This document shows, piece after piece, positions 1-64,000 of a stretch of 64,000 bases of DNA. Each line of letters starts with the position of its first letter. Positions within the stretch are counted from its first letter, which is position 1. The position numbers were made by a program, and so were the translations under genes. The DNA comes from Candidatus Limnocylindrales bacterium (GTDB lineage: Bacteria; Chloroflexota; Limnocylindria; Limnocylindrales; CSP1-4): the NCBI GenBank assembly GCA_050010635.1, contig JBEKKR010000006.1:35321-99320 (forward strand). Reading direction: 5' to 3'. Under the pieces are notes generated by a model. The model was given only the letters and a program-made list of their open reading frames with translations, ran no database searches and had not been told where the DNA came from.

Positions 1-1980
1 TCCCATCGGTTCGGGCACGACCCGGAGTTTGCCCGCGGCGGCGGCGGCAACAGCTCGGTCAAGGCCGACGGGGTCCTGTACATCAAGCCCAGTGGGACGT
101 CGCTCTCGACGCTCACGCCCGAGTCGCTCATTGCCCTCGAAATCGCCCCATTGCTCGACCTCCTCGAACAGTCCCCGCGGCGGCCGGTAGCCGGCGGCAC
201 GGACGAGGTGTTCGAGGTCGCGGTCGCCGCGAGAGTGGGCCAGGCGGACGACAGGCGACCGTCGGTCGAATGCCTCTTCCACGCCCTCCTGCCCCAGCGC
301 TTCGTCCTGCATACGCATCCATGCACGGTGAACGCCCTGACCTGCGCGAGCCACGGAGCCGAGATCGCCGAACGCCTGTTCGGTGGGAGCGTGCTTTGGG
401 TGCCCTATACCGATCCCGGGCTGCCGCTCGCTCGCGCCATCCGTGACGCGAGGCGGAGTCACGAGCAGCGCACCCAAACGCCCGCACCGGGGACGATGCT
501 CCTCCAGAACCACGGTCTCATCGTCGCAGGCGACACGACGACCGAGATCGAGCAAGCCTGCGTTCGCCTGGCGGCCGACATCAAGGCGCATCTCGCCGGC
601 CTCCCGGCTGTGGACTGGGGTGACTTCGAGCAATTCGAGCCCAGCCGGGCTCGAACGGCGTTGCGAGTCGTGGGTCCAACTCTGCGGGCACTCCTCGCGA
701 CGGGCGAACGACTCAAGGTCGTGACGTTCGACGATTCGCCGCTCGCCGTCTCGGCCGCGGGATCGGCACTGGGCCGGGGTTTCGCGCTGGGCGGCCCTCT
801 GACCCCGGATCAGATCGTGTACACCGGCTCGTTCCCACTCGTCGTCGAACTGGCGGCGGCCGGCTCGGCCGACCAGATGGTCGACGTTCTGACGCGTGCC
901 ATAGCCGAGCGATGCGGATCCGGAGCCGGCGAACCGGTCGTGGTCATGGTGCCCGGGCTGGGGCTGTTCGCGGCGGGCGAAACCTATGCTCTCGCCGGCA
1001 CGGCCCGAGAGGTCTATCTCGACGCGATCGGCGTGTCCGTCGATGCTCATCGGCTGGGCGGCGTCCGCCCTCTCGCGGACAAGGAGCGGCAGTTCATCGA
1101 GCAGTGGGAGGCCGAGGCCTATCGCAAGCGGGTTGGGGCCGGCGCGCCGGTCTCCGGCCGAGCGCGAGGTCTCGTCGCAGTCGTGACCGGGGCCGCCCAG
1201 GGTTTCGGGCTCGCGATCGCCGCCGACCTGGTGGCCCAGGGCGGACATGTGGCTCTTGCCGATATCAATGCCGATCAGGCGGCGCGCGAGGCCCAGGCTT
1301 TGACATATACCGCCGGCCTCGGACGAGCCGTCGGCGTCGGGCTGGACGTGACCGACGATGCGTCGACCGAGGCCTGCTTCGACGAGGTCGTACGCCGCTA
1401 CGGCGGACTGGATCTGCTGGTTTCCAACGCCGGCATCCTTCGAGCCGGCAGCGTCACGACCCAGGGTATTGCCGAATTCGATGCCGTCACGCGCGTCAAC
1501 TACAGGGGCTACTTCCTGTGCGTCCGACATGCCGCACCTATCATGGCCCGCCAGCATGGAGCCCGGCCCGAATACTGGGGCGACATCGTCGAGATCAATT
1601 CGAAGTCCGGGCTCGAAGGCTCGAGCCGCAACTTCGCCTATGCGGGCAGCAAGTTTGGAGGCATCGGACTGACGCAGTCCTTCGCCCTGGAACTCGTCTC
1701 CGACGGCATCAAGGTGAACGCCATCTGTCCCGGCAACTTCCTCGAAGGACCCCTCTGGGCCGACCCGGACAACGGGCTCTTCGTTCAGTACCTTCGGGAA
1801 GGCAAGGTGGCCGGCGCGCAAACCCTCGACGACGTGCGCCGCTACTACGAGGCGAAGGTGCCCATGGGACGCGGATGCACCCCTGCGGACGTCCTCGAGG
1901 CTCTGTACTACCTGGTCGCCCAGCGGTACGAGACCGGTCAGGCCATCCCGGTCACCGGTGGCCAGGTAATGGTGCGCTAG
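1..1980 (+). CDS. rhaEW: bifunctional rhamnulose-1-phosphate aldolase / short-chain dehydrogenase (RhaEW/YuxG type), 5'-partial
   Basis: Frame 1 is open from base 1, ahead of the track Met at 151. It reads SHRFGHDPEFARGGGGNSSVKADGVLYIKPSGTSL, a class II aldolase N-terminal pattern. The C-terminal half has SDR signatures: VTGAAQGFG (Rossmann) and YAGSK (Y-x3-K). It lies in a rhamnose gene cluster. Confidence 0.8.
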   Translation, partial: SHRFGHDPEFARGGGGNSSVKADGVLYIKPSGTSLSTLTPESLIALEIAPLLDLLEQSPRRPVAGGTDEVFEVAVAARVGQADDRRPSVECLFHALLPQRFVLHTHPCTVNALTCASHGAEIAERLFGGSVLWVPYTDPGLPLARAIRDARRSHEQRTQTPAPGTMLLQNHGLIVAGDTTTEIEQACVRLAADIKAHLAGLPAVDWGDFEQFEPSRARTALRVVGPTLRALLATGERLKVVTFDDSPLAVSAAGSALGRGFALGGPLTPDQIVYTGSFPLVVELAAAGSADQMVDVLTRAIAERCGSGAGEPVVVMVPGLGLFAAGETYALAGTAREVYLDAIGVSVDAHRLGGVRPLADKERQFIEQWEAEAYRKRVGAGAPVSGRARGLVAVVTGAAQGFGLAIAADLVAQGGHVALADINADQAAREAQALTYTAGLGRAVGVGLDVTDDASTEACFDEVVRRYGGLDLLVSNAGILRAGSVTTQGIAEFDAVTRVNYRGYFLCVRHAAPIMARQHGARPEYWGDIVEINSKSGLEGSSRNFAYAGSKFGGIGLTQSFALELVSDGIKVNAICPGNFLEGPLWADPDNGLFVQYLREGKVAGAQTLDDVRRYYEAKVPMGRGCTPADVLEALYYLVAQRYETGQAIPVTGGQVMVR

Positions 1981-1993
1981 CGAGGACCAAGGC

Positions 1994-3709
1994 GTGAACC
2001 AGAAGGAGCCGGCTCAGCGGCCCCTGCCCGCAACCGAGCACGCGATGCAGATCGTTGATGTAGGTCGGATCGTGCACAACCGGAACAAAGCCGTGCCTCT
2101 TCCGGGCCCGCATCAGGTCGTCGTCCAAATGGAGGCGTGCGGGCTCTGCTTCTCCGACACGAAGCTCCTCCATGCGTTCAGCAGCCACCCCCGCAAGAGC
2201 GTCGTCCTCTCGGGCCTCGACGCGGGCGTGCTGGCGGAGATCCCGTCGTACGTTCCGGAGGGACTCCCCACGGTTCCCGGGCATGAGCCCGTTGGGCGCA
2301 TCGTCGCCGCCGGCGATCAGGTGCGCCGCCATCGCGTAGGCGAGCGCTGCCTGATCCAGACCGACTACAGGCAACTCACGACGGTCGCGGCGAACGCCGC
2401 TTTCGGATACAACTTCGAAGGCGGGCTGCAGCAGTACGTGGTGCTGGACGAGCGGGTGATCATCGAGCCCGGGACCAACGAGAGGTTCCTCATCCCCGTC
2501 GGCGAGGAACCGAGCGCGTCGGCCGTGGCTCTGGTCGAGCCCTGGGCGTGCGTCGAAGCTTCGTACGTGTACCGCGAACGTCGCCAGCCTCTCCCGGGCG
2601 GCCGCCTCCTCCTCGTCGCGGATGCCGCCCATCGAGTCAGCGGCATCGCGGCCCTGATCGAGCAGGCCGGGCCGGCCCGGGTCACCGCCGTCTTGGCCGA
2701 TACACCACAGCAGCAGGCCGTCACGGCGGCGTTCCCGGCCGTCGCGATGGCCACCGATATCGCCGCTCTGCCCAGGCAGTCTTATGACGACATCGTCTAC
2801 TTCGGGGCCGATGCGGGCAGGATCGAGGCGCTTCAGGATCTCCTGGCGTTCCAGGGCATCATCAACATCGTCACCGGTGGCGTCTCCATCGGTCGCCCGA
2901 TCGCCCTCGACATCGGCCGCGTGCACTACGACCTGACGCGCTGGATCGGGACATCGGGCCAATCCACCGGCGACGGGTACACGGCGATCCCGGCCGATGG
3001 TGAGCTCCGGGCCGGCGACCGCATGGCCGTCATCGGAGCCGCCGGTCCCATGGGCCTGATGCACGTCGTCCGGGCGGCCTCTGCCGGCTGGAAGGGTCTG
3101 TCCATCACCGCGCTCGACATCGACGAGGCACGCCTCGAGCACCTGGGCCGGGCGGCCGGGCAGATCGCCCGGTCACGCGGCGTAGGCCTCGAGATAGTCA
3201 ACTCAGCCAGCAGCAAGGTCGCGCCCGGCTTCAGCTACATCGCGCTGATGGTTCCGGCGCCGCCGCTCGTGGGCGAGGCGGTGGCGCTTGCCGGCCCCGG
3301 CGGCCGTATCAACATCTTCGCCGGCTTCGCCAGCGGCACTCGCGCGCGGGTCGATCTCGATAGCTATCTCGAGCGCCACTGCTACCTCCTGGGCACCAGC
3401 GGCTCAGGTATCCCCGACATGAAGGCGGTCCTCCATAAGCTGGAAAGCGGCGAGCTCGACACGAACATCTCGCTCGATGCAGTGGCCGGCTTCGAAGGAG
3501 TCGCCGACGCTCTCGCAGCGATCGAGGGTCGCACGGCGGCGGGCAAGATAATGGTCTATCCCTCTCTGCCCGAGCTCGGGCTGGTGCGTCTCGCGGAACT
3601 CGGTGCGCGATTCCCCAGCGTTGCCGCCGCCCTCGACGACGGTCGCTGGACGAAGGAGGCCGAACAGGAGCTCTTGCGGGTGGCCGGCGGATCCGAGGCG
3701 CCGGCGTGA
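1994..3709 (+). CDS. atypically long (571 aa) medium-chain dehydrogenase/reductase (zinc-ADH superfamily)
   Basis: The GroES-like N-terminal domain carries CGLCFSDTKLL and GHEPVGRIV. The only glycine-rich dinucleotide motif (VIGAAGPMG) is in the C-terminal half, after about 200 extra residues without such a motif. The start is either GTG 1994 or ATG 2045 (MQIVDVG). Confidence 0.7.
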   Translation: MNQKEPAQRPLPATEHAMQIVDVGRIVHNRNKAVPLPGPHQVVVQMEACGLCFSDTKLLHAFSSHPRKSVVLSGLDAGVLAEIPSYVPEGLPTVPGHEPVGRIVAAGDQVRRHRVGERCLIQTDYRQLTTVAANAAFGYNFEGGLQQYVVLDERVIIEPGTNERFLIPVGEEPSASAVALVEPWACVEASYVYRERRQPLPGGRLLLVADAAHRVSGIAALIEQAGPARVTAVLADTPQQQAVTAAFPAVAMATDIAALPRQSYDDIVYFGADAGRIEALQDLLAFQGIINIVTGGVSIGRPIALDIGRVHYDLTRWIGTSGQSTGDGYTAIPADGELRAGDRMAVIGAAGPMGLMHVVRAASAGWKGLSITALDIDEARLEHLGRAAGQIARSRGVGLEIVNSASSKVAPGFSYIALMVPAPPLVGEAVALAGPGGRINIFAGFASGTRARVDLDSYLERHCYLLGTSGSGIPDMKAVLHKLESGELDTNISLDAVAGFEGVADALAAIEGRTAAGKIMVYPSLPELGLVRLAELGARFPSVAAALDDGRWTKEAEQELLRVAGGSEAPA

Positions 3710-4713
3710 AGTCACTTCGGCTCTACGGCCCCGGCGACATCCGCCTGGTGGACGAGGCTCAACCCGCTCCCGGACCCGGCGACGAGCTCGTTCGCGTAAC
3801 GGCGGTAGGTATCTGTGGTTCCGATCTCCACTGGTATGCCGAGTCGGGGATAGGGGACGCCACGCTGTCGCGGCCGATCGTCCTGGGTCACGAGGCTGCG
3901 GGCGTCATCGAGTCGGGGCCCGGGCGCGGCCGGCGGGTTGCGATCGACCCGGCCATTCCGTGCGAGGCGTGCGAGCAATGCCACGCCGGGCACGCGCATT
4001 TCTGTCGAGCCCTTCGCTTCGCCGGCGATGGCACAACAGACGGCCTGCTGCGCGAATTCGCGGCCTGGCCTGGACGGAGCCTCGTTCCCGTCCCCGATAG
4101 CTTGAGCGACACGGATGCGGCCATGCTCGAGCCGCTCGGGGTCGCCCTCCATGCCGTCCGGCTGGGACAGATTCGGCCGGGCGCGCGTGTCGGCGTTTTC
4201 GGCTGCGGGCCGATCGGGCTGTTCCTGATCCGGCTCGCCCGTGTGTCCGGCGCCACCACGATCCTCGCCACGGACGTGCTATCTCATCGGGTCGCGGCCG
4301 CGCGCGAGGCCGGGGCGACGACCGCGGCCATCGTCGCCGGGGGCTCGGAACGCGGCGAGCTGCTGGCGGCTACGGGCGGGCACGGCGTCGACGTGGCCTT
4401 CGAAGCCGCCGGCGATGACGACGCAGTCGAGACTTCGATAGCGCTTGCCGCTCCGGGCGGCGACGTGGTCGTCGTCGGGATCCCGGCCGTGGATCGGATG
4501 GCCTTCACCGCCTCCACGGCCCGCCGGAAAGGCCTCACGATCAAGCTCTCGCGCCGCATGAACCGCGTCTACCCGGAAGCCATCCGGCTCGTCGAGTCGA
4601 GGCTGGTGGACGTTGGCTCGGTCGTGACGGCGAGCCACCCGCTGAGCGAATTCAAGGCGGCCTTCGACGCTGCTTCGGCCCGAGAGGGGCTCAAGGTCGT
4701 CGTACGGCCCTGA
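3706..4713 (+). CDS. zinc-dependent alcohol/polyol dehydrogenase (MDR family)
   Basis: Motifs seen: GICGSDLHWY, GHEAAGVI, the structural-zinc cluster CEACEQCHAGHAHFC and the dinucleotide fold VFGCGPIGL. The GTG start overlaps the upstream stop (GTGA). Confidence 0.8.
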   Translation: MKSLRLYGPGDIRLVDEAQPAPGPGDELVRVTAVGICGSDLHWYAESGIGDATLSRPIVLGHEAAGVIESGPGRGRRVAIDPAIPCEACEQCHAGHAHFCRALRFAGDGTTDGLLREFAAWPGRSLVPVPDSLSDTDAAMLEPLGVALHAVRLGQIRPGARVGVFGCGPIGLFLIRLARVSGATTILATDVLSHRVAAAREAGATTAAIVAGGSERGELLAATGGHGVDVAFEAAGDDDAVETSIALAAPGGDVVVVGIPAVDRMAFTASTARRKGLTIKLSRRMNRVYPEAIRLVESRLVDVGSVVTASHPLSEFKAAFDAASAREGLKVVVRP

Positions 4714-4752
4714 CCCGCAGCGGGCTTCGCGGCCCGCGGACAAGGTCGCGGG

Positions 4753-5577
4753 TTACACCAGGGTGGTATTCACGTCGAAAGCGGAGACGACGGCCCGCAG
4801 CTCATCGAGCGTCAGGCCTTCCGCCCGCCCGCCGATCACCAGGTCCATGTACTCGTAGTTGGCCGCCGCTTCGGCGTACTCGATTCGATCGACGGCCCTT
4901 TTCACGGAGATGTCGGAACGTGCCATCACACCGTGCTTTGCCCACACGGTGATGCGGTGCGCGCGCAGGCTCATGACATTCGCCTGCATGAGCTGAGCGG
5001 AGCCGGGCAGCATGAACGGCAGGACCCCGATCCCGGCCGGCAGGTTGATGATCGTCTCCGGTTCCCACCGCAGGAGGCGCCGGTTCAGGTAGGCCTCGTC
5101 CCGGTAGTCGGGGATGTGGCTCAGGTAGGTCAGGTGCCGTGGCTGGGCGTGGACGACGGCGTGGAAGTTGGTGCCGGTGCGTTCGACCGTGTCGTCGTGG
5201 ACCGCGAGGTGCGAGTTCCACTCCGACGTAAGGCGATCGAAGAGCCGGTTGTGGGCCGTATGGAGGGTGCCCGTGGTGCCGTCCGGCGAGATGCGGACGA
5301 CGCCGAGATTGGCGGTGGGGTCGACCTCGATTTCACGGAGCCGGCGCCCGGACCCCGTCACGATGACGAAGTTGTTGGCAAGATGGGGTGCCGGCTGAGG
5401 AAGCTCGATTTCCTCGGCGATCGGGAATCGTCGACGAACCTCAATCGGCCAGCCGACATACACGGAGATGTTGCCGGCGGCCCCTTCGCTGGCTTCGATG
5501 GCGGCCACGTGGCTGCCGCCCGCTCCGATGGAAACGAGGATTTCCTCCAGGTCGGGGAAAGGTTCCGTTAGTGCCAT
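4753..5577 (-). CDS. rhaD: rhamnulose-1-phosphate aldolase (class II aldolase)
   Basis: It is collinear with E. coli RhaD as I recall it: VIVTGSGRRL, DPTANLGVV, HAVVHAQP, GIGVLPFMLPGS, WAKHGV. I trimmed the start from the track's 5631 to ATG 5577 (MALTEPF). Confidence 0.8.
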   Translation of the reverse strand: MALTEPFPDLEEILVSIGAGGSHVAAIEASEGAAGNISVYVGWPIEVRRRFPIAEEIELPQPAPHLANNFVIVTGSGRRLREIEVDPTANLGVVRISPDGTTGTLHTAHNRLFDRLTSEWNSHLAVHDDTVERTGTNFHAVVHAQPRHLTYLSHIPDYRDEAYLNRRLLRWEPETIINLPAGIGVLPFMLPGSAQLMQANVMSLRAHRITVWAKHGVMARSDISVKRAVDRIEYAEAAANYEYMDLVIGGRAEGLTLDELRAVVSAFDVNTTLV

Positions 5578-5697
5578 GTCGCCGAAGACCTCCTGCTGTG
5601 GACGCTGCCTGCCTCGGGCAGCCCACGGCACCTGAATCGTAATCCTCTTCCGGCTCGCAACCCTGTTTGCCCGGCCTCCCCCCGGCTACCGCCGGGC

Positions 5698-6012
5698 TCA
5701 GTCGAGGTGGAATACCTCGTCAAGGCGGCGGTGGAAGCCGGTCGCCGGATCGATGGAAGGGTCGATGAGAGCTGTCATGTCCGCCTGCCAGCGGGCGTTG
5801 ACCGGAGCCCCGTCCATCATGGACCGGAAGCGTGCGAAGTCGTCGACCTCGAGCACGCCGAACAGATCGTCGCCATGCAGGTAGATGGAGTAGTTGTGAG
5901 CTCCCGCTGCCCGAAGCGCGTCGAGCATCTCCGGCCATACCGCGGCGTGACGCCGCCGGTACTCGGCCTCTGCCCCGGGCAGAAGCTTCATCGCAAACGC
6001 AACACGTTCCAT
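5698..6012 (-). CDS. rhaM: L-rhamnose mutarotase
   Basis: 104 aa. MERVAFAMKLLPGAEAEYRRRHAAVWPEMLDALRAAGAHNYSIY matches the RhaM/YiiL family pattern. It lies between the transporter genes and rhaD. Confidence 0.85.
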   Translation of the reverse strand: MERVAFAMKLLPGAEAEYRRRHAAVWPEMLDALRAAGAHNYSIYLHGDDLFGVLEVDDFARFRSMMDGAPVNARWQADMTALIDPSIDPATGFHRRLDEVFHLD

Positions 6013-6091
6013 GGAGCCCCTTTGGAAATGCCGACCCCGGCGCGGGGAGATTCCGGGCCGGGGTCGGCTTGAATACGACCGGATGTCCTGG

Positions 6092-7150
6092 CTAGAAGCC
6101 GAAGGACGTCACGTACTGGTCGATGTTCTGGGCGTTGAAGACGAACGGAGGTCCAAGAACGACGATGCTGTCGGCACCGATCGTGTAATTCACGGTGCCG
6201 TCCGCAAACTTGACGGTGAACGTGTCGCCCACGTTGCCCTTGATCGTCCCGTTGAGGAGGTCAACGGCCACGGCGTACGCGAGGTAGCCGAGGTCGGTGA
6301 CGTTCCAGAGGGCGAATTCGGGGGCCTGTCCGCCCTTGACGAAGTCGACCATGCCCTTGGGCGTGCCGAGGCCGGTGACGAAGACCTGGCCGGTCTTGTT
6401 CTGGGCCTTGACCACCTGTGCCGCGGCAACGATCCCGACGGTCGTCGGGGCGACGATGACCTTGAGGTTCGGGTGAGCCGTGAGCAGCGCCTGGGCCTGC
6501 GTCGTGCTGACCGCGGGGTCGTCGTTACCGTAGACGACGCCGTCGAAGACGAGCTTCGAGTACTTGGCGTCCTTGAGGGTGGTCTTCATGGCGTCGATCC
6601 AGGCGTTCTGGTTCGTCGCGGTCTGGGCGGCCGAGAGTACGGCGATCTCGCCGGTGCAGCTCGGGGCTTCGTCGCAGGCCATGTCCGCGAGGCCCTTGCC
6701 GATACCGGCGGTGTCGGCCTGGTTCACGAACACGTTGTAAGCGCCCTTCGCCGGGCTGGAGTCGTAGCCGACGACCTTGATGCCGGCAGCCATGGCCGCC
6801 TGCAGGGCCGGGGCGATGGCGGTCGCGTCGTCAGCGGAGACGAGGATCGCCGATGCCTTCTGTGTGGTTGCGGTCTGGATGAACGGGATCTGCTGAGTCG
6901 CGTCTGCGGCGCTGGGGCCGACCTGGCTGACGGCGCCGCCGAGATCGGTAGCAGCCTGCTGGGCGCCCTTGAAGGCGACATCGAAGTACGGGTTGTTGAC
7001 CTGCTTCGGGATCATGACGACCGTGATCGGAGCGGCCGTGGGGGCCGGCGTTACGGGGGCTGCGGTAGGCGTCGCCGCCGTCGAACTACAACCTGCTACG
7101 AAGAGTGCGAGCGCCACGGCTGCGACGGCTCGCGGAACACGATGGGACAT
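6092..7150 (-). CDS. sugar (probably rhamnose) ABC transporter substrate-binding lipoprotein
   Basis: It has a signal peptide plus lipobox (ALALFVAGCSS) and a type-1 periplasmic-binding-protein-like body. An AAGGAGG Shine-Dalgarno precedes ATG 7150. The track's 7207 start adds 19 unlikely residues. Confidence 0.8.
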   Translation of the reverse strand: MSHRVPRAVAAVALALFVAGCSSTAATPTAAPVTPAPTAAPITVVMIPKQVNNPYFDVAFKGAQQAATDLGGAVSQVGPSAADATQQIPFIQTATTQKASAILVSADDATAIAPALQAAMAAGIKVVGYDSSPAKGAYNVFVNQADTAGIGKGLADMACDEAPSCTGEIAVLSAAQTATNQNAWIDAMKTTLKDAKYSKLVFDGVVYGNDDPAVSTTQAQALLTAHPNLKVIVAPTTVGIVAAAQVVKAQNKTGQVFVTGLGTPKGMVDFVKGGQAPEFALWNVTDLGYLAYAVAVDLLNGTIKGNVGDTFTVKFADGTVNYTIGADSIVVLGPPFVFNAQNIDQYVTSFGF

Positions 7151-7239
7151 TGACCGAATCCTCCTTCGAGCATTGAGGAGCACTGAGGGGCTCCTTCTTA
7201 CAACCACTTGGAATGTCGAGCAACTCCTCCCTTCGAGCG

Positions 7240-8382
7240 TTATCGAACGGCCTCGCCAGGCGCCGGGCCCTGAGCTTGTCGCGGTCGACCTATACGCAGG
7301 CGATCGACCAGAGCCCGAGACTGACGAGCAAGTTGGGGGGCGATGACCGAGACGATCAGAAGCAGGCCGATGGCCACGTTCTGGTACTCGCTCGAGACAC
7401 CGGCCAGACGCAGCGCGCTCTGAAGCGCGGCGAGAGTGAATACGGCCACGATGACGCCGGGGATTGTTCCCTTGCCACCGTTGATGTCCACGCCGCCGAG
7501 CACCGCGATCATGACGACCGTCAACACCAGCCCGCTACCGTTGTCGGCCCGGACGCTGTTGTAGCGCAACGCGAGCACGACGCCCGCAAATGCCGCCACC
7601 ATGCCCGAGACGGCGAATAGAGCGGTCTTGAGGGTCGCGACGCGAACGCCCGAATAGCGAGCCGCGTCCTTGTTCTTGCCGATGGCGAACACCTGGCGTC
7701 CGATCCACGTGAGGTGGATGACGGCGGTGAAGACCACGGCCAGGATCAGGAACGCGAGTAGCGTCCAGGGAACCTGCGTGCCCGGCACGTAGCCGAAGCC
7801 GAAGGCGGTGAATTCGGTAGGGAAGTTCGTCACGTAGCTCGTGCCCAGCACGGCGTTGGCCAGCCCGCGGTACAGAGCCAGGGTCCCAAGGGTCACCACG
7901 AGTGCCGGCAGGCCCCAGCGGGTGACCAGCAGGCCGTTGAAGAGGCCTCCCAGCAGGCCGACAACGAGGACGATGGGGATGCCCAGCTGAAGCGGGACGC
8001 CCGCCGCCCAAAGGACCCCAAGGATGGCACCCGACAGGCCGACCATCGATTCGACCGAGAGATCGATGTCACCGCAGATGATGATCGGGGTCATGGCCAG
8101 GGCCATCATCGCGACCTCCATCGTGCCGCTGATCGAAGCCCCGAAGTTGGCCGAGTTCCAGAAGTCGGGCTGGATGAAGAACGGAGAGATCTGCGAGCCC
8201 CACCAAACGATGACGGCGAGGATGAGGACCAGGAGCACTTCCCAGCGGGCGAGCGAGCTCAGGATGCTGCCAGCGCCAGCCAAGCGGCTGCCCGGGCGGC
8301 GGCCGGCAGAAACCGGAGCCGGCGTCGTGGGGACCGATGTGGCTTCCGAAGGTTGGCTCACGGCTCGTGGATCCTGTGTCAT
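7240..8382 (-). CDS. sugar ABC transporter permease (RbsC/AraH-type)
   Basis: The polytopic body begins at MTQDPRAV. ATG 8380-8382 overlaps the upstream stop (ATGA). The track ORF up to 9078 adds 232 Arg-rich codons that overlap the upstream permease in another frame. Confidence 0.85.
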   Translation of the reverse strand: MTQDPRAVSQPSEATSVPTTPAPVSAGRRPGSRLAGAGSILSSLARWEVLLVLILAVIVWWGSQISPFFIQPDFWNSANFGASISGTMEVAMMALAMTPIIICGDIDLSVESMVGLSGAILGVLWAAGVPLQLGIPIVLVVGLLGGLFNGLLVTRWGLPALVVTLGTLALYRGLANAVLGTSYVTNFPTEFTAFGFGYVPGTQVPWTLLAFLILAVVFTAVIHLTWIGRQVFAIGKNKDAARYSGVRVATLKTALFAVSGMVAAFAGVVLALRYNSVRADNGSGLVLTVVMIAVLGGVDINGGKGTIPGVIVAVFTLAALQSALRLAGVSSEYQNVAIGLLLIVSVIAPQLARQSRALVDRLRIGRPRQAQGPAPGEAVR

Positions 8383-9404
8383 CGGATTCGACTCCGGGCT
8401 TTGGCACGCTGCGTCCGCAACTGGATGAGCGCGTCGGTGGATACGGCGAAGAGGATCACGGCGCCGTAGATGAGCTGGAGCCACTCCTGCGGAGCGCCAA
8501 GGAGGATGAGGGCGTTGTTGATCAGGCCCAGGAAGAGCGCTCCGAGGGCGGCCCCGATCACGGTCCCCGAGCCACCTGAGATCGAAACCCCGCCGACCAC
8601 GACCCCGGCAATGACTGCGAGCGATTGGCCGGATGCGGAGTTGGCGTAGATGGCGCCGTAGTTGATGCCCCACAGGACGCCCGCGATGCCGGCCATCATG
8701 CCGCTCAGGGCGAAGGCCAGGAAGATCGTCGCACGTGAGCGAACGCCGATGGTCGAGGCGGCCTCGGCATTGCTGCCGACGGCGTAGAACAGGCGACCAA
8801 GAATGGAGTACCTGAGAACCACCGCCATGACGGCTACGACGGCGACGGCCAGGATCACGAACACCGGGATGCCGAAGAAGCTCTGGCTCGCGGGATTCGT
8901 GTAGCCATCGGGCAGGTCGTTGAGGTTGATCTCCTTGCCGTTCGCAACCACGAAGCACAGACCGCGGAAGATGCTGATCGTGCCGAGAGTGGCAACGATC
9001 GAGGGCACCTTGAAGACGGCCACGATGACGCCGTTGCACATGCCGAGCGCGAGGCCGAGCCCGATGCCGCAGACCCACGCCAGCTGAACGGGGAGTGCGT
9101 GCTCCTTGAGGATCAGGCCCACGGTGAAGGCGACCACGCCGATCGTCGATTCGACGGACAGGTCGATGTTCTTGGTCAGGATGACGACGGCCTCGCCGAC
9201 GGCCGCTATGGCGATGATCGCCGCCAGCGTCGTAACCGGCCCGAGGTTGTCGGTCGTGAGGAAGTTCGGGGCGAAGACGGCGACGATGGCCGACAGCACG
9301 ACGATGACCCCGGCGAGGGTCAATTCGCGGGATCGCGCCAGCCCGCCGATCAAGGCTCCGACGCGGTTGCGCTGGCTGTTCGCCACCGCGACGTTACTCG
9401 CCAC
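8379..9404 (-). CDS. sugar ABC transporter permease (RbsC/AraH-type)
   Basis: 341 aa polytopic membrane protein. It is a paralogue of the downstream permease and overlaps the ATPase gene by 11 nt. Confidence 0.85.
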   Translation of the reverse strand: MASNVAVANSQRNRVGALIGGLARSRELTLAGVIVVLSAIVAVFAPNFLTTDNLGPVTTLAAIIAIAAVGEAVVILTKNIDLSVESTIGVVAFTVGLILKEHALPVQLAWVCGIGLGLALGMCNGVIVAVFKVPSIVATLGTISIFRGLCFVVANGKEINLNDLPDGYTNPASQSFFGIPVFVILAVAVVAVMAVVLRYSILGRLFYAVGSNAEAASTIGVRSRATIFLAFALSGMMAGIAGVLWGINYGAIYANSASGQSLAVIAGVVVGGVSISGGSGTVIGAALGALFLGLINNALILLGAPQEWLQLIYGAVILFAVSTDALIQLRTQRAKARSRIR

Positions 9405-10953
9405 TCGACGTAACCTCCGCTACCTGTCCGGTGGCCGCGAACATGACCGTCTCCTCGGAGGCCTCCGCTCGCGGTATCTCGGCCGCGATACGGCCTTCGT
9501 GGAGAACGAGGATCCGGTCGCTCATGGCGAGGACCTCCGGAAGCTCGCTCGAGATGAGGACGATCCCGAGCCCGGAGGCCGCCAGGTCGGAGATGATTCG
9601 GTGGACCTCCACCTTCGCGCCGATGTCGACGCCACGGGTCGGCTCGTCGAGGATGAGCACCCGCGGATTGGTGGCCAGCCATTTCGCGATGACGACCTTC
9701 TGCTGATTGCCTCCCGAGAGCGCCTCGATGAGCTCGGCGGCGCCGGTCGAGCGGATCCGCAACCGCTCGATGTAGCCGTTGGCCAGCCCACGTTCACGAC
9801 TGCTGTGCAGGAACAGGCGCGGGAAGAGTCGCGGCAGGATCGGCAGGGTCACGTTCTCGGCGATCGAGAAACCCTCGACCAGGCCGTCCAGGTGCCGATC
9901 CTCGGGGACGTAGGCGAGGCCGGCTCCCAGCGCCGCCGAAGCGGTCGCGAAGCGGACACGCTTGCCATCGAGCAGCACCTCGCCGGCATCGGCGCGATCG
10001 AGCCCGAACAGGACGCGAGCAACCTCGGTACGACCCGCGCCGACGAGACCGGCGAGGCCTACGATCTCGCCCGACCTAACGGAGAACGAGATGTCGCGGA
10101 AGGAGCCCGCTCGAGTCAGGTTGCGAACCTCGAGCAGCACGTCGCCGATCTTCGCGGCGCTCCTCGGGAAGAGCGACACGGAGCGGCCGACCATGTGGCG
10201 GACGAGATCGGCGGCGGTGAACTCGGATGTCGGGGCCGTGATGACGTGGCGGCCGTCACGGAGGACGGTCGCGCGGTCGCACAGGTCGAACACCTCCTCC
10301 AGGCGGTGGCTCACGAACAGGACGGCCACGCCGCGCTCGCGGGTCTGGCGAACGATGGCAAAGAGCCGCTCGACCTCGTGCGCGGAGAGGGAGGCCGTCG
10401 GCTCATCGAGGACCAGCACGCGTGCTTCGATCGAAAGCGCCTTGGCGATTTCGATCAGTTGCTGGTCCGCCATCGAGAGACCGCGCACGACCTCTCCGGA
10501 GTCTATGTGGACGCTGAGGCTCTTGAAGATCCGGTCCGCGGCCCGCCGCATCTCTCGCCAGTTGATGCTGCCCAGCCCGCCCGTCGGGGCATGGCCCATG
10601 AAGACGTTCTCGGCGACAGTCAGGTCCGGGAAGAGGCGTGGCTCCTGGTGGACGACGGCGATGCCCTGCGAGCGCGCATGAGCGGGCCCGTGGAGCAGCA
10701 CCGGCTTGCCGTCGAGCACGACCGTGCCCGAATCGGGCTGGTAGATGCCGGCGAGCACCTTGACGACCGTGCTCTTGCCGGCTCCGTTCTCGCCCACGAG
10801 TCCATGGATCTCGCCGGCAGTCAGGTCGAGCGACACGTTCGCAAGCGCCTGCGTGGCCCCGAACCGCTTCGAGACATCCGCCAGGGCAACGGGCGGTATG
10901 CCGCCGGGCTTTGCGGTTCCTTCTGTCGCCGCCACGGGCGCTGGATCAGTCAT
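9394..10953 (-). CDS. sugar ABC transporter ATP-binding protein (duplicated ATPase, RbsA-like)
   Basis: It has two nucleotide-binding domains, with Walker A motifs GENGAGKST and GLVGAGRTE and the signature LSGGNQQKV. Its ATG overlaps the DeoR stop (ATGA). Confidence 0.9.
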   Translation of the reverse strand: MTDPAPVAATEGTAKPGGIPPVALADVSKRFGATQALANVSLDLTAGEIHGLVGENGAGKSTVVKVLAGIYQPDSGTVVLDGKPVLLHGPAHARSQGIAVVHQEPRLFPDLTVAENVFMGHAPTGGLGSINWREMRRAADRIFKSLSVHIDSGEVVRGLSMADQQLIEIAKALSIEARVLVLDEPTASLSAHEVERLFAIVRQTRERGVAVLFVSHRLEEVFDLCDRATVLRDGRHVITAPTSEFTAADLVRHMVGRSVSLFPRSAAKIGDVLLEVRNLTRAGSFRDISFSVRSGEIVGLAGLVGAGRTEVARVLFGLDRADAGEVLLDGKRVRFATASAALGAGLAYVPEDRHLDGLVEGFSIAENVTLPILPRLFPRLFLHSSRERGLANGYIERLRIRSTGAAELIEALSGGNQQKVVIAKWLATNPRVLILDEPTRGVDIGAKVEVHRIISDLAASGLGIVLISSELPEVLAMSDRILVLHEGRIAAEIPRAEASEETVMFAATGQVAEVTSSGE

Positions 10954-11816
10954 GCCGGATTGTCCTTAGCTGTCCGAGAGGATTGCCGCACGGCTCGACG
11001 CTCCGACGTCTTGTCGCCGGCGGGCGCTATGTGCACGGCAATCCGGCGGCGACGTAGTTCGTCGGCGATGTCGGCCGGAGCCCCCGCATCGGTGACGACC
11101 GCGGTTAGCCTGTCGGTGCCGCAGAAAGTCGCGAACGCCGACCTTCCCCATTTCGTGTGGTCTATCAGCGCGACGACTTCGCTCGCTTCGTCGACGATCA
11201 ATCGCTTGATCTGCGCCTCATCGTCCGTCGCGTCACTCAGGCCCGTCTCGATGGTGTAGCCGGCGGCGCCCATGAATGCCTTCTGGATGTTTACGTTCTC
11301 GAGCAGCCCTCTGCCCAGGGGCCCAACCACCGAGAGCGCCTCCCACCGGACGAAGCCGCCGGGCATTGCCACGGTTATGCCTGGGTGGCCGGCCAGCTCG
11401 GAGGCAATACGGAGTCCGTTGGTTATCACCGTGAGATGAACCCAGCCACCCCGCGCCTTCAGGTGTCTGGCCATGGCCAACGCGGTCGTGCTTGCGTCGA
11501 GGGCGATGCTTTCGCCGTCAACCACCAGGGCTGCCGCCGTCGCGCCGATCTGCTCCTTCTCTTCGCGCTGGAGACGCTCGCGGATCTCGAATGCGCGCTC
11601 CGGCCGGCTCCGGCCCGGCGCAAGAGCGCCGCCGTGCGCTCGCACGAGCCGCCCCTCGGTCTCGAGCACCCGAAGATCCTTCCGGATCGTGACAGCGGAG
11701 ACGCCGAACCTCGCCGTGAGGTCGGCGACGAGCGCCCGGCCGTTCTCTTCAACGATCCGAGCGATGTGCTGCTGGCGCTCGCGTGCGAACACCTCCGGGT
11801 GATCGCTCGATTCCAT
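10950..11816 (-). CDS. DeoR-family transcriptional regulator (likely rhamnose regulon repressor)
   Basis: The N-terminal HTH (VSAVTIRKDLRVLETEGRLVRAHGGA) is followed by a DeoR C-terminal sugar-phosphate sensor domain. It is the first gene of the transporter operon and is divergent from rhaI. Confidence 0.85.
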   Translation of the reverse strand: MESSDHPEVFARERQQHIARIVEENGRALVADLTARFGVSAVTIRKDLRVLETEGRLVRAHGGALAPGRSRPERAFEIRERLQREEKEQIGATAAALVVDGESIALDASTTALAMARHLKARGGWVHLTVITNGLRIASELAGHPGITVAMPGGFVRWEALSVVGPLGRGLLENVNIQKAFMGAAGYTIETGLSDATDDEAQIKRLIVDEASEVVALIDHTKWGRSAFATFCGTDRLTAVVTDAGAPADIADELRRRRIAVHIAPAGDKTSERRAVRQSSRTAKDNPA

Positions 11817-11873
11817 CTAGACGCCGACTCTCCTCCGGGAAAAGGCCCGCTCTGTCCGCTTTGGGCGACGCGA

Positions 11874-11911
11874 ACGATTGCGGATTCCGACAGTAGTTGA
11901 GAAGCAATCGA
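11874..11911. promoter_or_regulatory. candidate operator/promoter core of the divergent regulator / rhaI intergenic region
   Basis: An imperfect inverted repeat, ACGATTGC-N22-GCAATCGA, lies inside an unusually AT-rich core (about 11870-11950) of the 224-bp intergenic region. Repeated ATCGAAC/ATCGGAAC elements are nearby. Confidence 0.3.
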
Positions 11912-12040
11912 ACTGTCAACAAGGAGATTGAAACAAATCGGAACCTGTGGCAAGCTGCTGGCTATAGCCGCGCAAGGCCGCCGGAGGACTCGGTCGCCCG
12001 GGGCCCGCCCGACCCAGGAGCCTTCGCCAGCCAGACAGGG

Positions 12041-13231
12041 ATGGAGCCGACCGTGACCTCAACCACTGCACCTAGTGGCTCGGCAGGAGCCGCTCTTCGA
12101 AACCAGAGGATCGAGCTCCCGTCGTGGGCATTCGGCAACTCAGGGACCCGGTTTAAGGTGTTCGCGCAGAAGGGAGTCCCGAGAACCGCCTACGAGAAGA
12201 TCGATGATGCCGCGCAGGTGCATCGCTTCACGGGCGTCGCACCGACCGTCGCGCTGCACATTCCGTGGGATCGCGTCGACGACTTCGGTGATCTGGCCGG
12301 GCACGCGGCCGAGCGCGGACTCGCGCTTGGAACCATCAACTCGAACACCTTCCAGGATGACGACTACATGCTCGGCAGCGTCTGCCACCCGGACGCTCGC
12401 GTCCGCCGAAAGGCCGTCGACCATCTTCTAGAGTGCGTCGACGTCATGGACCAGACCGGCTCGCGCGACCTCAAACTGTGGTTCGCGGACGGCACCAACT
12501 ACCCGGGGCAGGATGACATTCGGGCTCGCCAGGACCGGCTGGCAGAGTCGTTGGCGCAGGTGTACAAGCGGCTCGGCCCTGACCAGCGAATGGTCCTCGA
12601 GTACAAGCTCTTCGAGCCAGCCTTCTACCATACCGACGTTCCGGATTGGGGCACGTCGTTCGCTCATTGCGTTGCCCTCGGACCCAAGGCGAAAGTGGTC
12701 GTCGACACGGGCCACCATGCGCCGGGCACGAACATCGAGTTCATCGTCGCCTCGCTCCTCCGCGCGGACAAGCTCGGCGGCTTCGACTTCAACTCGCGCT
12801 TCTACGCGGACGACGACCTCATGGTCGGCGCCGCCGATCCCTTCCAGTTGTTCCGGATAATGCACGAGGTGGTGAAGGCGGGCGCGCTCCGACCGGAGTC
12901 GGGCGTTGCCTTCATGCTCGATCAGTGCCACAACCTCGAGCCGAAGATCCCGGGCCAGATCCGGAGCGTCATGAACGTCCAGGAGGCGACCGCGAAGGCG
13001 CTGCTAGTCGACCAGAAGGCGCTCGAGACGGCGCAGAAGACCGGCGATGTCCTGGGAGCGCACGCGGTGTTGATGGACGCTTACGAGACCGATGTCCGCC
13101 CGCTGCTGAAGCAGGTGCGTGTCGAGATGGGCCTCGACCCCGACCCCATGGCCGCCTTTGCCCGTTCCGGCTACGCGGAGCGAGTCGCGGCAGAGCGGGT
13201 CGGCGGGCAGCAGGCCGGATGGGGTGCATGA
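12041..13231 (+). CDS. rhaI: L-rhamnose isomerase (xylose-isomerase-like TIM-barrel type)
   Basis: ELPSWAFGNSGTRFKVF and DTGHH motifs match the actinobacterial/P. stutzeri-type isomerase. I trimmed the start to ATG 12041 (MEPTVTS). The track's TTG 11897 lies inside the AT-rich promoter region. Confidence 0.8.
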   Translation: MEPTVTSTTAPSGSAGAALRNQRIELPSWAFGNSGTRFKVFAQKGVPRTAYEKIDDAAQVHRFTGVAPTVALHIPWDRVDDFGDLAGHAAERGLALGTINSNTFQDDDYMLGSVCHPDARVRRKAVDHLLECVDVMDQTGSRDLKLWFADGTNYPGQDDIRARQDRLAESLAQVYKRLGPDQRMVLEYKLFEPAFYHTDVPDWGTSFAHCVALGPKAKVVVDTGHHAPGTNIEFIVASLLRADKLGGFDFNSRFYADDDLMVGAADPFQLFRIMHEVVKAGALRPESGVAFMLDQCHNLEPKIPGQIRSVMNVQEATAKALLVDQKALETAQKTGDVLGAHAVLMDAYETDVRPLLKQVRVEMGLDPDPMAAFARSGYAERVAAERVGGQQAGWGA

Positions 13232-13304
13232 GAATCGAGACGGGACTTCGCATATCGAGGCAAGCTCGGAGCCTCGTTGCGGAACCGGCGGCGCCGTTGC
13301 CACG

Positions 13305-14747
13305 GTGACGGGCAACGTCGCCGCCGTCGATCTCGGCGCGTCCTCTGGACGCGTCATGGTCGGCCGCGTCGGCTCGCGCACGCTGGAGCTCGAAGAGACT
13401 TACCGCTTTCCCAACGATCCCGTGGTGCTGCCCGACGGCCTTCACTGGGACGTCCTGCGGCTGTATCACGAGATCACCGAAGGCTTGCGCCGCGCGGCGA
13501 GGCTGGCACCCGGGCTCTCGAGCGTCGCGATAGACGGTTGGGGTGTTGACTACGGCCTGATCGATCCGGCGGGCCGGCTGCTTGGCAACCCCTACCACTA
13601 CCGTGACGCACGTACTGCCGCCGGGACGGAACGGGTCCACGCCCTGGTGTCGCGAGAGCGCCTGTACGCGAAGACCGGGACGCAGTTCATGCCCATCAAC
13701 ACCGTCTACCAGCTCGCGGCCGCCCTGGGGACGGCAGAGCTCGAAGCGGCGAACGCCCTTCTTCTCATCCCCGACTTGATCGGATACTGGCTGGCAGGCG
13801 GCATCCACGCCGAGGCGACGAACGTTTCGACTACCGGTCTCTTCGATCCGGTCGCCGTTTCGTGGGCTCTGGACCTCGTCCACGAGCTCGGCCTGCCTGC
13901 GGCGATCCTGCCCGACCTCGTCCACGCCGGTGACCCGCTCGGCACGATCAGGCCGGAGGTGGCAGCCGAGACGGGACTTCCGGCAACGACGGCGCTCACC
14001 GCCGTGGGGTCCCACGACACGGCGTCCGCCGTTGTAGGGGTGCCGGCGGACGACGAGCGGTTCGCGTACATCTCGTGCGGGACCTGGTCGCTTGTCGGCG
14101 TAGAGCTTGCCGCGCCGATCCTGGGAGAGGCCAGCCGGCAGGCCAACTTCACGAACGAGCTGGGGGTGGACGGCCGAATCAGGTACCTGCGGAACGTGAT
14201 GGGTCTGTGGCTGCTCCAGGAATCGGTGCGGGCCTGGGAACGGGATGGCGATCGGGTGGACTTCGCGGCGCTCCTCGCGGCGGCTGCAGAGCTGCCCTCC
14301 GGCGGCAGTTTGATCGACGTCGGCGAGCCCGGGTTCATGCCGCCCGGCGACATGCCGGCCCGGATCGCCGCCCGCTGCCGCGCGACCGATCAGCCCGTCC
14401 CGGCTTCGCGGCCGGCGCTCATGCGGTGCATCCTCGACAGTCTGGCGGCAGCGTTCGCACTGGCGATCGCCGATTCACGCCGGCTCTCCGGGCTCGACAT
14501 CGGAGTCATTCACATCGTGGGAGGCGGCAGCCGGAATGACCTTCTGTGTCAGCTCACCGCAGACGCCTGCGGCATTCCAGTGGTTGCGGGTCCCGTCGAA
14601 GCAACGGCACTGGGCAACGTCCTGGTGCAGGCCCGAGCACTCGGATTGATCCGAGGCGACCTCGCAACCTTGCGATCGGTCGTCCGAGCGACGCAGCCTC
14701 TTCGCCGGTTCGAGCCGTCGGCCCACGCCCCGACGCCGGTGGCCTGA
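13305..14747 (+). CDS. rhaB: rhamnulokinase (FGGY carbohydrate kinase)
   Basis: AAVDLGASSGRV N-terminal ATPase motif, GTWSLVG and GGGSRNDLLCQLTADA are present. The start is placed at GTG 13305 so that it clears rhaI. The track start at 13119 overlaps rhaI. Confidence 0.8.
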   Translation: MTGNVAAVDLGASSGRVMVGRVGSRTLELEETYRFPNDPVVLPDGLHWDVLRLYHEITEGLRRAARLAPGLSSVAIDGWGVDYGLIDPAGRLLGNPYHYRDARTAAGTERVHALVSRERLYAKTGTQFMPINTVYQLAAALGTAELEAANALLLIPDLIGYWLAGGIHAEATNVSTTGLFDPVAVSWALDLVHELGLPAAILPDLVHAGDPLGTIRPEVAAETGLPATTALTAVGSHDTASAVVGVPADDERFAYISCGTWSLVGVELAAPILGEASRQANFTNELGVDGRIRYLRNVMGLWLLQESVRAWERDGDRVDFAALLAAAAELPSGGSLIDVGEPGFMPPGDMPARIAARCRATDQPVPASRPALMRCILDSLAAAFALAIADSRRLSGLDIGVIHIVGGGSRNDLLCQLTADACGIPVVAGPVEATALGNVLVQARALGLIRGDLATLRSVVRATQPLRRFEPSAHAPTPVA

Positions 14748-14827
14748 TCCGAGTCGGGCGGTGACCCGAGCGCCTCCAGCCGATTTCACGGCAGAGTTCC
14801 TGCGAGGCTGCGGCGACCGCACCAGCC

Positions 14828-14856
14828 TTGACAGCCGGCTGCGGGAACCCTAGCAT
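14828..14856 (+). promoter_or_regulatory. sigma70-type promoter candidate for the ino1 operon
   Basis: TTGACA (14828-14833), a 17-nt spacer, then TAGCAT (14851-14856). It lies about 120 nt upstream of the ino1 start. Confidence 0.5.
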
Positions 14857-14861
14857 CAACA

Positions 14862-14879
14862 AGCCTTTATATAAAGGCT
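14862..14879. promoter_or_regulatory. perfect 18-bp palindrome, candidate operator
   Basis: AGCCTTTATATAAAGGCT is its own reverse complement. It starts 5 nt after the -10 hexamer, so it would cover the expected transcription start. Confidence 0.45.
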
Positions 14880-14974
14880 CATTGTTATGGAAGATGCCGG
14901 TCACAACGGAAGCCAGCCATGATGGCCGTCAGCCGCCTTCGTACGCAGCTTCGCAAAGAGGAGCAAGGAGCACA

Positions 14975-16231
14975 GTGAGCGACAAGTTGAGCAGCGACGC
15001 CGCGAACGCGAGCCACGCAAGCGTGGCTGCGGCGCCCGTCAGCGGCAACGGCCGAGCGCCCGAGAAGGGCAAGAAGATCCGGGTCGCCATCGTCGGCGTG
15101 GGCAACTGCGCCAGCAGCCTCATCCAGGGCCGCTACTACTACGAGAACGCGTCCGAGACCGACTTCGTCCCGGGTCTCATGCACGTCAACCTGGGCGGCT
15201 ACCACGTCCGCGACATCGAGTTCGTGGCCGCCTTCGACATCGACAAGAACAAGGTCGGCAAGGACCTGTCCGAGGCGATCTACGAGAAGCCCAACAACAC
15301 GATCGTGTTCCAGAAGGTCCCGCACATGGGCGTCAAGGTCGAGCGCGGCATGACCCACGACGGCCTGGGCAAGTATCTCTCCCAGATCATCGAGAAGGCC
15401 CCCGGGCCCACCGCCGACGTGGCCGGGATCATGCGCGATCGCAAGGTCGACGTCATGATCAACTACCTCCCGGTCGGCTCGGAAGAGGCGACCAAGTGGT
15501 ACGTGGAGCAGGCCCTCGCCGCCGGCGTCGGCGTCGTGAACTGCATCCCGGTCTTCATCGCCCGCGAGCCCTACTGGCAGCGCCGCTTCGCCGAGAAGGG
15601 CCTGCCGATCATCGGCGACGACATCAAGAGCCAGGTCGGGGCCACGATCAGCCATCGGGTCCTGACCCGCCTCTTCATGGACCGCGGCGTCCGCGTCGAC
15701 CGCACCTACCAGCTCAACTTCGGGGGCAACACCGACTTCCTCAACATGCTCGAGCGCGAACGATTGGAGTCCAAGAAGATCTCCAAGACCAACGCGGTCA
15801 CGAGCATGCTCGACTACGACATCGACCCCGACAACATCCACGTCGGCCCGTCGGACCACGTGCCCTGGCTTCTGGATCGCAAGTACTGCTACATCGTCAT
15901 GGAGGGCACGACCTTCGGTGACGTGCCGCTCAAGTGCGAGATGAAGCTCGAGGTCTGGGACAGCCCCAACAGCGCCGGCGTCGTCATCGACGCGCTGCGC
16001 TGCCTCAAGCTCGGTCTCGATCGCGGTCTCAAGGGCGCCCTCGTGGCACCCTCGGCGTACTTCAAGAAGAGCCCGCCCATCCAGATGCCCGACGACATCG
16101 CCTACAACCGCGTTCAGGCCTTCATCCGGGGCGAGGACAACGAAGCCCTCAACGGCACGGAGACGTTGCCCAAGAAGGTCAAGAAGAATGCCCCGGCTCG
16201 CGGCGGCAGGGCGGCCGTCGAGGCAAAGTGA
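14975..16231 (+). CDS. ino1: myo-inositol-1-phosphate synthase
   Basis: [22 protein letters not shown]-binding motif and overall MIPS collinearity. The start is set at GTG 14975, 4 nt after AAGGAG (14965-14970). The track start at 14828 is the -35 hexamer itself. Confidence 0.85.
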
Positions 16232-17382
16232 CTCAGGAACCTCTCAGCGTCGGTTCCGAATCGGTGAGCGGCGTCGGTCAAACCGGCGCCGCCCCGACCG
16301 CGGCCGGCACGTCCAAGAAGAACGGGGCGCCAGACGAGCCCACGAAGAAGTTTGTGGCGCCTCACCGCATGGAGAAGGAGACCTTCGGGGCTCACCTCGG
16401 CGGTCTCATCGCCGTGAGTTTCTGGCGCACGTCTTCGTGGATCGTCGGCCATCTCCCGGCCGGACCGACGTACCGGATCGGCGGCTGGCTGGCCATGATC
16501 GGCTACGCCACCAGCCCGCTCCGACGCCGCTGGCTGCGGGCCAATTTCGGCCACGTCCTGGGCGTTCCGCCCAACGACAGGGCCGCCCACCGCATGGCTC
16601 GGGCGGCGTATCACAACTACTCGCGCTACATCATGGAGCTGATGCGGCTGCCCTGGCTCCAGCCCGAGCAGGTCGATCAGCTGCTCGAGGTCCACAGCCT
16701 CGACAAGTTCCTCGAGATCTACGAGGCCTCCGATGGCGTCGTTCTCGTGGCCGCTCATCTCGGCAACAACGAGGCGGCGGCGGCCGGCTTCGCCAAGCAC
16801 GGCCTCGAGATCAACGTCGTCGGCGACGACAGCTCCTACCGCGAGCTGTACGAGCTGTTCGAGCGGCAACGGGAGAGCTGGGGCGTGAAGATGATCGCCT
16901 GGCGCAACCTGCGCGGCATCTTCGGTGCGTTGCGACGCCACGAGGGCCTGGTTCTCCTGGTCGACTGGGGCTACCGAGAGGACGGTATCCCGGTCAAGCT
17001 GTTCGGCTCGTGGACGACTCTCCCCGCCGGTCCGGCCACTCTCGCCGCGAAGCATGGCTCGGCGATCGTCCCATTCTCCATCAACCGGCAGCCGGACGGA
17101 ACCTTCCGGGCGGCGGCCGACGATCCGATCCTCGTCCCGTCCGACTCGCCCTCGGACCTGGCCATCGCCACGCAGAAGATCGCTACCGCCCTGGAGGGCC
17201 ACATCGCCCCCGCCCCGGAGCAGTGGTACAACTTCAAGCCGATCTGGCCGGCCACGGCCGAGGAGGCAGCCCGGCTCGAGGCCCGGCACCGGGCGGCCAT
17301 GGCGAACGACGCCAAAGGCGCGGCCCCGAACGGTCACGGCACGAACGGCGGTGCGGCTCCGACCCAGCCATCGGTGAAATGA
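16228..17382 (+). CDS. lysophospholipid/lipid A-type acyltransferase (LpxL/HtrB/PatA family)
   Basis: AHLGNNE (H-x4-E catalytic motif) is present, with an N-terminal hydrophobic anchor. GTG 16228 overlaps the ino1 stop (GTGA). The N-terminal extent is uncertain, since the internal MEKETFG is also a possible start. Confidence 0.7.
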
Positions 17383-18395
17383 CCGGCCGGGCCGCCTCTG
17401 CCACCGCCGGTCGCCCAGCTCCTCGCCGTGGCCTGCGCCGCAGGATCGTCGAGGAGTTGACGGCTTTCGCCGCAATCGGCGGAATGAAGCTGCTTCTCCA
17501 CCTCCCCGAGCGTGTGGCTTGGCCGCTCGCCGGCCTGGCCGGACGGATCTCCTACCGCGCCTCGGCGAAACGGCGCGACCGCGCCCGCCGCAACCTTCGA
17601 CGCGTGGTCGATTGGATGGCGGCCAACGGCCGAGGCGATGACCGATACCGCCGCGCCGCGACGGATCCGGCGGCCCTGGAGGAGCTCGTCCGGGATGCCT
17701 TCCGCCACCACGCCTGTTACAACGTCGAACTGGCCCGAGCCCCCAGCTGCGACGCTCGCTGGATCAGCGAGCGTCTGATCGTCGAGACTCCAGAGAGTGT
17801 CGCAGAGTGCCTGACCGAACGGCGGGCAATGATTCTGATCGGCATGCATTTCGGCGCGATAGAGATGCCGGGCATCCTGGCGGTCCAGGGAGTCGGCCCG
17901 CTGGTCACGCCGATGGAGTTCGTGGCCAACCCACGTATCGAGCGCTACATCTACTCGACCCGGGCCGCGGTCGGGACCAGGATCGTCAGCCTGAAGGACG
18001 CCCCGGCACAGCTTATCTCCGCTCTCCGCCAGAACGAGCCGGTTGGGCTGGTGGCCGATCGCGACATCACCGGCGGCGGCGTCGAGGTGGAGTTGTTCGG
18101 CGCCACGACGAGAATCCCGGCCGGACCGGCGATCCTGGCCGTCGAATCGGGCGCACCCGTGTGCATCGGAGCCGTGCGGCGGACCGCGCCGGGTCGCTAT
18201 CGTGGCAAGCTGTTGGCGCTGGCGGTACCCAAAGGCGCGAGCAGGCGTGAGCGGAGCAGGGCGATGCTGCGCGAAGAAGCGAGGGTTTTCGAACAGTTGA
18301 TCAGCGACGCGCCGGAGCAGTGGCTGGCCGTGTTCCACTCGATCTGGCCCGACCTGGACGGGCCGGAGATGAGCCATAGCGGAGGCGACGCGTGA
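17379..18395 (+). CDS. second LpxL/HtrB/PatA-family acyltransferase
   Basis: MHFGAIE (H-x4-E motif) is present and it is a paralogue of the upstream gene. ATG 17379 overlaps the upstream stop (ATGA). Confidence 0.7.
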   Translation: MTGRAASATAGRPAPRRGLRRRIVEELTAFAAIGGMKLLLHLPERVAWPLAGLAGRISYRASAKRRDRARRNLRRVVDWMAANGRGDDRYRRAATDPAALEELVRDAFRHHACYNVELARAPSCDARWISERLIVETPESVAECLTERRAMILIGMHFGAIEMPGILAVQGVGPLVTPMEFVANPRIERYIYSTRAAVGTRIVSLKDAPAQLISALRQNEPVGLVADRDITGGGVEVELFGATTRIPAGPAILAVESGAPVCIGAVRRTAPGRYRGKLLALAVPKGASRRERSRAMLREEARVFEQLISDAPEQWLAVFHSIWPDLDGPEMSHSGGDA

Positions 18396-19273
18396 CCGAC
18401 GGCAAGACGCAGCGGCTCGGCCAGGCGGACATGCACATCCATTCGATCGCCTCGGATGGAACGGCCTCGGCCGCCGAGATCCTGGAATACGCCGAAAGCC
18501 GCACCGATCTCGATGTCATCGCCATCGCCGACCACGAGCGCATCGAAGCCGCGGTCGAGTGCCGGCGCCTAGCCCACGAGCGCGGCAGCCGGGTCGAGGT
18601 CGTCGTGGCGGAGGAAGTCACGACCCGCAGCGGTCACCTGCTCGGCGTCTTCCTCCAGGCCCGCCTGAAGCGCGGCCAACGCCTCGAGACTACGGTCGCC
18701 GAGATCCACGAGCAGGGCGGTCTGGCCATCGTGCCGCACCCCTTCTCGGCATTCACGAAGGGCATGCGCAAGCACGCCATCATGCGAGTCCATCTCTCGA
18801 CCGATCCGCTCGTCTACTGGGACGCGCTTGAGGCCTATAACCCCTCGACGGCGGGGCGCTACGGCCGGACCGCGACCCTCCGGTTGGCCGCCGAGATCGG
18901 CCTGACGCTCGTCGGCAACAGCGACGGCCACACCCTCGACACCATCGGCGACGGCCGCACGTACTTCCCCGGTTCGACGGCGGAGGACTACCGGCGTGCG
19001 ATCCTCGAAGGGACGACGAGCGGTGGCTGCGTGGACTGGGGCTTCGTCCGGGAAGCCTTCATATACACCCGCCAGGTCCGCAAGCAGGCTAGAGACGTGA
19101 CGCGCTGGGGACGGCGCAACCTCCTGCGGGACGACCTGCCGCGTGACCTGGGTGTCCCCCACGAACAGCTGGCCCTGCAGCGGGAGCGCGAAGAGGAGTA
19201 CTTCTCCCGCCGAGGAGGCACCCACCAGGCGGCCAGGTTGGAGAACCTCGAAGCCGAGGAGCCGTCCGCGTGA
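18392..19273 (+). CDS. PHP-domain metal-dependent phosphoesterase
   Basis: ADMHIHSIASDGT and VIAIADHE are PHP motifs. The GTG start overlaps the upstream stop (GTGA). Confidence 0.75.
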   Translation: MTDGKTQRLGQADMHIHSIASDGTASAAEILEYAESRTDLDVIAIADHERIEAAVECRRLAHERGSRVEVVVAEEVTTRSGHLLGVFLQARLKRGQRLETTVAEIHEQGGLAIVPHPFSAFTKGMRKHAIMRVHLSTDPLVYWDALEAYNPSTAGRYGRTATLRLAAEIGLTLVGNSDGHTLDTIGDGRTYFPGSTAEDYRRAILEGTTSGGCVDWGFVREAFIYTRQVRKQARDVTRWGRRNLLRDDLPRDLGVPHEQLALQREREEEYFSRRGGTHQAARLENLEAEEPSA

Positions 19274-20469
19274 AGATCGGCCTCGTCACGCCCTACGTCT
19301 ACCCCCTGCCGGGGGGCGTGAACGAGCACGTCCGCTTCCTCTACGAGAATCTCCGCCTGCGCGGCCACGACGTCCGTATCCTGACCAGCAGCCACGGCCT
19401 GCAGCGCTCGTCCGAGGGCGACGTGATACGCATCGGCAAGGGTTTCAGCGTCCCCAGTAACGGTTCGGTCGGGACGATCACTCTCTCGCCGCGATATGTG
19501 TCGCAGGTCCAGAAGGTCCTCGACCGCGAGAAGTTCGACCTGCTCCACTTCCACGAGCCCTTCGTGCCGTTCCTCTCGCTTGTGGTGCTGCGCCAATCAA
19601 CGAGCGTGAACATCGCGACCTTCCACGCGTACGCCGGCTTCTCGCCGGCGATGGAGCTCGGCAAGCGGACGCTCTCGCACTACGCCGCCAGGCTGCACGG
19701 CCGGATCGCCGTCAGTGCGGCCGCCCGCCACTTCGCCGACCGGTTCTTCCCGGGCGACTTCAAGGTCATCCCGAACGGCGTGAACGTCGGCCGCTATCAG
19801 CGGGCGGTCCCGATCGCACGCTGGCAGGACGGCACCCTCAACATCCTGTTCGTGGGGCGCCTGGAGGATCGCAAGGGCCTGCCCCACCTGTTGAAGGCCT
19901 ACCGCCTGGTCCGGAAGAGAGGCTTCGCATGCCGGCTCCTGGTCGTCGGATCGGGCCCGCAGGAGCGCGAGGCGCGCCGCTACGTCATGACCCGCGGCCT
20001 CCAGAACGTCGAGTTCCTGGGCCGGGTCAGCGATGCGGAGAAGGCCCAGCTCTTCAAGACGGCCGACGTCTTCGTGTCGCCGGCCACCGGACGCGAGTCG
20101 TTCGGGATCGTTCTGCTCGAAGCAATGGCCGCCGGAACGCCGATCGTCTGCAGCGACATCCACGGCTACAAGGGCGTGGTTCAGCGCGGGCGCCAGGCCA
20201 TTCTCGTGCCGCCGAGAGACTCCAAGGCGCTGGCCGCGGGCATCTCCGAGCTGCTGGCCGACCCGACCCTGCGAGAGCGCATGGGCGCCGAGGGGTTGGA
20301 ACGAGCCGCCCAGTTCAGCTGGGAGCACGTCACGGCCCGGGTGGAGGCCTACTACGGCTTCGTCATCCGCCGGCTCGCGGCCCAGGGCGCGCTCCCGTCC
20401 GGGTTCGCGGCCGAGATTCCGCCGGCACCGCCGGTGCTGCACCCGTCCCTGGCCGATCACGAGGGCTGA
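19270..20469 (+). CDS. GT4 glycosyltransferase, PimA-like (phosphatidylinositol alpha-mannosyltransferase candidate)
   Basis: The N-terminus MKIGLVTPYVYPLPGGVNEHV resembles mycobacterial PimA as I recall it. An E-x7-E region is present (ESFGIVLLEAMAAGTPIV). The GTG start overlaps the PHP gene stop (GTGA). Confidence 0.7.
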   Translation: MKIGLVTPYVYPLPGGVNEHVRFLYENLRLRGHDVRILTSSHGLQRSSEGDVIRIGKGFSVPSNGSVGTITLSPRYVSQVQKVLDREKFDLLHFHEPFVPFLSLVVLRQSTSVNIATFHAYAGFSPAMELGKRTLSHYAARLHGRIAVSAAARHFADRFFPGDFKVIPNGVNVGRYQRAVPIARWQDGTLNILFVGRLEDRKGLPHLLKAYRLVRKRGFACRLLVVGSGPQEREARRYVMTRGLQNVEFLGRVSDAEKAQLFKTADVFVSPATGRESFGIVLLEAMAAGTPIVCSDIHGYKGVVQRGRQAILVPPRDSKALAAGISELLADPTLRERMGAEGLERAAQFSWEHVTARVEAYYGFVIRRLAAQGALPSGFAAEIPPAPPVLHPSLADHEG

Positions 20470-20533
20470 TCCGGCCGAATCCCCGGTCGGCGCGCGAGAT
20501 CGTCCTGGCAGGGTGGCCCGCCGAACGCCCGGC

Positions 20534-23500
20534 TCAGGAGCGGGGCTTGTCCTTGCGCGAGCGCCTCGGTGCGGGACCTTCCGTGGGGCCCGCCGAGTCG
20601 CCGGCGACGGCCGACTCAGGGCCCGTCGACTCGCTTACCGCGGTCGCCTCGGCCGCGCCTTCGGCCTCAGTTCCGGTCCCGGCATCGCCCGAAAGCCGCA
20701 GCCAGCGGCGGTAGCCGACCACGACCCGCCGCTCCCACGCAGCCCAGGCGAAGAAGCCGGCCACGAAGAGCGCCACCATCGTCAGGAGGATCGACCATGT
20801 GCCGAAGAGCTGGACCGAGGCCCCCTCCTGCTGGTTGACGGAGAACTGGAAGCCGTAGAACCAGGTCGGCAGGAGCGCCTCATAGACGTTGATGATCTTG
20901 TTCGGCAGGGGCAGAGCCGACAGGTTCGGATACAGGACCAGGAACGTCACGATGACGGCGGCGCAGACCCCCAGCACGAACCGGCGCGGGTTCCTGGCCG
21001 TCAGGGCGATGAAGGCCACCACCGCCAGGACGGGCAGCAGCACCCAGGTGATCGCGTCCGACGGCAGGGCCGCCCCGAAGACCGTGTCGCGCGATCCGTT
21101 CGTGCCGAACCACCCCAGCAGGGCGCCGGCGACGCCGACGGGCAGGAGCAGCTGGAGGATCCACAGCGGGTCCTCCTCGCCGGCGTTCTGGCGCCGCTCG
21201 AGCCGCCACAGGATCAGGGCGAGCGCGATCAGCGCGACGACGAGGACGATGGCGACCTCCAGCATGCGCGTCTCGATGCGCACGTCGCCCGTGCCGTTGC
21301 CGCAGATGGTGTTGCCCCAGTAGTCGCCGGGAGAGACCCGGGCGAGGCCGCACAGCGGGTACTTGAGCAGCCATGCAGCCGCGGGGAAGATCAGGGCCCC
21401 GGCCCCGGCCGCCCTCGCCAGCAGCCACGTCCGGCGGGACGGTCCGTGCCACAGCTCCGCGAGGAAGTAGGCCAGCGCTAACAAGAAGAACGGCAGGGCG
21501 GTGTAGAAGTGGTATTGGAACGACGCCCGGTCGATGCGCGCCCACGACAGCCATTGCCAGAAGAAGGCCACGACGACCAGGGTCAGGCCGAGGCTCCGCC
21601 GCTTGAAGGCCTGCCACGTGACGAAGGCCATGGCGAAGATCGCCATCCACCATATCGCGGGGTTGCCGCCGTCGTAGATCATGGTGCCGAGGTCGTTGGC
21701 GTAGGTCTGGTTCTCGAACCAGACGGGCTTGAGATCCATCGGCCAGGCCCACCACGGTGACGACGCCGCGTGCGGCTGCCGCAGGTCGTTGTGGTAGTTG
21801 TACATGCTGATCGTCAGGTTCCAGAGGTTCTGGCCGGTGTGCCCGGCCGGCCAGGCGTTGTCGCACACGCCCGTCGTCGGATCCGTGTGCCAGCAGGCGA
21901 TCGCCGGCAGCTGGCCCGTCGCGTCGGTCTGGGGCTGCCACGGCATGGACCACGGTATGTAGAGCATCACGTAGATCACGATCGGCAGGATCAGCACGCA
22001 GGCGGCCATCCAGGCGGCCGGAAGGCCGAAGCCCGTGCCGAGGCGGAGCCAGCCCTTTGGGGCGGGCGCCGGCGGGTCGGCGAACCTCGCCGGATCGTTC
22101 GGTCCGGGCGGCGGCGCCAGCGGTCCAAAGCCGAGCGTGCCGGCAAACCAGAAGGCCGCGGCGATGGCAGGACCGGCCGCGATCGCCACGGCGCCGACCG
22201 CCAGAGCGAGCCCGTTGCCGCGCAGGACGCCGTCCAGAGCGGCCAGCACGCCGATCACGACCGGCGCTCCGATCGCGAACCACAGCTCCTCGTGTGTCCA
22301 GGCGATCGGGTGGTACGCGTTCGCGGCGGCGGCGAGGGCCATGACCGACAGCATGATGACGAAGAAAGTGTAGTTCGGGGCGCCGTTCTGGAGCGCGCCC
22401 GGCGACATCGTCAGGCCGGCACCCACCAGGGCGGCCGCCACCAGCGCGGTCACGACGCCGATCAGCGCCCTATCGGCCGTCGCGCGGACCGACATCGCCC
22501 ACACGAAGCCGCCGATGACGACGAACGGGGCGAGACCGATCAGGAGGATCACCGCCGCGGGGTTGCCCGTGTTCGGCTCCGTGACCATCTCGCCGATGGC
22601 CATCCAACCCAGGACGCCGGTGCCCCCGGCCAGTCCGAGAATGGCGATCAGCCGGCCCAGCGCCGACCGGATCAGGATCAGGACGCCGATGCTGGCGATG
22701 GCATACAAGGCCACCCATTTGGAGGCCAGGGCGAATCCCAGGATCACGCCCATGACCGGCATGCCCAGCCAGAAGGCCACCCGGCTCTTCCAGACATCCA
22801 GCCAGAGGAGGGCGAAGAGCAGGTAGGCGAGTAACAGGAAGCCGCCCACGTACGTGTCGTTCATGGCGATGCGCGACTGGACGAAGAGCATCCCGTCGGT
22901 CATCGAGAAGAGTGCCACGAGCAGGCCGATCGACCGGCGCTTGAACAGGAGCCGTGCCAGCAGGTACAGGCAGACCGCCATCAGGGCGCCGAAGAGGACG
23001 CCCATGATGCGCCACGAGAACGCGAACTGGCCGACGTCCACGGTCGCCATCGATCCATCCGGGGCGACCGCGAGGACCTGCTCGTGATCGGTGTCCGGCA
23101 TCATCGGGCTCGAGTCGAGACCGATGGCGACAGGCTGGAACGGCAGCCTGGCATCTGAGAAGACGGCGTTGCCGTTGGTCTCGATCGCGTAGACCGTCCA
23201 GCCAGTTCCGTCCGGCGTGCGACCCAGGACCTGGGCGACGCGGGTGGCCCTGTCGAAGACGACCTGCGTGACGGCGCCCGGCATCTTCTTGAGGATCTGG
23301 TTCGGCTCCTTGGTCACGGTCCATGGAGATGTCGTCGAATCGATGTGAAGGAGGACCAGCGAGTCGCCCGCGGTCACGTAGGAGGACTGGCTGCCGTTGA
23401 TGCTTGTGCCCTGGAGACCCGAGTAGTTGATCGCGATCGATGTCGCTGGAGCATCCGTCGCGAGCGTCGAGGTGATGACGAGGGTACGGGCGTTCACGAA

Positions 23501-26500
23501 GCCGATGCCGTTCTGGTAGGCCACCATGACCTGCGGCGTACCCGACTGGACGGCGATGTCGGGCGCCAGTCCCTGGGTGATCAGCGCCTGGACGGCCGAT
23601 ATCTGACTCGAGGTGAGCGGACCGAAGTCGAGGGCCTGGGAGATCCCGGCGGCGAACACCTGGTCGAGGGCGGACTGGACCACGGCCTGATCCAGCCCGA
23701 GGGCGGTGGCCAGGGCCTGGACCTCCGCGAGCGGGGTCGTCCCGGTCGGGCTGGAGGACGCGGTGTCGGTGGGGCTCGAAGAGGGCGTGTCGGTCGGAGT
23801 GGCCGAGGGCGTGTCGGTCGGACTGCTCGACTGCGAAGTGGCCGGCTCCTTGACCAGGCTGGACGGCCCGACGCCGAGATCCGCGAAGTCGGCGACCCCC
23901 GGGACTAGGCCGGTGGCGACGACAGTGCCGCCGTTCTTGCTCAGGTCGATCGAGACCATGTTGCCGGTTGCGTCGGCTGCCAGCAGGTAGGGCGGCGTGC
24001 CGGCGTAGAGACGAGCGATCGACAGGCCCGTGTTCACGGCCATCTGCTTGGGCGGAGCGATCGCGTTCGAGTTGCCGAGCCGGACATCATCGAGATTGTT
24101 CGTGTCGATGGTGTAGACCCGCCCATCCGAGCTGCCCACGTAGAGGAGCCCGGTGGAGCCGATGTCCGAGAAGGCCGACGCGCCCGGGATTCCGTATTGC
24201 CCGACCAGGGCCCTGGTTTCGAGGTCGTAGACCCGGACTTCCGATCCCGTGGCGACGAATATGCGGTCGCCGTAGCGGGCGTCCGTGTTCTGGGCGTCGG
24301 GGTTGTTCGGATCGGCCAGCGGCGAGGCCGCGGTTCGCGGTTGGACGAGGATGTCCTTGACGGAGGAATCGAGCGCGCCGCTGGCGGTGACCTTGTCGTC
24401 CGAGAAGAGCGTGATCCCGGCCGCGATGCCGTACTTGGCCACGTGCGGGTGAGTCCACTCGTATACGTAGCCCCCCGGGAGGTTGTAAGGAATCCCGTAC
24501 CGCCAGTCCTGCAGGAACTCGGTCGCCGTCCGGGCGTGATACACCTCATCGAAGTGCATCTGCTGCGGCTCGCCCAGGCGATAGACCCGCATGGACAGGA
24601 CGACCACCACGAGGGCCACGACGACCCAGATGTCCAGCTTGTCGAGGCGACCTCGGGGCTCCGAATCGATCGAGGCGGACCGGTCGGGATGAGTCGACGG
24701 GCGAGCCAGGCGGTGCCACAGCCTCATGACCCACGCCGGCACGTAGAGCGGCCGGTCGGGCTCTTCGAGGTAGCCGGACTCGTCGACCCACCCTGCCTCT
24801 TCCTCGGTGTAATCGAAGTCGTACACGCCGCCCGGCGCGTAGCCCGGGCCCTCGGCGGCGAGCGGTGCCGCGGCCACCAGGCCGGTCCCGGGGACCGGCG
24901 CAGCGGCCGGCGGGGCGGCCGAGGCGGCATCCAGCGGCGGTTCGCCGGCGTACCACCCATCGCCGGCGGCTTCTGCTGGATACACCGGAATGGTCGACCA
25001 CCACAGCGACGACTCGGGCTCCAGCGCCGCCCGAGCCACCTCGCGGTCCAGTGCCTCGACGGCTCGCGGGCGGAGCTGGAGCAGGGCCCAGGCCATCGCC
25101 AGACCCGTGGTTACGCCGCAGACCCAGATCGGCCAGATGACCCCGCCCTCCCACTGGGCGTTCAGCAGGCCCGTCCCCCAATCGTTGAGCGTTTGGGCCA
25201 GGGAGCCGTCCCCCGCCGGGATGCCCTGGTACTGGACGAGCACGGCAAGCAGGTTCGCGGAGTTGACGACGGCGAGGACCGCGTAGGTGAGGCTCCACCG
25301 CCAGGAGACCGCCAACAGGACGGCGCCGAGGCCGAAGAACGGGAAGAGATAGCGCTCGTGGGCTCGCGTCGGGACGACGAAGAACGCAATGGCCAGAATC
25401 GTCAGGGCGACCAGAAGCGACTGGGCGTCGTCCCGCCAGGCGGCCCACAGGCCGACCCCGAGCAGGACGGCGACGAGCAGGACGTCGCCTAGGATGACCG
25501 CATACAGCTGTCCGGAGAGGCTCGCCACGACCACGCCGGCGACCACTGCCGCGACGACGACCGAGGCGCCCCAAAGGCCGCCCAGCTCCGCAGCCGCCGC
25601 CCGCATGGCGCGAGCCCGGTTCCCGGGGGCCACCGGGGCCGTCCCGGCCCCTTCGGTGACCTCGTTCCTGCGGGTCCACAGCCGGGCCGCGAACGCGGCG
25701 ACGACGAGGAGGGCGACGGCGGCCAGTACGAGGGCGACGGTCTCACCCGAGAAAGGGCCGATGACGTAGCCCGGGCCGCTCACTCCGGACTTGGCATCCG
25801 TCCAGGGTGCGTCGTGGAGCCAGGCGTGGGTGCGGTCCATGGCATTGACGCCGTCGGCAACGAGAGCCCACGGGTTGTAGGCGTTGAGCGTCAGGTACGG
25901 GTACTCGCCGAAGGTCGAGAGCATGTGGCTGGCGATCGAGTCGAAGACCATCCCGGAGAAGGCCACGACCGTTCCGATGCCAAGCAGGGCCGACGCTTGC
26001 GTCCGGCGAGCCGCCTCGGCGAGGGGCAGGTATCGCCGGCCAAGGCTGAAGACTCCGACTCCGGCCACAAGCCCGGCGGCGATCGTCAGAAGCCCCGGGC
26101 CCGTGCCGATCCGTTGCACGGCGCCCCCGAAGTCCAGGCCCGTGAACGGCAGGCAGACGAGGGCCCCGGTGAGCAGGCCGGCCCCGACCGAGCTCAGCAC
26201 CCGCTCCGGCTGGCGCTCGCCCATCTTCGGCAGCAGCGACCGGCGGAGCACGACGAAGCCGACGACGAAGCCGAGGATGCCGAGCTGCATCTTCGTGAGC
26301 GCGGCCAGGACCGCCAGCGCCGAGGCAGTTTCGCGTCGATCCTTCTGGAGCTCGCGCAGGCCCAGCAGCAGGAGTATCGACCCCACCGAATCTGCCTGGC
26401 CCCAAATGGAGCTGTTGAACCAGGTGATCGGGTTGACCAGGACGATCAAGGCAACGAGGAAGGCCCGCCGGCGGTTGACCCCGAGCTCCTGGGCCATGAG

Positions 26501-26884
26501 CCAGACGACGGCTGCGAGCCCAAGGTCCGCCAGCATGGGAACGAGCTTCACGACCTCGCCGATGCTCCCGCCGGTTAGGAGACTGACCGCCCCGAGCAGC
26601 AGCAGATAAACGGGCGGATAGTCGATGAAGCTCTGCCGATCGTAGAAGCCGATCGGGCCGTGCCTGGCGATGTCGTTGGCCCAGGCCTGGAACGCACCGA
26701 GGTCGTTTGGAAAACCCGACCCCGGAAAGAGGACGTATGCGATGATGAAGCGGAGGACGAAACCCAAGGCCAGGAGAGCGACGATGGCGGGAATCCCGGT
26801 GACGGCACCACTCGTGACGGCACTTATCGTTCCTGCCGACGCGCGCCCCCGTGGGCTGCCCTCACGCAAACTCGGTCCTGCCAA
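20534..26884 (-). CDS. 2116-aa polytopic membrane protein: fusion of two GT-C-type glycosyltransferase modules with a large extracytoplasmic insertion
   Basis: Module 1 (aa 1 to ~604, nt 25073-26884) has many hydrophobic helices. Its first loop, FPNDLGAFQAW...DYPPVY, resembles PIG-V/Gpi18- or DUF2029-type enzymes. An acidic/Pro-rich linker follows (aa ~605-745). Module 2 (aa ~745-2116) is PMT/GT39-like: HFDEVYHARTA (DE motif, M776 at nt 24557-24559), THPHVAKY, FSMTDGMLFVQSRIAMNDTY and the C-terminal HAASSPWWAWPMDLKPVWF. A ~460-aa non-membrane insert splits module 2. The TTG start at 26884 is uncertain. Confidence 0.75.
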   Translation of the reverse strand: MAGPSLREGSPRGRASAGTISAVTSGAVTGIPAIVALLALGFVLRFIIAYVLFPGSGFPNDLGAFQAWANDIARHGPIGFYDRQSFIDYPPVYLLLLGAVSLLTGGSIGEVVKLVPMLADLGLAAVVWLMAQELGVNRRRAFLVALIVLVNPITWFNSSIWGQADSVGSILLLLGLRELQKDRRETASALAVLAALTKMQLGILGFVVGFVVLRRSLLPKMGERQPERVLSSVGAGLLTGALVCLPFTGLDFGGAVQRIGTGPGLLTIAAGLVAGVGVFSLGRRYLPLAEAARRTQASALLGIGTVVAFSGMVFDSIASHMLSTFGEYPYLTLNAYNPWALVADGVNAMDRTHAWLHDAPWTDAKSGVSGPGYVIGPFSGETVALVLAAVALLVVAAFAARLWTRRNEVTEGAGTAPVAPGNRARAMRAAAAELGGLWGASVVVAAVVAGVVVASLSGQLYAVILGDVLLVAVLLGVGLWAAWRDDAQSLLVALTILAIAFFVVPTRAHERYLFPFFGLGAVLLAVSWRWSLTYAVLAVVNSANLLAVLVQYQGIPAGDGSLAQTLNDWGTGLLNAQWEGGVIWPIWVCGVTTGLAMAWALLQLRPRAVEALDREVARAALEPESSLWWSTIPVYPAEAAGDGWYAGEPPLDAASAAPPAAAPVPGTGLVAAAPLAAEGPGYAPGGVYDFDYTEEEAGWVDESGYLEEPDRPLYVPAWVMRLWHRLARPSTHPDRSASIDSEPRGRLDKLDIWVVVALVVVVLSMRVYRLGEPQQMHFDEVYHARTATEFLQDWRYGIPYNLPGGYVYEWTHPHVAKYGIAAGITLFSDDKVTASGALDSSVKDILVQPRTAASPLADPNNPDAQNTDARYGDRIFVATGSEVRVYDLETRALVGQYGIPGASAFSDIGSTGLLYVGSSDGRVYTIDTNNLDDVRLGNSNAIAPPKQMAVNTGLSIARLYAGTPPYLLAADATGNMVSIDLSKNGGTVVATGLVPGVADFADLGVGPSSLVKEPATSQSSSPTDTPSATPTDTPSSSPTDTASSSPTGTTPLAEVQALATALGLDQAVVQSALDQVFAAGISQALDFGPLTSSQISAVQALITQGLAPDIAVQSGTPQVMVAYQNGIGFVNARTLVITSTLATDAPATSIAINYSGLQGTSINGSQSSYVTAGDSLVLLHIDSTTSPWTVTKEPNQILKKMPGAVTQVVFDRATRVAQVLGRTPDGTGWTVYAIETNGNAVFSDARLPFQPVAIGLDSSPMMPDTDHEQVLAVAPDGSMATVDVGQFAFSWRIMGVLFGALMAVCLYLLARLLFKRRSIGLLVALFSMTDGMLFVQSRIAMNDTYVGGFLLLAYLLFALLWLDVWKSRVAFWLGMPVMGVILGFALASKWVALYAIASIGVLILIRSALGRLIAILGLAGGTGVLGWMAIGEMVTEPNTGNPAAVILLIGLAPFVVIGGFVWAMSVRATADRALIGVVTALVAAALVGAGLTMSPGALQNGAPNYTFFVIMLSVMALAAAANAYHPIAWTHEELWFAIGAPVVIGVLAALDGVLRGNGLALAVGAVAIAAGPAIAAAFWFAGTLGFGPLAPPPGPNDPARFADPPAPAPKGWLRLGTGFGLPAAWMAACVLILPIVIYVMLYIPWSMPWQPQTDATGQLPAIACWHTDPTTGVCDNAWPAGHTGQNLWNLTISMYNYHNDLRQPHAASSPWWAWPMDLKPVWFENQTYANDLGTMIYDGGNPAIWWMAIFAMAFVTWQAFKRRSLGLTLVVVAFFWQWLSWARIDRASFQYHFYTALPFFLLALAYFLAELWHGPSRRTWLLARAAGAGALIFPAAAWLLKYPLCGLARVSPGDYWGNTICGNGTGDVRIETRMLEVAIVLVVALIALALILWRLERRQNAGEEDPLWILQLLLPVGVAGALLGWFGTNGSRDTVFGAALPSDAITWVLLPVLAVVAFIALTARNPRRFVLGVCAAVIVTFLVLYPNLSALPLPNKIINVYEALLPTWFYGFQFSVNQQEGASVQLFGTWSILLTMVALFVAGFFAWAAWERRVVVGYRRWLRLSGDAGTGTEAEGAAEATAVSESTGPESAVAGDSAGPTEGPAPRRSRKDKPRS
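23732..23839 (-). repeat. in-frame Ser/Thr/Pro-rich reiterated linker inside the giant GT-C gene
   Basis: Encodes TSQSSSPTDTPSATPTDTPSSSPTDTASSSPTGTTP (aa 1016-1051) with repeated PTDT(P/A)S units. Confidence 0.8.
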
Positions 26885-26943
26885 CCGATACGGCCTCCTG
26901 GGCGAGCGCTGAGGTGGAGCGGAGTATAACCCAGCCCGAAGGT

Positions 26944-28758
26944 ATGGACGGCGGGCGGGTCCCGGCGGTGCCCGGGCCGCGAATGTCCGAGGAGGCGCCG
27001 GCTGAGGAGGCCGAAGAGCCGGCCGAATCGTTCGACCGGGCAGCGTGGGGCCGGATTCTGTGGGGCATCGGTCTCGTGGTGGTCTGCCTGGTCGTCTACT
27101 ACCTGAGCCAGCCGAATCGCGGCAATCCCTATCTGCATTTCGTGCTCCAGGCCCAGGCCTGGCTGGATGGGAAGACGGCGATTCCGCTGCCCCAGTACCA
27201 GGACGTGATGCCGATCCTCGACGCCGACGGCGCTCCGACGGGCGACGGCATCATCCCCTTCCCGCCCTTCCCGGCCTGGGTCCTGCTGCCCTTCGTCTCG
27301 ATCTGGAACCTGGCCACGAACGAGCAACTGCTGGCCGTGGTCTTCTCCGCGATCGACGTCGGCATCGCCTACTGGATGCTCGGGTACCTGCCGGTCCGCC
27401 AGGCCGTTCGGGTGCTCACCTCGCTCTTCCTCGGTCTGGGCACCGTGTTGTGGTACACGGCGGCCATCGGCTCCACGTGGTTCTGGGCCCACGTCGTGGC
27501 CGTGGGCTGCCTCCTTCTGTCGGTCGGCCTGGCCCTGCGCGCCGACCGCGACGCCGCGCAGCCCGTGCCGGCGCGGGACTTCATCGGGAGGGTCCGGCGG
27601 TCCAGCTGGCCGGGCGGCTGGAAGTCCGCCGTCCTGCTGGTCGCGCTGGGTGCTGCGGGCGAGACTCTCTTCCTCCTGGCAGGGGCGAATACTCCGGCCG
27701 CCGCCCTGACCGCGGTCGGCGTGCTGTTCAGCGTGGTCGCCGTGACGATCGCGGTCGTCGTCGCGGGGCGGCCCGGTGTCGTGGCGCCGTTCGCGATTGC
27801 CGTCGCGGTCGTCGGCGGGATCCCCCTCGTGGTCATCGGCGGCGCCAGCGAGAAGCTCGTGATCGCCGTCGTCGATCTCATCCTGATCCTGGTCGTGTTC
27901 GTGCTGTGGTGGTTCAGCCGGCGCAAGGGCGGGAGGGTGGATCGGGGTCTCTCGTCGCTCTCGGCCGCCCTGTCGAGCCCCGAGGCGCTGCAGGTCGCCG
28001 CCGGCATCCTGTTCGGGCTGGCCGTGACGGCCCGGCTGACGATCCTGTTCGGCTTCCCGTTCCTGATGCTCGTGGGCGGCGGTGGCAGCCGGCTGCGAAG
28101 GACCATGCTGGCCGGCGCCGGAGCGGCCGTCCCGCTCGTTACTCTCCTCGTCGTCACGTACGCGACCAGCGGCCATCTCTTCAACCCGGCCTACGACTAC
28201 CTGTACCACTACGAGGTCTCGACGGGCGCCTTCAACTACAACGCGGACTGGTCGATCACGGATATTCGCTACATCCCGCAGAACCTGGCGATCATGCTGT
28301 TCAGCGTGCCGCGGATCATGCCCGACTTCTACTCCATCTACCCCAACGGATCCGCCGGCACGGCCCTGTGCGTCGCCGGGACCGCCCGCGGCCTCTTCGA
28401 CCAGGGCTGCCCGCTGGCGATGCCCGACGCGATCGGCACGAGCATCATCCTGACCAGCCCGGCCTACCTTCTCGCCCCGCTCGCCTGGCGCCCCATCCGG
28501 CACCTGCAAATCGACCGGGTCACGGCCGGGGCCTCGATCGCCGTCGTGGACATCGCCATCGTCAACCTGATGCATTTCAGCCAGGGCTGGGTCCAGTTCG
28601 GCTACCGTTTCAGCAACGATTTCGTGCCGTTTGCCCTGATCCTGGTGGCCCTGGGTGCAAGCCGGCTGGGCCGGCTGTGGCCGCTGGTCCTGCTCGTCGG
28701 AATGTCGATCGTCGTGAACCTGTGGGGCACGATATGGGGAGTGATGCTTGGCTGGTGA
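26944..28758 (+). CDS. polytopic membrane protein, GT-C-like glycosyltransferase candidate (family unresolved)
   Basis: It has many hydrophobic helices. The first loop after TM1 is long and contains acidic residues (QYQDVMPILDADG). It is divergent from the giant GT-C gene across ~60 bp. The start is ATG 26944 or ATG 26983. Confidence 0.55.
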   Translation: MDGGRVPAVPGPRMSEEAPAEEAEEPAESFDRAAWGRILWGIGLVVVCLVVYYLSQPNRGNPYLHFVLQAQAWLDGKTAIPLPQYQDVMPILDADGAPTGDGIIPFPPFPAWVLLPFVSIWNLATNEQLLAVVFSAIDVGIAYWMLGYLPVRQAVRVLTSLFLGLGTVLWYTAAIGSTWFWAHVVAVGCLLLSVGLALRADRDAAQPVPARDFIGRVRRSSWPGGWKSAVLLVALGAAGETLFLLAGANTPAAALTAVGVLFSVVAVTIAVVVAGRPGVVAPFAIAVAVVGGIPLVVIGGASEKLVIAVVDLILILVVFVLWWFSRRKGGRVDRGLSSLSAALSSPEALQVAAGILFGLAVTARLTILFGFPFLMLVGGGGSRLRRTMLAGAGAAVPLVTLLVVTYATSGHLFNPAYDYLYHYEVSTGAFNYNADWSITDIRYIPQNLAIMLFSVPRIMPDFYSIYPNGSAGTALCVAGTARGLFDQGCPLAMPDAIGTSIILTSPAYLLAPLAWRPIRHLQIDRVTAGASIAVVDIAIVNLMHFSQGWVQFGYRFSNDFVPFALILVALGASRLGRLWPLVLLVGMSIVVNLWGTIWGVMLGW

Positions 28759-30556
28759 ACGTTTGAGCAGCCTCAAGCCGGACCTCGCTCGTCTGGCCAG
28801 TCCCAGCCTCCTGGGAGCGCTGGCGGCTCCCGCGGCCGCGGCCGGGCTGACTCTCCTCTTCGTCATCCCCACGCTGGCCCCGACCGTCGGCTTCTGGGAC
28901 ACGGCCGAATTCCAGACAGTCGGTCCCGTTCTCGGCACTGCTCACCCCACGGGCTACCCGAGCTACGTGATCCTGGGCTGGCTCGCCTCGATCGTGCTCC
29001 AGCCGTTCGGGGAACCGGCCTACCGGATGAACCTGCTCCAGGCGATCCTGGCGGCCGTGGCCGTGGCCGGGGCCACGGGCATCGTCCAGGTGCTAACGGG
29101 CCGGCGGATGATCGCCCTGGCCACGGGTCTGCTGCTGGCCTGCAGCCAGCTCTTCTGGCGGCTCTCAACGCACGCCGACCCGCACATGTTCCACATCGCG
29201 CTCACGGCTCTGCTGTTCGTGGTGCTGCTGACGTGGGACAACCGGCGCCACAGCGCGGACCCGGAGACGGTTGCCCACGCCGACCGCTGGCTCGTGGCGG
29301 CGGCCGGCATCTACGGCGTCGCCGTCGCCAATCACTCCCTGGCCCTACTGCTGCCGCCCGCCATCGGGTTGTTCGTCCTGGCCGTGGACTGGCGGGTCGT
29401 CTTCCGACGGCGCACGATCGCGGCCTGCGTCGCCGTGCTTGCCGGCACGATCGTTGTCCTCTTCCTCGAGCTGCCGATCCGGGCGGCAATGCACGCCCCC
29501 CTCGTCTACGGCCACCCGGATACGGTGGCCGGCTTCCAGTACGTGGTCCTGGCCGAGCAGTTCCGGGGCAGCCTCGTCGATCCGTTCGGCGACCTTCCGG
29601 CGAAAGCCGGCCGCGTCCTGGACCTCATGACCGGCTGGCTCGGGCCGATGGCGGCTCTGGCGGCGCTCGGGCTGGTCACGAGCCTGGTCCGGCGCCCGCG
29701 CTACGTCCTCCTCAGCGGACTCTCGGCCGTCGTCACGTGCGTCTTCGCGGCTTCGTACGCCAACGCGGATATCGAGCGCTACTACCTGCTGCCACTGATG
29801 ATCGCGTTCACGTGGATCGGCCTCGGTTTCGCCGACATCGTGACCCTCTTTGCCTGGGCCGTCGCGGCGTGGCAGCAACCCGCCCGGAGCTCCGCTGATG
29901 CTGCCTCCGAGCCGGCCGGCGAGTCGGCGAGTCTGGCCGGCGTGGAGCCCGCGCCGGGGCCCGAGGAGGGGTCCGCCGACGGCTGGGCCGCCCCTCAACC
30001 GCCCCGGACGGGCAGCCATGACGACGGCTGGGCCAGCTGGGTCGTCCTGATCGGCGAGATGGTCGTGGCGGCGGCGGTCGTCTTCTCAACCGTCGGCGTC
30101 GTTGCGGCACGCCAGGGGATCAACGCCGGCGACAACCCGGGGGGCGTAAGCGAGGCGGGCAACACTCAATACTCGACCTGGATGAACGCCGTGCTGGCGC
30201 CTCCGGGCCAGGGCGGCCTGGCGAAAGACGCGGTCATCGAATCCACCTGGTCGGCTTCGACCATCCTGTGGTACGGCCAGAGGGTTCTGGGACTCAGGCC
30301 GGACGTCCTGATCGTCGATGACAGCACGCGCAAGGACGACCACATCGGCCCCTCGGGCGAAGTCTGGGACGTCTTCGACATGTACCTGGGCACCCGGCCG
30401 GTGTACACCGATCGAATCCAGGGCGGCTGCGACGGCATCGACGCGTTGGGCACGGCCTACGATCTGCGGCGGACCGCTCTGACGAACATCTACCAGGTCG
30501 TGAGCCGGCTCGAGCCGCGCGTCGACCTGCCCCCATGCGATCCGGTCAAGCCGTAA
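28748..30556 (+). CDS. DUF2723 (TMEM260-like) polytopic membrane protein, putative glycosyltransferase
   Basis: VGFWDTAEFQTVGPVLGTAHPTGYPSY matches the DUF2723 N-terminal signature as I recall it. Multiple TM helices are followed by a C-terminal soluble domain. The TTG start overlaps the upstream gene by 11 nt, so the start is uncertain. Confidence 0.65.
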   Translation: MAGERLSSLKPDLARLASPSLLGALAAPAAAAGLTLLFVIPTLAPTVGFWDTAEFQTVGPVLGTAHPTGYPSYVILGWLASIVLQPFGEPAYRMNLLQAILAAVAVAGATGIVQVLTGRRMIALATGLLLACSQLFWRLSTHADPHMFHIALTALLFVVLLTWDNRRHSADPETVAHADRWLVAAAGIYGVAVANHSLALLLPPAIGLFVLAVDWRVVFRRRTIAACVAVLAGTIVVLFLELPIRAAMHAPLVYGHPDTVAGFQYVVLAEQFRGSLVDPFGDLPAKAGRVLDLMTGWLGPMAALAALGLVTSLVRRPRYVLLSGLSAVVTCVFAASYANADIERYYLLPLMIAFTWIGLGFADIVTLFAWAVAAWQQPARSSADAASEPAGESASLAGVEPAPGPEEGSADGWAAPQPPRTGSHDDGWASWVVLIGEMVVAAAVVFSTVGVVAARQGINAGDNPGGVSEAGNTQYSTWMNAVLAPPGQGGLAKDAVIESTWSASTILWYGQRVLGLRPDVLIVDDSTRKDDHIGPSGEVWDVFDMYLGTRPVYTDRIQGGCDGIDALGTAYDLRRTALTNIYQVVSRLEPRVDLPPCDPVKP

Positions 30557-30682
30557 GGCGTGGCCCAGTGAGATCGGCCGCACCTCGACGACGATCTGAG
30601 ATAGGCTCAGGATGCTTTCAGCAGTCTCATCGGTAATGGCCAGGTCTCAACGATCTCAGCTAGCAGGCCGAAAGGAAAGCCA

Positions 30683-31486
30683 GTGAGCGCAGCCGCGGGT
30701 CCGGCAACGGCAAACGAGGGGTCGGGATCGCCGGTCCGGCGTGTCAAGGAGCTGTCGTTCTTCTTCCCGGCCCACAACGAGGAAGCCAATCTCGAGGGTC
30801 TGGTCGACGAGGCTCTCGGGGCCCTGCCGGCGCTGGCCGAGAAGTTCGAGATCATCGCCGTAGACGATGGCTCACGCGACCGCACGCCGGCCATCGCCGA
30901 CGAGCTCGCGGCCAGAGACCCCGGCGTGTTTCGTGTCGTCCACCACCCCACGAACCTGGGCTACGGGGCGGCGCTCCGGTCCGGGTTCCGGGCCGCTCGC
31001 TTCGAGCTGGTCGCCTTCATCGACGGCGACCGCCAGTTCAAGGTTGCGGACGTCGGGCGGCTGACCGAACGGCTGGCCGCCGCGGATGCCCCGGATGTCG
31101 TCGTCGGGTTTCGCCTCAAGCGCGCCGATCCGCCGATCCGGCGCTGGTATGCCCGCATCTACCGCCTCTCGAACAGGATCTTCTTCGGAGTCCGGGTCCG
31201 CGACATCGACTGCGCCTGCAAGCTCTTCAAGCGCGAGGCCCTAACCGCCATCCGCGTCTCCTCGGGCGGCGCCTTCTTCACTGCGGAGCTCCTGATCAAG
31301 CTCAGGTTCAACGGGCGCAAGATCGCCGAGGTCGGCGTCCCTCACTACGCCAGGACCGCCGGATCGCCGACCGGGGCCAAGCCGAAGGTAGTCTTCCGGG
31401 CCGTCCGCGACTTCTGGTCGCTGCGTTTCCGCCTCTGGTTCAAGCGCCGCGGCGCCATGCAGGTCGGCGAACCGATCCTGGGCTAG
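30683..31486 (+). CDS. GT2 glycosyltransferase, polyprenyl-phosphate mannose/glucose synthase-like (DPM1/Ppm1/GtrB type)
   Basis: ELSFFFPAHNEEANL, IIAVDDGSRDRT and VAFIDGDRQF (DxD) are present. A Shine-Dalgarno-like AGGAAAG precedes GTG 30683. Confidence 0.75.
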   Translation: MSAAAGPATANEGSGSPVRRVKELSFFFPAHNEEANLEGLVDEALGALPALAEKFEIIAVDDGSRDRTPAIADELAARDPGVFRVVHHPTNLGYGAALRSGFRAARFELVAFIDGDRQFKVADVGRLTERLAAADAPDVVVGFRLKRADPPIRRWYARIYRLSNRIFFGVRVRDIDCACKLFKREALTAIRVSSGGAFFTAELLIKLRFNGRKIAEVGVPHYARTAGSPTGAKPKVVFRAVRDFWSLRFRLWFKRRGAMQVGEPILG

Positions 31487-31714
31487 TCTCGCCCGTCGGA
31501 CGGTCGATCCCCTCGTTGCCGTCTGCGCTCCTCGCTCACGCACGTTCAGGTGCGCTCGCTCCAAAGCCAGGCTGGCCTGGCTCGTGCTCGGCGGCGCCTC
31601 GGCCTCGGCTCGTCACCCGGGCGAGGTCACTCCGCGGGGCCGGTCACGCGGCCGGATGCGCGAGCGTCAGCCGGCACGTTGGCGCCTGCGGTGCGTAATC
31701 CGGACGAGCGGCGG

Positions 31715-32269
31715 TCAGATCGCCGGCCCTGGTCCCGGCTGCTCCGAGCCCGGGCCCTCGCGGTGCTCTTCTTCCAGATCGACGTCGAGCGAGTTGACGA
31801 ACTCCCGGAATACCTCGAGCTTCTCGTCCACCTGCGTCTCCGGCTCCACGCCGGCCCGGTCGAGGACATCTCGCGAGGCGAAGATCCGGACGCCGGTGCG
31901 CACGGCGAGGGCGAGCGCGTCGGACGGGCGGGCATCTATGGCGAAGGTTCGGCCGCCTCGCTCCAGTTCGATGGTGGCGTGGAAGGTCTCCTCGGCCAGG
32001 CTGGAGACGATGATCCTCACGAGCTTCACGCCCAGCTCGACCAGCGTGGCGGCGAACAGGTCGTGGGTCATCGGTCGCTCGGGCGTCACGCCCTGCAGCC
32101 GAGTGGCGATCGCGTTGGCCTCCCACGGCCCGATCCAGATGGGAAGGTAGCGCTCGCGTTCGGTTTCCTTGAGGAGCACGACGTGCTGACTCGACAGCAT
32201 GTGCACCCGAACGCTCTCGACGACGACCTCGGCGAGCGAATCTGCCATTGGCGGATTATCCCACTCCAC
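31715..32269 (-). CDS. bifunctional nuclease family protein (DUF151/BFN domain)
   Basis: VVLLKETERERYLPIWIGPWEANAIA...RPMTHDL...IDARPSDALALAVR matches the family pattern. The start is GTG 32269 or ATG 32248. Confidence 0.75.
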   Translation of the reverse strand: MEWDNPPMADSLAEVVVESVRVHMLSSQHVVLLKETERERYLPIWIGPWEANAIATRLQGVTPERPMTHDLFAATLVELGVKLVRIIVSSLAEETFHATIELERGGRTFAIDARPSDALALAVRTGVRIFASRDVLDRAGVEPETQVDEKLEVFREFVNSLDVDLEEEHREGPGSEQPGPGPAI

Positions 32270-32290
32270 GACCCGAGGCGGGCCGGTGGC

Positions 32291-34591
32291 TCAGGGCTTC
32301 GCGGTCGCGGAAGTCTTCGGGCTCGACGGTATGGTGGCGGCAGATCCGGACGTGCTCGGGACGGGGCTCGGGGTCGTGGCCGCGACCGGGATGGACGGGC
32401 CCGCCGGAATGAGGGACGCCTTCATCAGGCTGCTGGCCTCGGTCCAGTACAGGATCGGATTGGCGCCGCCGGTGGCGGGGAGGACGAACATCCCGGTTAG
32501 CGCCGTGAACCAGGGCGTGTCCTCGGGAACCGTGTACTGCCCGACGATGCTCCCGTCCGACTTCAGGAAGGCGACGATGCGCCGACTCTTAACGTCGTAG
32601 GCGTAGAACGTGCCGTGATCCTGCGTGGGATCGTCAGCCGTAAGGCGCGTGTACTCGGGGGGCGGCCGAAGGGCCGTGTCGCCCACCGTGTCCGGGGGTG
32701 GATCGACCGTCCAGCCCTTGGCCTGGCCGAGTTCGTACTGCGTGACCTTGCCGCCCTGCACGACGAAGACCTTGCCGTCGACGTACAAGTCGTCGACATT
32801 GCTGACATCCTGGGCGACGATCAGGTAGTTGCTCCGAGAGGTGTTCTTCGGGTAGCCGCTGCCGTCGGGCGCGGCCGTGTACTTGATGATCTGCTTCTGG
32901 CTCGGCACGACGATATACAGGTTGTACAGGTTCTGGGCTTCGTTGATGACGAAGGTGCCCATCGCACGCACGCCGATGCCCCAGTTGACGTTGTCAGGTA
33001 TGTACACCGGGATCAGGGAACCGACCCCCGTCTTGTTGCCCTGGACGGGGTGCCATTTCCACAGCGAGTTGATGCCGTCCAGGACGACGATGTCCCCGCC
33101 GCCGACCGTCATGAGCCGCGGGTAGTCCACGGTCGCGCCGCCGCTCAACGGCTGCTGACCGGCGGAGACGACGGCGATCTTCGCGCCGGTGTCCAGGTTT
33201 ACCCGGTAGACCTTGTTGGCGGTGTTGTCGAGGACGTAGGCGGCTCCGTCCGGCCCGAGCACGAGTCCGGTCAGGTTGTCGGTGCCAAAGGTCAGGACGA
33301 CCTGCGGCTGGACGACCGAGACGTGGAAGTAGCGGTTCAGCCCAGTGAGCACCTTGGCCCGGGAGTCGGCGAGCAACTCCGCCGGATAGCCGTTCTCCTG
33401 GGCGATCTTGAGTTCGTCCCAGGCATCCTTGTAGTAGCCGTAGGCCGTCGTCGGATCGCTCAGCATGAGGTCTTTGCCGTTGCCGATCACGTTGTTGAGG
33501 TCGGTCTGTATCTGGGTGAACGCCTGCTGAGCCACCCGCTGCCGGTCCGGGTTGTCACCGCGGCCGGTGCCCGAAAGGAACCACATGCTGGCGCCGATGA
33601 TGGTGATGACGGCGAGCAGCCCCATGACGGCGACGGCCGCCCGCTGCTGCCGTTCGCGCCGGACCGTCATCGGTGTAACCCGGCCTCGGGACATCGGCCG
33701 CTGCGGCATGCGATCGAACAGCCCATAGACGCCGCGGCGCAGCCAGCTGTCCGCCACGACCTGGGCATGCCGGGCCGTGGTCTGCATCGCGGTCACTCCG
33801 CCGACCACGGTGTCCGCGAGCGGGATCGGCGAGCGCTCCGGGGCGCCCGCCATCGGGTCTGCCGGCCAGACCGGCTTGAGCGGGGCGGTCTTGTGAGTGG
33901 CGGCCACCTCGGTAGCCTCGATGAAGAGCATGCCGTCGCCGCCGGTGCTGCCGAGGCTGCCCGAGCCGAACTGGCGATGGATCTCCTCGACCGCGGCCTG
34001 GGGGTGCAGCTGCAGGACCGCGTCCTGGATCGGCCCCAGCCCGATGCGCCCGGTGATGTTCGGCGACATCAGGATGAGGCAGTCGCCGGCGGTTATCTCG
34101 CCGTGCCAGACCTCGGGGCCGTCGATCTCCTCGGCCGGGAGGCCCGTCTCGGGACTCGCGTCGGGAAGCGTGAGGAGCCTCGCCTGCCGGACCATGTAGG
34201 CCTCGGCCGGGCCGAGCGTGGCCACGTACAGCTCGTTGCCCCGGACCACGGCGAGAGCGAGGCCGATCGGGCCGGCCTCACCCTGGGCAACCGGCGGCCG
34301 CTCGGGAGAATGCAGCAGGATGTTGTTGGCCGCGCGCACGGCTTTCCGCAGGCATACCGAGATGCCGGCCGACAGGTCGTAGTAGTAGTCGTCCTTGATG
34401 CGGTCGGCGACGATCTTCGTCGCCTCTCGGAGTTTGCGTCCCCCGGCCCCGGTGACGAGCAGGTAGAGGTTGCCCTTCGTCCGAGACGTGGAGCCGATAT
34501 TCGGCTCGACGACGACAACGGTGTCGGCGGAGTCGGGTAGTCGTTCTGACTCGGCCAGTAGGCCGAGGTTCATGTAGAGGCGGACTGCCAT
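32291..34591 (-). CDS. membrane protein: N-terminal degenerate PP2C-like domain, one TM helix, C-terminal beta-propeller-like extracytoplasmic domain
   Basis: The N-terminal ~230 aa are collinear with PPM phosphatases, but the metal-binding Asp positions are replaced (LLVTGAGG instead of DGxGG, LILMSPNI instead of SDG). The TM helix is AVAVMGLLAVITIIGASMWFL. The C-terminal ~430 aa are rich in repeated beta-strand motifs (VYRVNLDTG, LYNLYIVV, FYAYDVKS). Confidence 0.5.
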   Translation of the reverse strand: MAVRLYMNLGLLAESERLPDSADTVVVVEPNIGSTSRTKGNLYLLVTGAGGRKLREATKIVADRIKDDYYYDLSAGISVCLRKAVRAANNILLHSPERPPVAQGEAGPIGLALAVVRGNELYVATLGPAEAYMVRQARLLTLPDASPETGLPAEEIDGPEVWHGEITAGDCLILMSPNITGRIGLGPIQDAVLQLHPQAAVEEIHRQFGSGSLGSTGGDGMLFIEATEVAATHKTAPLKPVWPADPMAGAPERSPIPLADTVVGGVTAMQTTARHAQVVADSWLRRGVYGLFDRMPQRPMSRGRVTPMTVRRERQQRAAVAVMGLLAVITIIGASMWFLSGTGRGDNPDRQRVAQQAFTQIQTDLNNVIGNGKDLMLSDPTTAYGYYKDAWDELKIAQENGYPAELLADSRAKVLTGLNRYFHVSVVQPQVVLTFGTDNLTGLVLGPDGAAYVLDNTANKVYRVNLDTGAKIAVVSAGQQPLSGGATVDYPRLMTVGGGDIVVLDGINSLWKWHPVQGNKTGVGSLIPVYIPDNVNWGIGVRAMGTFVINEAQNLYNLYIVVPSQKQIIKYTAAPDGSGYPKNTSRSNYLIVAQDVSNVDDLYVDGKVFVVQGGKVTQYELGQAKGWTVDPPPDTVGDTALRPPPEYTRLTADDPTQDHGTFYAYDVKSRRIVAFLKSDGSIVGQYTVPEDTPWFTALTGMFVLPATGGANPILYWTEASSLMKASLIPAGPSIPVAATTPSPVPSTSGSAATIPSSPKTSATAKP

Positions 34592-34675
34592 TGGCGGCTG
34601 CTAGCGGCGGGACTGTGGGCGCTCGTGGGATCCGACCGCATCCCTGGCGGCCGAACCGGCGTTCGCAGGTGGGGA

Positions 34676-35053
34676 TTATACGTGCCGCGTGGTTACCCGG
34701 AGCTGACGGACGGGGGTCCGGGCCCTGGCGCGCAGGGCGGCGAGGAGCTCCAGCGAGCGGAGACGCAACTCCTGGGCCACGATTGGTTCGTCGGCCTCGA
34801 TGGTCGCGACGCCCTGGCTCAGGTCGACCAGACGGCACGCCCCGGCGGCCGCGGGTATGCGCTCCGCCACCGTCGACAGCCACACCGAGGCCAACCTGGC
34901 CTGCTCGAGCTGGTCCTCCAGGCCGAATTCCCTGGCGGTGCCGGGCAGCAGATCGGCAAGGCGTTCCATGCCCCGGGGCTTCTCGTCGGGATCGCGGTCG
35001 CCGGGGTCGCCGCCCGAGCCGGGGTCGCCGGGTCGCCGTGTCGGGCCGCTCAC
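34676..35053 (-). CDS. dciA: DUF721 / DciA-like protein
   Basis: 125 aa, located immediately after recF with a GTGA overlap. The central LASVWLSTVAERI...IEADEPIVAQELRL pattern is typical of DUF721 proteins found after recF. Confidence 0.65.
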   Translation of the reverse strand: MSGPTRRPGDPGSGGDPGDRDPDEKPRGMERLADLLPGTAREFGLEDQLEQARLASVWLSTVAERIPAAAGACRLVDLSQGVATIEADEPIVAQELRLRSLELLAALRARARTPVRQLRVTTRHV

Positions 35054-36246
35054 GCCGGGCCCTCCACGACCCGCGCGCCGGCGTCATCGTCGGGTACGAC
35101 CCGCCACGGCCGTGCCTGCCGGCGCAGGTCGGGGTCGATGTCGTTCGGGTCGGTGGTCGTGATGAACGCCTGGGGCAGCTCGGCGATCCGCCGCACCAGG
35201 TGACCTCGCCGGGCGGAGTCGAGCTCGCTGAACACGTCATCGAGCAGGAGCAACGGTGGCCGCCCGTCCAGCTCGGTCAGGAGATCGAGCTCGGCCAGCT
35301 TCAGGGCCAGGATGGCCGTGCGCTGCTGCCCCCGCGAAGAGAAGGTGGCCAGATCCCGCCCATCGAGGCTGAAGACCAGGTCGTCGCGATGCGGTCCGAC
35401 CAGGGTCGAGCCGTTCCAGGCCTCCTTCTCGGCCGTCTCGCGCAGTCGTTGCGCCAGAGCCTCCCGCGGCGATTCTCCGGGGAGCGGCGCGGCGTTCGAT
35501 GAGTAGCTCACGGCGAGCCGTCCTTCGGTCGGGGCGATCTCGCGGTGAGCCGCGGCGATCGGCTCCGCCAGCAGTTCCAGCAGACGCAGTCGCGCGGCGA
35601 CGATCGCGGCCCCGGCAGCCAGGAAGGGCTCGTCCCACAGCCGCAGCTCGTCTGGGCCGGCCTCACCCTCGCGGATCGCCCGCAGCAGGCTGTTGCGCTG
35701 CTGGAGAGCCCGGCCGTACGTGGACGTGCTCGATACGTAGCTCGGATCGTGCGGCGCAGTCAGGCCATCGAGAGCCGCCCGCCGAAGGGCCGGCGGGCCG
35801 ATGACGAGGAGCATCTCCTCGGGCGCGAACAGAACCGCCCGCAGGTGCTCCGCGAGCGCCGTGGGACGCCTCGGCACGCCGTTGACCTGGATCTTCTTGC
35901 GACCGCCCGCCTGGAGGGTCAGCTCGAGGGCAACGCCGGCGGCGGGCGGCGGAGCGGCGTCCACCTCGCCGGGAGCGCGGCTCACGAGGCCATCCAGCCG
36001 GACGAACGTCTCGCCCCACCGGATCAGCTCAGCGTCGGTCGTGGTCCGGTGGGAACGGCCCAGGGCAAGCAGGACGACGGCCTCGAGCAGGGTCGTCTTT
36101 CCGGCGGCGTTGGGCCCCCAGATCAGTTGCGGGCCGGGCCCGAACTCGGCATCCAGCGCGGCATAGCCCCGGAGATTCCGGATGGCCAGGGAGCTGAGGA
36201 GCGTCGCCGGTCTACGGTTCGAGGCGACGGAACGAGCGTCGGGGAT
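35050..36246 (-). CDS. recF: DNA replication and repair protein RecF (start codon non-canonical or unresolved)
   Basis: The Walker A motif GPNAAGKTTLLEAV and the conserved N-terminus LAIRNLRGY are encoded upstream of the track start (35985). That frame is open up to TAG 36256-36258 but has no ATG/GTG/TTG. The 5' end is placed provisionally at the ATC 36244-36246, which lies 6 nt after AGGAG. Confidence 0.8.
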   Translation of the reverse strand: MPDARSVASNRRPATLLSSLAIRNLRGYAALDAEFGPGPQLIWGPNAAGKTTLLEAVVLLALGRSHRTTTDAELIRWGETFVRLDGLVSRAPGEVDAAPPPAAGVALELTLQAGGRKKIQVNGVPRRPTALAEHLRAVLFAPEEMLLVIGPPALRRAALDGLTAPHDPSYVSSTSTYGRALQQRNSLLRAIREGEAGPDELRLWDEPFLAAGAAIVAARLRLLELLAEPIAAAHREIAPTEGRLAVSYSSNAAPLPGESPREALAQRLRETAEKEAWNGSTLVGPHRDDLVFSLDGRDLATFSSRGQQRTAILALKLAELDLLTELDGRPPLLLLDDVFSELDSARRGHLVRRIAELPQAFITTTDPNDIDPDLRRQARPWRVVPDDDAGARVVEGPA

Positions 36247-36273
36247 CTGCGGCTCCTACTAGGTCGTCCCGAC

Positions 36274-37392
36274 CTACGAGGTCGTCTTGACCGGCATGAC
36301 GACGTGGACGTACTGCGGGTCGCTGACCGGTCGGAAGACGCCGGGAGACAGGGGCCCGTTCAACTCGATGGCGAACTGATCCGCGTCCACGTTGGTCAGG
36401 ACGTCCAGCAGGTAGCGGGCGTTGAAGGCGATGGTGGTGCCGTCGCCGTCTACCTTCGCTTCGACGTCGCTCTTGTTGTCGCCGACGTCCGCGGCCGCGC
36501 TGACGGTGACCCCGATCTCGGCGTCCTTGCCGACATGGAGCTTGACGATGTTCGCCGACGAGCTGGCGATCAGGCTGGCCAGCCTGACGGCCGCCAGCAG
36601 CTGGTCGCGGTCCACCACAGCCCTGGTGGTAAAGCCCTTGGGCAGAACCTGCTGGTAGTTGGGGAACTGGCCGTCGATGAGGCGGCTGACCAGGTCGATG
36701 CCCTCGAGGTGGAAGAGGATCTGGTTGCGGGCCGGCGACAGCACGATGTCGACCGGTTCCTCCGTATCGGAGAGGATTCGGGTCAGCTCATGCAGCGATC
36801 GGGCCGGCACGACGACGCTTGTCTCTTCGACGGGATTCAGAACCGTCAGTTCCTTGACGGCGATGCGGTAGTTGTCGGCGGCGGCCAGGGTCAGCTTGTC
36901 GCCCTCGAACCTGGCCAGAACGCCGGTCAGGATTGGCCGGGCCTCGTCCGTGGCGGCGGCGAAGGTTACCTCGCCCAGCGCCTGCTTGAGCACGTTTTGG
37001 GGCACACGTGTGGTGGGCCGCTCACCGGCCGTCGGGATAGCCGGGAATTCCTCGGCATCGATCCCTTTGATGTGTGTCTCAAACCGGCCGGCCTGGATAT
37101 GGAGCGTCTCCTGGGCCTGGAGTTCGAGGTTAACGCGCTCATTGGCGGGAAGACTGGCGACGACGTCCGTGAGCAGGCGTGCCGGCACGGTCATCGAGCC
37201 CCCTGTATCGACCTTGCCGGGCACCCAGTACGTCATCCCGATCTCGAGGTTGGTGGCAGTCAGCTTGAGGCCGCCGTCCTCGGTACGAAGGAGGACGTTG
37301 TTCAGGACTGGAAGGGTGCTCCTGGTCGAGACGGCTCGACTCACGACCTGGAGGCCACGAGCCAGGTTCTCCTGCATGACCGAGAGTTTCAC
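36274..37392 (-). CDS. dnaN: DNA polymerase III beta sliding clamp
   Basis: 372 aa. MKLSVMQENLARGLQVVSRAVSTRSTLPVLNNVLL is a typical DnaN N-terminus. It lies between dnaA and recF. Confidence 0.95.
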   Translation of the reverse strand: MKLSVMQENLARGLQVVSRAVSTRSTLPVLNNVLLRTEDGGLKLTATNLEIGMTYWVPGKVDTGGSMTVPARLLTDVVASLPANERVNLELQAQETLHIQAGRFETHIKGIDAEEFPAIPTAGERPTTRVPQNVLKQALGEVTFAAATDEARPILTGVLARFEGDKLTLAAADNYRIAVKELTVLNPVEETSVVVPARSLHELTRILSDTEEPVDIVLSPARNQILFHLEGIDLVSRLIDGQFPNYQQVLPKGFTTRAVVDRDQLLAAVRLASLIASSSANIVKLHVGKDAEIGVTVSAAADVGDNKSDVEAKVDGDGTTIAFNARYLLDVLTNVDADQFAIELNGPLSPGVFRPVSDPQYVHVVMPVKTTS

Positions 37393-37480
37393 GTTGGGTT
37401 CACTCCCCTGAGGTCGGGCTTAAGCGGGCGAACAGATCGGAATACGACGTGACGGACATCGATCCTACTCCTGGTGGATT

Positions 37481-37762
37481 GTCTATCTATCTTCTCTTTC
37501 CGTCATCACCGTAATAATGGTGTGGAGAGTGTGGGTTCGCCGCAAGGCCACGCTCGAATCTTGTGTGGAGTAGCCGGGTGTGACGGTGGACCGGCAGGCC
37601 ACCTCGGGGGATCGACGGGTAGCTCGTCGGTGCACAACTTCGTGGCTGGGGCGCGATGACAGCGTCCCGGGCGTTCGGAGGTCCACCACCGAGCGTGCTA
37701 TTCAAGCCGATCTTCTCCACACCGCCCCCCAGTTCTCCACCGATTCGGCCCGCTTATCCACG
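37481..37762. other. candidate oriC: DnaA-box cluster plus AT-rich element
   Basis: An AT-rich stretch runs from 37481 to 37520 (GTCTATCTATCTTCTCTTTCCGTCATCACCGTAATAATGG). Boxes in one orientation: TGTGGAGAG at 37521-37529 and TGTGGAGTA at 37564-37572. Boxes in the opposite orientation: TTCTCCACA at 37713-37721, TTCTCCACC at 37733-37741 and TTATCCACG at 37754-37762. Each differs from TTATCCACA at 1-2 positions. Confidence 0.5.
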
Positions 37763-38390
37763 ATTCCATGCGGAATCGGCACTAACTGGACGATGTACTC
37801 AAGGTCGTGATTGGCCACCGCGGGCCCTAAACCCGCGCCGTCGTCGAGGGTCTTGAGCCGTATTCTGATCGAGTGAAACCAGCCACGGCCGTTTGCCCTG
37901 CCGCCGCGGTGTTTGGCCGGGCGGGTTTGGGGGTCGTCTTGGGCCCGACGTCCGATCGGCTCACCGCGGAGCTCGTCGAAGCCGCGATGGCCGGCGCGGC
38001 CGACCTGGGCCTCGAAGCCCGCGGCATCCGCCGGGGCGATGACCAGTCGCAGCTGGGCGTTCTGCTCGGCATCGGCTACCCAACCAGTCTCCTGCCGGTC
38101 TTAGCTGAGCCGTCGAGCTGCCCGAGGGTCGTATGGGTAGGCGAGGCTTTGATGCCTCGAGACGCGCTCCGCGCCGGCCACTTTGCGCCGCTCCCGGATC
38201 GTGCTGAACGTGGCTCGCATGCCGGGCGAGTTCGTCGGCATGAGGCTAGTGCTGGCCCTCGCCGTTTCGATTCGTAGCGGGCGAGCACTTCGTCGAGGCG
38301 CCGCTCCGGGATCTCCTCGACGTCGCACGTGATCTCGAGGCGGACGAGGGGCGCCGCCGCCGGATTGCGGCAGCAGGTCAGACCCTCCTC

Positions 38391-38984
38391 GTGACCGAGC
38401 TGTCGCGCTGCGCCGATGCCGGCGCCTCGATCGTCCACATCCATCTGCGTGACGCCGAAGGCCGGCCCTCGCAGGACCCGGAGGTGGCCGCGGAGTTCAT
38501 TCGCGCCGTGCGAGCCGCGGCGCCGCAGATCGTCGTCTGTATCACGACCAGCGGCCGGATCCGTCATGAGCTGGCGGGCAGGGTCAGGGTCGTCGAGCTC
38601 GAAGGCGACGCGAAACCGGAGATGGCCAGCCTGACGCTCGGGTCCCTCAACTTCCCGAAGCAGGCATCGATCAACGCGCCCGAGACGATCCAGGGTCTGG
38701 CTCTTCGGATGCGAGAGTGCGGGGTCGTGCCGGAATGGGAGGTCTTCGACTTCGGCATGCTCGACTACGCCGGCCACCTCCGAGATCGCGGTCTCCTGGG
38801 CGGGCCGGTCTACGCCAACCTCCTGCTCGGCTCGCTCGGCTCGCTGGCCGCCACGCCCCTCAACCTCGCGCTCCTCGTGGAGCGGCCTGTCGCGATCGCC
38901 CGGGCCATGGGCCGCGAACCCGCCACGCCCGACCAGGTCCGCCAACGGCTGGGAATCCCGCTGAGGCCGTCCGCTCCCGCCTGA
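38391..38984 (+). pseudogene. decayed BKACE (3-keto-5-aminohexanoate cleavage enzyme, DUF849) family gene fragment
   Basis: 197 aa with AGASIVHIHLRD (H-x-H zinc ligands), PEMASLTLGSLNF and PEWEVFDFGML. About 30 N-terminal residues are missing. The segment that normally carries the C-terminal RVGLED-type zinc ligand is also absent (LLVER joins directly to PVAIARAMGREPATP). Confidence 0.45.
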
Positions 38985-39045
38985 GCCGCGCGTGAGCGAG
39001 TCCCGCAGCCGCCAACGAAGCATCCGGCCGCCCGAGCGCCGGCTC

Positions 39046-40422
39046 CTAGTCCGAGTAGATCAACTCGCGGACCGCGGCGAGCTCACGTCGCAGCTCGTCG
39101 TTGATACCCATCTCGCGGTTGATCTTGTCGCACGCGTGCAGGACCGTGGAGTGGTCCCGGCCGCCCAGCTCGGCCCCGATGCGGAGCAACGACACGTCCG
39201 TCTCCTCGCGCATCAGGAACATGGCGATCTGGCGCGGGACGACGATTGCCTTGTCGCGCTTCTGGCCCTTCAGCGCCTCGATCTGGACGCCGTAGTAGTC
39301 CGAGACCGCGCGAGTGATCCGCTCCGGGGTGACCTGGCGCTTCTTCGGGTTGTACAGGACGTTCGAGAGCACCGCCTGGGCCAGCTCGATCGTGATCGGC
39401 ACCGCGCCCATGCTGGCGTACGCCACGATCCGGTTCAGCGCACCCTCAAGCTCTCGGATGTTGCTCACGACCTTGCGGGCGATGAACTCCAGGACGTCCG
39501 AGCTGACCGGGACCGCCTGCTCCTCCGCCTTCGCCCGAAGGATCGCGATGCGCGTCTCCAGGTCCGGTGCCGTGAGGTCGGCGATGAGGCCCCACTCGAA
39601 CCGGCTGCGAAGCCGCTCCTCGAGGGTAAGGATCGCCTTGGGCGGCCGGTCCGACGAAAGGACGATCTGCTTGCCGTCCTCGTGGATCGCGTTGAACGTG
39701 TGGAAGAACTCCTCCTGCGTTCGCTCCTTGTCCGCGATGAACTGGATGTCGTCGATCAGGAGCAGGTCTATCCGGCGATAGCGCGCCCGGAAGTCGTCGA
39801 TCTTGCCCTGCTGGATGCTGGTGATGAACTCGTTGGTGAACTTCTCGCTGGTCGCGTAGACGACGCGTTTGCGCGGGAAGCGGGCGATGACCGCGTTGCC
39901 GACGGCATGCATCAGGTGGGTCTTGCCCAGGCCAACGCCGCCGTACAGGAAGAGCGGGTTGTAGGCATGGCCCGGTCGCTCCGCCACCGAGAGGCTGGCG
40001 GCGTGGGCGAGCCTGTTGGCCGATCCGACGATGAAGTTGGCGAAGGTGTAGCGGGGGTTCAGGTTGGTCGAGGCGCCTTCGGGTGCGCCCACGCGCGTCG
40101 GCTCGAGGCGTACCGGCGGCGGCGCCACCTGGGCCGTGGTGCCCGCCGGGGCGCCGTTGGCCCCGTTCGTCTCACCGGCCGGTCTGACGACGAACTCGAC
40201 CTGGACGCTGTACCCGACGATTCGAGCCAGGGTCTGCGAGATCAGCGATCGATAGCGGGTCTCGAGCCAGTCCTTGGCGAAACCGTTGGGCACGGCGATT
40301 CTGAACCGGTTGTCGTCGACGTCGACGAGCGCTGTGTCCCGGAGCCAGGTTTCGAAATTGGCAGGAGACAGGGAGACCTGGAGCTCTCCCAGTGCCGCGC
40401 GCCAGACTTGCTTCGCGTCCAT
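39046..40422 (-). CDS. dnaA: chromosomal replication initiator protein DnaA
   Basis: AAA+ motifs LFLYGGVGLGKTHL and LLIDDIQF are present, with a C-terminal DnaA-box-binding domain (VPRQIAMFLMRE...GGRDHSTVLHA). I trimmed the start to ATG 40422 (MDAKQVW). Confidence 0.95.
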   Translation of the reverse strand: MDAKQVWRAALGELQVSLSPANFETWLRDTALVDVDDNRFRIAVPNGFAKDWLETRYRSLISQTLARIVGYSVQVEFVVRPAGETNGANGAPAGTTAQVAPPPVRLEPTRVGAPEGASTNLNPRYTFANFIVGSANRLAHAASLSVAERPGHAYNPLFLYGGVGLGKTHLMHAVGNAVIARFPRKRVVYATSEKFTNEFITSIQQGKIDDFRARYRRIDLLLIDDIQFIADKERTQEEFFHTFNAIHEDGKQIVLSSDRPPKAILTLEERLRSRFEWGLIADLTAPDLETRIAILRAKAEEQAVPVSSDVLEFIARKVVSNIRELEGALNRIVAYASMGAVPITIELAQAVLSNVLYNPKKRQVTPERITRAVSDYYGVQIEALKGQKRDKAIVVPRQIAMFLMREETDVSLLRIGAELGGRDHSTVLHACDKINREMGINDELRRELAAVRELIYSD

Positions 40423-40733
40423 CGAGGCAGGCTTTGTCCTGAACAAGACTGATATGAATAACCAGGTCCGTGACGGACACCTGGTCCATTTACCGCCTTC
40501 TTGGCGCCGTGAGCCTCCGGCTGCCGGGCTCTCCTCCGGAGCAGTCTGGCAGCTTCTCACGGTTCCTCTGAGCCGATGCCCAGAGTTGTCTGGCGCCGCG
40601 GGCCGACGAAGAATAGCACCGGCCGGACGGTGCGGGCAAGGCTCCGGACCGTAACGAATCGCATACCCCTGGGGAGTATCGGCCGTCAGCCCCTCCGGAG
40701 GGGCCTCGTGAGTCCCCGGAAGTTGTCGTCCGT

Positions 40734-40763
40734 TTGACAGTCTGAGTTACACGTACATATAAT
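40734..40763 (+). promoter_or_regulatory. near-consensus sigma70-type promoter for the rpmH operon
   Basis: TTGACA (40734-40739), an 18-nt spacer, then TATAAT (40758-40763). It lies about 100 nt upstream of the rpmH ATG. Confidence 0.55.
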
Positions 40764-40865
40764 CCGCCGGCAGACGCGCCGAAGCGCTTTCGTGCGCCCG
40801 GCGCGTTCGCGTGCCTTTCGGGGTATCCTGACCCCGAGGCCGAATGGAGAGAGACACACCTTCCG

Positions 40866-41000
40866 ATGAAGCAGACCTTCCAGCCCAAGAAGCGGCATCG
40901 CGCCAAGGAGCACGGCTTCCGCGCCCGGATGAAGACCACCGGGGGACGCCGGGTGTTGGCCGCCCGCCGCGCTCACGGCCGCAAGAAGCTCACGGCCTGA
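40866..41000 (+). CDS. rpmH: 50S ribosomal protein L34
   Basis: Translates to [44 protein letters not shown] (44 aa). It is below the ORF-track length cutoff. Confidence 0.95.
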
Positions 41001-41035
41001 CGACGGACCGCGGCCACAACCCGCCGCGGCTGGTG

Positions 41036-41371
41036 ATGCTCTCCAAGCCGGAGGATTTCGCGGCGCTGCAGGGAGAGGGAACCGTCAGGTCTCATTCTCT
41101 GCTGGTGGTTCGGATCCGATGGACCGGTCTCGAGGAGACGCGCTTCGGTATGTCAACCGGACGCAAGCTCGGTGGAGCAGTGGTTCGGAACAGAGTGCGC
41201 AGGCGACTCCGTGAGGCACTAAGGGTGATGGCGCCCTCGTTCCAGCCGGGCTGGGACGTCCTGATCATCGCCCGACCGTCCGTCATCGGCGCGGACTTTC
41301 AGACGCTGGCGGGCGCACTACAAGACCTCCTCCGCCGAGGAGGAGTACTCGGAGGGCGGACCGTCTCGTGA
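41036..41371 (+). CDS. rnpA: ribonuclease P protein component
   Basis: [10 protein letters not shown]...[25 protein letters not shown] is the RnpA pattern. The track ORF's N-terminal 64 codons overlap rpmH in another frame and were removed. GTG 41033 is an alternative start. Confidence 0.85.
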
Positions 41372-41574
41372 AAACGGTCGGCATCGGGCTAATCAGGCTC
41401 TACCGCCGCCTGTTCGCTTGGCGCCCGTCGGTATGTCGTTATGAGCCCACCTGCTCGGTCTACACCGAACAGGCAATAGCCAAGTACGGTCTGCTTCGAG
41501 GGAGCTGGATGGGAATGCGTCGAATCGCTCGCTGCCACCCGTGGAGTCCCGGTGGCTACGACCCAGTTCGCTGA
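41368..41574 (+). CDS. yidD: membrane protein insertion efficiency factor YidD
   Basis: [34 protein letters not shown]...[12 protein letters not shown] is the family signature. The start overlaps rnpA (GTGA). Confidence 0.9.
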
Positions 41575-41575
41575 C

Positions 41576-42838
41576 ATGAATGCTCTCGGGCGCAAGCCCG
41601 TCGCCAGGACCCGTGCGCGCTGGGCCGCTTTCGGGCTGTTTCTCGCCCTCCTAGCCCTGGCCGTGGTTGCCTGCGGCACGGCTCGTGCCGCGGATTTGAG
41701 CCCCACCGCCCCGGTGATCGCCGCCGCAGCCTCCGCAACGGCCGACGCCGGGAATGCTGTTACGGCAACGTCGCCGTCGCCCAGCCCCACGGCCGAGCCC
41801 CAGCCGATCCGGCCTGCATCACCTGGAGCAGATCCCACCTCCCTCTTCGGCTGGGCCTTCACGCCGATCTTTCAGGGACTCTTCCTGCTGCTCGCCGGGC
41901 TATATGCCCTGACCGGCAACATCATCGTTGCCATCGTGCTGATGACGCTGATGATCAGGCTGGTCACGATCCGCCTGTCGTCACGTCAGATCGTGTCGCA
42001 GAAGCGGATGCAGATCCTGGCACCGGAGCTGCGCGAGCTGACAAAGGAGCTCCAGCGCCGCTACAAGGGCGATCGGATGGCCATCCAGCAGGCCACCCAG
42101 GCCTTCTACAAGGAGCGCGGCGTCAGCCCCACAGCCGGCTGCCTGCCGTCGCTCCTGCAGATGGGCCTCCTGTTCCCGATGTACTGGGTTATTCGGGACG
42201 GACTCACGAACTTCGACCCGAGCGCCATGCTGAGGGTCTTCGGGGTCGACCTCGTGCCGTCCTTGACTTGCCCCAATCCGGACCACGTGGTCAACGGCGT
42301 GGTCAACAAGGCCCTGCCGTGCATCAACACCGTCGTCCTGGGGATCAACGTCGGCCAGCCGCAGGTCCTCTTCAACCTGCCGCTGGTCATCTTCACCCTC
42401 GGCGTGAGCGCCCTGGCTATCACGGCCGGTCTGCTGCAGTTCGTCCAGAGCCGGATGCTCATGCCGCCGGCCGCCGAGAACGATCCGTCGGCGAGCACGC
42501 AGCGCACGATGATGGTCATCTTCCCGTTCTTCTCGGTCATCTACGGCGGGTTCCTTCCCGCTGGGCTGTTCGTGTACTGGATCACGACCTCGGTCTTCTC
42601 GATCGTCCAGCAGTATCTGATCGTTGGGTGGGGCTCGATGTTCCCGCTGTTCGGCTGGAGCCCGGCCTTCGCCCAGAACCACACCCCAAGGTTCCCGGTC
42701 ACCATGCCCGAGCCGGTGGATGCAGGCAAGTCACTGGCGGCAACCCGGCACAAGCCGGAGGAGCGATGGGCATCGGCGGCCTCAACAGTTCGCCCGAATA
42801 CGCACAGGCGCACGGGCCGGCGAGGGAGACGACGCTGA
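41576..42838 (+). CDS. yidC: membrane protein insertase YidC (lipoprotein-type N-terminus)
   Basis: [54 protein letters not shown] is the YidC core. ATG 41576 lies directly after the yidD stop (TGACATG) and gives a signal/lipobox-like [10 protein letters not shown]. The track start GTG 41552 is also possible. Confidence 0.85.
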
Positions 42839-42839
42839 C

Positions 42840-43913
42840 ATGACTGCCTATCGCGACGCTTACCGCGAGTTCACCGGCAAGACGGTGGAAGAAGCTCTAC
42901 GCGGGGCCCGAGACGAATTCGGTGTTGGCCTCGACGAGCTCGATTTCGAGATCCTGACCCCGGGCAGCCGGGGCGTCCTCGGCATGGGCGCCGAGCCCGC
43001 CCGGGTCCTCGCAGCTCCCCGGTCGGCGCTTGGCGGCGCCGCGCCGAAGCGAGAGGCCGCTGCCCAGGTTCCGCTTCCGCCCCCGGCTCACGACCGGGAC
43101 GATCGACCCCGCCCGGACCGCGACTTCGGCCACGACCGCGGCCCGCGCCCGGCATGGCGTGACGACCGCGGCCCCTCCGCGGATCGTGGTCCGCGCCCCG
43201 GCGGCGATCGTGACCGCGGCCCGCGCCCCGGTGGCGACCGCGGCCCGCGCCCCGGTGGCGGACATTTCGACCGTGACCGCGGGCCTCGCCCGGGTGGCGA
43301 CCGCGGCCCGCGCCCCGGTGGCGACCGCGGCCCGAGGCACGAAGGCGGAGCCCGCCCCCAGGCCGGCCTGACGGCCAAGGAGCTGGCAGAGGTCGCGGCC
43401 GCCCGAGGGACGCCGCATGCCGAGCGCCAGGAGTCGGCCGAGGTCACGCCCGAGGCCATGGCAGCGGCCAAGGAGATCCTCGAGCAGGTGATGGCCAAGC
43501 TCGAGTTCAACGTCCGCGTCGAGATCGCCGCCGGCGAGACGAACCGGCTGAACGTGGTCGGTGAGGGCGACGAGAAGGAAGCGCTGGGCGCCCTGATCGG
43601 ACGAAAGGGCGAGCGCCTCTCCGCGCTGCAGCACCTCGTCAACCTGCTGCTCTCCAAGCGAGTCGGCGAGTGGACGCGCATCCTCGTCGATGTCGAGGAC
43701 TATCGCGGCCGCCGCGAGCGCCAGCTCCGCGACCTGGCCAACCGCGCCGCCGAGCGCGTGATCGAGACCGGCAAGATGCTCCAGCTCGAGCCGATGCCGG
43801 CTCTCGAGCGGCGCTGGATCCATCTTGCCCTGCGCGATCACGATCGCGTCGCCACTCAATCGATCGGCGAGGAGCCCAACCGACGCGTGGTCGTGCTTCC
43901 CCGCGAGATCTGA
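42840..43913 (+). CDS. jag: Jag/KhpB-type RNA-binding protein (Jag_N, KH, R3H)
   Basis: The Jag N-terminus is present ([19 protein letters not shown]), with a KH-like [18 protein letters not shown] and an R3H-like [33 protein letters not shown] 42840 follows the yidC stop with the same TGACATG junction. Confidence 0.85.
43092..43346 (+). repeat. in-frame tandem 24-nt-type repeats (DRGPRPGG units) in the jag linker
   Basis: Reiterated GACCGCGGCCCGCGCCCCGGTGGC-like units encode DRGPRPGG several times between the Jag_N and KH domains. Confidence 0.8.
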
Positions 43914-43927
43914 ACCATATGATCGGC

Positions 43928-43947
43928 CGGCGAGTGGCATCGCCGGA
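43928..43947 (+). terminator. stem-loop after jag (terminator candidate, no U-tract)
   Basis: CCGGCGA-GTGGCA-TCGCCGG, 15 nt after the jag stop. Confidence 0.3.
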
Positions 43948-44147
43948 TCAGACGGGCTGTTTGGTCCCAATCACCGCTTTTGGATGACAGGCCGTACCAT
44001 TCTGCTCAACTATCTGGGCGAGCAGCGTAACGAGGCGTCACGCATGCGCGTCTATCGCGCGATCGATGCCGAAGCCTCGGTCGGTCTGCCCATGCCGCTA
44101 GTTGCCGAAGCGTCAATTCCCGGCCGGCGCGGTAGAAAAGGAAAGTC

Positions 44148-46268
44148 ATGACCACGGACTCATTCGAGCCCAAGGAGCAGAGCAAGGGCTCCGTTCCTGC
44201 CGTCGCTCCGCGATCTCCCCGCGCGGCACCGAGGCCAACCTCAGCTGAGCCGGTGGAAGACGAGATCGCCTATTCGGAGCCGGTGCGAACCTCCCGGACC
44301 CGCCATCCGCGACCGGAGGTCCCGGTTTACACGCCGCCTCAGGAAGACTCGGCCTACTCGCTGCGCGACCTCCGCATCGTCGGCTTCCTGGCGGCATTCG
44401 CGGTCGGCGCCGTTGCGACGCTTTTCCTTTTCACGGCCCTCGCCTTCGGCTTCGCGGGCAGCTACGCCAACCGCGTCCTGCCCGGCGTCCACGCCGGTTC
44501 GGTGGACCTCTCCGGTCTCACGCGCGACGAGGCCATCGCCAAGCTGCAGGCGGGCTACGCCCATCTGAGCCGTGGCGAGGTGACGGTCACGACGCCCGTC
44601 GGCGTGGCGACGATCACCTACCAGCAGGCCGGTCGCGGACCGGACGTCGAGGTGATGGCTGACGCGGCATTGTCCATCGGCCACTCCGGCAACCCCATCG
44701 CGGATGCCTCCAGCGTGATCCACTCGGCGGCCTTCGGGCAGGATATCCCGGTCGTCATCGCCGTCGATCCCACGGCTCTTGCCCTGCGCATCCACGACCT
44801 CGTCGGCACGAGCTCGGTCGCGCCGCTGGACGCTCAGGCCACCGCGAAGGGCGGCTCCTTCACCTTCGTGCCGGCGTCGCCCGGTAGCGGCATCGACGAA
44901 AAGGCAATCGGGGCCGCCATCATCGACCAGCTCACGGAGACCGCCGCCCCGGCGGACCTACAGGCCGGCGGTGCGTTCGTCTCGCTCTCGCCTCAGGTCA
45001 CGGACAGGGCCGCACAGGATGCCATCGCCCGTGCCCAGAAGATGGTCGTCGACGTCAACCTGACGTGGAAGGTTCCGCCCGCCGGGGCTCCTGCCTCGTG
45101 GAAGCCTCAAAGCTGGAAGATCAGCGCGGCGCTGATCCGCAGCTGGATAGTGTTCGGCGTTCGCGATGACGGCACCTATGCGCCGGCCGTGGACCCGGCC
45201 CAGGTGGCGGCTTATCTGTCGGGCATCACCGCGAAGGCAAGCATTGCCCCGAAGCCGCCCAAGATCGACTTCCCCGCCCCCGGCAACCCGGTCCTCACGA
45301 CTCCAGGCGTAGACGGCGTCGGCGTTGACCTGGATGGGACCACCACGGCCGTCGCGGCATACCTGGACTCCCTCGCCTCCGGCGGAGCTACCCAGCCGAG
45401 CGTGGAGGTCGTCGCGGGCCCGATCCACCCGGAGCTCGCCAGCGTCGACACCTCCGGGATGGTGGTCATCGGCCAGCAGACGATCTTCTTCTTCCCCGGA
45501 GAGAGCAACGGGTTCGGCGCCAACATCCGCGTGCCGGCCCTCAACCTGGAGGGCCAGGTCGTGGCTCCCGGGGCACAGTTCAGCTTCCTCCGGGCGGTCG
45601 GCCCCATCGACGCGGCACACGGTTTCGCCATGGGTGGGGTCATCCTCCACGGCAAGAGCGATCACACCGGGGCGATGGGCGGCGGCATTTGCTCCGCCTC
45701 CACGACGATGTTCGACGCAGCCGCCAACGCGGGCCTTCAGATCGACGAGCGGCACGCTCACTTCTACTACATCGATCGGTACCCGATCGGCAAGGACGCC
45801 ACGGTTTACTCCAACGGCACGAGCACCTGGGACCTCCGCTGGACCAACGACACGCCCTACCCGATCATCATCAGGTCCTGGACCACCCGCGGCTCCCAGA
45901 GTTCGATGGTGGTCCAGCTGTGGAGCAAGCCGCTGAACCGTAAGGTGGTCTGGCCGACCGGGGTCAAGAAGAATATCGTGCCGGCCACCGACGACCCGAT
46001 TCGCTACGTCCGGACTCTGAAGCCGGGGCAGACATACCGAGCGGAGTATCCCGATGACGGGTTCGAGACCTCCACCACTCGGACCGTGACCGACGCCGCC
46101 GGCAACGTGATTCACAAGGACACGTGGCTCTCTATCTACGGCGTAGTCAACGGCCAGCTTCAGATCGGCATCACGCCGACGCCGGGTCCGGCAACGCCGA
46201 CGCCCTCGGCTCTCCCCTCGGTCATACCCTCGCCGGCGCCAAGTGCGCGGCGTCGCAAGTTCAAGTAG
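44148..46268 (+). CDS. VanW-family protein with N-terminal membrane anchor (paralogue 1)
   Basis: TM helix IVGFLAAFAVGAVATLFLFTALAF. The VanW core is FSFLRAVGPIDAAHGFAMGGVILHGKSDHTGAMGGGICSASTTMFDAAANAGLQIDERHAHFYYIDRYPIGKDATV. The C-terminal tail is Pro/Thr-rich. Confidence 0.85.
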   Translation: MTTDSFEPKEQSKGSVPAVAPRSPRAAPRPTSAEPVEDEIAYSEPVRTSRTRHPRPEVPVYTPPQEDSAYSLRDLRIVGFLAAFAVGAVATLFLFTALAFGFAGSYANRVLPGVHAGSVDLSGLTRDEAIAKLQAGYAHLSRGEVTVTTPVGVATITYQQAGRGPDVEVMADAALSIGHSGNPIADASSVIHSAAFGQDIPVVIAVDPTALALRIHDLVGTSSVAPLDAQATAKGGSFTFVPASPGSGIDEKAIGAAIIDQLTETAAPADLQAGGAFVSLSPQVTDRAAQDAIARAQKMVVDVNLTWKVPPAGAPASWKPQSWKISAALIRSWIVFGVRDDGTYAPAVDPAQVAAYLSGITAKASIAPKPPKIDFPAPGNPVLTTPGVDGVGVDLDGTTTAVAAYLDSLASGGATQPSVEVVAGPIHPELASVDTSGMVVIGQQTIFFFPGESNGFGANIRVPALNLEGQVVAPGAQFSFLRAVGPIDAAHGFAMGGVILHGKSDHTGAMGGGICSASTTMFDAAANAGLQIDERHAHFYYIDRYPIGKDATVYSNGTSTWDLRWTNDTPYPIIIRSWTTRGSQSSMVVQLWSKPLNRKVVWPTGVKKNIVPATDDPIRYVRTLKPGQTYRAEYPDDGFETSTTRTVTDAAGNVIHKDTWLSIYGVVNGQLQIGITPTPGPATPTPSALPSVIPSPAPSARRRKFK

Positions 46269-46296
46269 GGCGCGGCCCCGGACAAGGTTCATCGGC

Positions 46297-46330
46297 AAGA
46301 GCCGGCGCATCGCGCCGGCTCTTCTGTTTA
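46297..46330. terminator. strong GC stem-loop between convergent vanW1 and the MFS gene
   Basis: AAGAGCCGGCGC-ATC-GCGCCGGCTCTT is a perfect 12-bp stem. It is followed by CTGTTTA on the plus strand. Confidence 0.6.
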
Positions 46331-46363
46331 CGCGTGGGCCGAGAGTTGCTGAGGCGACGATCG

Positions 46364-47671
46364 TCAACCGGCGGCCAGGCCCCTGGCTCCCTCGTCGCCG
46401 GCCGGTCCCTCGGCGTGGCCGAGCTCGTAGGCCGTCAGCTGCGGGAAGAGGCGGACGACCACGATCAGCCCGAGCAGGCACAGGACCCCGCCCGAGACGA
46501 CGGAGAACTGCGGTCCCGCCACCGCGGCTACCGCGGCCGCCTCGGCGTCGCCGAAACGCGGCCCACTCGTAACCACCAGCATGTAGATCGACGAAAGCCG
46601 GCCACGCAGCCGGTCGGGCGTGGTGAGCTGGACGATGGAGCTGCGCAGGACGGCGCTTACGACGTCGGCGCCGCCGGCCACGGCCAGGCAGATCAGGGCC
46701 AGCGGGAAGTATGCCGTCAGGAGTCCAAACGCCACGATCGCGGCACCCCAGCCGGCCACGGCGACCACGACTCCACGGCCGGGGCGGCGCACGCTTCCCA
46801 CCCAGCCGCTGAACGCCGCCCCGATGAGCGCGCCGACGGCCGGAGCCGCGTTGAGGAGACCGTATCCTGCCGCGCCGGTGTTGAAGACGGTCAGGGCGAG
46901 CTGCGGAAAGAGCGAGCTCGGCATGCCAAAGATCATGGCGTCGAAGTCGACAGCGAGAGTCGCCAGGACGATCCGTCGATCTCGGGCGAAGGCCAGGCCC
47001 TCGGCGACCGAACGTAGGCTCGGCCGCCGCGCGTTGGGATGGGGCGGGATCGGGGCGATGACCAGCAACGCGGCCAGGCTGGCGAGGAAAGTGAGGACGT
47101 CGAACGCGAAGGCGGCCGCGACGCCCGAGGTGGCGATCAGCACGCCGGCGAAGACGGGTCCGGCAACGGCAACGGTCTGACCACTGAGCCAGTTGACGGC
47201 GATCGCCGCGGGCAGGCGCTCGCGGGGCACGAGGCGCGGCAGGGCCGACGTTCTGGCGGGCCCGTCCACCGCGCCTACGCCGGCGGCCACGAACGCGACG
47301 GCGTACAGCGCCCAGATCGGGGAGCTCGGCTGCGTGGCCAGGACGGCCAGGGTCAGGCTCGTGGCGGCCAGGAAGAGTTGGGTGACGATGAGGAGCCGGC
47401 GTCGATCAACGGCGTCGGCCACGGCTCCGCCGCCAAGCGATAAGATGAGGATGGGCGCGAGCTGGACGAGGGCGAGCAACCCGATCGAGAGCGAGCTGTG
47501 GGTGAGCTGCCAGAGCTCGAATGGCAGGGCCACGACCGTGACCTGGCGGCCGAGGCCGTTCACGAGCTGGCCGAGCCAGAGCATCCTGAAGTCGCGGTCG
47601 CGCCGGACCGGCTCGAGGTCTACCAGGAGACCACGCAGGCCTCCGCGATTGGTTCGCCGGGAATCGGGCAT
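46364..47671 (-). CDS. MFS transporter (EntS/MFS_3-like)
   Basis: The sequence is consistent with a 12-TM MFS architecture. The N-terminus FRMLWLGQLVNGLGRQV is typical of this MFS subgroup. I trimmed the start to ATG 47671 (MPDSRRT). Confidence 0.75.
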   Translation of the reverse strand: MPDSRRTNRGGLRGLLVDLEPVRRDRDFRMLWLGQLVNGLGRQVTVVALPFELWQLTHSSLSIGLLALVQLAPILILSLGGGAVADAVDRRRLLIVTQLFLAATSLTLAVLATQPSSPIWALYAVAFVAAGVGAVDGPARTSALPRLVPRERLPAAIAVNWLSGQTVAVAGPVFAGVLIATSGVAAAFAFDVLTFLASLAALLVIAPIPPHPNARRPSLRSVAEGLAFARDRRIVLATLAVDFDAMIFGMPSSLFPQLALTVFNTGAAGYGLLNAAPAVGALIGAAFSGWVGSVRRPGRGVVVAVAGWGAAIVAFGLLTAYFPLALICLAVAGGADVVSAVLRSSIVQLTTPDRLRGRLSSIYMLVVTSGPRFGDAEAAAVAAVAGPQFSVVSGGVLCLLGLIVVVRLFPQLTAYELGHAEGPAGDEGARGLAAG

Positions 47672-47733
47672 GGCCGAAAGGATAGGCGAAGCCGGGTCGT
47701 GCGCCGCCGGGGCGCGCGGACGCCAGTCCGCGC

Positions 47734-48432
47734 CTAATCGGCCGGCTCGCGCAGCAGGACGAGCGACACGAGCCCGAACCAGACCAGGAGGCTCAGCAGC
47801 GAGGCCCACTCGAGATAGGCGATGCTCCAGAAGGGGTCCGGTCGATTCAGAATGCGGCCGGCCGCGTCAGTCCCGATGTAGGTCGAGTAGACGGCGATGA
47901 AGGCCCAGGAGATGGCGACCGTGGCGGCTCCGGGGATGAACAGCCAGCGCGGAAAGCCGGCTCTCCGAGTGGCAAGCAGCCAGGCGCTGAAGAGACCGGC
48001 AACGATCCAACCGGTCAGGAAGAAGACGACCGACACGAGCCGGTGCGTGCCCACGTAGTCCATCGGGAAAACTCCAACGAGCGTGCCGGAGACCCCGGCA
48101 ACCACGCCGGCCGCGACGAGGGCGGTTCGGAAGCGGCCGGTCAGCCGGTCGGTGAGCAAGAGCAGGAACGTCCCCAGCCCGACTCCTCCCAGCACGATAC
48201 CCAGGTTGAAGGCCCAGGCCAGCCGTGACGCGGCTATCTCACCAAGCTCGGAGACGAAATGGTTGAGCGGCGAGTAGGCCTCGTTTTCGTAGCCGCGGTA
48301 TGGGATAGCGGAGATCACCATTCCGCCAAGGATCACGCCGACAGAGGCCAGCCCGAGGAGCCCCAGCCGGCGCGAGGTCACCGCGACGGAGATCGTGCGT
48401 TCGGGAGTTCTGACCACGGGTGGCCTGTTCAC
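47734..48432 (-). CDS. DUF998-family integral membrane protein
   Basis: SPLNHFVSELGE motif and six hydrophobic helices. The start is uncertain: in-frame GTGs occur at 48432, 48417 and 48381. The track Met at 48642 adds a non-membrane Arg/Pro-rich leader that is unlikely to be real. Confidence 0.6.
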   Translation of the reverse strand: MNRPPVVRTPERTISVAVTSRRLGLLGLASVGVILGGMVISAIPYRGYENEAYSPLNHFVSELGEIAASRLAWAFNLGIVLGGVGLGTFLLLLTDRLTGRFRTALVAAGVVAGVSGTLVGVFPMDYVGTHRLVSVVFFLTGWIVAGLFSAWLLATRRAGFPRWLFIPGAATVAISWAFIAVYSTYIGTDAAGRILNRPDPFWSIAYLEWASLLSLLVWFGLVSLVLLREPAD

Positions 48433-48752
48433 ACGTACGGGCCGCGCTGGCCCAGCATCCGGTAGTAGTCGATTCGGGTCGGCGCCAGGGCGATGTCCAT
48501 GGTCTCGCTTCAGGCGTGTTGAGCCCAGGTCAGATCCTGGCTCAAACGATAGCAGAGCGCCATCGAGCGGCGCGCCCGAACAATCTCCGTATCGCGATGG
48601 ATGGGTGGCGCCGCCGCACCACGTGACACCGGGTCGATCCACGACAGGAGACGGATTGTCATTCGTCCCGCCCTGAGGCCATACTGACCGGACGCCATAC
48701 CGCTTCGGCCGTGTCCCCCGGGGACGGTCAAAAGCTAGACGGAGGAGTCATC

Positions 48753-49337
48753 GTGGCAGGTCCAACCAACGCCAACACCGCTCGCACCTCGAGCCCCACC
48801 CGTCCCGCGCCGGCCAGACGCGCGGCCCCCGCTCCGGCCAAACGCGCGGCACCCGCCGCGGCCCCCGCCGCGGCCCACAGCGGCGCCGCCCAGACCTCGG
48901 CCGCCGGCGTGCCCGCTCCGGAGGCCGTGGCCCCGGTCGCGGCTCCGGCAGTCGCGACTCCGGCGCCCGCCCCGCACGCGGCGCCCGCGCCCGCTGCCCA
49001 TGCTCAGGCCGCCCCGGCGCCGGCACCCCGCGAGAGCCAGCCGCTCCTGTACGGCTTGATCGTCGTCGTGGCCGGCTTCGTCGCGATCCTGATCGGGCTG
49101 ACCCTTGTGCTGCTCAACAAGACCGGCAACGATGCCACCGCCGTCCTCGGGTTGATCACGACCTCGATCACCGGGCTCGGCGGCGCCGCCATCGGCTTTG
49201 CCGTCGGCCAGCAGGGGACCTCGTCCGCGAACAAGGAGCGGGCTGCCGCGGAGGCGGCCAAGGACGCGGCCCAGATGCGAACCATCAAGTTCGCCGCATA
49301 CATGGATGCGGCCGTCGGTCGGCGCCTGGTGGAATAG
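48753..49337 (+). CDS. hypothetical Ala/Pro-rich membrane protein
   Basis: A GGAGGAG Shine-Dalgarno lies 5 nt before GTG 48753. About 100 aa are A/P-rich and low-complexity. Two hydrophobic helices follow (LLYGLIVVVAGFVAILIGLTLVLL and AVLGLITTSITGLGGAAIGFAV). No family recognised. Confidence 0.45.
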   Translation: MAGPTNANTARTSSPTRPAPARRAAPAPAKRAAPAAAPAAAHSGAAQTSAAGVPAPEAVAPVAAPAVATPAPAPHAAPAPAAHAQAAPAPAPRESQPLLYGLIVVVAGFVAILIGLTLVLLNKTGNDATAVLGLITTSITGLGGAAIGFAVGQQGTSSANKERAAAEAAKDAAQMRTIKFAAYMDAAVGRRLVE

Positions 49338-49377
49338 GCGTCACACGCGGCGGCCTCGGGCCGCCCGGGCTGAGAAT

Positions 49378-49747
49378 TGGTGGAGATGGGGGAGAGTCGA
49401 ACTCCCCGTCCAGAAACCTTCTCCGGAGACCACTACGAGCGTGTCCGGTGATTTGTCGTCGATCGCCCGGACGACCATCGGCAGCCTTCCGAGCGCTCCA
49501 GTCACGTCCCCTTGCGGGCTTTGATTCCGGCTACGCGACGCTACCCGAAACCGCACCTCCGCTGAATGACGCTTCCACAGCCCACGGAGGCGAGGCTGCT
49601 TCCACGCTCACCTTACTGCCTAAGCAGCGAGGGCGAGAGCAGACTGGTTGTTGCCAGTTACTTCGTTTGCCGCCTGTTTAACGAGGCCTGACGGCACCTC
49701 GGCTCGCGTTCTCCGGTCGCCGGCCCCTGTCGAAACCACGCATCCCC
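49378..49747 (-). ncRNA. ssrA: tmRNA (SsrA), ~370 nt
   Basis: The minus strand begins GGGGATGCGTGGTTTCGACAGGGG and ends GGACGGGGAGTTCGACTCTCCCCCATCTCCACCA, giving the T-arm, an acceptor stem with the G3:U wobble, and CCA. An internal tag frame GCA AAC GAA ... GCT GCT TAG encodes ANEVTGNNQSALALAA. The tag stop maps to 49620-49622. Confidence 0.9.
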
Positions 49748-49809
49748 ACAGAGCCACGGACCGAGCGCGGTCCCGGGGTCGATATCGGCCGAGCGACCAG
49801 CGCCCGCGG

Positions 49810-49837
49810 ATTGTACCGCGCGCGCGGAAAGAGGCAA
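49810..49837 (-). promoter_or_regulatory. sigma70-type promoter candidate for ssrA
   Basis: On the minus strand: TTGCCT (49832-49837), a 16-nt spacer, then TACAAT (49810-49815). It lies about 60 nt upstream of the mature tmRNA 5' end and downstream of the vanW2 stop. Confidence 0.45.
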
Positions 49838-49878
49838 CCCGGCCGGGGTATGGGTCCGGGGGCGTCCAGCTCGAAAGG

Positions 49879-52134
49879 CTAGGAGCCTGTAGGCGTTGGG
49901 GTCGGGACGGGCGTCGGGGGCGCGGGCGGAGAGCCGCCGATGAGCAGCTGGCCGTTGACCACCGCGTAGGTCGAGCTCCACTTGTCGTCGTGGATGACCG
50001 TTCCCGACGAGTCTTTCACCACTCGCTCGACGGAGGTGCTGAAACCGTCGGTCGCGTACTCGGCCCGAGCTACCTGGCCTTTAGGCAGAGTGTTGGTGTA
50101 CTTCGGCGGATTCTCGCCGGCCTTGACCTTGTTGGTTACCGCGCCGCCCGTCCAGGTCACGGTGCGATTGGTCGGCCAGCTCCATATCTGGATCGTGATC
50201 GTGCTCTTCGAGCCGGGGGTAGTCCAGGCGTGAATGACGATGGGGTAGGGCGTGTCGTTCGTCCACTTCAGGTCCCAGGTCGTCTCGCCGTTGGAGTAGA
50301 CGGTCGCGTCTCGACCGACCGGGTAGCGGGTGATGTAGTAGAAGTGGGGGTGCCGTTCGTCGATCTGGAGGCCCGAGTTGGCGGCGGCGTTGAACATGGT
50401 CGTGGAAGCGGAGCAGATGCCGCCGCCCATGGCGCCGGTGTGGTCGCTCTGGCCGTGAAGGATGACGCCACCCATGGCGTAGCCGTGCGCCGCATCGATC
50501 GGGCCCACGGCGTCAAGGAAGCTGAAGTGCTGCCCCGGGCCGATGACCATGCCGTCGAGGTTCGTGGCCGGCTGGCGAATGTTCTTGCCCATGCCGTTGC
50601 TGATGTCCGGGAAGAACACTGTCGTGTGGCTGCCGATCATGACCATGCTCGACACGGCGTCGAGGCTCACGAGCTGCGGGTGGATCGGGGTGGTGACGAC
50701 CTCGACGTCCGGCCCGGTTAGTACGCCCCCCGCGAGCGCGTCGAGGTGGGTCTCTATGGCCGCTGTAGTCGCGCCGACGTCTACGACCGCACCATCCTGG
50801 GGCGCGACGAGGTCGACCATCTTGCCGGACGAGTCGAACTTGACGCGGGGTTCGACGGCGGCAACCCCGGCGCCCGACGTGACGCTGGCGACATAGGCCT
50901 GGAGCCGGGCCGGATCGACGTCGGGAGCGTAGGTGCCGTCAGGCTTCACGCCGAAGACGATCCAGTCGCGTATCTGCTTGGCGCTGATGGTCCATTTGGA
51001 GGCCTTCCACGACGCGGGGGCGTTGGCCGGCGGAACCTTCCATGTCAGGCCGACGTCGACGGCCATCAAGTTGGCCTCATCGATCGCCTTCTGGGCGGCC
51101 TTGTCCGTGATCTGCGGCGTCACGGTGACGAAGGCTCCGCCGGCCTGGAGATCGGCCGGAGCGCCGGTCTCGGCAAGCTGGTCGAGAATCGCCGAGCCGA
51201 TCGAATTCTCGTCGAGCTCGTTGCCGGTCGTCGCCGGCATCACGCCGAAGGCGCCCGCCGTGGCGGTGGCCTGTGCGTTCTGCGGTTCGATCGTGCTCGT
51301 GCCGACGAGCTGGCGGATGCGCTGGGCGAGAGCCGTGGGATCCAGGCGAACGACGAGCGGGATCGCCTGCCCGTACACGGCGGAATGAACCATGGCGGCG
51401 GCATCGGGAATCAGCCAGCCGGAGTGACCGATGGACATCGCCGCGTCGGCCATGACCTGGGCGTCGGGCCCGCGGCCGACCTGCTGGTAAGTGATCGTGG
51501 CCGCTCCGACGGGGGTCGTGATCGTCACCTCGCCCTTGCCGAGGTACGAGTACTCCGACTGCAGCCTGGCTACCGCCTGGTCGCGAGTCAGACCGGATAG
51601 ATCGACCGGGCCGACGTGCACGCCGGGCAGCACGCGGTTGGCGTAGCTGGCCGAGAAGCCCAGGACCACTGCCGAGACCAGGAAGAGGCCGAGCAGTGCG
51701 CTCACGATGAATGCGACGGCAAATCCGAGGAAACGCCTGATGCGGGAGGGCCTTGCCGGGGCCGTTCGTGGCGACCGGCGAAACCACGAGCGGCGCACCC
51801 GCTGATCGGCCGGCGCGGCGTCGCCGAGAGGCACCAATGGAAGTGTGCCCCCAAGCTCGGCTATGGCCTGGCTGACGGCCGCTTCGGTGGCTTCGGGTGG
51901 CTCCGGCGCAGGGCTCGCCATCGCGGCGGGCTCCGCGGCGGGCTCCTCCGCGGCATCTGCGTAGAGCGCGGCCGCGACGGGCTCCGCGGCGGGCTCCGCG
52001 GCGGCATCTGCGTAGAGCGCGGCCGCGGCCTCGGCGAGGGGCATCTGCGGGGGCGTAGCCTCACCGGCCGCCTGGTTCTGGCCCTCGGTTTGGGGCGCTT
52101 CGAGCGGGTCCGCGGTCAATTGTTGTCCTCTCAC
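49879..52134 (-). CDS. VanW-family protein with N-terminal membrane anchor (paralogue 2)
   Basis: Same architecture as 44148-46268, with long identical stretches: SYANRVLPGVH, VDLSGLTRD, LTWKVPPA, and GGVILHG.SDHTGAMGGGICSASTTMF. The GTG 52134 start is uncertain. Confidence 0.85.
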   Translation of the reverse strand: MRGQQLTADPLEAPQTEGQNQAAGEATPPQMPLAEAAAALYADAAAEPAAEPVAAALYADAAEEPAAEPAAMASPAPEPPEATEAAVSQAIAELGGTLPLVPLGDAAPADQRVRRSWFRRSPRTAPARPSRIRRFLGFAVAFIVSALLGLFLVSAVVLGFSASYANRVLPGVHVGPVDLSGLTRDQAVARLQSEYSYLGKGEVTITTPVGAATITYQQVGRGPDAQVMADAAMSIGHSGWLIPDAAAMVHSAVYGQAIPLVVRLDPTALAQRIRQLVGTSTIEPQNAQATATAGAFGVMPATTGNELDENSIGSAILDQLAETGAPADLQAGGAFVTVTPQITDKAAQKAIDEANLMAVDVGLTWKVPPANAPASWKASKWTISAKQIRDWIVFGVKPDGTYAPDVDPARLQAYVASVTSGAGVAAVEPRVKFDSSGKMVDLVAPQDGAVVDVGATTAAIETHLDALAGGVLTGPDVEVVTTPIHPQLVSLDAVSSMVMIGSHTTVFFPDISNGMGKNIRQPATNLDGMVIGPGQHFSFLDAVGPIDAAHGYAMGGVILHGQSDHTGAMGGGICSASTTMFNAAANSGLQIDERHPHFYYITRYPVGRDATVYSNGETTWDLKWTNDTPYPIVIHAWTTPGSKSTITIQIWSWPTNRTVTWTGGAVTNKVKAGENPPKYTNTLPKGQVARAEYATDGFSTSVERVVKDSSGTVIHDDKWSSTYAVVNGQLLIGGSPPAPPTPVPTPTPTGS
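51925..52026 (-). repeat. in-frame 51-nt tandem duplication in the vanW2 N-terminal region
   Basis: Encodes AAALYADAAAEPAAEPV followed by AAALYADAAEEPAAEPA (aa 37-70). Confidence 0.75.
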
Positions 52135-52325
52135 GCAGTTAAAGGATCACCGTCATGGTAACGGATCGAGCCGACATGCCGGATTGGGCGACTTGCCGAT
52201 ATGGACGCGCGAGTGGCCCGATTCGTTCCGCGCCCGCAGGAATGGACGTCGTGTTGCGGCTGGTGACGCCGGCGAAGGCCCGTGGAACACGCCGAACCCG
52301 CGGACTTCAGCCCGGGCGGGACCGC

Positions 52326-52805
52326 CTAGCGGCCCCCATCGCGGCCCCGTTCCGCGTCGGCGATGGCCCTCTCCACTTCGCGGCGCGAGTCGCGATCGGC
52401 GATGTCCCGGCGACGATCGTGGAGCTGTTTGCCGCGGGCGAGGCCGATCTCCAGCTTTGCCCGCCCGCGCTCTGTGATGTACATCTTGAGGGGGACGAGG
52501 GTGAGCCCCTTGGCCTTGGTCTTGAGCAGGAGCCCGACGATCTGGTCGCGGTGGAGCAGCAGCTTGCGCGGGCGCTTCGGCTCGTGGTTGTAGCGGTTGC
52601 CGCCCTCCCATGGCTGGATGTTCGCGCCGATCAGCCAGGCCTCGCCGTTGTCGATGCGCGCGTAGGACTCGGACAGGCTGGCCTTGCCCGCTCGGATGGA
52701 CTTGATCTCCGTCCCGGTCAGGACGATGCCGGCCTCGAACGAGTCCTCGATCGTGAACTCGTGGCGGGCTCTTCGGTTCTGGGCAACGGTCTTCTCTTCG
52801 CCCAC
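52326..52805 (-). CDS. smpB: SsrA-binding protein SmpB
   Basis: NRRARHEFTIEDSFEAGIVLTGTEIKSIR...EPKRPRKLLLHRDQI...LVPLKMY matches SmpB. GTG 52805 follows AAGGAG by 5 nt. The track start at 52904 adds 33 unlikely residues. Confidence 0.9.
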   Translation of the reverse strand: MGEEKTVAQNRRARHEFTIEDSFEAGIVLTGTEIKSIRAGKASLSESYARIDNGEAWLIGANIQPWEGGNRYNHEPKRPRKLLLHRDQIVGLLLKTKAKGLTLVPLKMYITERGRAKLEIGLARGKQLHDRRRDIADRDSRREVERAIADAERGRDGGR

Positions 52806-52902
52806 GCTGGCTCCTTGGTTTGGGCTGGCTGCGACGAGGTTAGCTGACCTGGGGCTCGATGGGTAACGGCCGGCTCCCGCTCGTCGCGAATGCCCCAGAC
52901 GC

Positions 52903-52934
52903 ACGAATGCCGGCCCAGAAGGACCGGCATTCGT
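52903..52934. terminator. 11-bp stem-loop between ctp and smpB (terminator/attenuator candidate)
   Basis: ACGAATGCCGG-N10-CCGGCATTCGT. There is no clear U-tract on the minus strand. Confidence 0.35.
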
Positions 52935-53154
52935 TCTGCGTTATGTCACCACCCGCCGGTGTTCTGATCCCTAGAGGTCAGATCCTAGCGAGGTGGTGCA
53001 GCGCATCGGCAAATCCGACACTGCACATCACCTCCTTTCGTTCTCCGGCATGGTATCGGAAGTCGGCCCGATGGCGCAAACGACCCGTCCGGGGAGTTCG
53101 CTATACGGACCCTTGGTGAGGACGGGGCTGCGAGGCCGTCCGCTCAGCTCGGGC

Positions 53155-54561
53155 TCAGCTCGGGCTCGCGCTCGGGCTCGCGCTGGAACCGGCGGAGGGG
53201 CCGGCAGATGGGCCCGCGCTCGGGCTCGCCGCCGGGCCGGGCGAGGTGCTGGGCTCGGGCGGGAAGCCCAACTGAGCCAGGCCGGCGTCGAGGACCGGGT
53301 CGGTCCCGGCGCGGGCGTTCGCTGAGTCGATCGGCACGTCCGGCAGGAGACCCTTGCCCTGGATCCAAACCTTGTCGGGGGTGAGCCATCTGGCCACGGT
53401 GAGGTGGATGCCGCCGAAGTTGTTGGACAGCGGCAGCCATTCCTGGACGACCCCCTTGCCGTATGTCTTGGCCCCGATCAGCTTGGCCCGGCCATGCGAC
53501 TGGAGCGCTCCCGCGATGATCTCGGCCGCGGAGGCCGTGTTGCCGTCGACGAGCACGACGACCTTGACCGATCCGTCGGTCGCCCGGCCGCCGGAGGTGG
53601 CCGGGACCTCGCTGATCTTGCCGGAGGCATCCTCCTGATAGGCGATCGTGCCCGACGGAAGGAATTCGCTGGCTATCTTCACGGCGTCGCCGACGTAACC
53701 TCCCAGGTTGCCGCGGAGGTCGATGATCACGTTGTGTTGACCCGCGGCGAGGGCCGCGGCCAGGGCCTGATCGAACTGGGAGCTGGCCGGCCCGTTCACT
53801 CCATCCACGTGGATGTAGGCGACCTGGCCGTTGGCGAGGGTCTTCGTGTCGACCTGGGGCTGGCTGAAGACCTTACGCACGATCGTGACCTGGATCGTCG
53901 TCGCTCCGCGGAGGATGCCGATCGTCACCGACGTGTCCTTGGGGCCCTTGATCAGGGCCGTGGCCTGGTCGATCGTCTTGCCGTCCAGCGACGTGCCGTT
54001 GACCGAGGCGATCACGTCACCCGCCTTGATTCCGGCCGTCTCGGCGGGCGAGCCGGGGATCGGCTTGACCACTGCCAGTTCGCAGCCGCTGCCGATGTTC
54101 GTGCAGCTGGCGGTGGAGCTGGGGTCGACCGGCTGGAGCTGGACCTGGACGCCGATCCCTTCGGCCTGACCGCCCACGCTCAGGAGCGAGTTCTGGAAGT
54201 CGGTCGGACCCTGGTAGTAGGACCACTGGTCGTTGAGGCTCTCAAGCATGCCCTTGATGGCGCCCTGAACGAGCTGGTCCTGAGAAGGCCTGGGCGAACC
54301 GGCGTAGTCGTTCTGGATCAGCGAGTAGACGTCCCAGAAGGGGCCGAAACGAGTTTCCTCGTCGGTCGGGGTTCCAGGCGTCGTGGCAACGTGGGCTCCC
54401 AGTGAGTAGCCGCCCACGAACAGGGCGCTGCCGGCCAGGATGGCCACGAGAACCAGGCTCAGGCGGTGCGGTGCGACGAAGCGCCCGCGACGGGGCGCCG
54501 AGTCCGCCGGGGCGGCGGACTCGAGTTCGTCCGGGCCGTCTGTGTTTGGCGTGGAGGACAT
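53155..54561 (-). CDS. S41-family carboxy-terminal processing peptidase (Ctp/Prc-like) with PDZ domain
   Basis: TM anchor, PDZ domain (GIKAGDVIASVNGTSLDG), and catalytic-region motifs VIIDLRGNLGGYV and LVDGNTASAAEIIAGALQ...GAKTYGKG. The C-terminal tail has SPSAGPSAGPSAG repeats. Confidence 0.85.
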   Translation of the reverse strand: MSSTPNTDGPDELESAAPADSAPRRGRFVAPHRLSLVLVAILAGSALFVGGYSLGAHVATTPGTPTDEETRFGPFWDVYSLIQNDYAGSPRPSQDQLVQGAIKGMLESLNDQWSYYQGPTDFQNSLLSVGGQAEGIGVQVQLQPVDPSSTASCTNIGSGCELAVVKPIPGSPAETAGIKAGDVIASVNGTSLDGKTIDQATALIKGPKDTSVTIGILRGATTIQVTIVRKVFSQPQVDTKTLANGQVAYIHVDGVNGPASSQFDQALAAALAAGQHNVIIDLRGNLGGYVGDAVKIASEFLPSGTIAYQEDASGKISEVPATSGGRATDGSVKVVVLVDGNTASAAEIIAGALQSHGRAKLIGAKTYGKGVVQEWLPLSNNFGGIHLTVARWLTPDKVWIQGKGLLPDVPIDSANARAGTDPVLDAGLAQLGFPPEPSTSPGPAASPSAGPSAGPSAGSSASPSASPS

Positions 54562-54607
54562 CGATCGAACCTCAGAAAAGTGGGGACGACGCCGATCGGG
54601 AGGTCGA

Positions 54608-55489
54608 TCAGCGGATCAGGTAGCTCCGAACGGAGAGATACGAGCCGAGGACGCCGACGCCGACCCCGGTTCCCAGCACGATCAAGGCGATGTTCTGGCC
54701 GACGGTCGCGCTGGCTTCGACCGGCAGAACCTTGAAGTAGTCGGAGAGGAAGCCGGTTATAGGGCCCTGCCCCAGGAAGAGCAGGAGGATCGTTATGAGG
54801 GCCCCGAGGAGGCCCACGAGGGCGCCCTCGAATATGAACGGCCAGCGGATGAAGGCATCCGAGGCGCCGACCAGGCGCATGATCTCGATCTCATCGGCCC
54901 GGGCGACGACCGCCAGCCGTATCGTGTTGACGATGATGAACAGGACGATCAGGCCGACGACGACGAGGATCACCGTACCGCCGGCGCGAAGGATGCCGAT
55001 GACCGTAACCATCTGGTCGACCGTCTGCTTGATGTTCAGGACGCGATCCACGGTGGGCTGGCTCTTGAGGTAGGTCGCGACGTCGAGGTAGTCATTCGGG
55101 TCGCGAAGATTGATCTGGAGCGAGGCCGGCAACGGGTTGGTCGGAAGGGAGTTGATCACCTCCGCTTCGTCGGGGTGGCGGGCCAGGAAATCCTTCATGG
55201 CCTGGTCCTTCGAGACGAAGTTCACCTGAGTCACCTGGGCCATTCCCTGAAGGGAGATCTCGAGGCCCGAGATTTCCTGCTGGCCGGCCGAATCCTTGAG
55301 GTAGGCGACGACCTGGACTTCCTGCTGGACGAAGTTGAGCGTGGCGTTCAGGCCGGTCAGGAGGATGATCAGGCCGGACAGCAGCACCAGCATCAGGACC
55401 ATGGTCAACGTCGCGGCCAGGCTCATCAGGCCGTTCCGCCAGAAGCCGAGCCAGGCGCGCCGCAGGCTGAAGGCGACAAAGGCGACCAT
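54608..55489 (-). CDS. ftsX: cell-division ABC transporter permease-like protein FtsX
   Basis: 293 aa with the FtsX topology: an N-terminal TM, an extracellular loop domain and three C-terminal TMs. It lies directly after ftsE (TGAATG junction). Confidence 0.85.
   Translation of the reverse strand: MVAFVAFSLRRAWLGFWRNGLMSLAATLTMVLMLVLLSGLIILLTGLNATLNFVQQEVQVVAYLKDSAGQQEISGLEISLQGMAQVTQVNFVSKDQAMKDFLARHPDEAEVINSLPTNPLPASLQINLRDPNDYLDVATYLKSQPTVDRVLNIKQTVDQMVTVIGILRAGGTVILVVVGLIVLFIIVNTIRLAVVARADEIEIMRLVGASDAFIRWPFIFEGALVGLLGALITILLLFLGQGPITGFLSDYFKVLPVEASATVGQNIALIVLGTGVGVGVLGSYLSVRSYLIR

Positions 55490-64000: not shown

What the first reader, a model, noticed from the sequence alone, without database searches (positions are those of the whole stretch)
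14828..31486. Inositol-lipid anchor operon physically joined to a four-module GT-C glycosyltransferase block and its lipid-sugar donor synthase: candidate lipoglycan or envelope-glycosylation system
About 16.7 kb holds nine genes with one coherent biochemical logic. First, inositol-phosphate is made (ino1). Second, the lipid is acylated (two LpxL/PatA-type acyltransferases). Third, a cytoplasmic GT4 resembling PimA adds a sugar, and a PHP phosphoesterase is co-encoded. Fourth, a GT2 of the polyprenyl-phosphate-sugar synthase type would make the donor that GT-C enzymes use outside the membrane. Fifth, there are four GT-C-type modules: two fused in the 2116-aa protein, one in 26944-28758, and one DUF2723. 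In mycobacteria this same division of labour builds PIM, LM and LAM: PimA/PatA act on the cytoplasmic face, then Ppm1 and GT-C mannosyltransferases act outside. There, however, the genes are scattered and the GT-C enzymes belong to other families. Here the whole set is contiguous and uses PMT/GT39-like and DUF2723-like modules, which are families otherwise linked to protein O-mannosylation. Two products are therefore possible. One is a new PI-anchored lipoglycan. The other is a protein O-glycosylation machine co-regulated with PI glycolipids.
Basis: partly seen in the sequence, partly recalled or inferred. Interest (0 to 1): 0.8.

Follow-up and report, generated by a model that had tools for sequence, protein, structure and literature searches.

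The report
Inositol-lipid operon beside glycosyltransferase block
An uncultured soil and freshwater bacterial class (Candidatus Limnocylindria, Chloroflexota) keeps next to its replication origin an operon for mannosylated, acylated inositol phospholipids. Beside it lies a block of membrane glycosyltransferases that includes a 2,116-residue double enzyme; this hints at an actinobacteria-like sugar-coated envelope, but it is unproven that the two halves act on the same molecule.

Summary
All nine genes exist. Eight of the nine family assignments hold (Pfam, NCBIfam, PDB, fold search); the GT-C status of ORF 26944-28758 is only weakly supported.

ino1, two PatA-like acyltransferases, a PHP phosphoesterase and a clear PimA homologue form one operon. 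All four gene junctions are 4-nt start/stop overlaps.

The 2116-aa protein fuses an ALG6/GPI-mannosyltransferase-like GT-C module to a PMT module. The PMT module's first outer loop carries a ~450-aa insertion just after the DE motif.

The whole block is syntenic in 44 of 45 fully covered genomes of Ca. Limnocylindria. The flanking origin region (dnaN, recF) is equally conserved, so adjacency alone does not prove coupling.

The key addition concerns relatives: 50 of 50 have an ArsR-type regulator and a phosphatidylinositol-phosphate synthase directly upstream of ino1. In this window both are missing, and the conserved promoter and palindrome abut ino1 instead.

Best reading: an acyl-PIM operon, with PHP as a candidate PIP phosphatase, lies beside a polyprenyl-phosphate-sugar-dependent GT-C block that mainly O-mannosylates proteins. 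Extension of PIM to a lipoglycan is possible but unshown. This is a new variant of known actinobacterial logic and is undescribed in the searched literature.

The parts
14828..14856 (+). Promoter-like site TTGACA-N17-TAGCAT of the inositol-lipid operon
   Evidence: Consensus scan, 10 of 12 matches. Both hexamers are invariant in the window, L003, L005 and L007.
14862..14879 (.). Perfect 18-bp palindrome AGCCTTTATATAAAGGCT; candidate operator for the ArsR-type regulator encoded after it in relatives
   Evidence: Unique in the window; 0 of 100 shuffles match. The identical sequence lies upstream of arsR-PIPS in L003, L005 and L007.
14894..16231 (+). ino1, myo-inositol-phosphate synthase (start uncertain, roughly 14894-15000)
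   Evidence: PF01658 E 1.7e-35; TIGR03450 516 bits, below the 638 equivalog cutoff. 70-91% identical across the class.
16228..17382 (+). acT1, LpxL/PatA-family acyltransferase
   Evidence: PF03279 E 9e-37. Best NCBIfam model is PatA PRK07920 at 133 bits, cutoff 209. GTGA overlap with the ino1 stop.
17379..18395 (+). acT2, second PatA-like acyltransferase (26% identical to acT1)
   Evidence: PF03279 E 1.3e-37. The only PDB hits are PatA (5oce, E 4.9e-21), with the catalytic His aligned. ATGA overlap with acT1. acT1/acT2 identity.
18392..19273 (+). PHP-family metal-dependent phosphoesterase; candidate PIP phosphatase (inferred)
   Evidence: PHP_C E 1.6e-7, PHP 0.0013; CehA/McbA metallohydrolase domain 72.6 bits. 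Present in 44 of 45 full loci. GTGA overlaps on both sides.
19270..20469 (+). pimA-like GT4 (GDP-mannose:phosphatidylinositol mannosyltransferase homologue)
   Evidence: PDB PimA 4n9w/2gej E 7e-60 over residues 1-364, against 4e-22 for the next GT4. Stretches I read from memory as the PimA GDP-Man/catalytic motifs (GGV, FH, GR..RKG, ESFGIVL-EAMAAG) align. 72-90% identical across the class.
25025..26797 (-). Giant protein, N-terminal GT-C module (aa ~30-620)
   Evidence: AlphaFold model pLDDT 82. Foldseek: AglB E 4e-4, ALG6 TMt 0.67, GPI mannosyltransferase I TMt 0.60, PIGU. D61 in the first loop is invariant. Pfam GT87 reaches only E 0.006.
24380..24652 (-). Giant protein, PMT module TM1 plus loop-1 DE motif (aa 745-835; D779-E780 in MHFDEVYHART)
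   Evidence: These columns are invariant in 10 homologues at 40-68% identity. After removal of the insertion, the Pfam PMT match extends to HMM positions 2-199.
23030..24379 (-). Giant protein, ~450-aa extracytoplasmic insertion in PMT loop 1. It has one beta-propeller-blade-like match and a Ser/Thr/Pro-rich linker.
   Evidence: Splice test: PMT score rises from 35.7 to 54.5 bits. PDB 'Cake' designed protein hits at aa 906-943. No Pfam family. Linker sequence read.
20534..23029 (-). Giant protein, PMT core plus PMT_4TMC plus C-terminal TM region (aa 1286-2116)
   Evidence: PF02366 E 8.9e-9 and PF16192 E 2.3e-9, both above the gathering cutoffs. About 20 hydrophobic segments.
26944..28758 (+). 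orf7, polytopic membrane protein of a family without a Pfam model; possible GT-C (start 26911, 26944 or 26983)
   Evidence: No Pfam hit. Model pLDDT 74; best Foldseek hits are PglB, STT3, Pmt4 and DPY19, but E is 0.04-0.5. hhalign is negative. 1706 representative relatives. One distant relative has sub-threshold PMT_2, and two appear fused to TMEM260-like pieces (sub-threshold Pfam hits).
28748..30556 (+). TMEM260-like/DUF2723 GT-C
   Evidence: PF11028 E 3.6e-24; PMT_2 E 1.5e-6. Human TMEM260 9rql E 5.2e-11. D51 and E54 in the first loop are invariant. Its start overlaps the orf7 stop.
30683..31486 (+). GT2 of the polyprenyl-phosphate sugar synthase type; no TM segment
   Evidence: PF00535 E 1.1e-28. 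PDB: ArnC E 8e-13, P. furiosus DPMS E 6e-12, GtrB E 5.5e-8. NCBIfam ArnC and PpgS about 60 bits, far below cutoffs. No hydrophobic segment.

Best explanation
The region is a conserved, origin-proximal envelope-glycoconjugate locus of Candidatus Limnocylindria. It is made of two neighbouring systems.

System 1 is the translationally coupled operon ino1-acT1-acT2-PHP-pimA. In relatives it is arsR-PIPS-ino1-acT1-acT2-PHP-pimA. Proposed steps:
- MIPS makes inositol phosphate.
- PIP synthase (encoded elsewhere, or lost, in this genome) joins it to CDP-diacylglycerol.
- The PHP phosphoesterase removes the phosphate to give PI (inferred).
- PimA adds mannose from GDP-mannose on the cytoplasmic face.
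- The two PatA-like enzymes acylate the product, giving mono- or di-acylated PIM.

System 2 is the giant gene plus the divergent orf7-DUF2723-GT2 unit.
- The GT2 charges polyprenyl phosphate with a hexose, probably mannose.
- After flipping, the GT-C modules use this donor outside the membrane.
- The PMT-like and TMEM260-like modules most probably O-mannosylate secreted or membrane proteins.
- The ALG6/GPI-mannosyltransferase-like N-terminal module, fused to the PMT module, either elongates that glycan or extends the acyl-PIM made next door.

Status of the steps. Shown: gene families, operon structure, domain architecture and conservation. Inferred: every substrate, the role of PHP, the sugar, and any hand-over of PIM to the GT-C block.
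For: - Families.
- Operon: four 4-nt start/stop overlaps, and a conserved promoter plus palindrome.
- PIP synthase sits in the same operon in 50 of 50 relatives with enough flank. It is closest to M. tuberculosis PgsA1 (E 1.7e-21) and to the AIP/PIP synthase NCBIfam models (146 and 130 bits, against 29 for PgsA).
- PHP is present in 44 of 45 loci, always between acT2 and pimA.
- The PIP pathway needs a phosphatase. The only one identified in bacteria is the PgpA-type BT_1525 of Bacteroides (PMC9246714).
- The PMT DE motif and first-loop acidic residues are invariant in the giant-protein modules (D61, D779, E780), in DUF2723 (D51, E54) and, among close orf7 homologues at 60% identity or more, in orf7 (D74 of the 26983-start protein).
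- Splice test of the PMT module.
- The GT2's nearest solved relatives are polyprenyl-phosphate sugar synthases.
- Synteny holds in 44 of 45 genomes.
- PI is a major lipid in cultured Ktedonobacteria of the same phylum (PMC12453558).
Against: - The window has no PIP synthase in 64 kb, nor in the 6 kb beyond its start.
- The PatA, Ino1 and Pmt equivalog cutoffs of NCBIfam are not reached.
- The stretch aligned to PimA's basic run THRKVKKWI reads YVSQVQKVL here; from memory that run is PimA's membrane-binding helix.
- PHP shows no specific similarity to any known lipid phosphatase.
- The sugar carried by the GT2 is undetermined.
- The PI operon and the giant gene are convergent, separate transcription units.
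- dnaN, recF, DciA, p766 and BFN are conserved in order just as strongly, so the synteny may be inherited collinearity.
- L038 has the GT-C block but no PI operon within 10 kb; an IS110 transposase lies there instead.
- The GT-C status of orf7 is unproven.
Confidence: 0.5

Rival explanations
1. Single product. All four GT-C modules and the GT2 extend the acyl-PIM made by the adjacent operon into a PI-anchored lipomannan-like lipoglycan.
For: - The adjacency is kept in 44 of 45 genomes.
- The best-superposing solved structures for the N-terminal module (by TM-score) are ALG6 and GPI mannosyltransferase I, which glycosylate lipid-linked acceptors. The hit list (ALG6, PIGU, ArnT, PglB-type OSTs) resembles that reported for PimE (PMC12041525).
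- The Pfam GT87 match is weak (E 0.006), though some homologues carry a precomputed PF09594 hit.
- From established knowledge, actinobacteria use exactly this logic for PIM, LM and LAM.
Against: - The characterised members I know of in the PMT and TMEM260 families are protein O-mannosyltransferases (TMEM260: abstracts; PMT: my knowledge).
- No PimB-like second GT4 was found, and no GT87 match above threshold.
- PimE itself is not among the top 50 fold hits.
- The units are transcribed separately and convergently.
- orf7, DUF2723 and GT2 are each dispensable in some genomes.
- L038 lacks the adjacency.
Confidence: 0.2
2. Unrelated neighbours. The PI/acyl-PIM operon makes only membrane lipids and the GT-C block glycosylates only proteins. 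Their adjacency is inherited origin-proximal gene order with no functional link.
For: - The whole stretch from dnaN to the CorA/MFS genes beyond PIPS is collinear across the class.
- The two systems are convergent, separate transcription units.
- L038 separates them.
- Operon content itself drifts. The window lacks arsR-PIPS, and L001 and L023 lack ino1.
Against: - The only rearrangement seen in the window's lineage cut between PIPS and ino1, not between the two systems.
- The N-terminal GT-C module is of a type that acts on lipid-linked acceptors.
- From established knowledge, in actinobacteria the same polyprenyl-phosphate-mannose pool serves both PIM elongation and Pmt.
Confidence: 0.25
3. 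In this particular organism the operon no longer makes PI lipids, because arsR and PIPS are deleted. The remaining genes would make another inositol compound, such as a soluble or acylated mannosyl-inositol with PHP removing the phosphate as in mycothiol synthesis. Alternatively they are on the way to decay.
For: - No PIPS in the window or in the 6 kb beyond it.
- The promoter and operator are fused directly to ino1.
- By analogy with MshA plus an unidentified phosphatase (my knowledge), a GT4 plus a phosphatase acting on inositol phosphate is chemically plausible.
Against: - All five genes are intact, with strong codon bias and coupled junctions.
- The GT4 is far closer to PimA than to MshA (206 versus about 58-70 bits).
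- A relative whose PHP is 86% identical still has arsR-PIPS.
- ino1 is likewise absent from the operon in L001 and L023, so relocation of single genes is common.
- Only 64 kb (plus 6 kb beyond its start) of this genome, whose size is unknown, was seen.
Confidence: 0.05

Closest known systems
Actinobacterial early PIM operon (M. tuberculosis Rv2612c pgsA1 - Rv2611c patA - Rv2610c pimA - Rv2609c)
   Same: PIP synthase, PatA-type acyltransferase and PimA are encoded in one operon. PimA is homologous over its full length (E 7e-60). The PIPS of relatives is closest to PgsA1.
   Different: - Here ino1 is inside the operon.
- There are two divergent acyltransferases (26% identical).
- A PHP phosphoesterase takes the place of the Nudix gene.
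- An ArsR-type regulator leads the operon in relatives.
- The host is Chloroflexota.
- PIPS is missing from this window.
- NCBIfam equivalog cutoffs are not reached.
Actinobacterial protein O-mannosylation (Ppm1 polyprenol-phosphate-mannose synthase plus Pmt, GT39)
   Same: A GT2 of the polyprenyl-phosphate sugar synthase type is encoded with a PMT-family GT-C that keeps the loop-1 DE motif and the PMT_4TMC region.
   Different: - The PMT module is fused behind a second GT-C module.
- It carries a ~450-aa insertion in loop 1.
- It scores 36 bits against the 800-bit cutoff of the Pmt equivalog model.
- Two further GT-C-like proteins accompany it.
- The GT2 has no Lnt-like or TM partner in the cluster.
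PimE / MptA / MptB (GT87 GT-C mannosyltransferases of PIM, LM and LAM synthesis)
   Same: These are GT-C enzymes that use polyprenyl-phosphate-mannose to extend PI-anchored glycolipids. The N-terminal module's fold hits (ALG6, PIGU, ArnT, OSTs) resemble those reported for PimE (PMC12041525).
   Different: The Pfam GT87 match is below threshold (16.7 versus 25 bits). PimE is not among the top fold hits. No biochemical link was tested.
Bacteroides thetaiotaomicron inositol-lipid cluster (BT_1522-BT_1526; Heaver et al. 2022, PMC9246714)
   Same: MIPS, PIP synthase and a PIP phosphatase are clustered, and PI is made through PIP.
   Different: The phosphatase there is PgpA-type, whereas here the only phosphatase is PHP-type. 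There is no sphingolipid branch here. PimA and PatA-type steps are added.
Human TMEM260 (protein O-mannosyltransferase of IPT domains; PMC10214176)
   Same: The N-terminal transmembrane GT-C region is homologous (PF11028 86 bits; PDB 9rql E 5e-11, residues 22-353).
   Different: The C-terminal ~250 residues are unrelated, with no TPR hit. The acceptor is unknown and the context is bacterial.
Eukaryotic GPI-anchor mannosylation (PIG-M/GPI14, PIG-V/GPI18)
   Same: An inositol phospholipid is built on the cytoplasmic face, then mannosylated on the other face by GT-C enzymes using polyprenyl(dolichyl)-phosphate-mannose. The N-terminal module superposes on GPI mannosyltransferase I (TMt 0.60).
   Different: This is an analogy of logic and fold only. 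There is no sequence-level family membership and no GlcN-PI steps.

Membership tests
PimA (GT4 GDP-mannose:PI mannosyltransferase) | Full-length homology to characterised PimA that is clearly stronger than to other GT4 enzymes | tested here: met
   4n9w/2gej E 7e-60, 206 bits, residues 1-364. Next best hits are 82 bits (Tll1590), 71 bits (PimB') and 70 bits (MshA).
PimA (GT4 GDP-mannose:PI mannosyltransferase) | Catalytic and GDP-Man binding residues (GGV loop, His of FH, Arg/Lys of GR..RKG, EX7E) | tested here: met
   All are aligned and conserved in the HMMER alignment. Residue roles come from my knowledge of the PimA structures.
PimA (GT4 GDP-mannose:PI mannosyltransferase) | Basic amphipathic helix used for membrane and PI binding | tested here: not met
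   PimA reads THRKVKKWI; the window reads YVSQVQKVL, so most basic residues are lost.
PimA (GT4 GDP-mannose:PI mannosyltransferase) | Transfers mannose to PI | not testable with these tools
   Needs an enzyme assay.
PatA (PIM acyltransferase, LpxL superfamily) | Lip_A_acyltrans domain, with PatA as the closest characterised member | tested here: met
   PF03279 E 1e-37 for both proteins. The best NCBIfam model is PRK07920 for both. The only PDB hits of acT2 are PatA.
PatA (PIM acyltransferase, LpxL superfamily) | Score above the NCBIfam equivalog cutoff | tested here: not met
   133 and 128 bits against a cutoff of 209.
Myo-inositol-phosphate synthase | Inos-1-P_synth domain and full-length match to the actinobacterial-type Ino1 model | tested here: met
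   PF01658 122 bits. TIGR03450 positions 1-355 of 355, E 6e-155, though 516 bits is below the 638 equivalog cutoff.
PI synthesis via PIP (PIP synthase step) | A CDP-alcohol phosphatidyltransferase of the PIP/AIP synthase type is present | tested here: not met
   Absent from the window. Present directly upstream of ino1 in 50 of 50 relatives.
PIP phosphatase | Homology to the known bacterial PIP phosphatase (PgpA-type BT_1525) | not tested
   No direct comparison with BT_1525 or the PgpA family was run. Pfam and NCBIfam place the protein in the PHP family and list no PgpA-type hit. The proposed role rests on operon position only.
PMT / GT39 protein O-mannosyltransferase | PMT and PMT_4TMC domains above the Pfam gathering cutoffs | tested here: met
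   35.7 bits (cutoff 22.7) and 37.4 bits (cutoff 32.4). PMT rises to 54.5 bits after removing the insertion.
PMT / GT39 protein O-mannosyltransferase | Asp-Glu motif in the first extracytoplasmic loop | tested here: met
   D779 and E780 are invariant in 10 homologues.
PMT / GT39 protein O-mannosyltransferase | Orthology to bacterial Pmt (NCBIfam NF058602) | tested here: not met
   35.9 bits against a cutoff of 800.
TMEM260-like / DUF2723 GT-C | PF11028 above cutoff and homology to solved TMEM260 | tested here: met
   86 bits (cutoff 24.2). 9rql E 5.2e-11.
Polyprenyl-phosphate sugar synthase (GT2; DPMS/ArnC/GtrB/Ppm1 type) | GT2 catalytic domain whose nearest characterised relatives are polyprenyl-phosphate glycosyltransferases | tested here: met
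   PF00535 E 1e-28. PDB: ArnC, DPMS and GtrB. NCBIfam: ArnC and PpgS on top, but far below cutoffs.
Polyprenyl-phosphate sugar synthase (GT2; DPMS/ArnC/GtrB/Ppm1 type) | Which sugar it transfers, and that it transfers to a polyprenyl phosphate | not testable with these tools
   Needs an assay.
GT-C fold (giant protein, N-terminal module) | Structural match to solved GT-C enzymes and an acidic residue in the first loop | tested here: met
   pLDDT 82. Fifteen of the first 20 Foldseek hits are GT-C transferases and four more are PIGU, a GT-C-like-fold GPI-transamidase subunit. AglB E 4e-4, ALG6 TMt 0.67. D61 is invariant.
GT87 (PimE/MptA family) for the N-terminal module | Pfam PF09594 above cutoff | tested here: not met
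   16.7 bits against a cutoff of 25, E 0.006.
GT-C fold (orf7, 26944-28758) | Structural or profile match to GT-C enzymes | tested here: inconclusive
   The best fold hits are GT-C enzymes, but E is 0.04-0.5 and TM 0.2-0.4. hhalign probability is 4% and 12%. The PDB profile search found nothing. The LA_3751 hit has E 5e-4. A distant relative has PMT_2 at E 4.8e-4.
LM/LAM-type PI-anchored lipoglycan system | A second cytoplasmic mannosyltransferase (PimB'), GT87 elongating enzymes, and a demonstrable lipoglycan | tested here: not met
   There is no second GT4 and no GT87 above threshold in the window or the loci. The product itself is not testable here.

The most novel reading that the evidence does not exclude
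A whole class of abundant, uncultured Chloroflexota makes PI-anchored, acylated mannolipids and extends them outside the membrane into a lipomannan-like lipoglycan. The extension would use a 2,100-residue dual GT-C enzyme. The co-operonic PHP protein would be a new, non-PgpA type of phosphatidylinositol-phosphate phosphatase, an enzyme I believe (from my own knowledge) is still unidentified in actinobacteria. PIM/LM-type envelopes would then not be an actinobacterial speciality.
Probability: 0.2. Interest if true: 0.85.

Novelty: new variant of a known kind. Interest (0 to 1): 0.6.

Why it matters
Ca. Limnocylindria (Ellin6529) appears to have no cultured member (my knowledge; nothing in the papers searched describes one), so nothing is known about its envelope.

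This locus predicts testable lipids in environmental lipidomes: PI, and mono- or di-acyl PIM. It offers a concrete candidate for the PIP phosphatase of the PIP-dependent PI pathway. It also shows an unprecedented GT-C architecture, an ALG6/PIG-M-like module fused to a PMT module with a large domain inserted in the catalytic loop.

If the two halves are coupled, PI-anchored lipoglycans exist outside Actinobacteria. If they are not coupled, the locus still documents actinobacteria-like PIM synthesis and protein O-mannosylation in another phylum of the Bacillati (Terrabacteria) group.

Tried and rejected
1. Sequence-profile searches of orf7 and of the giant N-terminal module against all PDB chains found nothing. 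Only fold comparison was informative.
2. hhalign of the orf7 family against the DUF2723 family and against the giant N-terminal family gave probabilities of 4% and 12%. I therefore do not count orf7 as an established GT-C.
3. I searched for a PIP synthase in the window by tblastn and by motif, and 6 kb beyond the window start. None was found.
4. I tried to confirm the rhaK-ino1 junction in independent assemblies. The exact ino1 product from ATG 14894 is not on record. Contigs of the closest relatives end inside ino1 or acT1 (L081, L085-L087), and a rhamnose-side contig ends in rhaK (L082). The junction therefore rests on this one assembly.
5. The PHP homologue search was meant to find the gene next to pimA outside the class. 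All 120 listed hits are at least 76% identical Limnocylindrales proteins, so it gave no information beyond the class.
6. From memory I first took the N-terminal module to be 'GT-C_B'. The PimE paper places ALG6 in GT-C_A, so I make no subclass claim.
7. The terminator scan found no more sites than shuffled sequence, so it gives no evidence on operon ends.
8. Literature: the one paper holding both 'Limnocylindria' and 'inositol' was not opened; the 2026 Limnocylindria genomics paper mentions neither inositol nor glycosyltransferases; the Chloroflexi-PIM search returned only the MetaCyc paper.

Full report
SOURCE AND SETTING

The window is 68% G+C. It lies beside a chromosomal replication origin: dnaA 39046-40746, dnaN 36274-37419, recF 35050-36255, DciA 34676-35083 and yidC 41480-42838.

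Homologues of the largest protein that carry a source name are mostly called Candidatus Limnocylindrales. All 80 related genome loci come from metagenome-assembled genomes, nearly all labelled Chloroflexota (Limnocylindrales, Limnocylindria, 'Chloroflexia', 'Chloroflexi'); two are labelled Methylomirabilota and Patescibacteria, which I take to be mis-binned. The class (also called Ellin6529) averages 68.9% G+C (PMC10608941). As far as I know it has no cultured member; the papers searched describe none.

Upstream of the finding lies a rhamnose-type sugar catabolism cluster at 1-14747, comprising aldolase/SDR, dehydrogenases, an ABC sugar transporter, a DeoR regulator, an isomerase-like TIM barrel and an FGGY kinase.

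Codon-position G+C identifies nine real genes between 14.8 and 31.5 kb. Pfam and NCBIfam give the following.
- ino1: PF01658; TIGR03450 E 6e-155.
- Two LpxL-superfamily acyltransferases. Their best NCBIfam model is the PIM acyltransferase PatA (133 and 128 bits, below the 209 cutoff).
- A PHP/PHP_C phosphoesterase.
- A GT4.
- A 2116-aa protein with PMT and PMT_4TMC domains.
- An ORF with no family (orf7).
- A TMEM260-like/DUF2723 protein.
- A GT2.

The GT4 aligns over its full length with solved PimA (E 7e-60, against 4e-22 for the next GT4). Stretches I recognise from memory as the PimA nucleotide-sugar and catalytic motifs align and are conserved. The stretch aligned to PimA's basic run THRKVKKWI (its membrane-binding helix, from memory) reads YVSQVQKVL here.

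The only PDB hits of acT2 are PatA structures (E 5e-21), with the catalytic His aligned. acT1 and acT2 are 26% identical, so they are old paralogues.

The GT2's four nearest solved relatives are ArnC (three entries) and an archaeal dolichyl-phosphate-mannose synthase, with GtrB further down the list; all are polyprenyl-phosphate sugar synthases. It has no transmembrane segment. The DUF2723 protein matches human TMEM260 (E 5e-11).

OPERON STRUCTURE

All four junctions of ino1-acT1-acT2-PHP-pimA are 4-nt start/stop overlaps: GTGA at 16228, ATGA at 17379, GTGA at 18392 and GTGA at 19270. This is the signature of a translationally coupled operon.

The coordinate 14828, given as the start of the finding, is the -35 hexamer of a promoter-like site, TTGACA-N17-TAGCAT. 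It is followed by a perfect 18-bp palindrome at 14862-14879 and then by the first in-frame ATG at 14894.

The giant gene (minus strand) converges on pimA, with 64 bp between the two stop codons. It diverges from orf7-DUF2723, whose stop and start overlap. The GT2 follows after 126 bp. The giant/orf7 divergent spacer is only 26-215 bp, depending on which start codons are used.

ANATOMY OF THE GIANT PROTEIN

Residues ~30-620 give a confident model (pLDDT 82). Fifteen of its first 20 structural matches are GT-C transferases and four more are PIGU, a GPI-transamidase subunit with a GT-C-like fold. They include AglB (E 4e-4), ALG6 (TM 0.67 normalised to ALG6), GPI mannosyltransferase I (0.60), ALG3, PIGU, Pmt4 and ArnT. 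This hit spectrum resembles that reported for the PIM mannosyltransferase PimE (PMC12041525). However, PimE itself is not among the top 50 hits, and the Pfam GT87 match is sub-threshold.

A second module starts with a transmembrane helix at 750-768 and the invariant motif MHFDEVYHART (D779, E780), which is the PMT loop-1 DE motif. The Pfam PMT match in the native protein covers only HMM positions 83-199. After I removed residues 836-1284 in silico, it covered positions 2-199 and rose from 35.7 to 54.5 bits.

So a ~450-aa domain is inserted in the catalytic first outer loop. This domain has no Pfam family, one beta-propeller-blade-like match and a Ser/Thr/Pro-rich linker.

First-loop acidic residues are invariant in the giant N-terminal module (D61), the PMT module (D779/E780) and DUF2723 (D51/E54). 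D74 of orf7 is invariant too, but only within an alignment of close homologues (at least 60% identical).

ORF7

orf7 has no Pfam family. Its model (pLDDT 74) finds PglB, STT3, Pmt4 and DPY19 first, but with E 0.04-0.5 and TM 0.2-0.4. Profile-profile comparison with the two neighbouring GT-C families is negative.

The family is large: 1706 representative clusters at E <= 1e-3. One distant member has a sub-threshold PMT_2 match. Two long members carry sub-threshold TMEM260-like matches (23.6 and 21.7 bits against a 24.2 cutoff), suggesting fusions that echo the orf7-DUF2723 adjacency. I treat orf7 as a possible, unproven GT-C.

CONSERVATION

A scan of one genome per species with a profile of the giant protein returned 573 relatives. 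The best 80 loci were kept, and I mapped all window proteins onto them by tblastn.

The order is dnaN-recF-(DciA)-p766-BFN | GT2-DUF2723-orf7 | giant | pimA-PHP-acT2-acT1-ino1. Among 45 loci with full flanks:
- the giant gene, recF, p766 and BFN are present in 45;
- pimA, PHP, acT2, acT1 and ino1 are present in 44;
- GT2 is present in 43, DUF2723 in 40 and orf7 in 36.

Identity of the giant protein falls to about 35%, while PimA stays at 72-90% and Ino1 at 70-91%.

The exception is L038. There the giant gene is followed by a two-component system and an IS110 transposase, with no PI operon within 10 kb.

Four loci (L006, L009, L014, L015) hold a paralogue of only the PMT-plus-insertion half, located elsewhere in the genome. 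Because the housekeeping genes of the origin region are conserved in order just as well, the adjacency of the two systems is not by itself evidence of a shared function.

THE MISSING ENZYME

A motif scan for CDP-alcohol phosphatidyltransferases found one directly upstream of ino1, on the same strand, in relatives. It is present in 50 of 50 loci that extend at least 900 bp beyond ino1.

This enzyme is of the PIP-synthase type. Its best PDB hits are M. tuberculosis PgsA1 (E 1.7e-21) and other PIP synthases. Its NCBIfam scores are 146 bits for archaetidylinositol-phosphate synthase and 130 for PIP synthase, both below those models' curated cutoffs (180 and 170), against 29 for PgsA.

An ArsR-type HTH gene precedes it in 52 loci. 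The ancestral operon is therefore arsR-PIPS-ino1-acT1-acT2-PHP-pimA.

The window has neither arsR nor PIPS, and neither lies in the 6 kb beyond its start. Yet its promoter hexamers and palindrome are the same sequences that precede arsR in L003, L005 and L007. A stretch of about 1.1 kb between the operator and ino1 is therefore absent in this lineage.

A relative whose PHP is 86% identical still has the full operon (L088). L001 and L023 have arsR-PIPS-acT1 without ino1. Single genes evidently move in and out of this operon, so a PIPS copy elsewhere in this genome is likely but unverified. The junction rests on this one assembly, because contigs of the nearest relatives break inside ino1 or acT1.

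MECHANISM

Shown: the gene families, the coupled operon, the domain architecture and the conservation.

Inferred from established knowledge of the PIP-dependent PI pathway and of PimA and PatA:
- MIPS makes inositol phosphate.
- PIPS makes PIP.
- A phosphatase gives PI.
- PimA adds mannose from GDP-mannose.
- PatA-type enzymes acylate the product. The second acyltransferase could perform the second acylation, for which I know of no assigned enzyme in mycobacteria.

The PHP protein is the only phosphatase in the operon and is universally retained. The only bacterial PIP phosphatase identified so far is the PgpA-type BT_1525 of Bacteroides (PMC9246714). I therefore propose PHP as the PIP phosphatase, with a probability of about 0.45. 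Alternatives are an inositol-monophosphatase or a nucleotide phosphatase.

For the GT-C block, the GT2 most likely forms a polyprenyl-phosphate hexose. The PMT-like and TMEM260-like modules most likely O-mannosylate proteins, because every characterised member I know of in these families does (TMEM260: PMC10214176). The fused N-terminal module either elongates that glycan or extends acyl-PIM.

PI is a major lipid of cultured Ktedonobacteria in the same phylum (PMC12453558), so PI lipids in this phylum are not exotic.

COMPARISON AND NOVELTY

The PI half is a variant of the actinobacterial pgsA1-patA-pimA operon, with ino1, a second acyltransferase, PHP and an ArsR regulator added. The GT-C half recalls the actinobacterial Ppm1/Pmt pair but has a new architecture.

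The 2026 genomics paper on Limnocylindria mentions neither inositol nor glycosyltransferases. The single paper holding both 'Limnocylindria' and 'inositol' was not opened, and the Chloroflexi-PIM search returned only the MetaCyc paper.

I rate the finding a new variant of a known kind. It is of interest mainly for the PHP candidate, for the dual GT-C enzyme, and for the prospect of PIM or lipoglycan chemistry in an abundant uncultured class.

Noticed in passing
window 14828-14893; L003 22900-23200, L005 10720-11020, L007 21340-21640: The promoter hexamers and the 18-bp palindrome are identical in species whose giant proteins are only ~65% identical. In relatives they precede arsR-PIPS. In the window they abut ino1, implying loss of about 1.1 kb (arsR plus PIPS).
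   Followed up: yes
window 1-14747: A sugar (rhamnose-type) catabolism cluster: class II aldolase/SDR fusion, two Zn-dehydrogenases, aldolase, ABC sugar transporter, DeoR regulator, TIM-barrel isomerase-like protein and FGGY kinase. Relatives instead have ArsR, an MFS transporter, CorA and a sortase on this side of the operon.
   Followed up: partly
window 32291-34591 (-): A conserved 766-aa protein with no Pfam family. It has one transmembrane segment (aa 318-336), a very weak PP2C-like N-terminus and a Ser/Thr/Pro-rich C-terminal tail. It lies next to the GT-C block in 45 of 45 loci and could be an O-glycosylation substrate (speculative).
   Followed up: partly
window 23600-23700 (giant protein, aa ~1040-1075): A Ser/Thr/Pro-rich linker (SSPTDTPSATPTDTPSSSPTDTASSSPTGTT) sits inside the domain inserted in the PMT loop. 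From my own knowledge, such linkers are often O-mannosylated in actinobacterial proteins.
   Followed up: no
L006, L009, L014, L015: Paralogues of only the C-terminal half (PMT plus insertion) of the giant protein, elsewhere in the genome and without the cluster. L014 is from the same MAG as L003.
   Followed up: partly
L038 15200-25208: The one full-length locus in which the giant gene is not followed by the PI operon. Unknown ORFs, a GAF histidine kinase with a LuxR-type regulator, and an IS110-family transposase lie there instead.
   Followed up: yes
L001 11600-12700; L023 20600-21500: The operon variant arsR-PIPS-acT1-acT2-PHP-pimA has no ino1 between PIPS and acT1.
   Followed up: partly
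P0392 (1298 aa), P0395 (743 aa): Distant relatives of orf7 with sub-threshold Pfam matches to TMEM260-like segments (23.6 and 21.7 bits against a 24.2 cutoff), suggesting fusions that mirror the orf7-DUF2723 gene pair.
   Followed up: partly
L081, L085, L086, L087 (contig ends): Contigs of the closest relatives from four different assemblies all end inside ino1 or acT1. A rhamnose-side contig (L082) ends in the FGGY kinase. This is probably assembly fragmentation at a very conserved gene or a strain-variable junction.
   Followed up: partly
window 49378-49747 (-) and 52326-52940 (-): tmRNA (tag peptide GNNQSALALAA) and smpB lie 2.6 kb apart.
   Followed up: yes
window 44136-46268 (+) and 49879-52146 (-): Two large paralogous VanW plus PG_binding_4 proteins (710 and 755 aa) flank an MFS transporter and the tmRNA.
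   Followed up: no
L088 12152-17616: In this 940-kb contig the giant gene is called as fragments of 696 and 596 aa with small ORFs between them. This is either assembly frameshifts or a disrupted gene.
   Followed up: no
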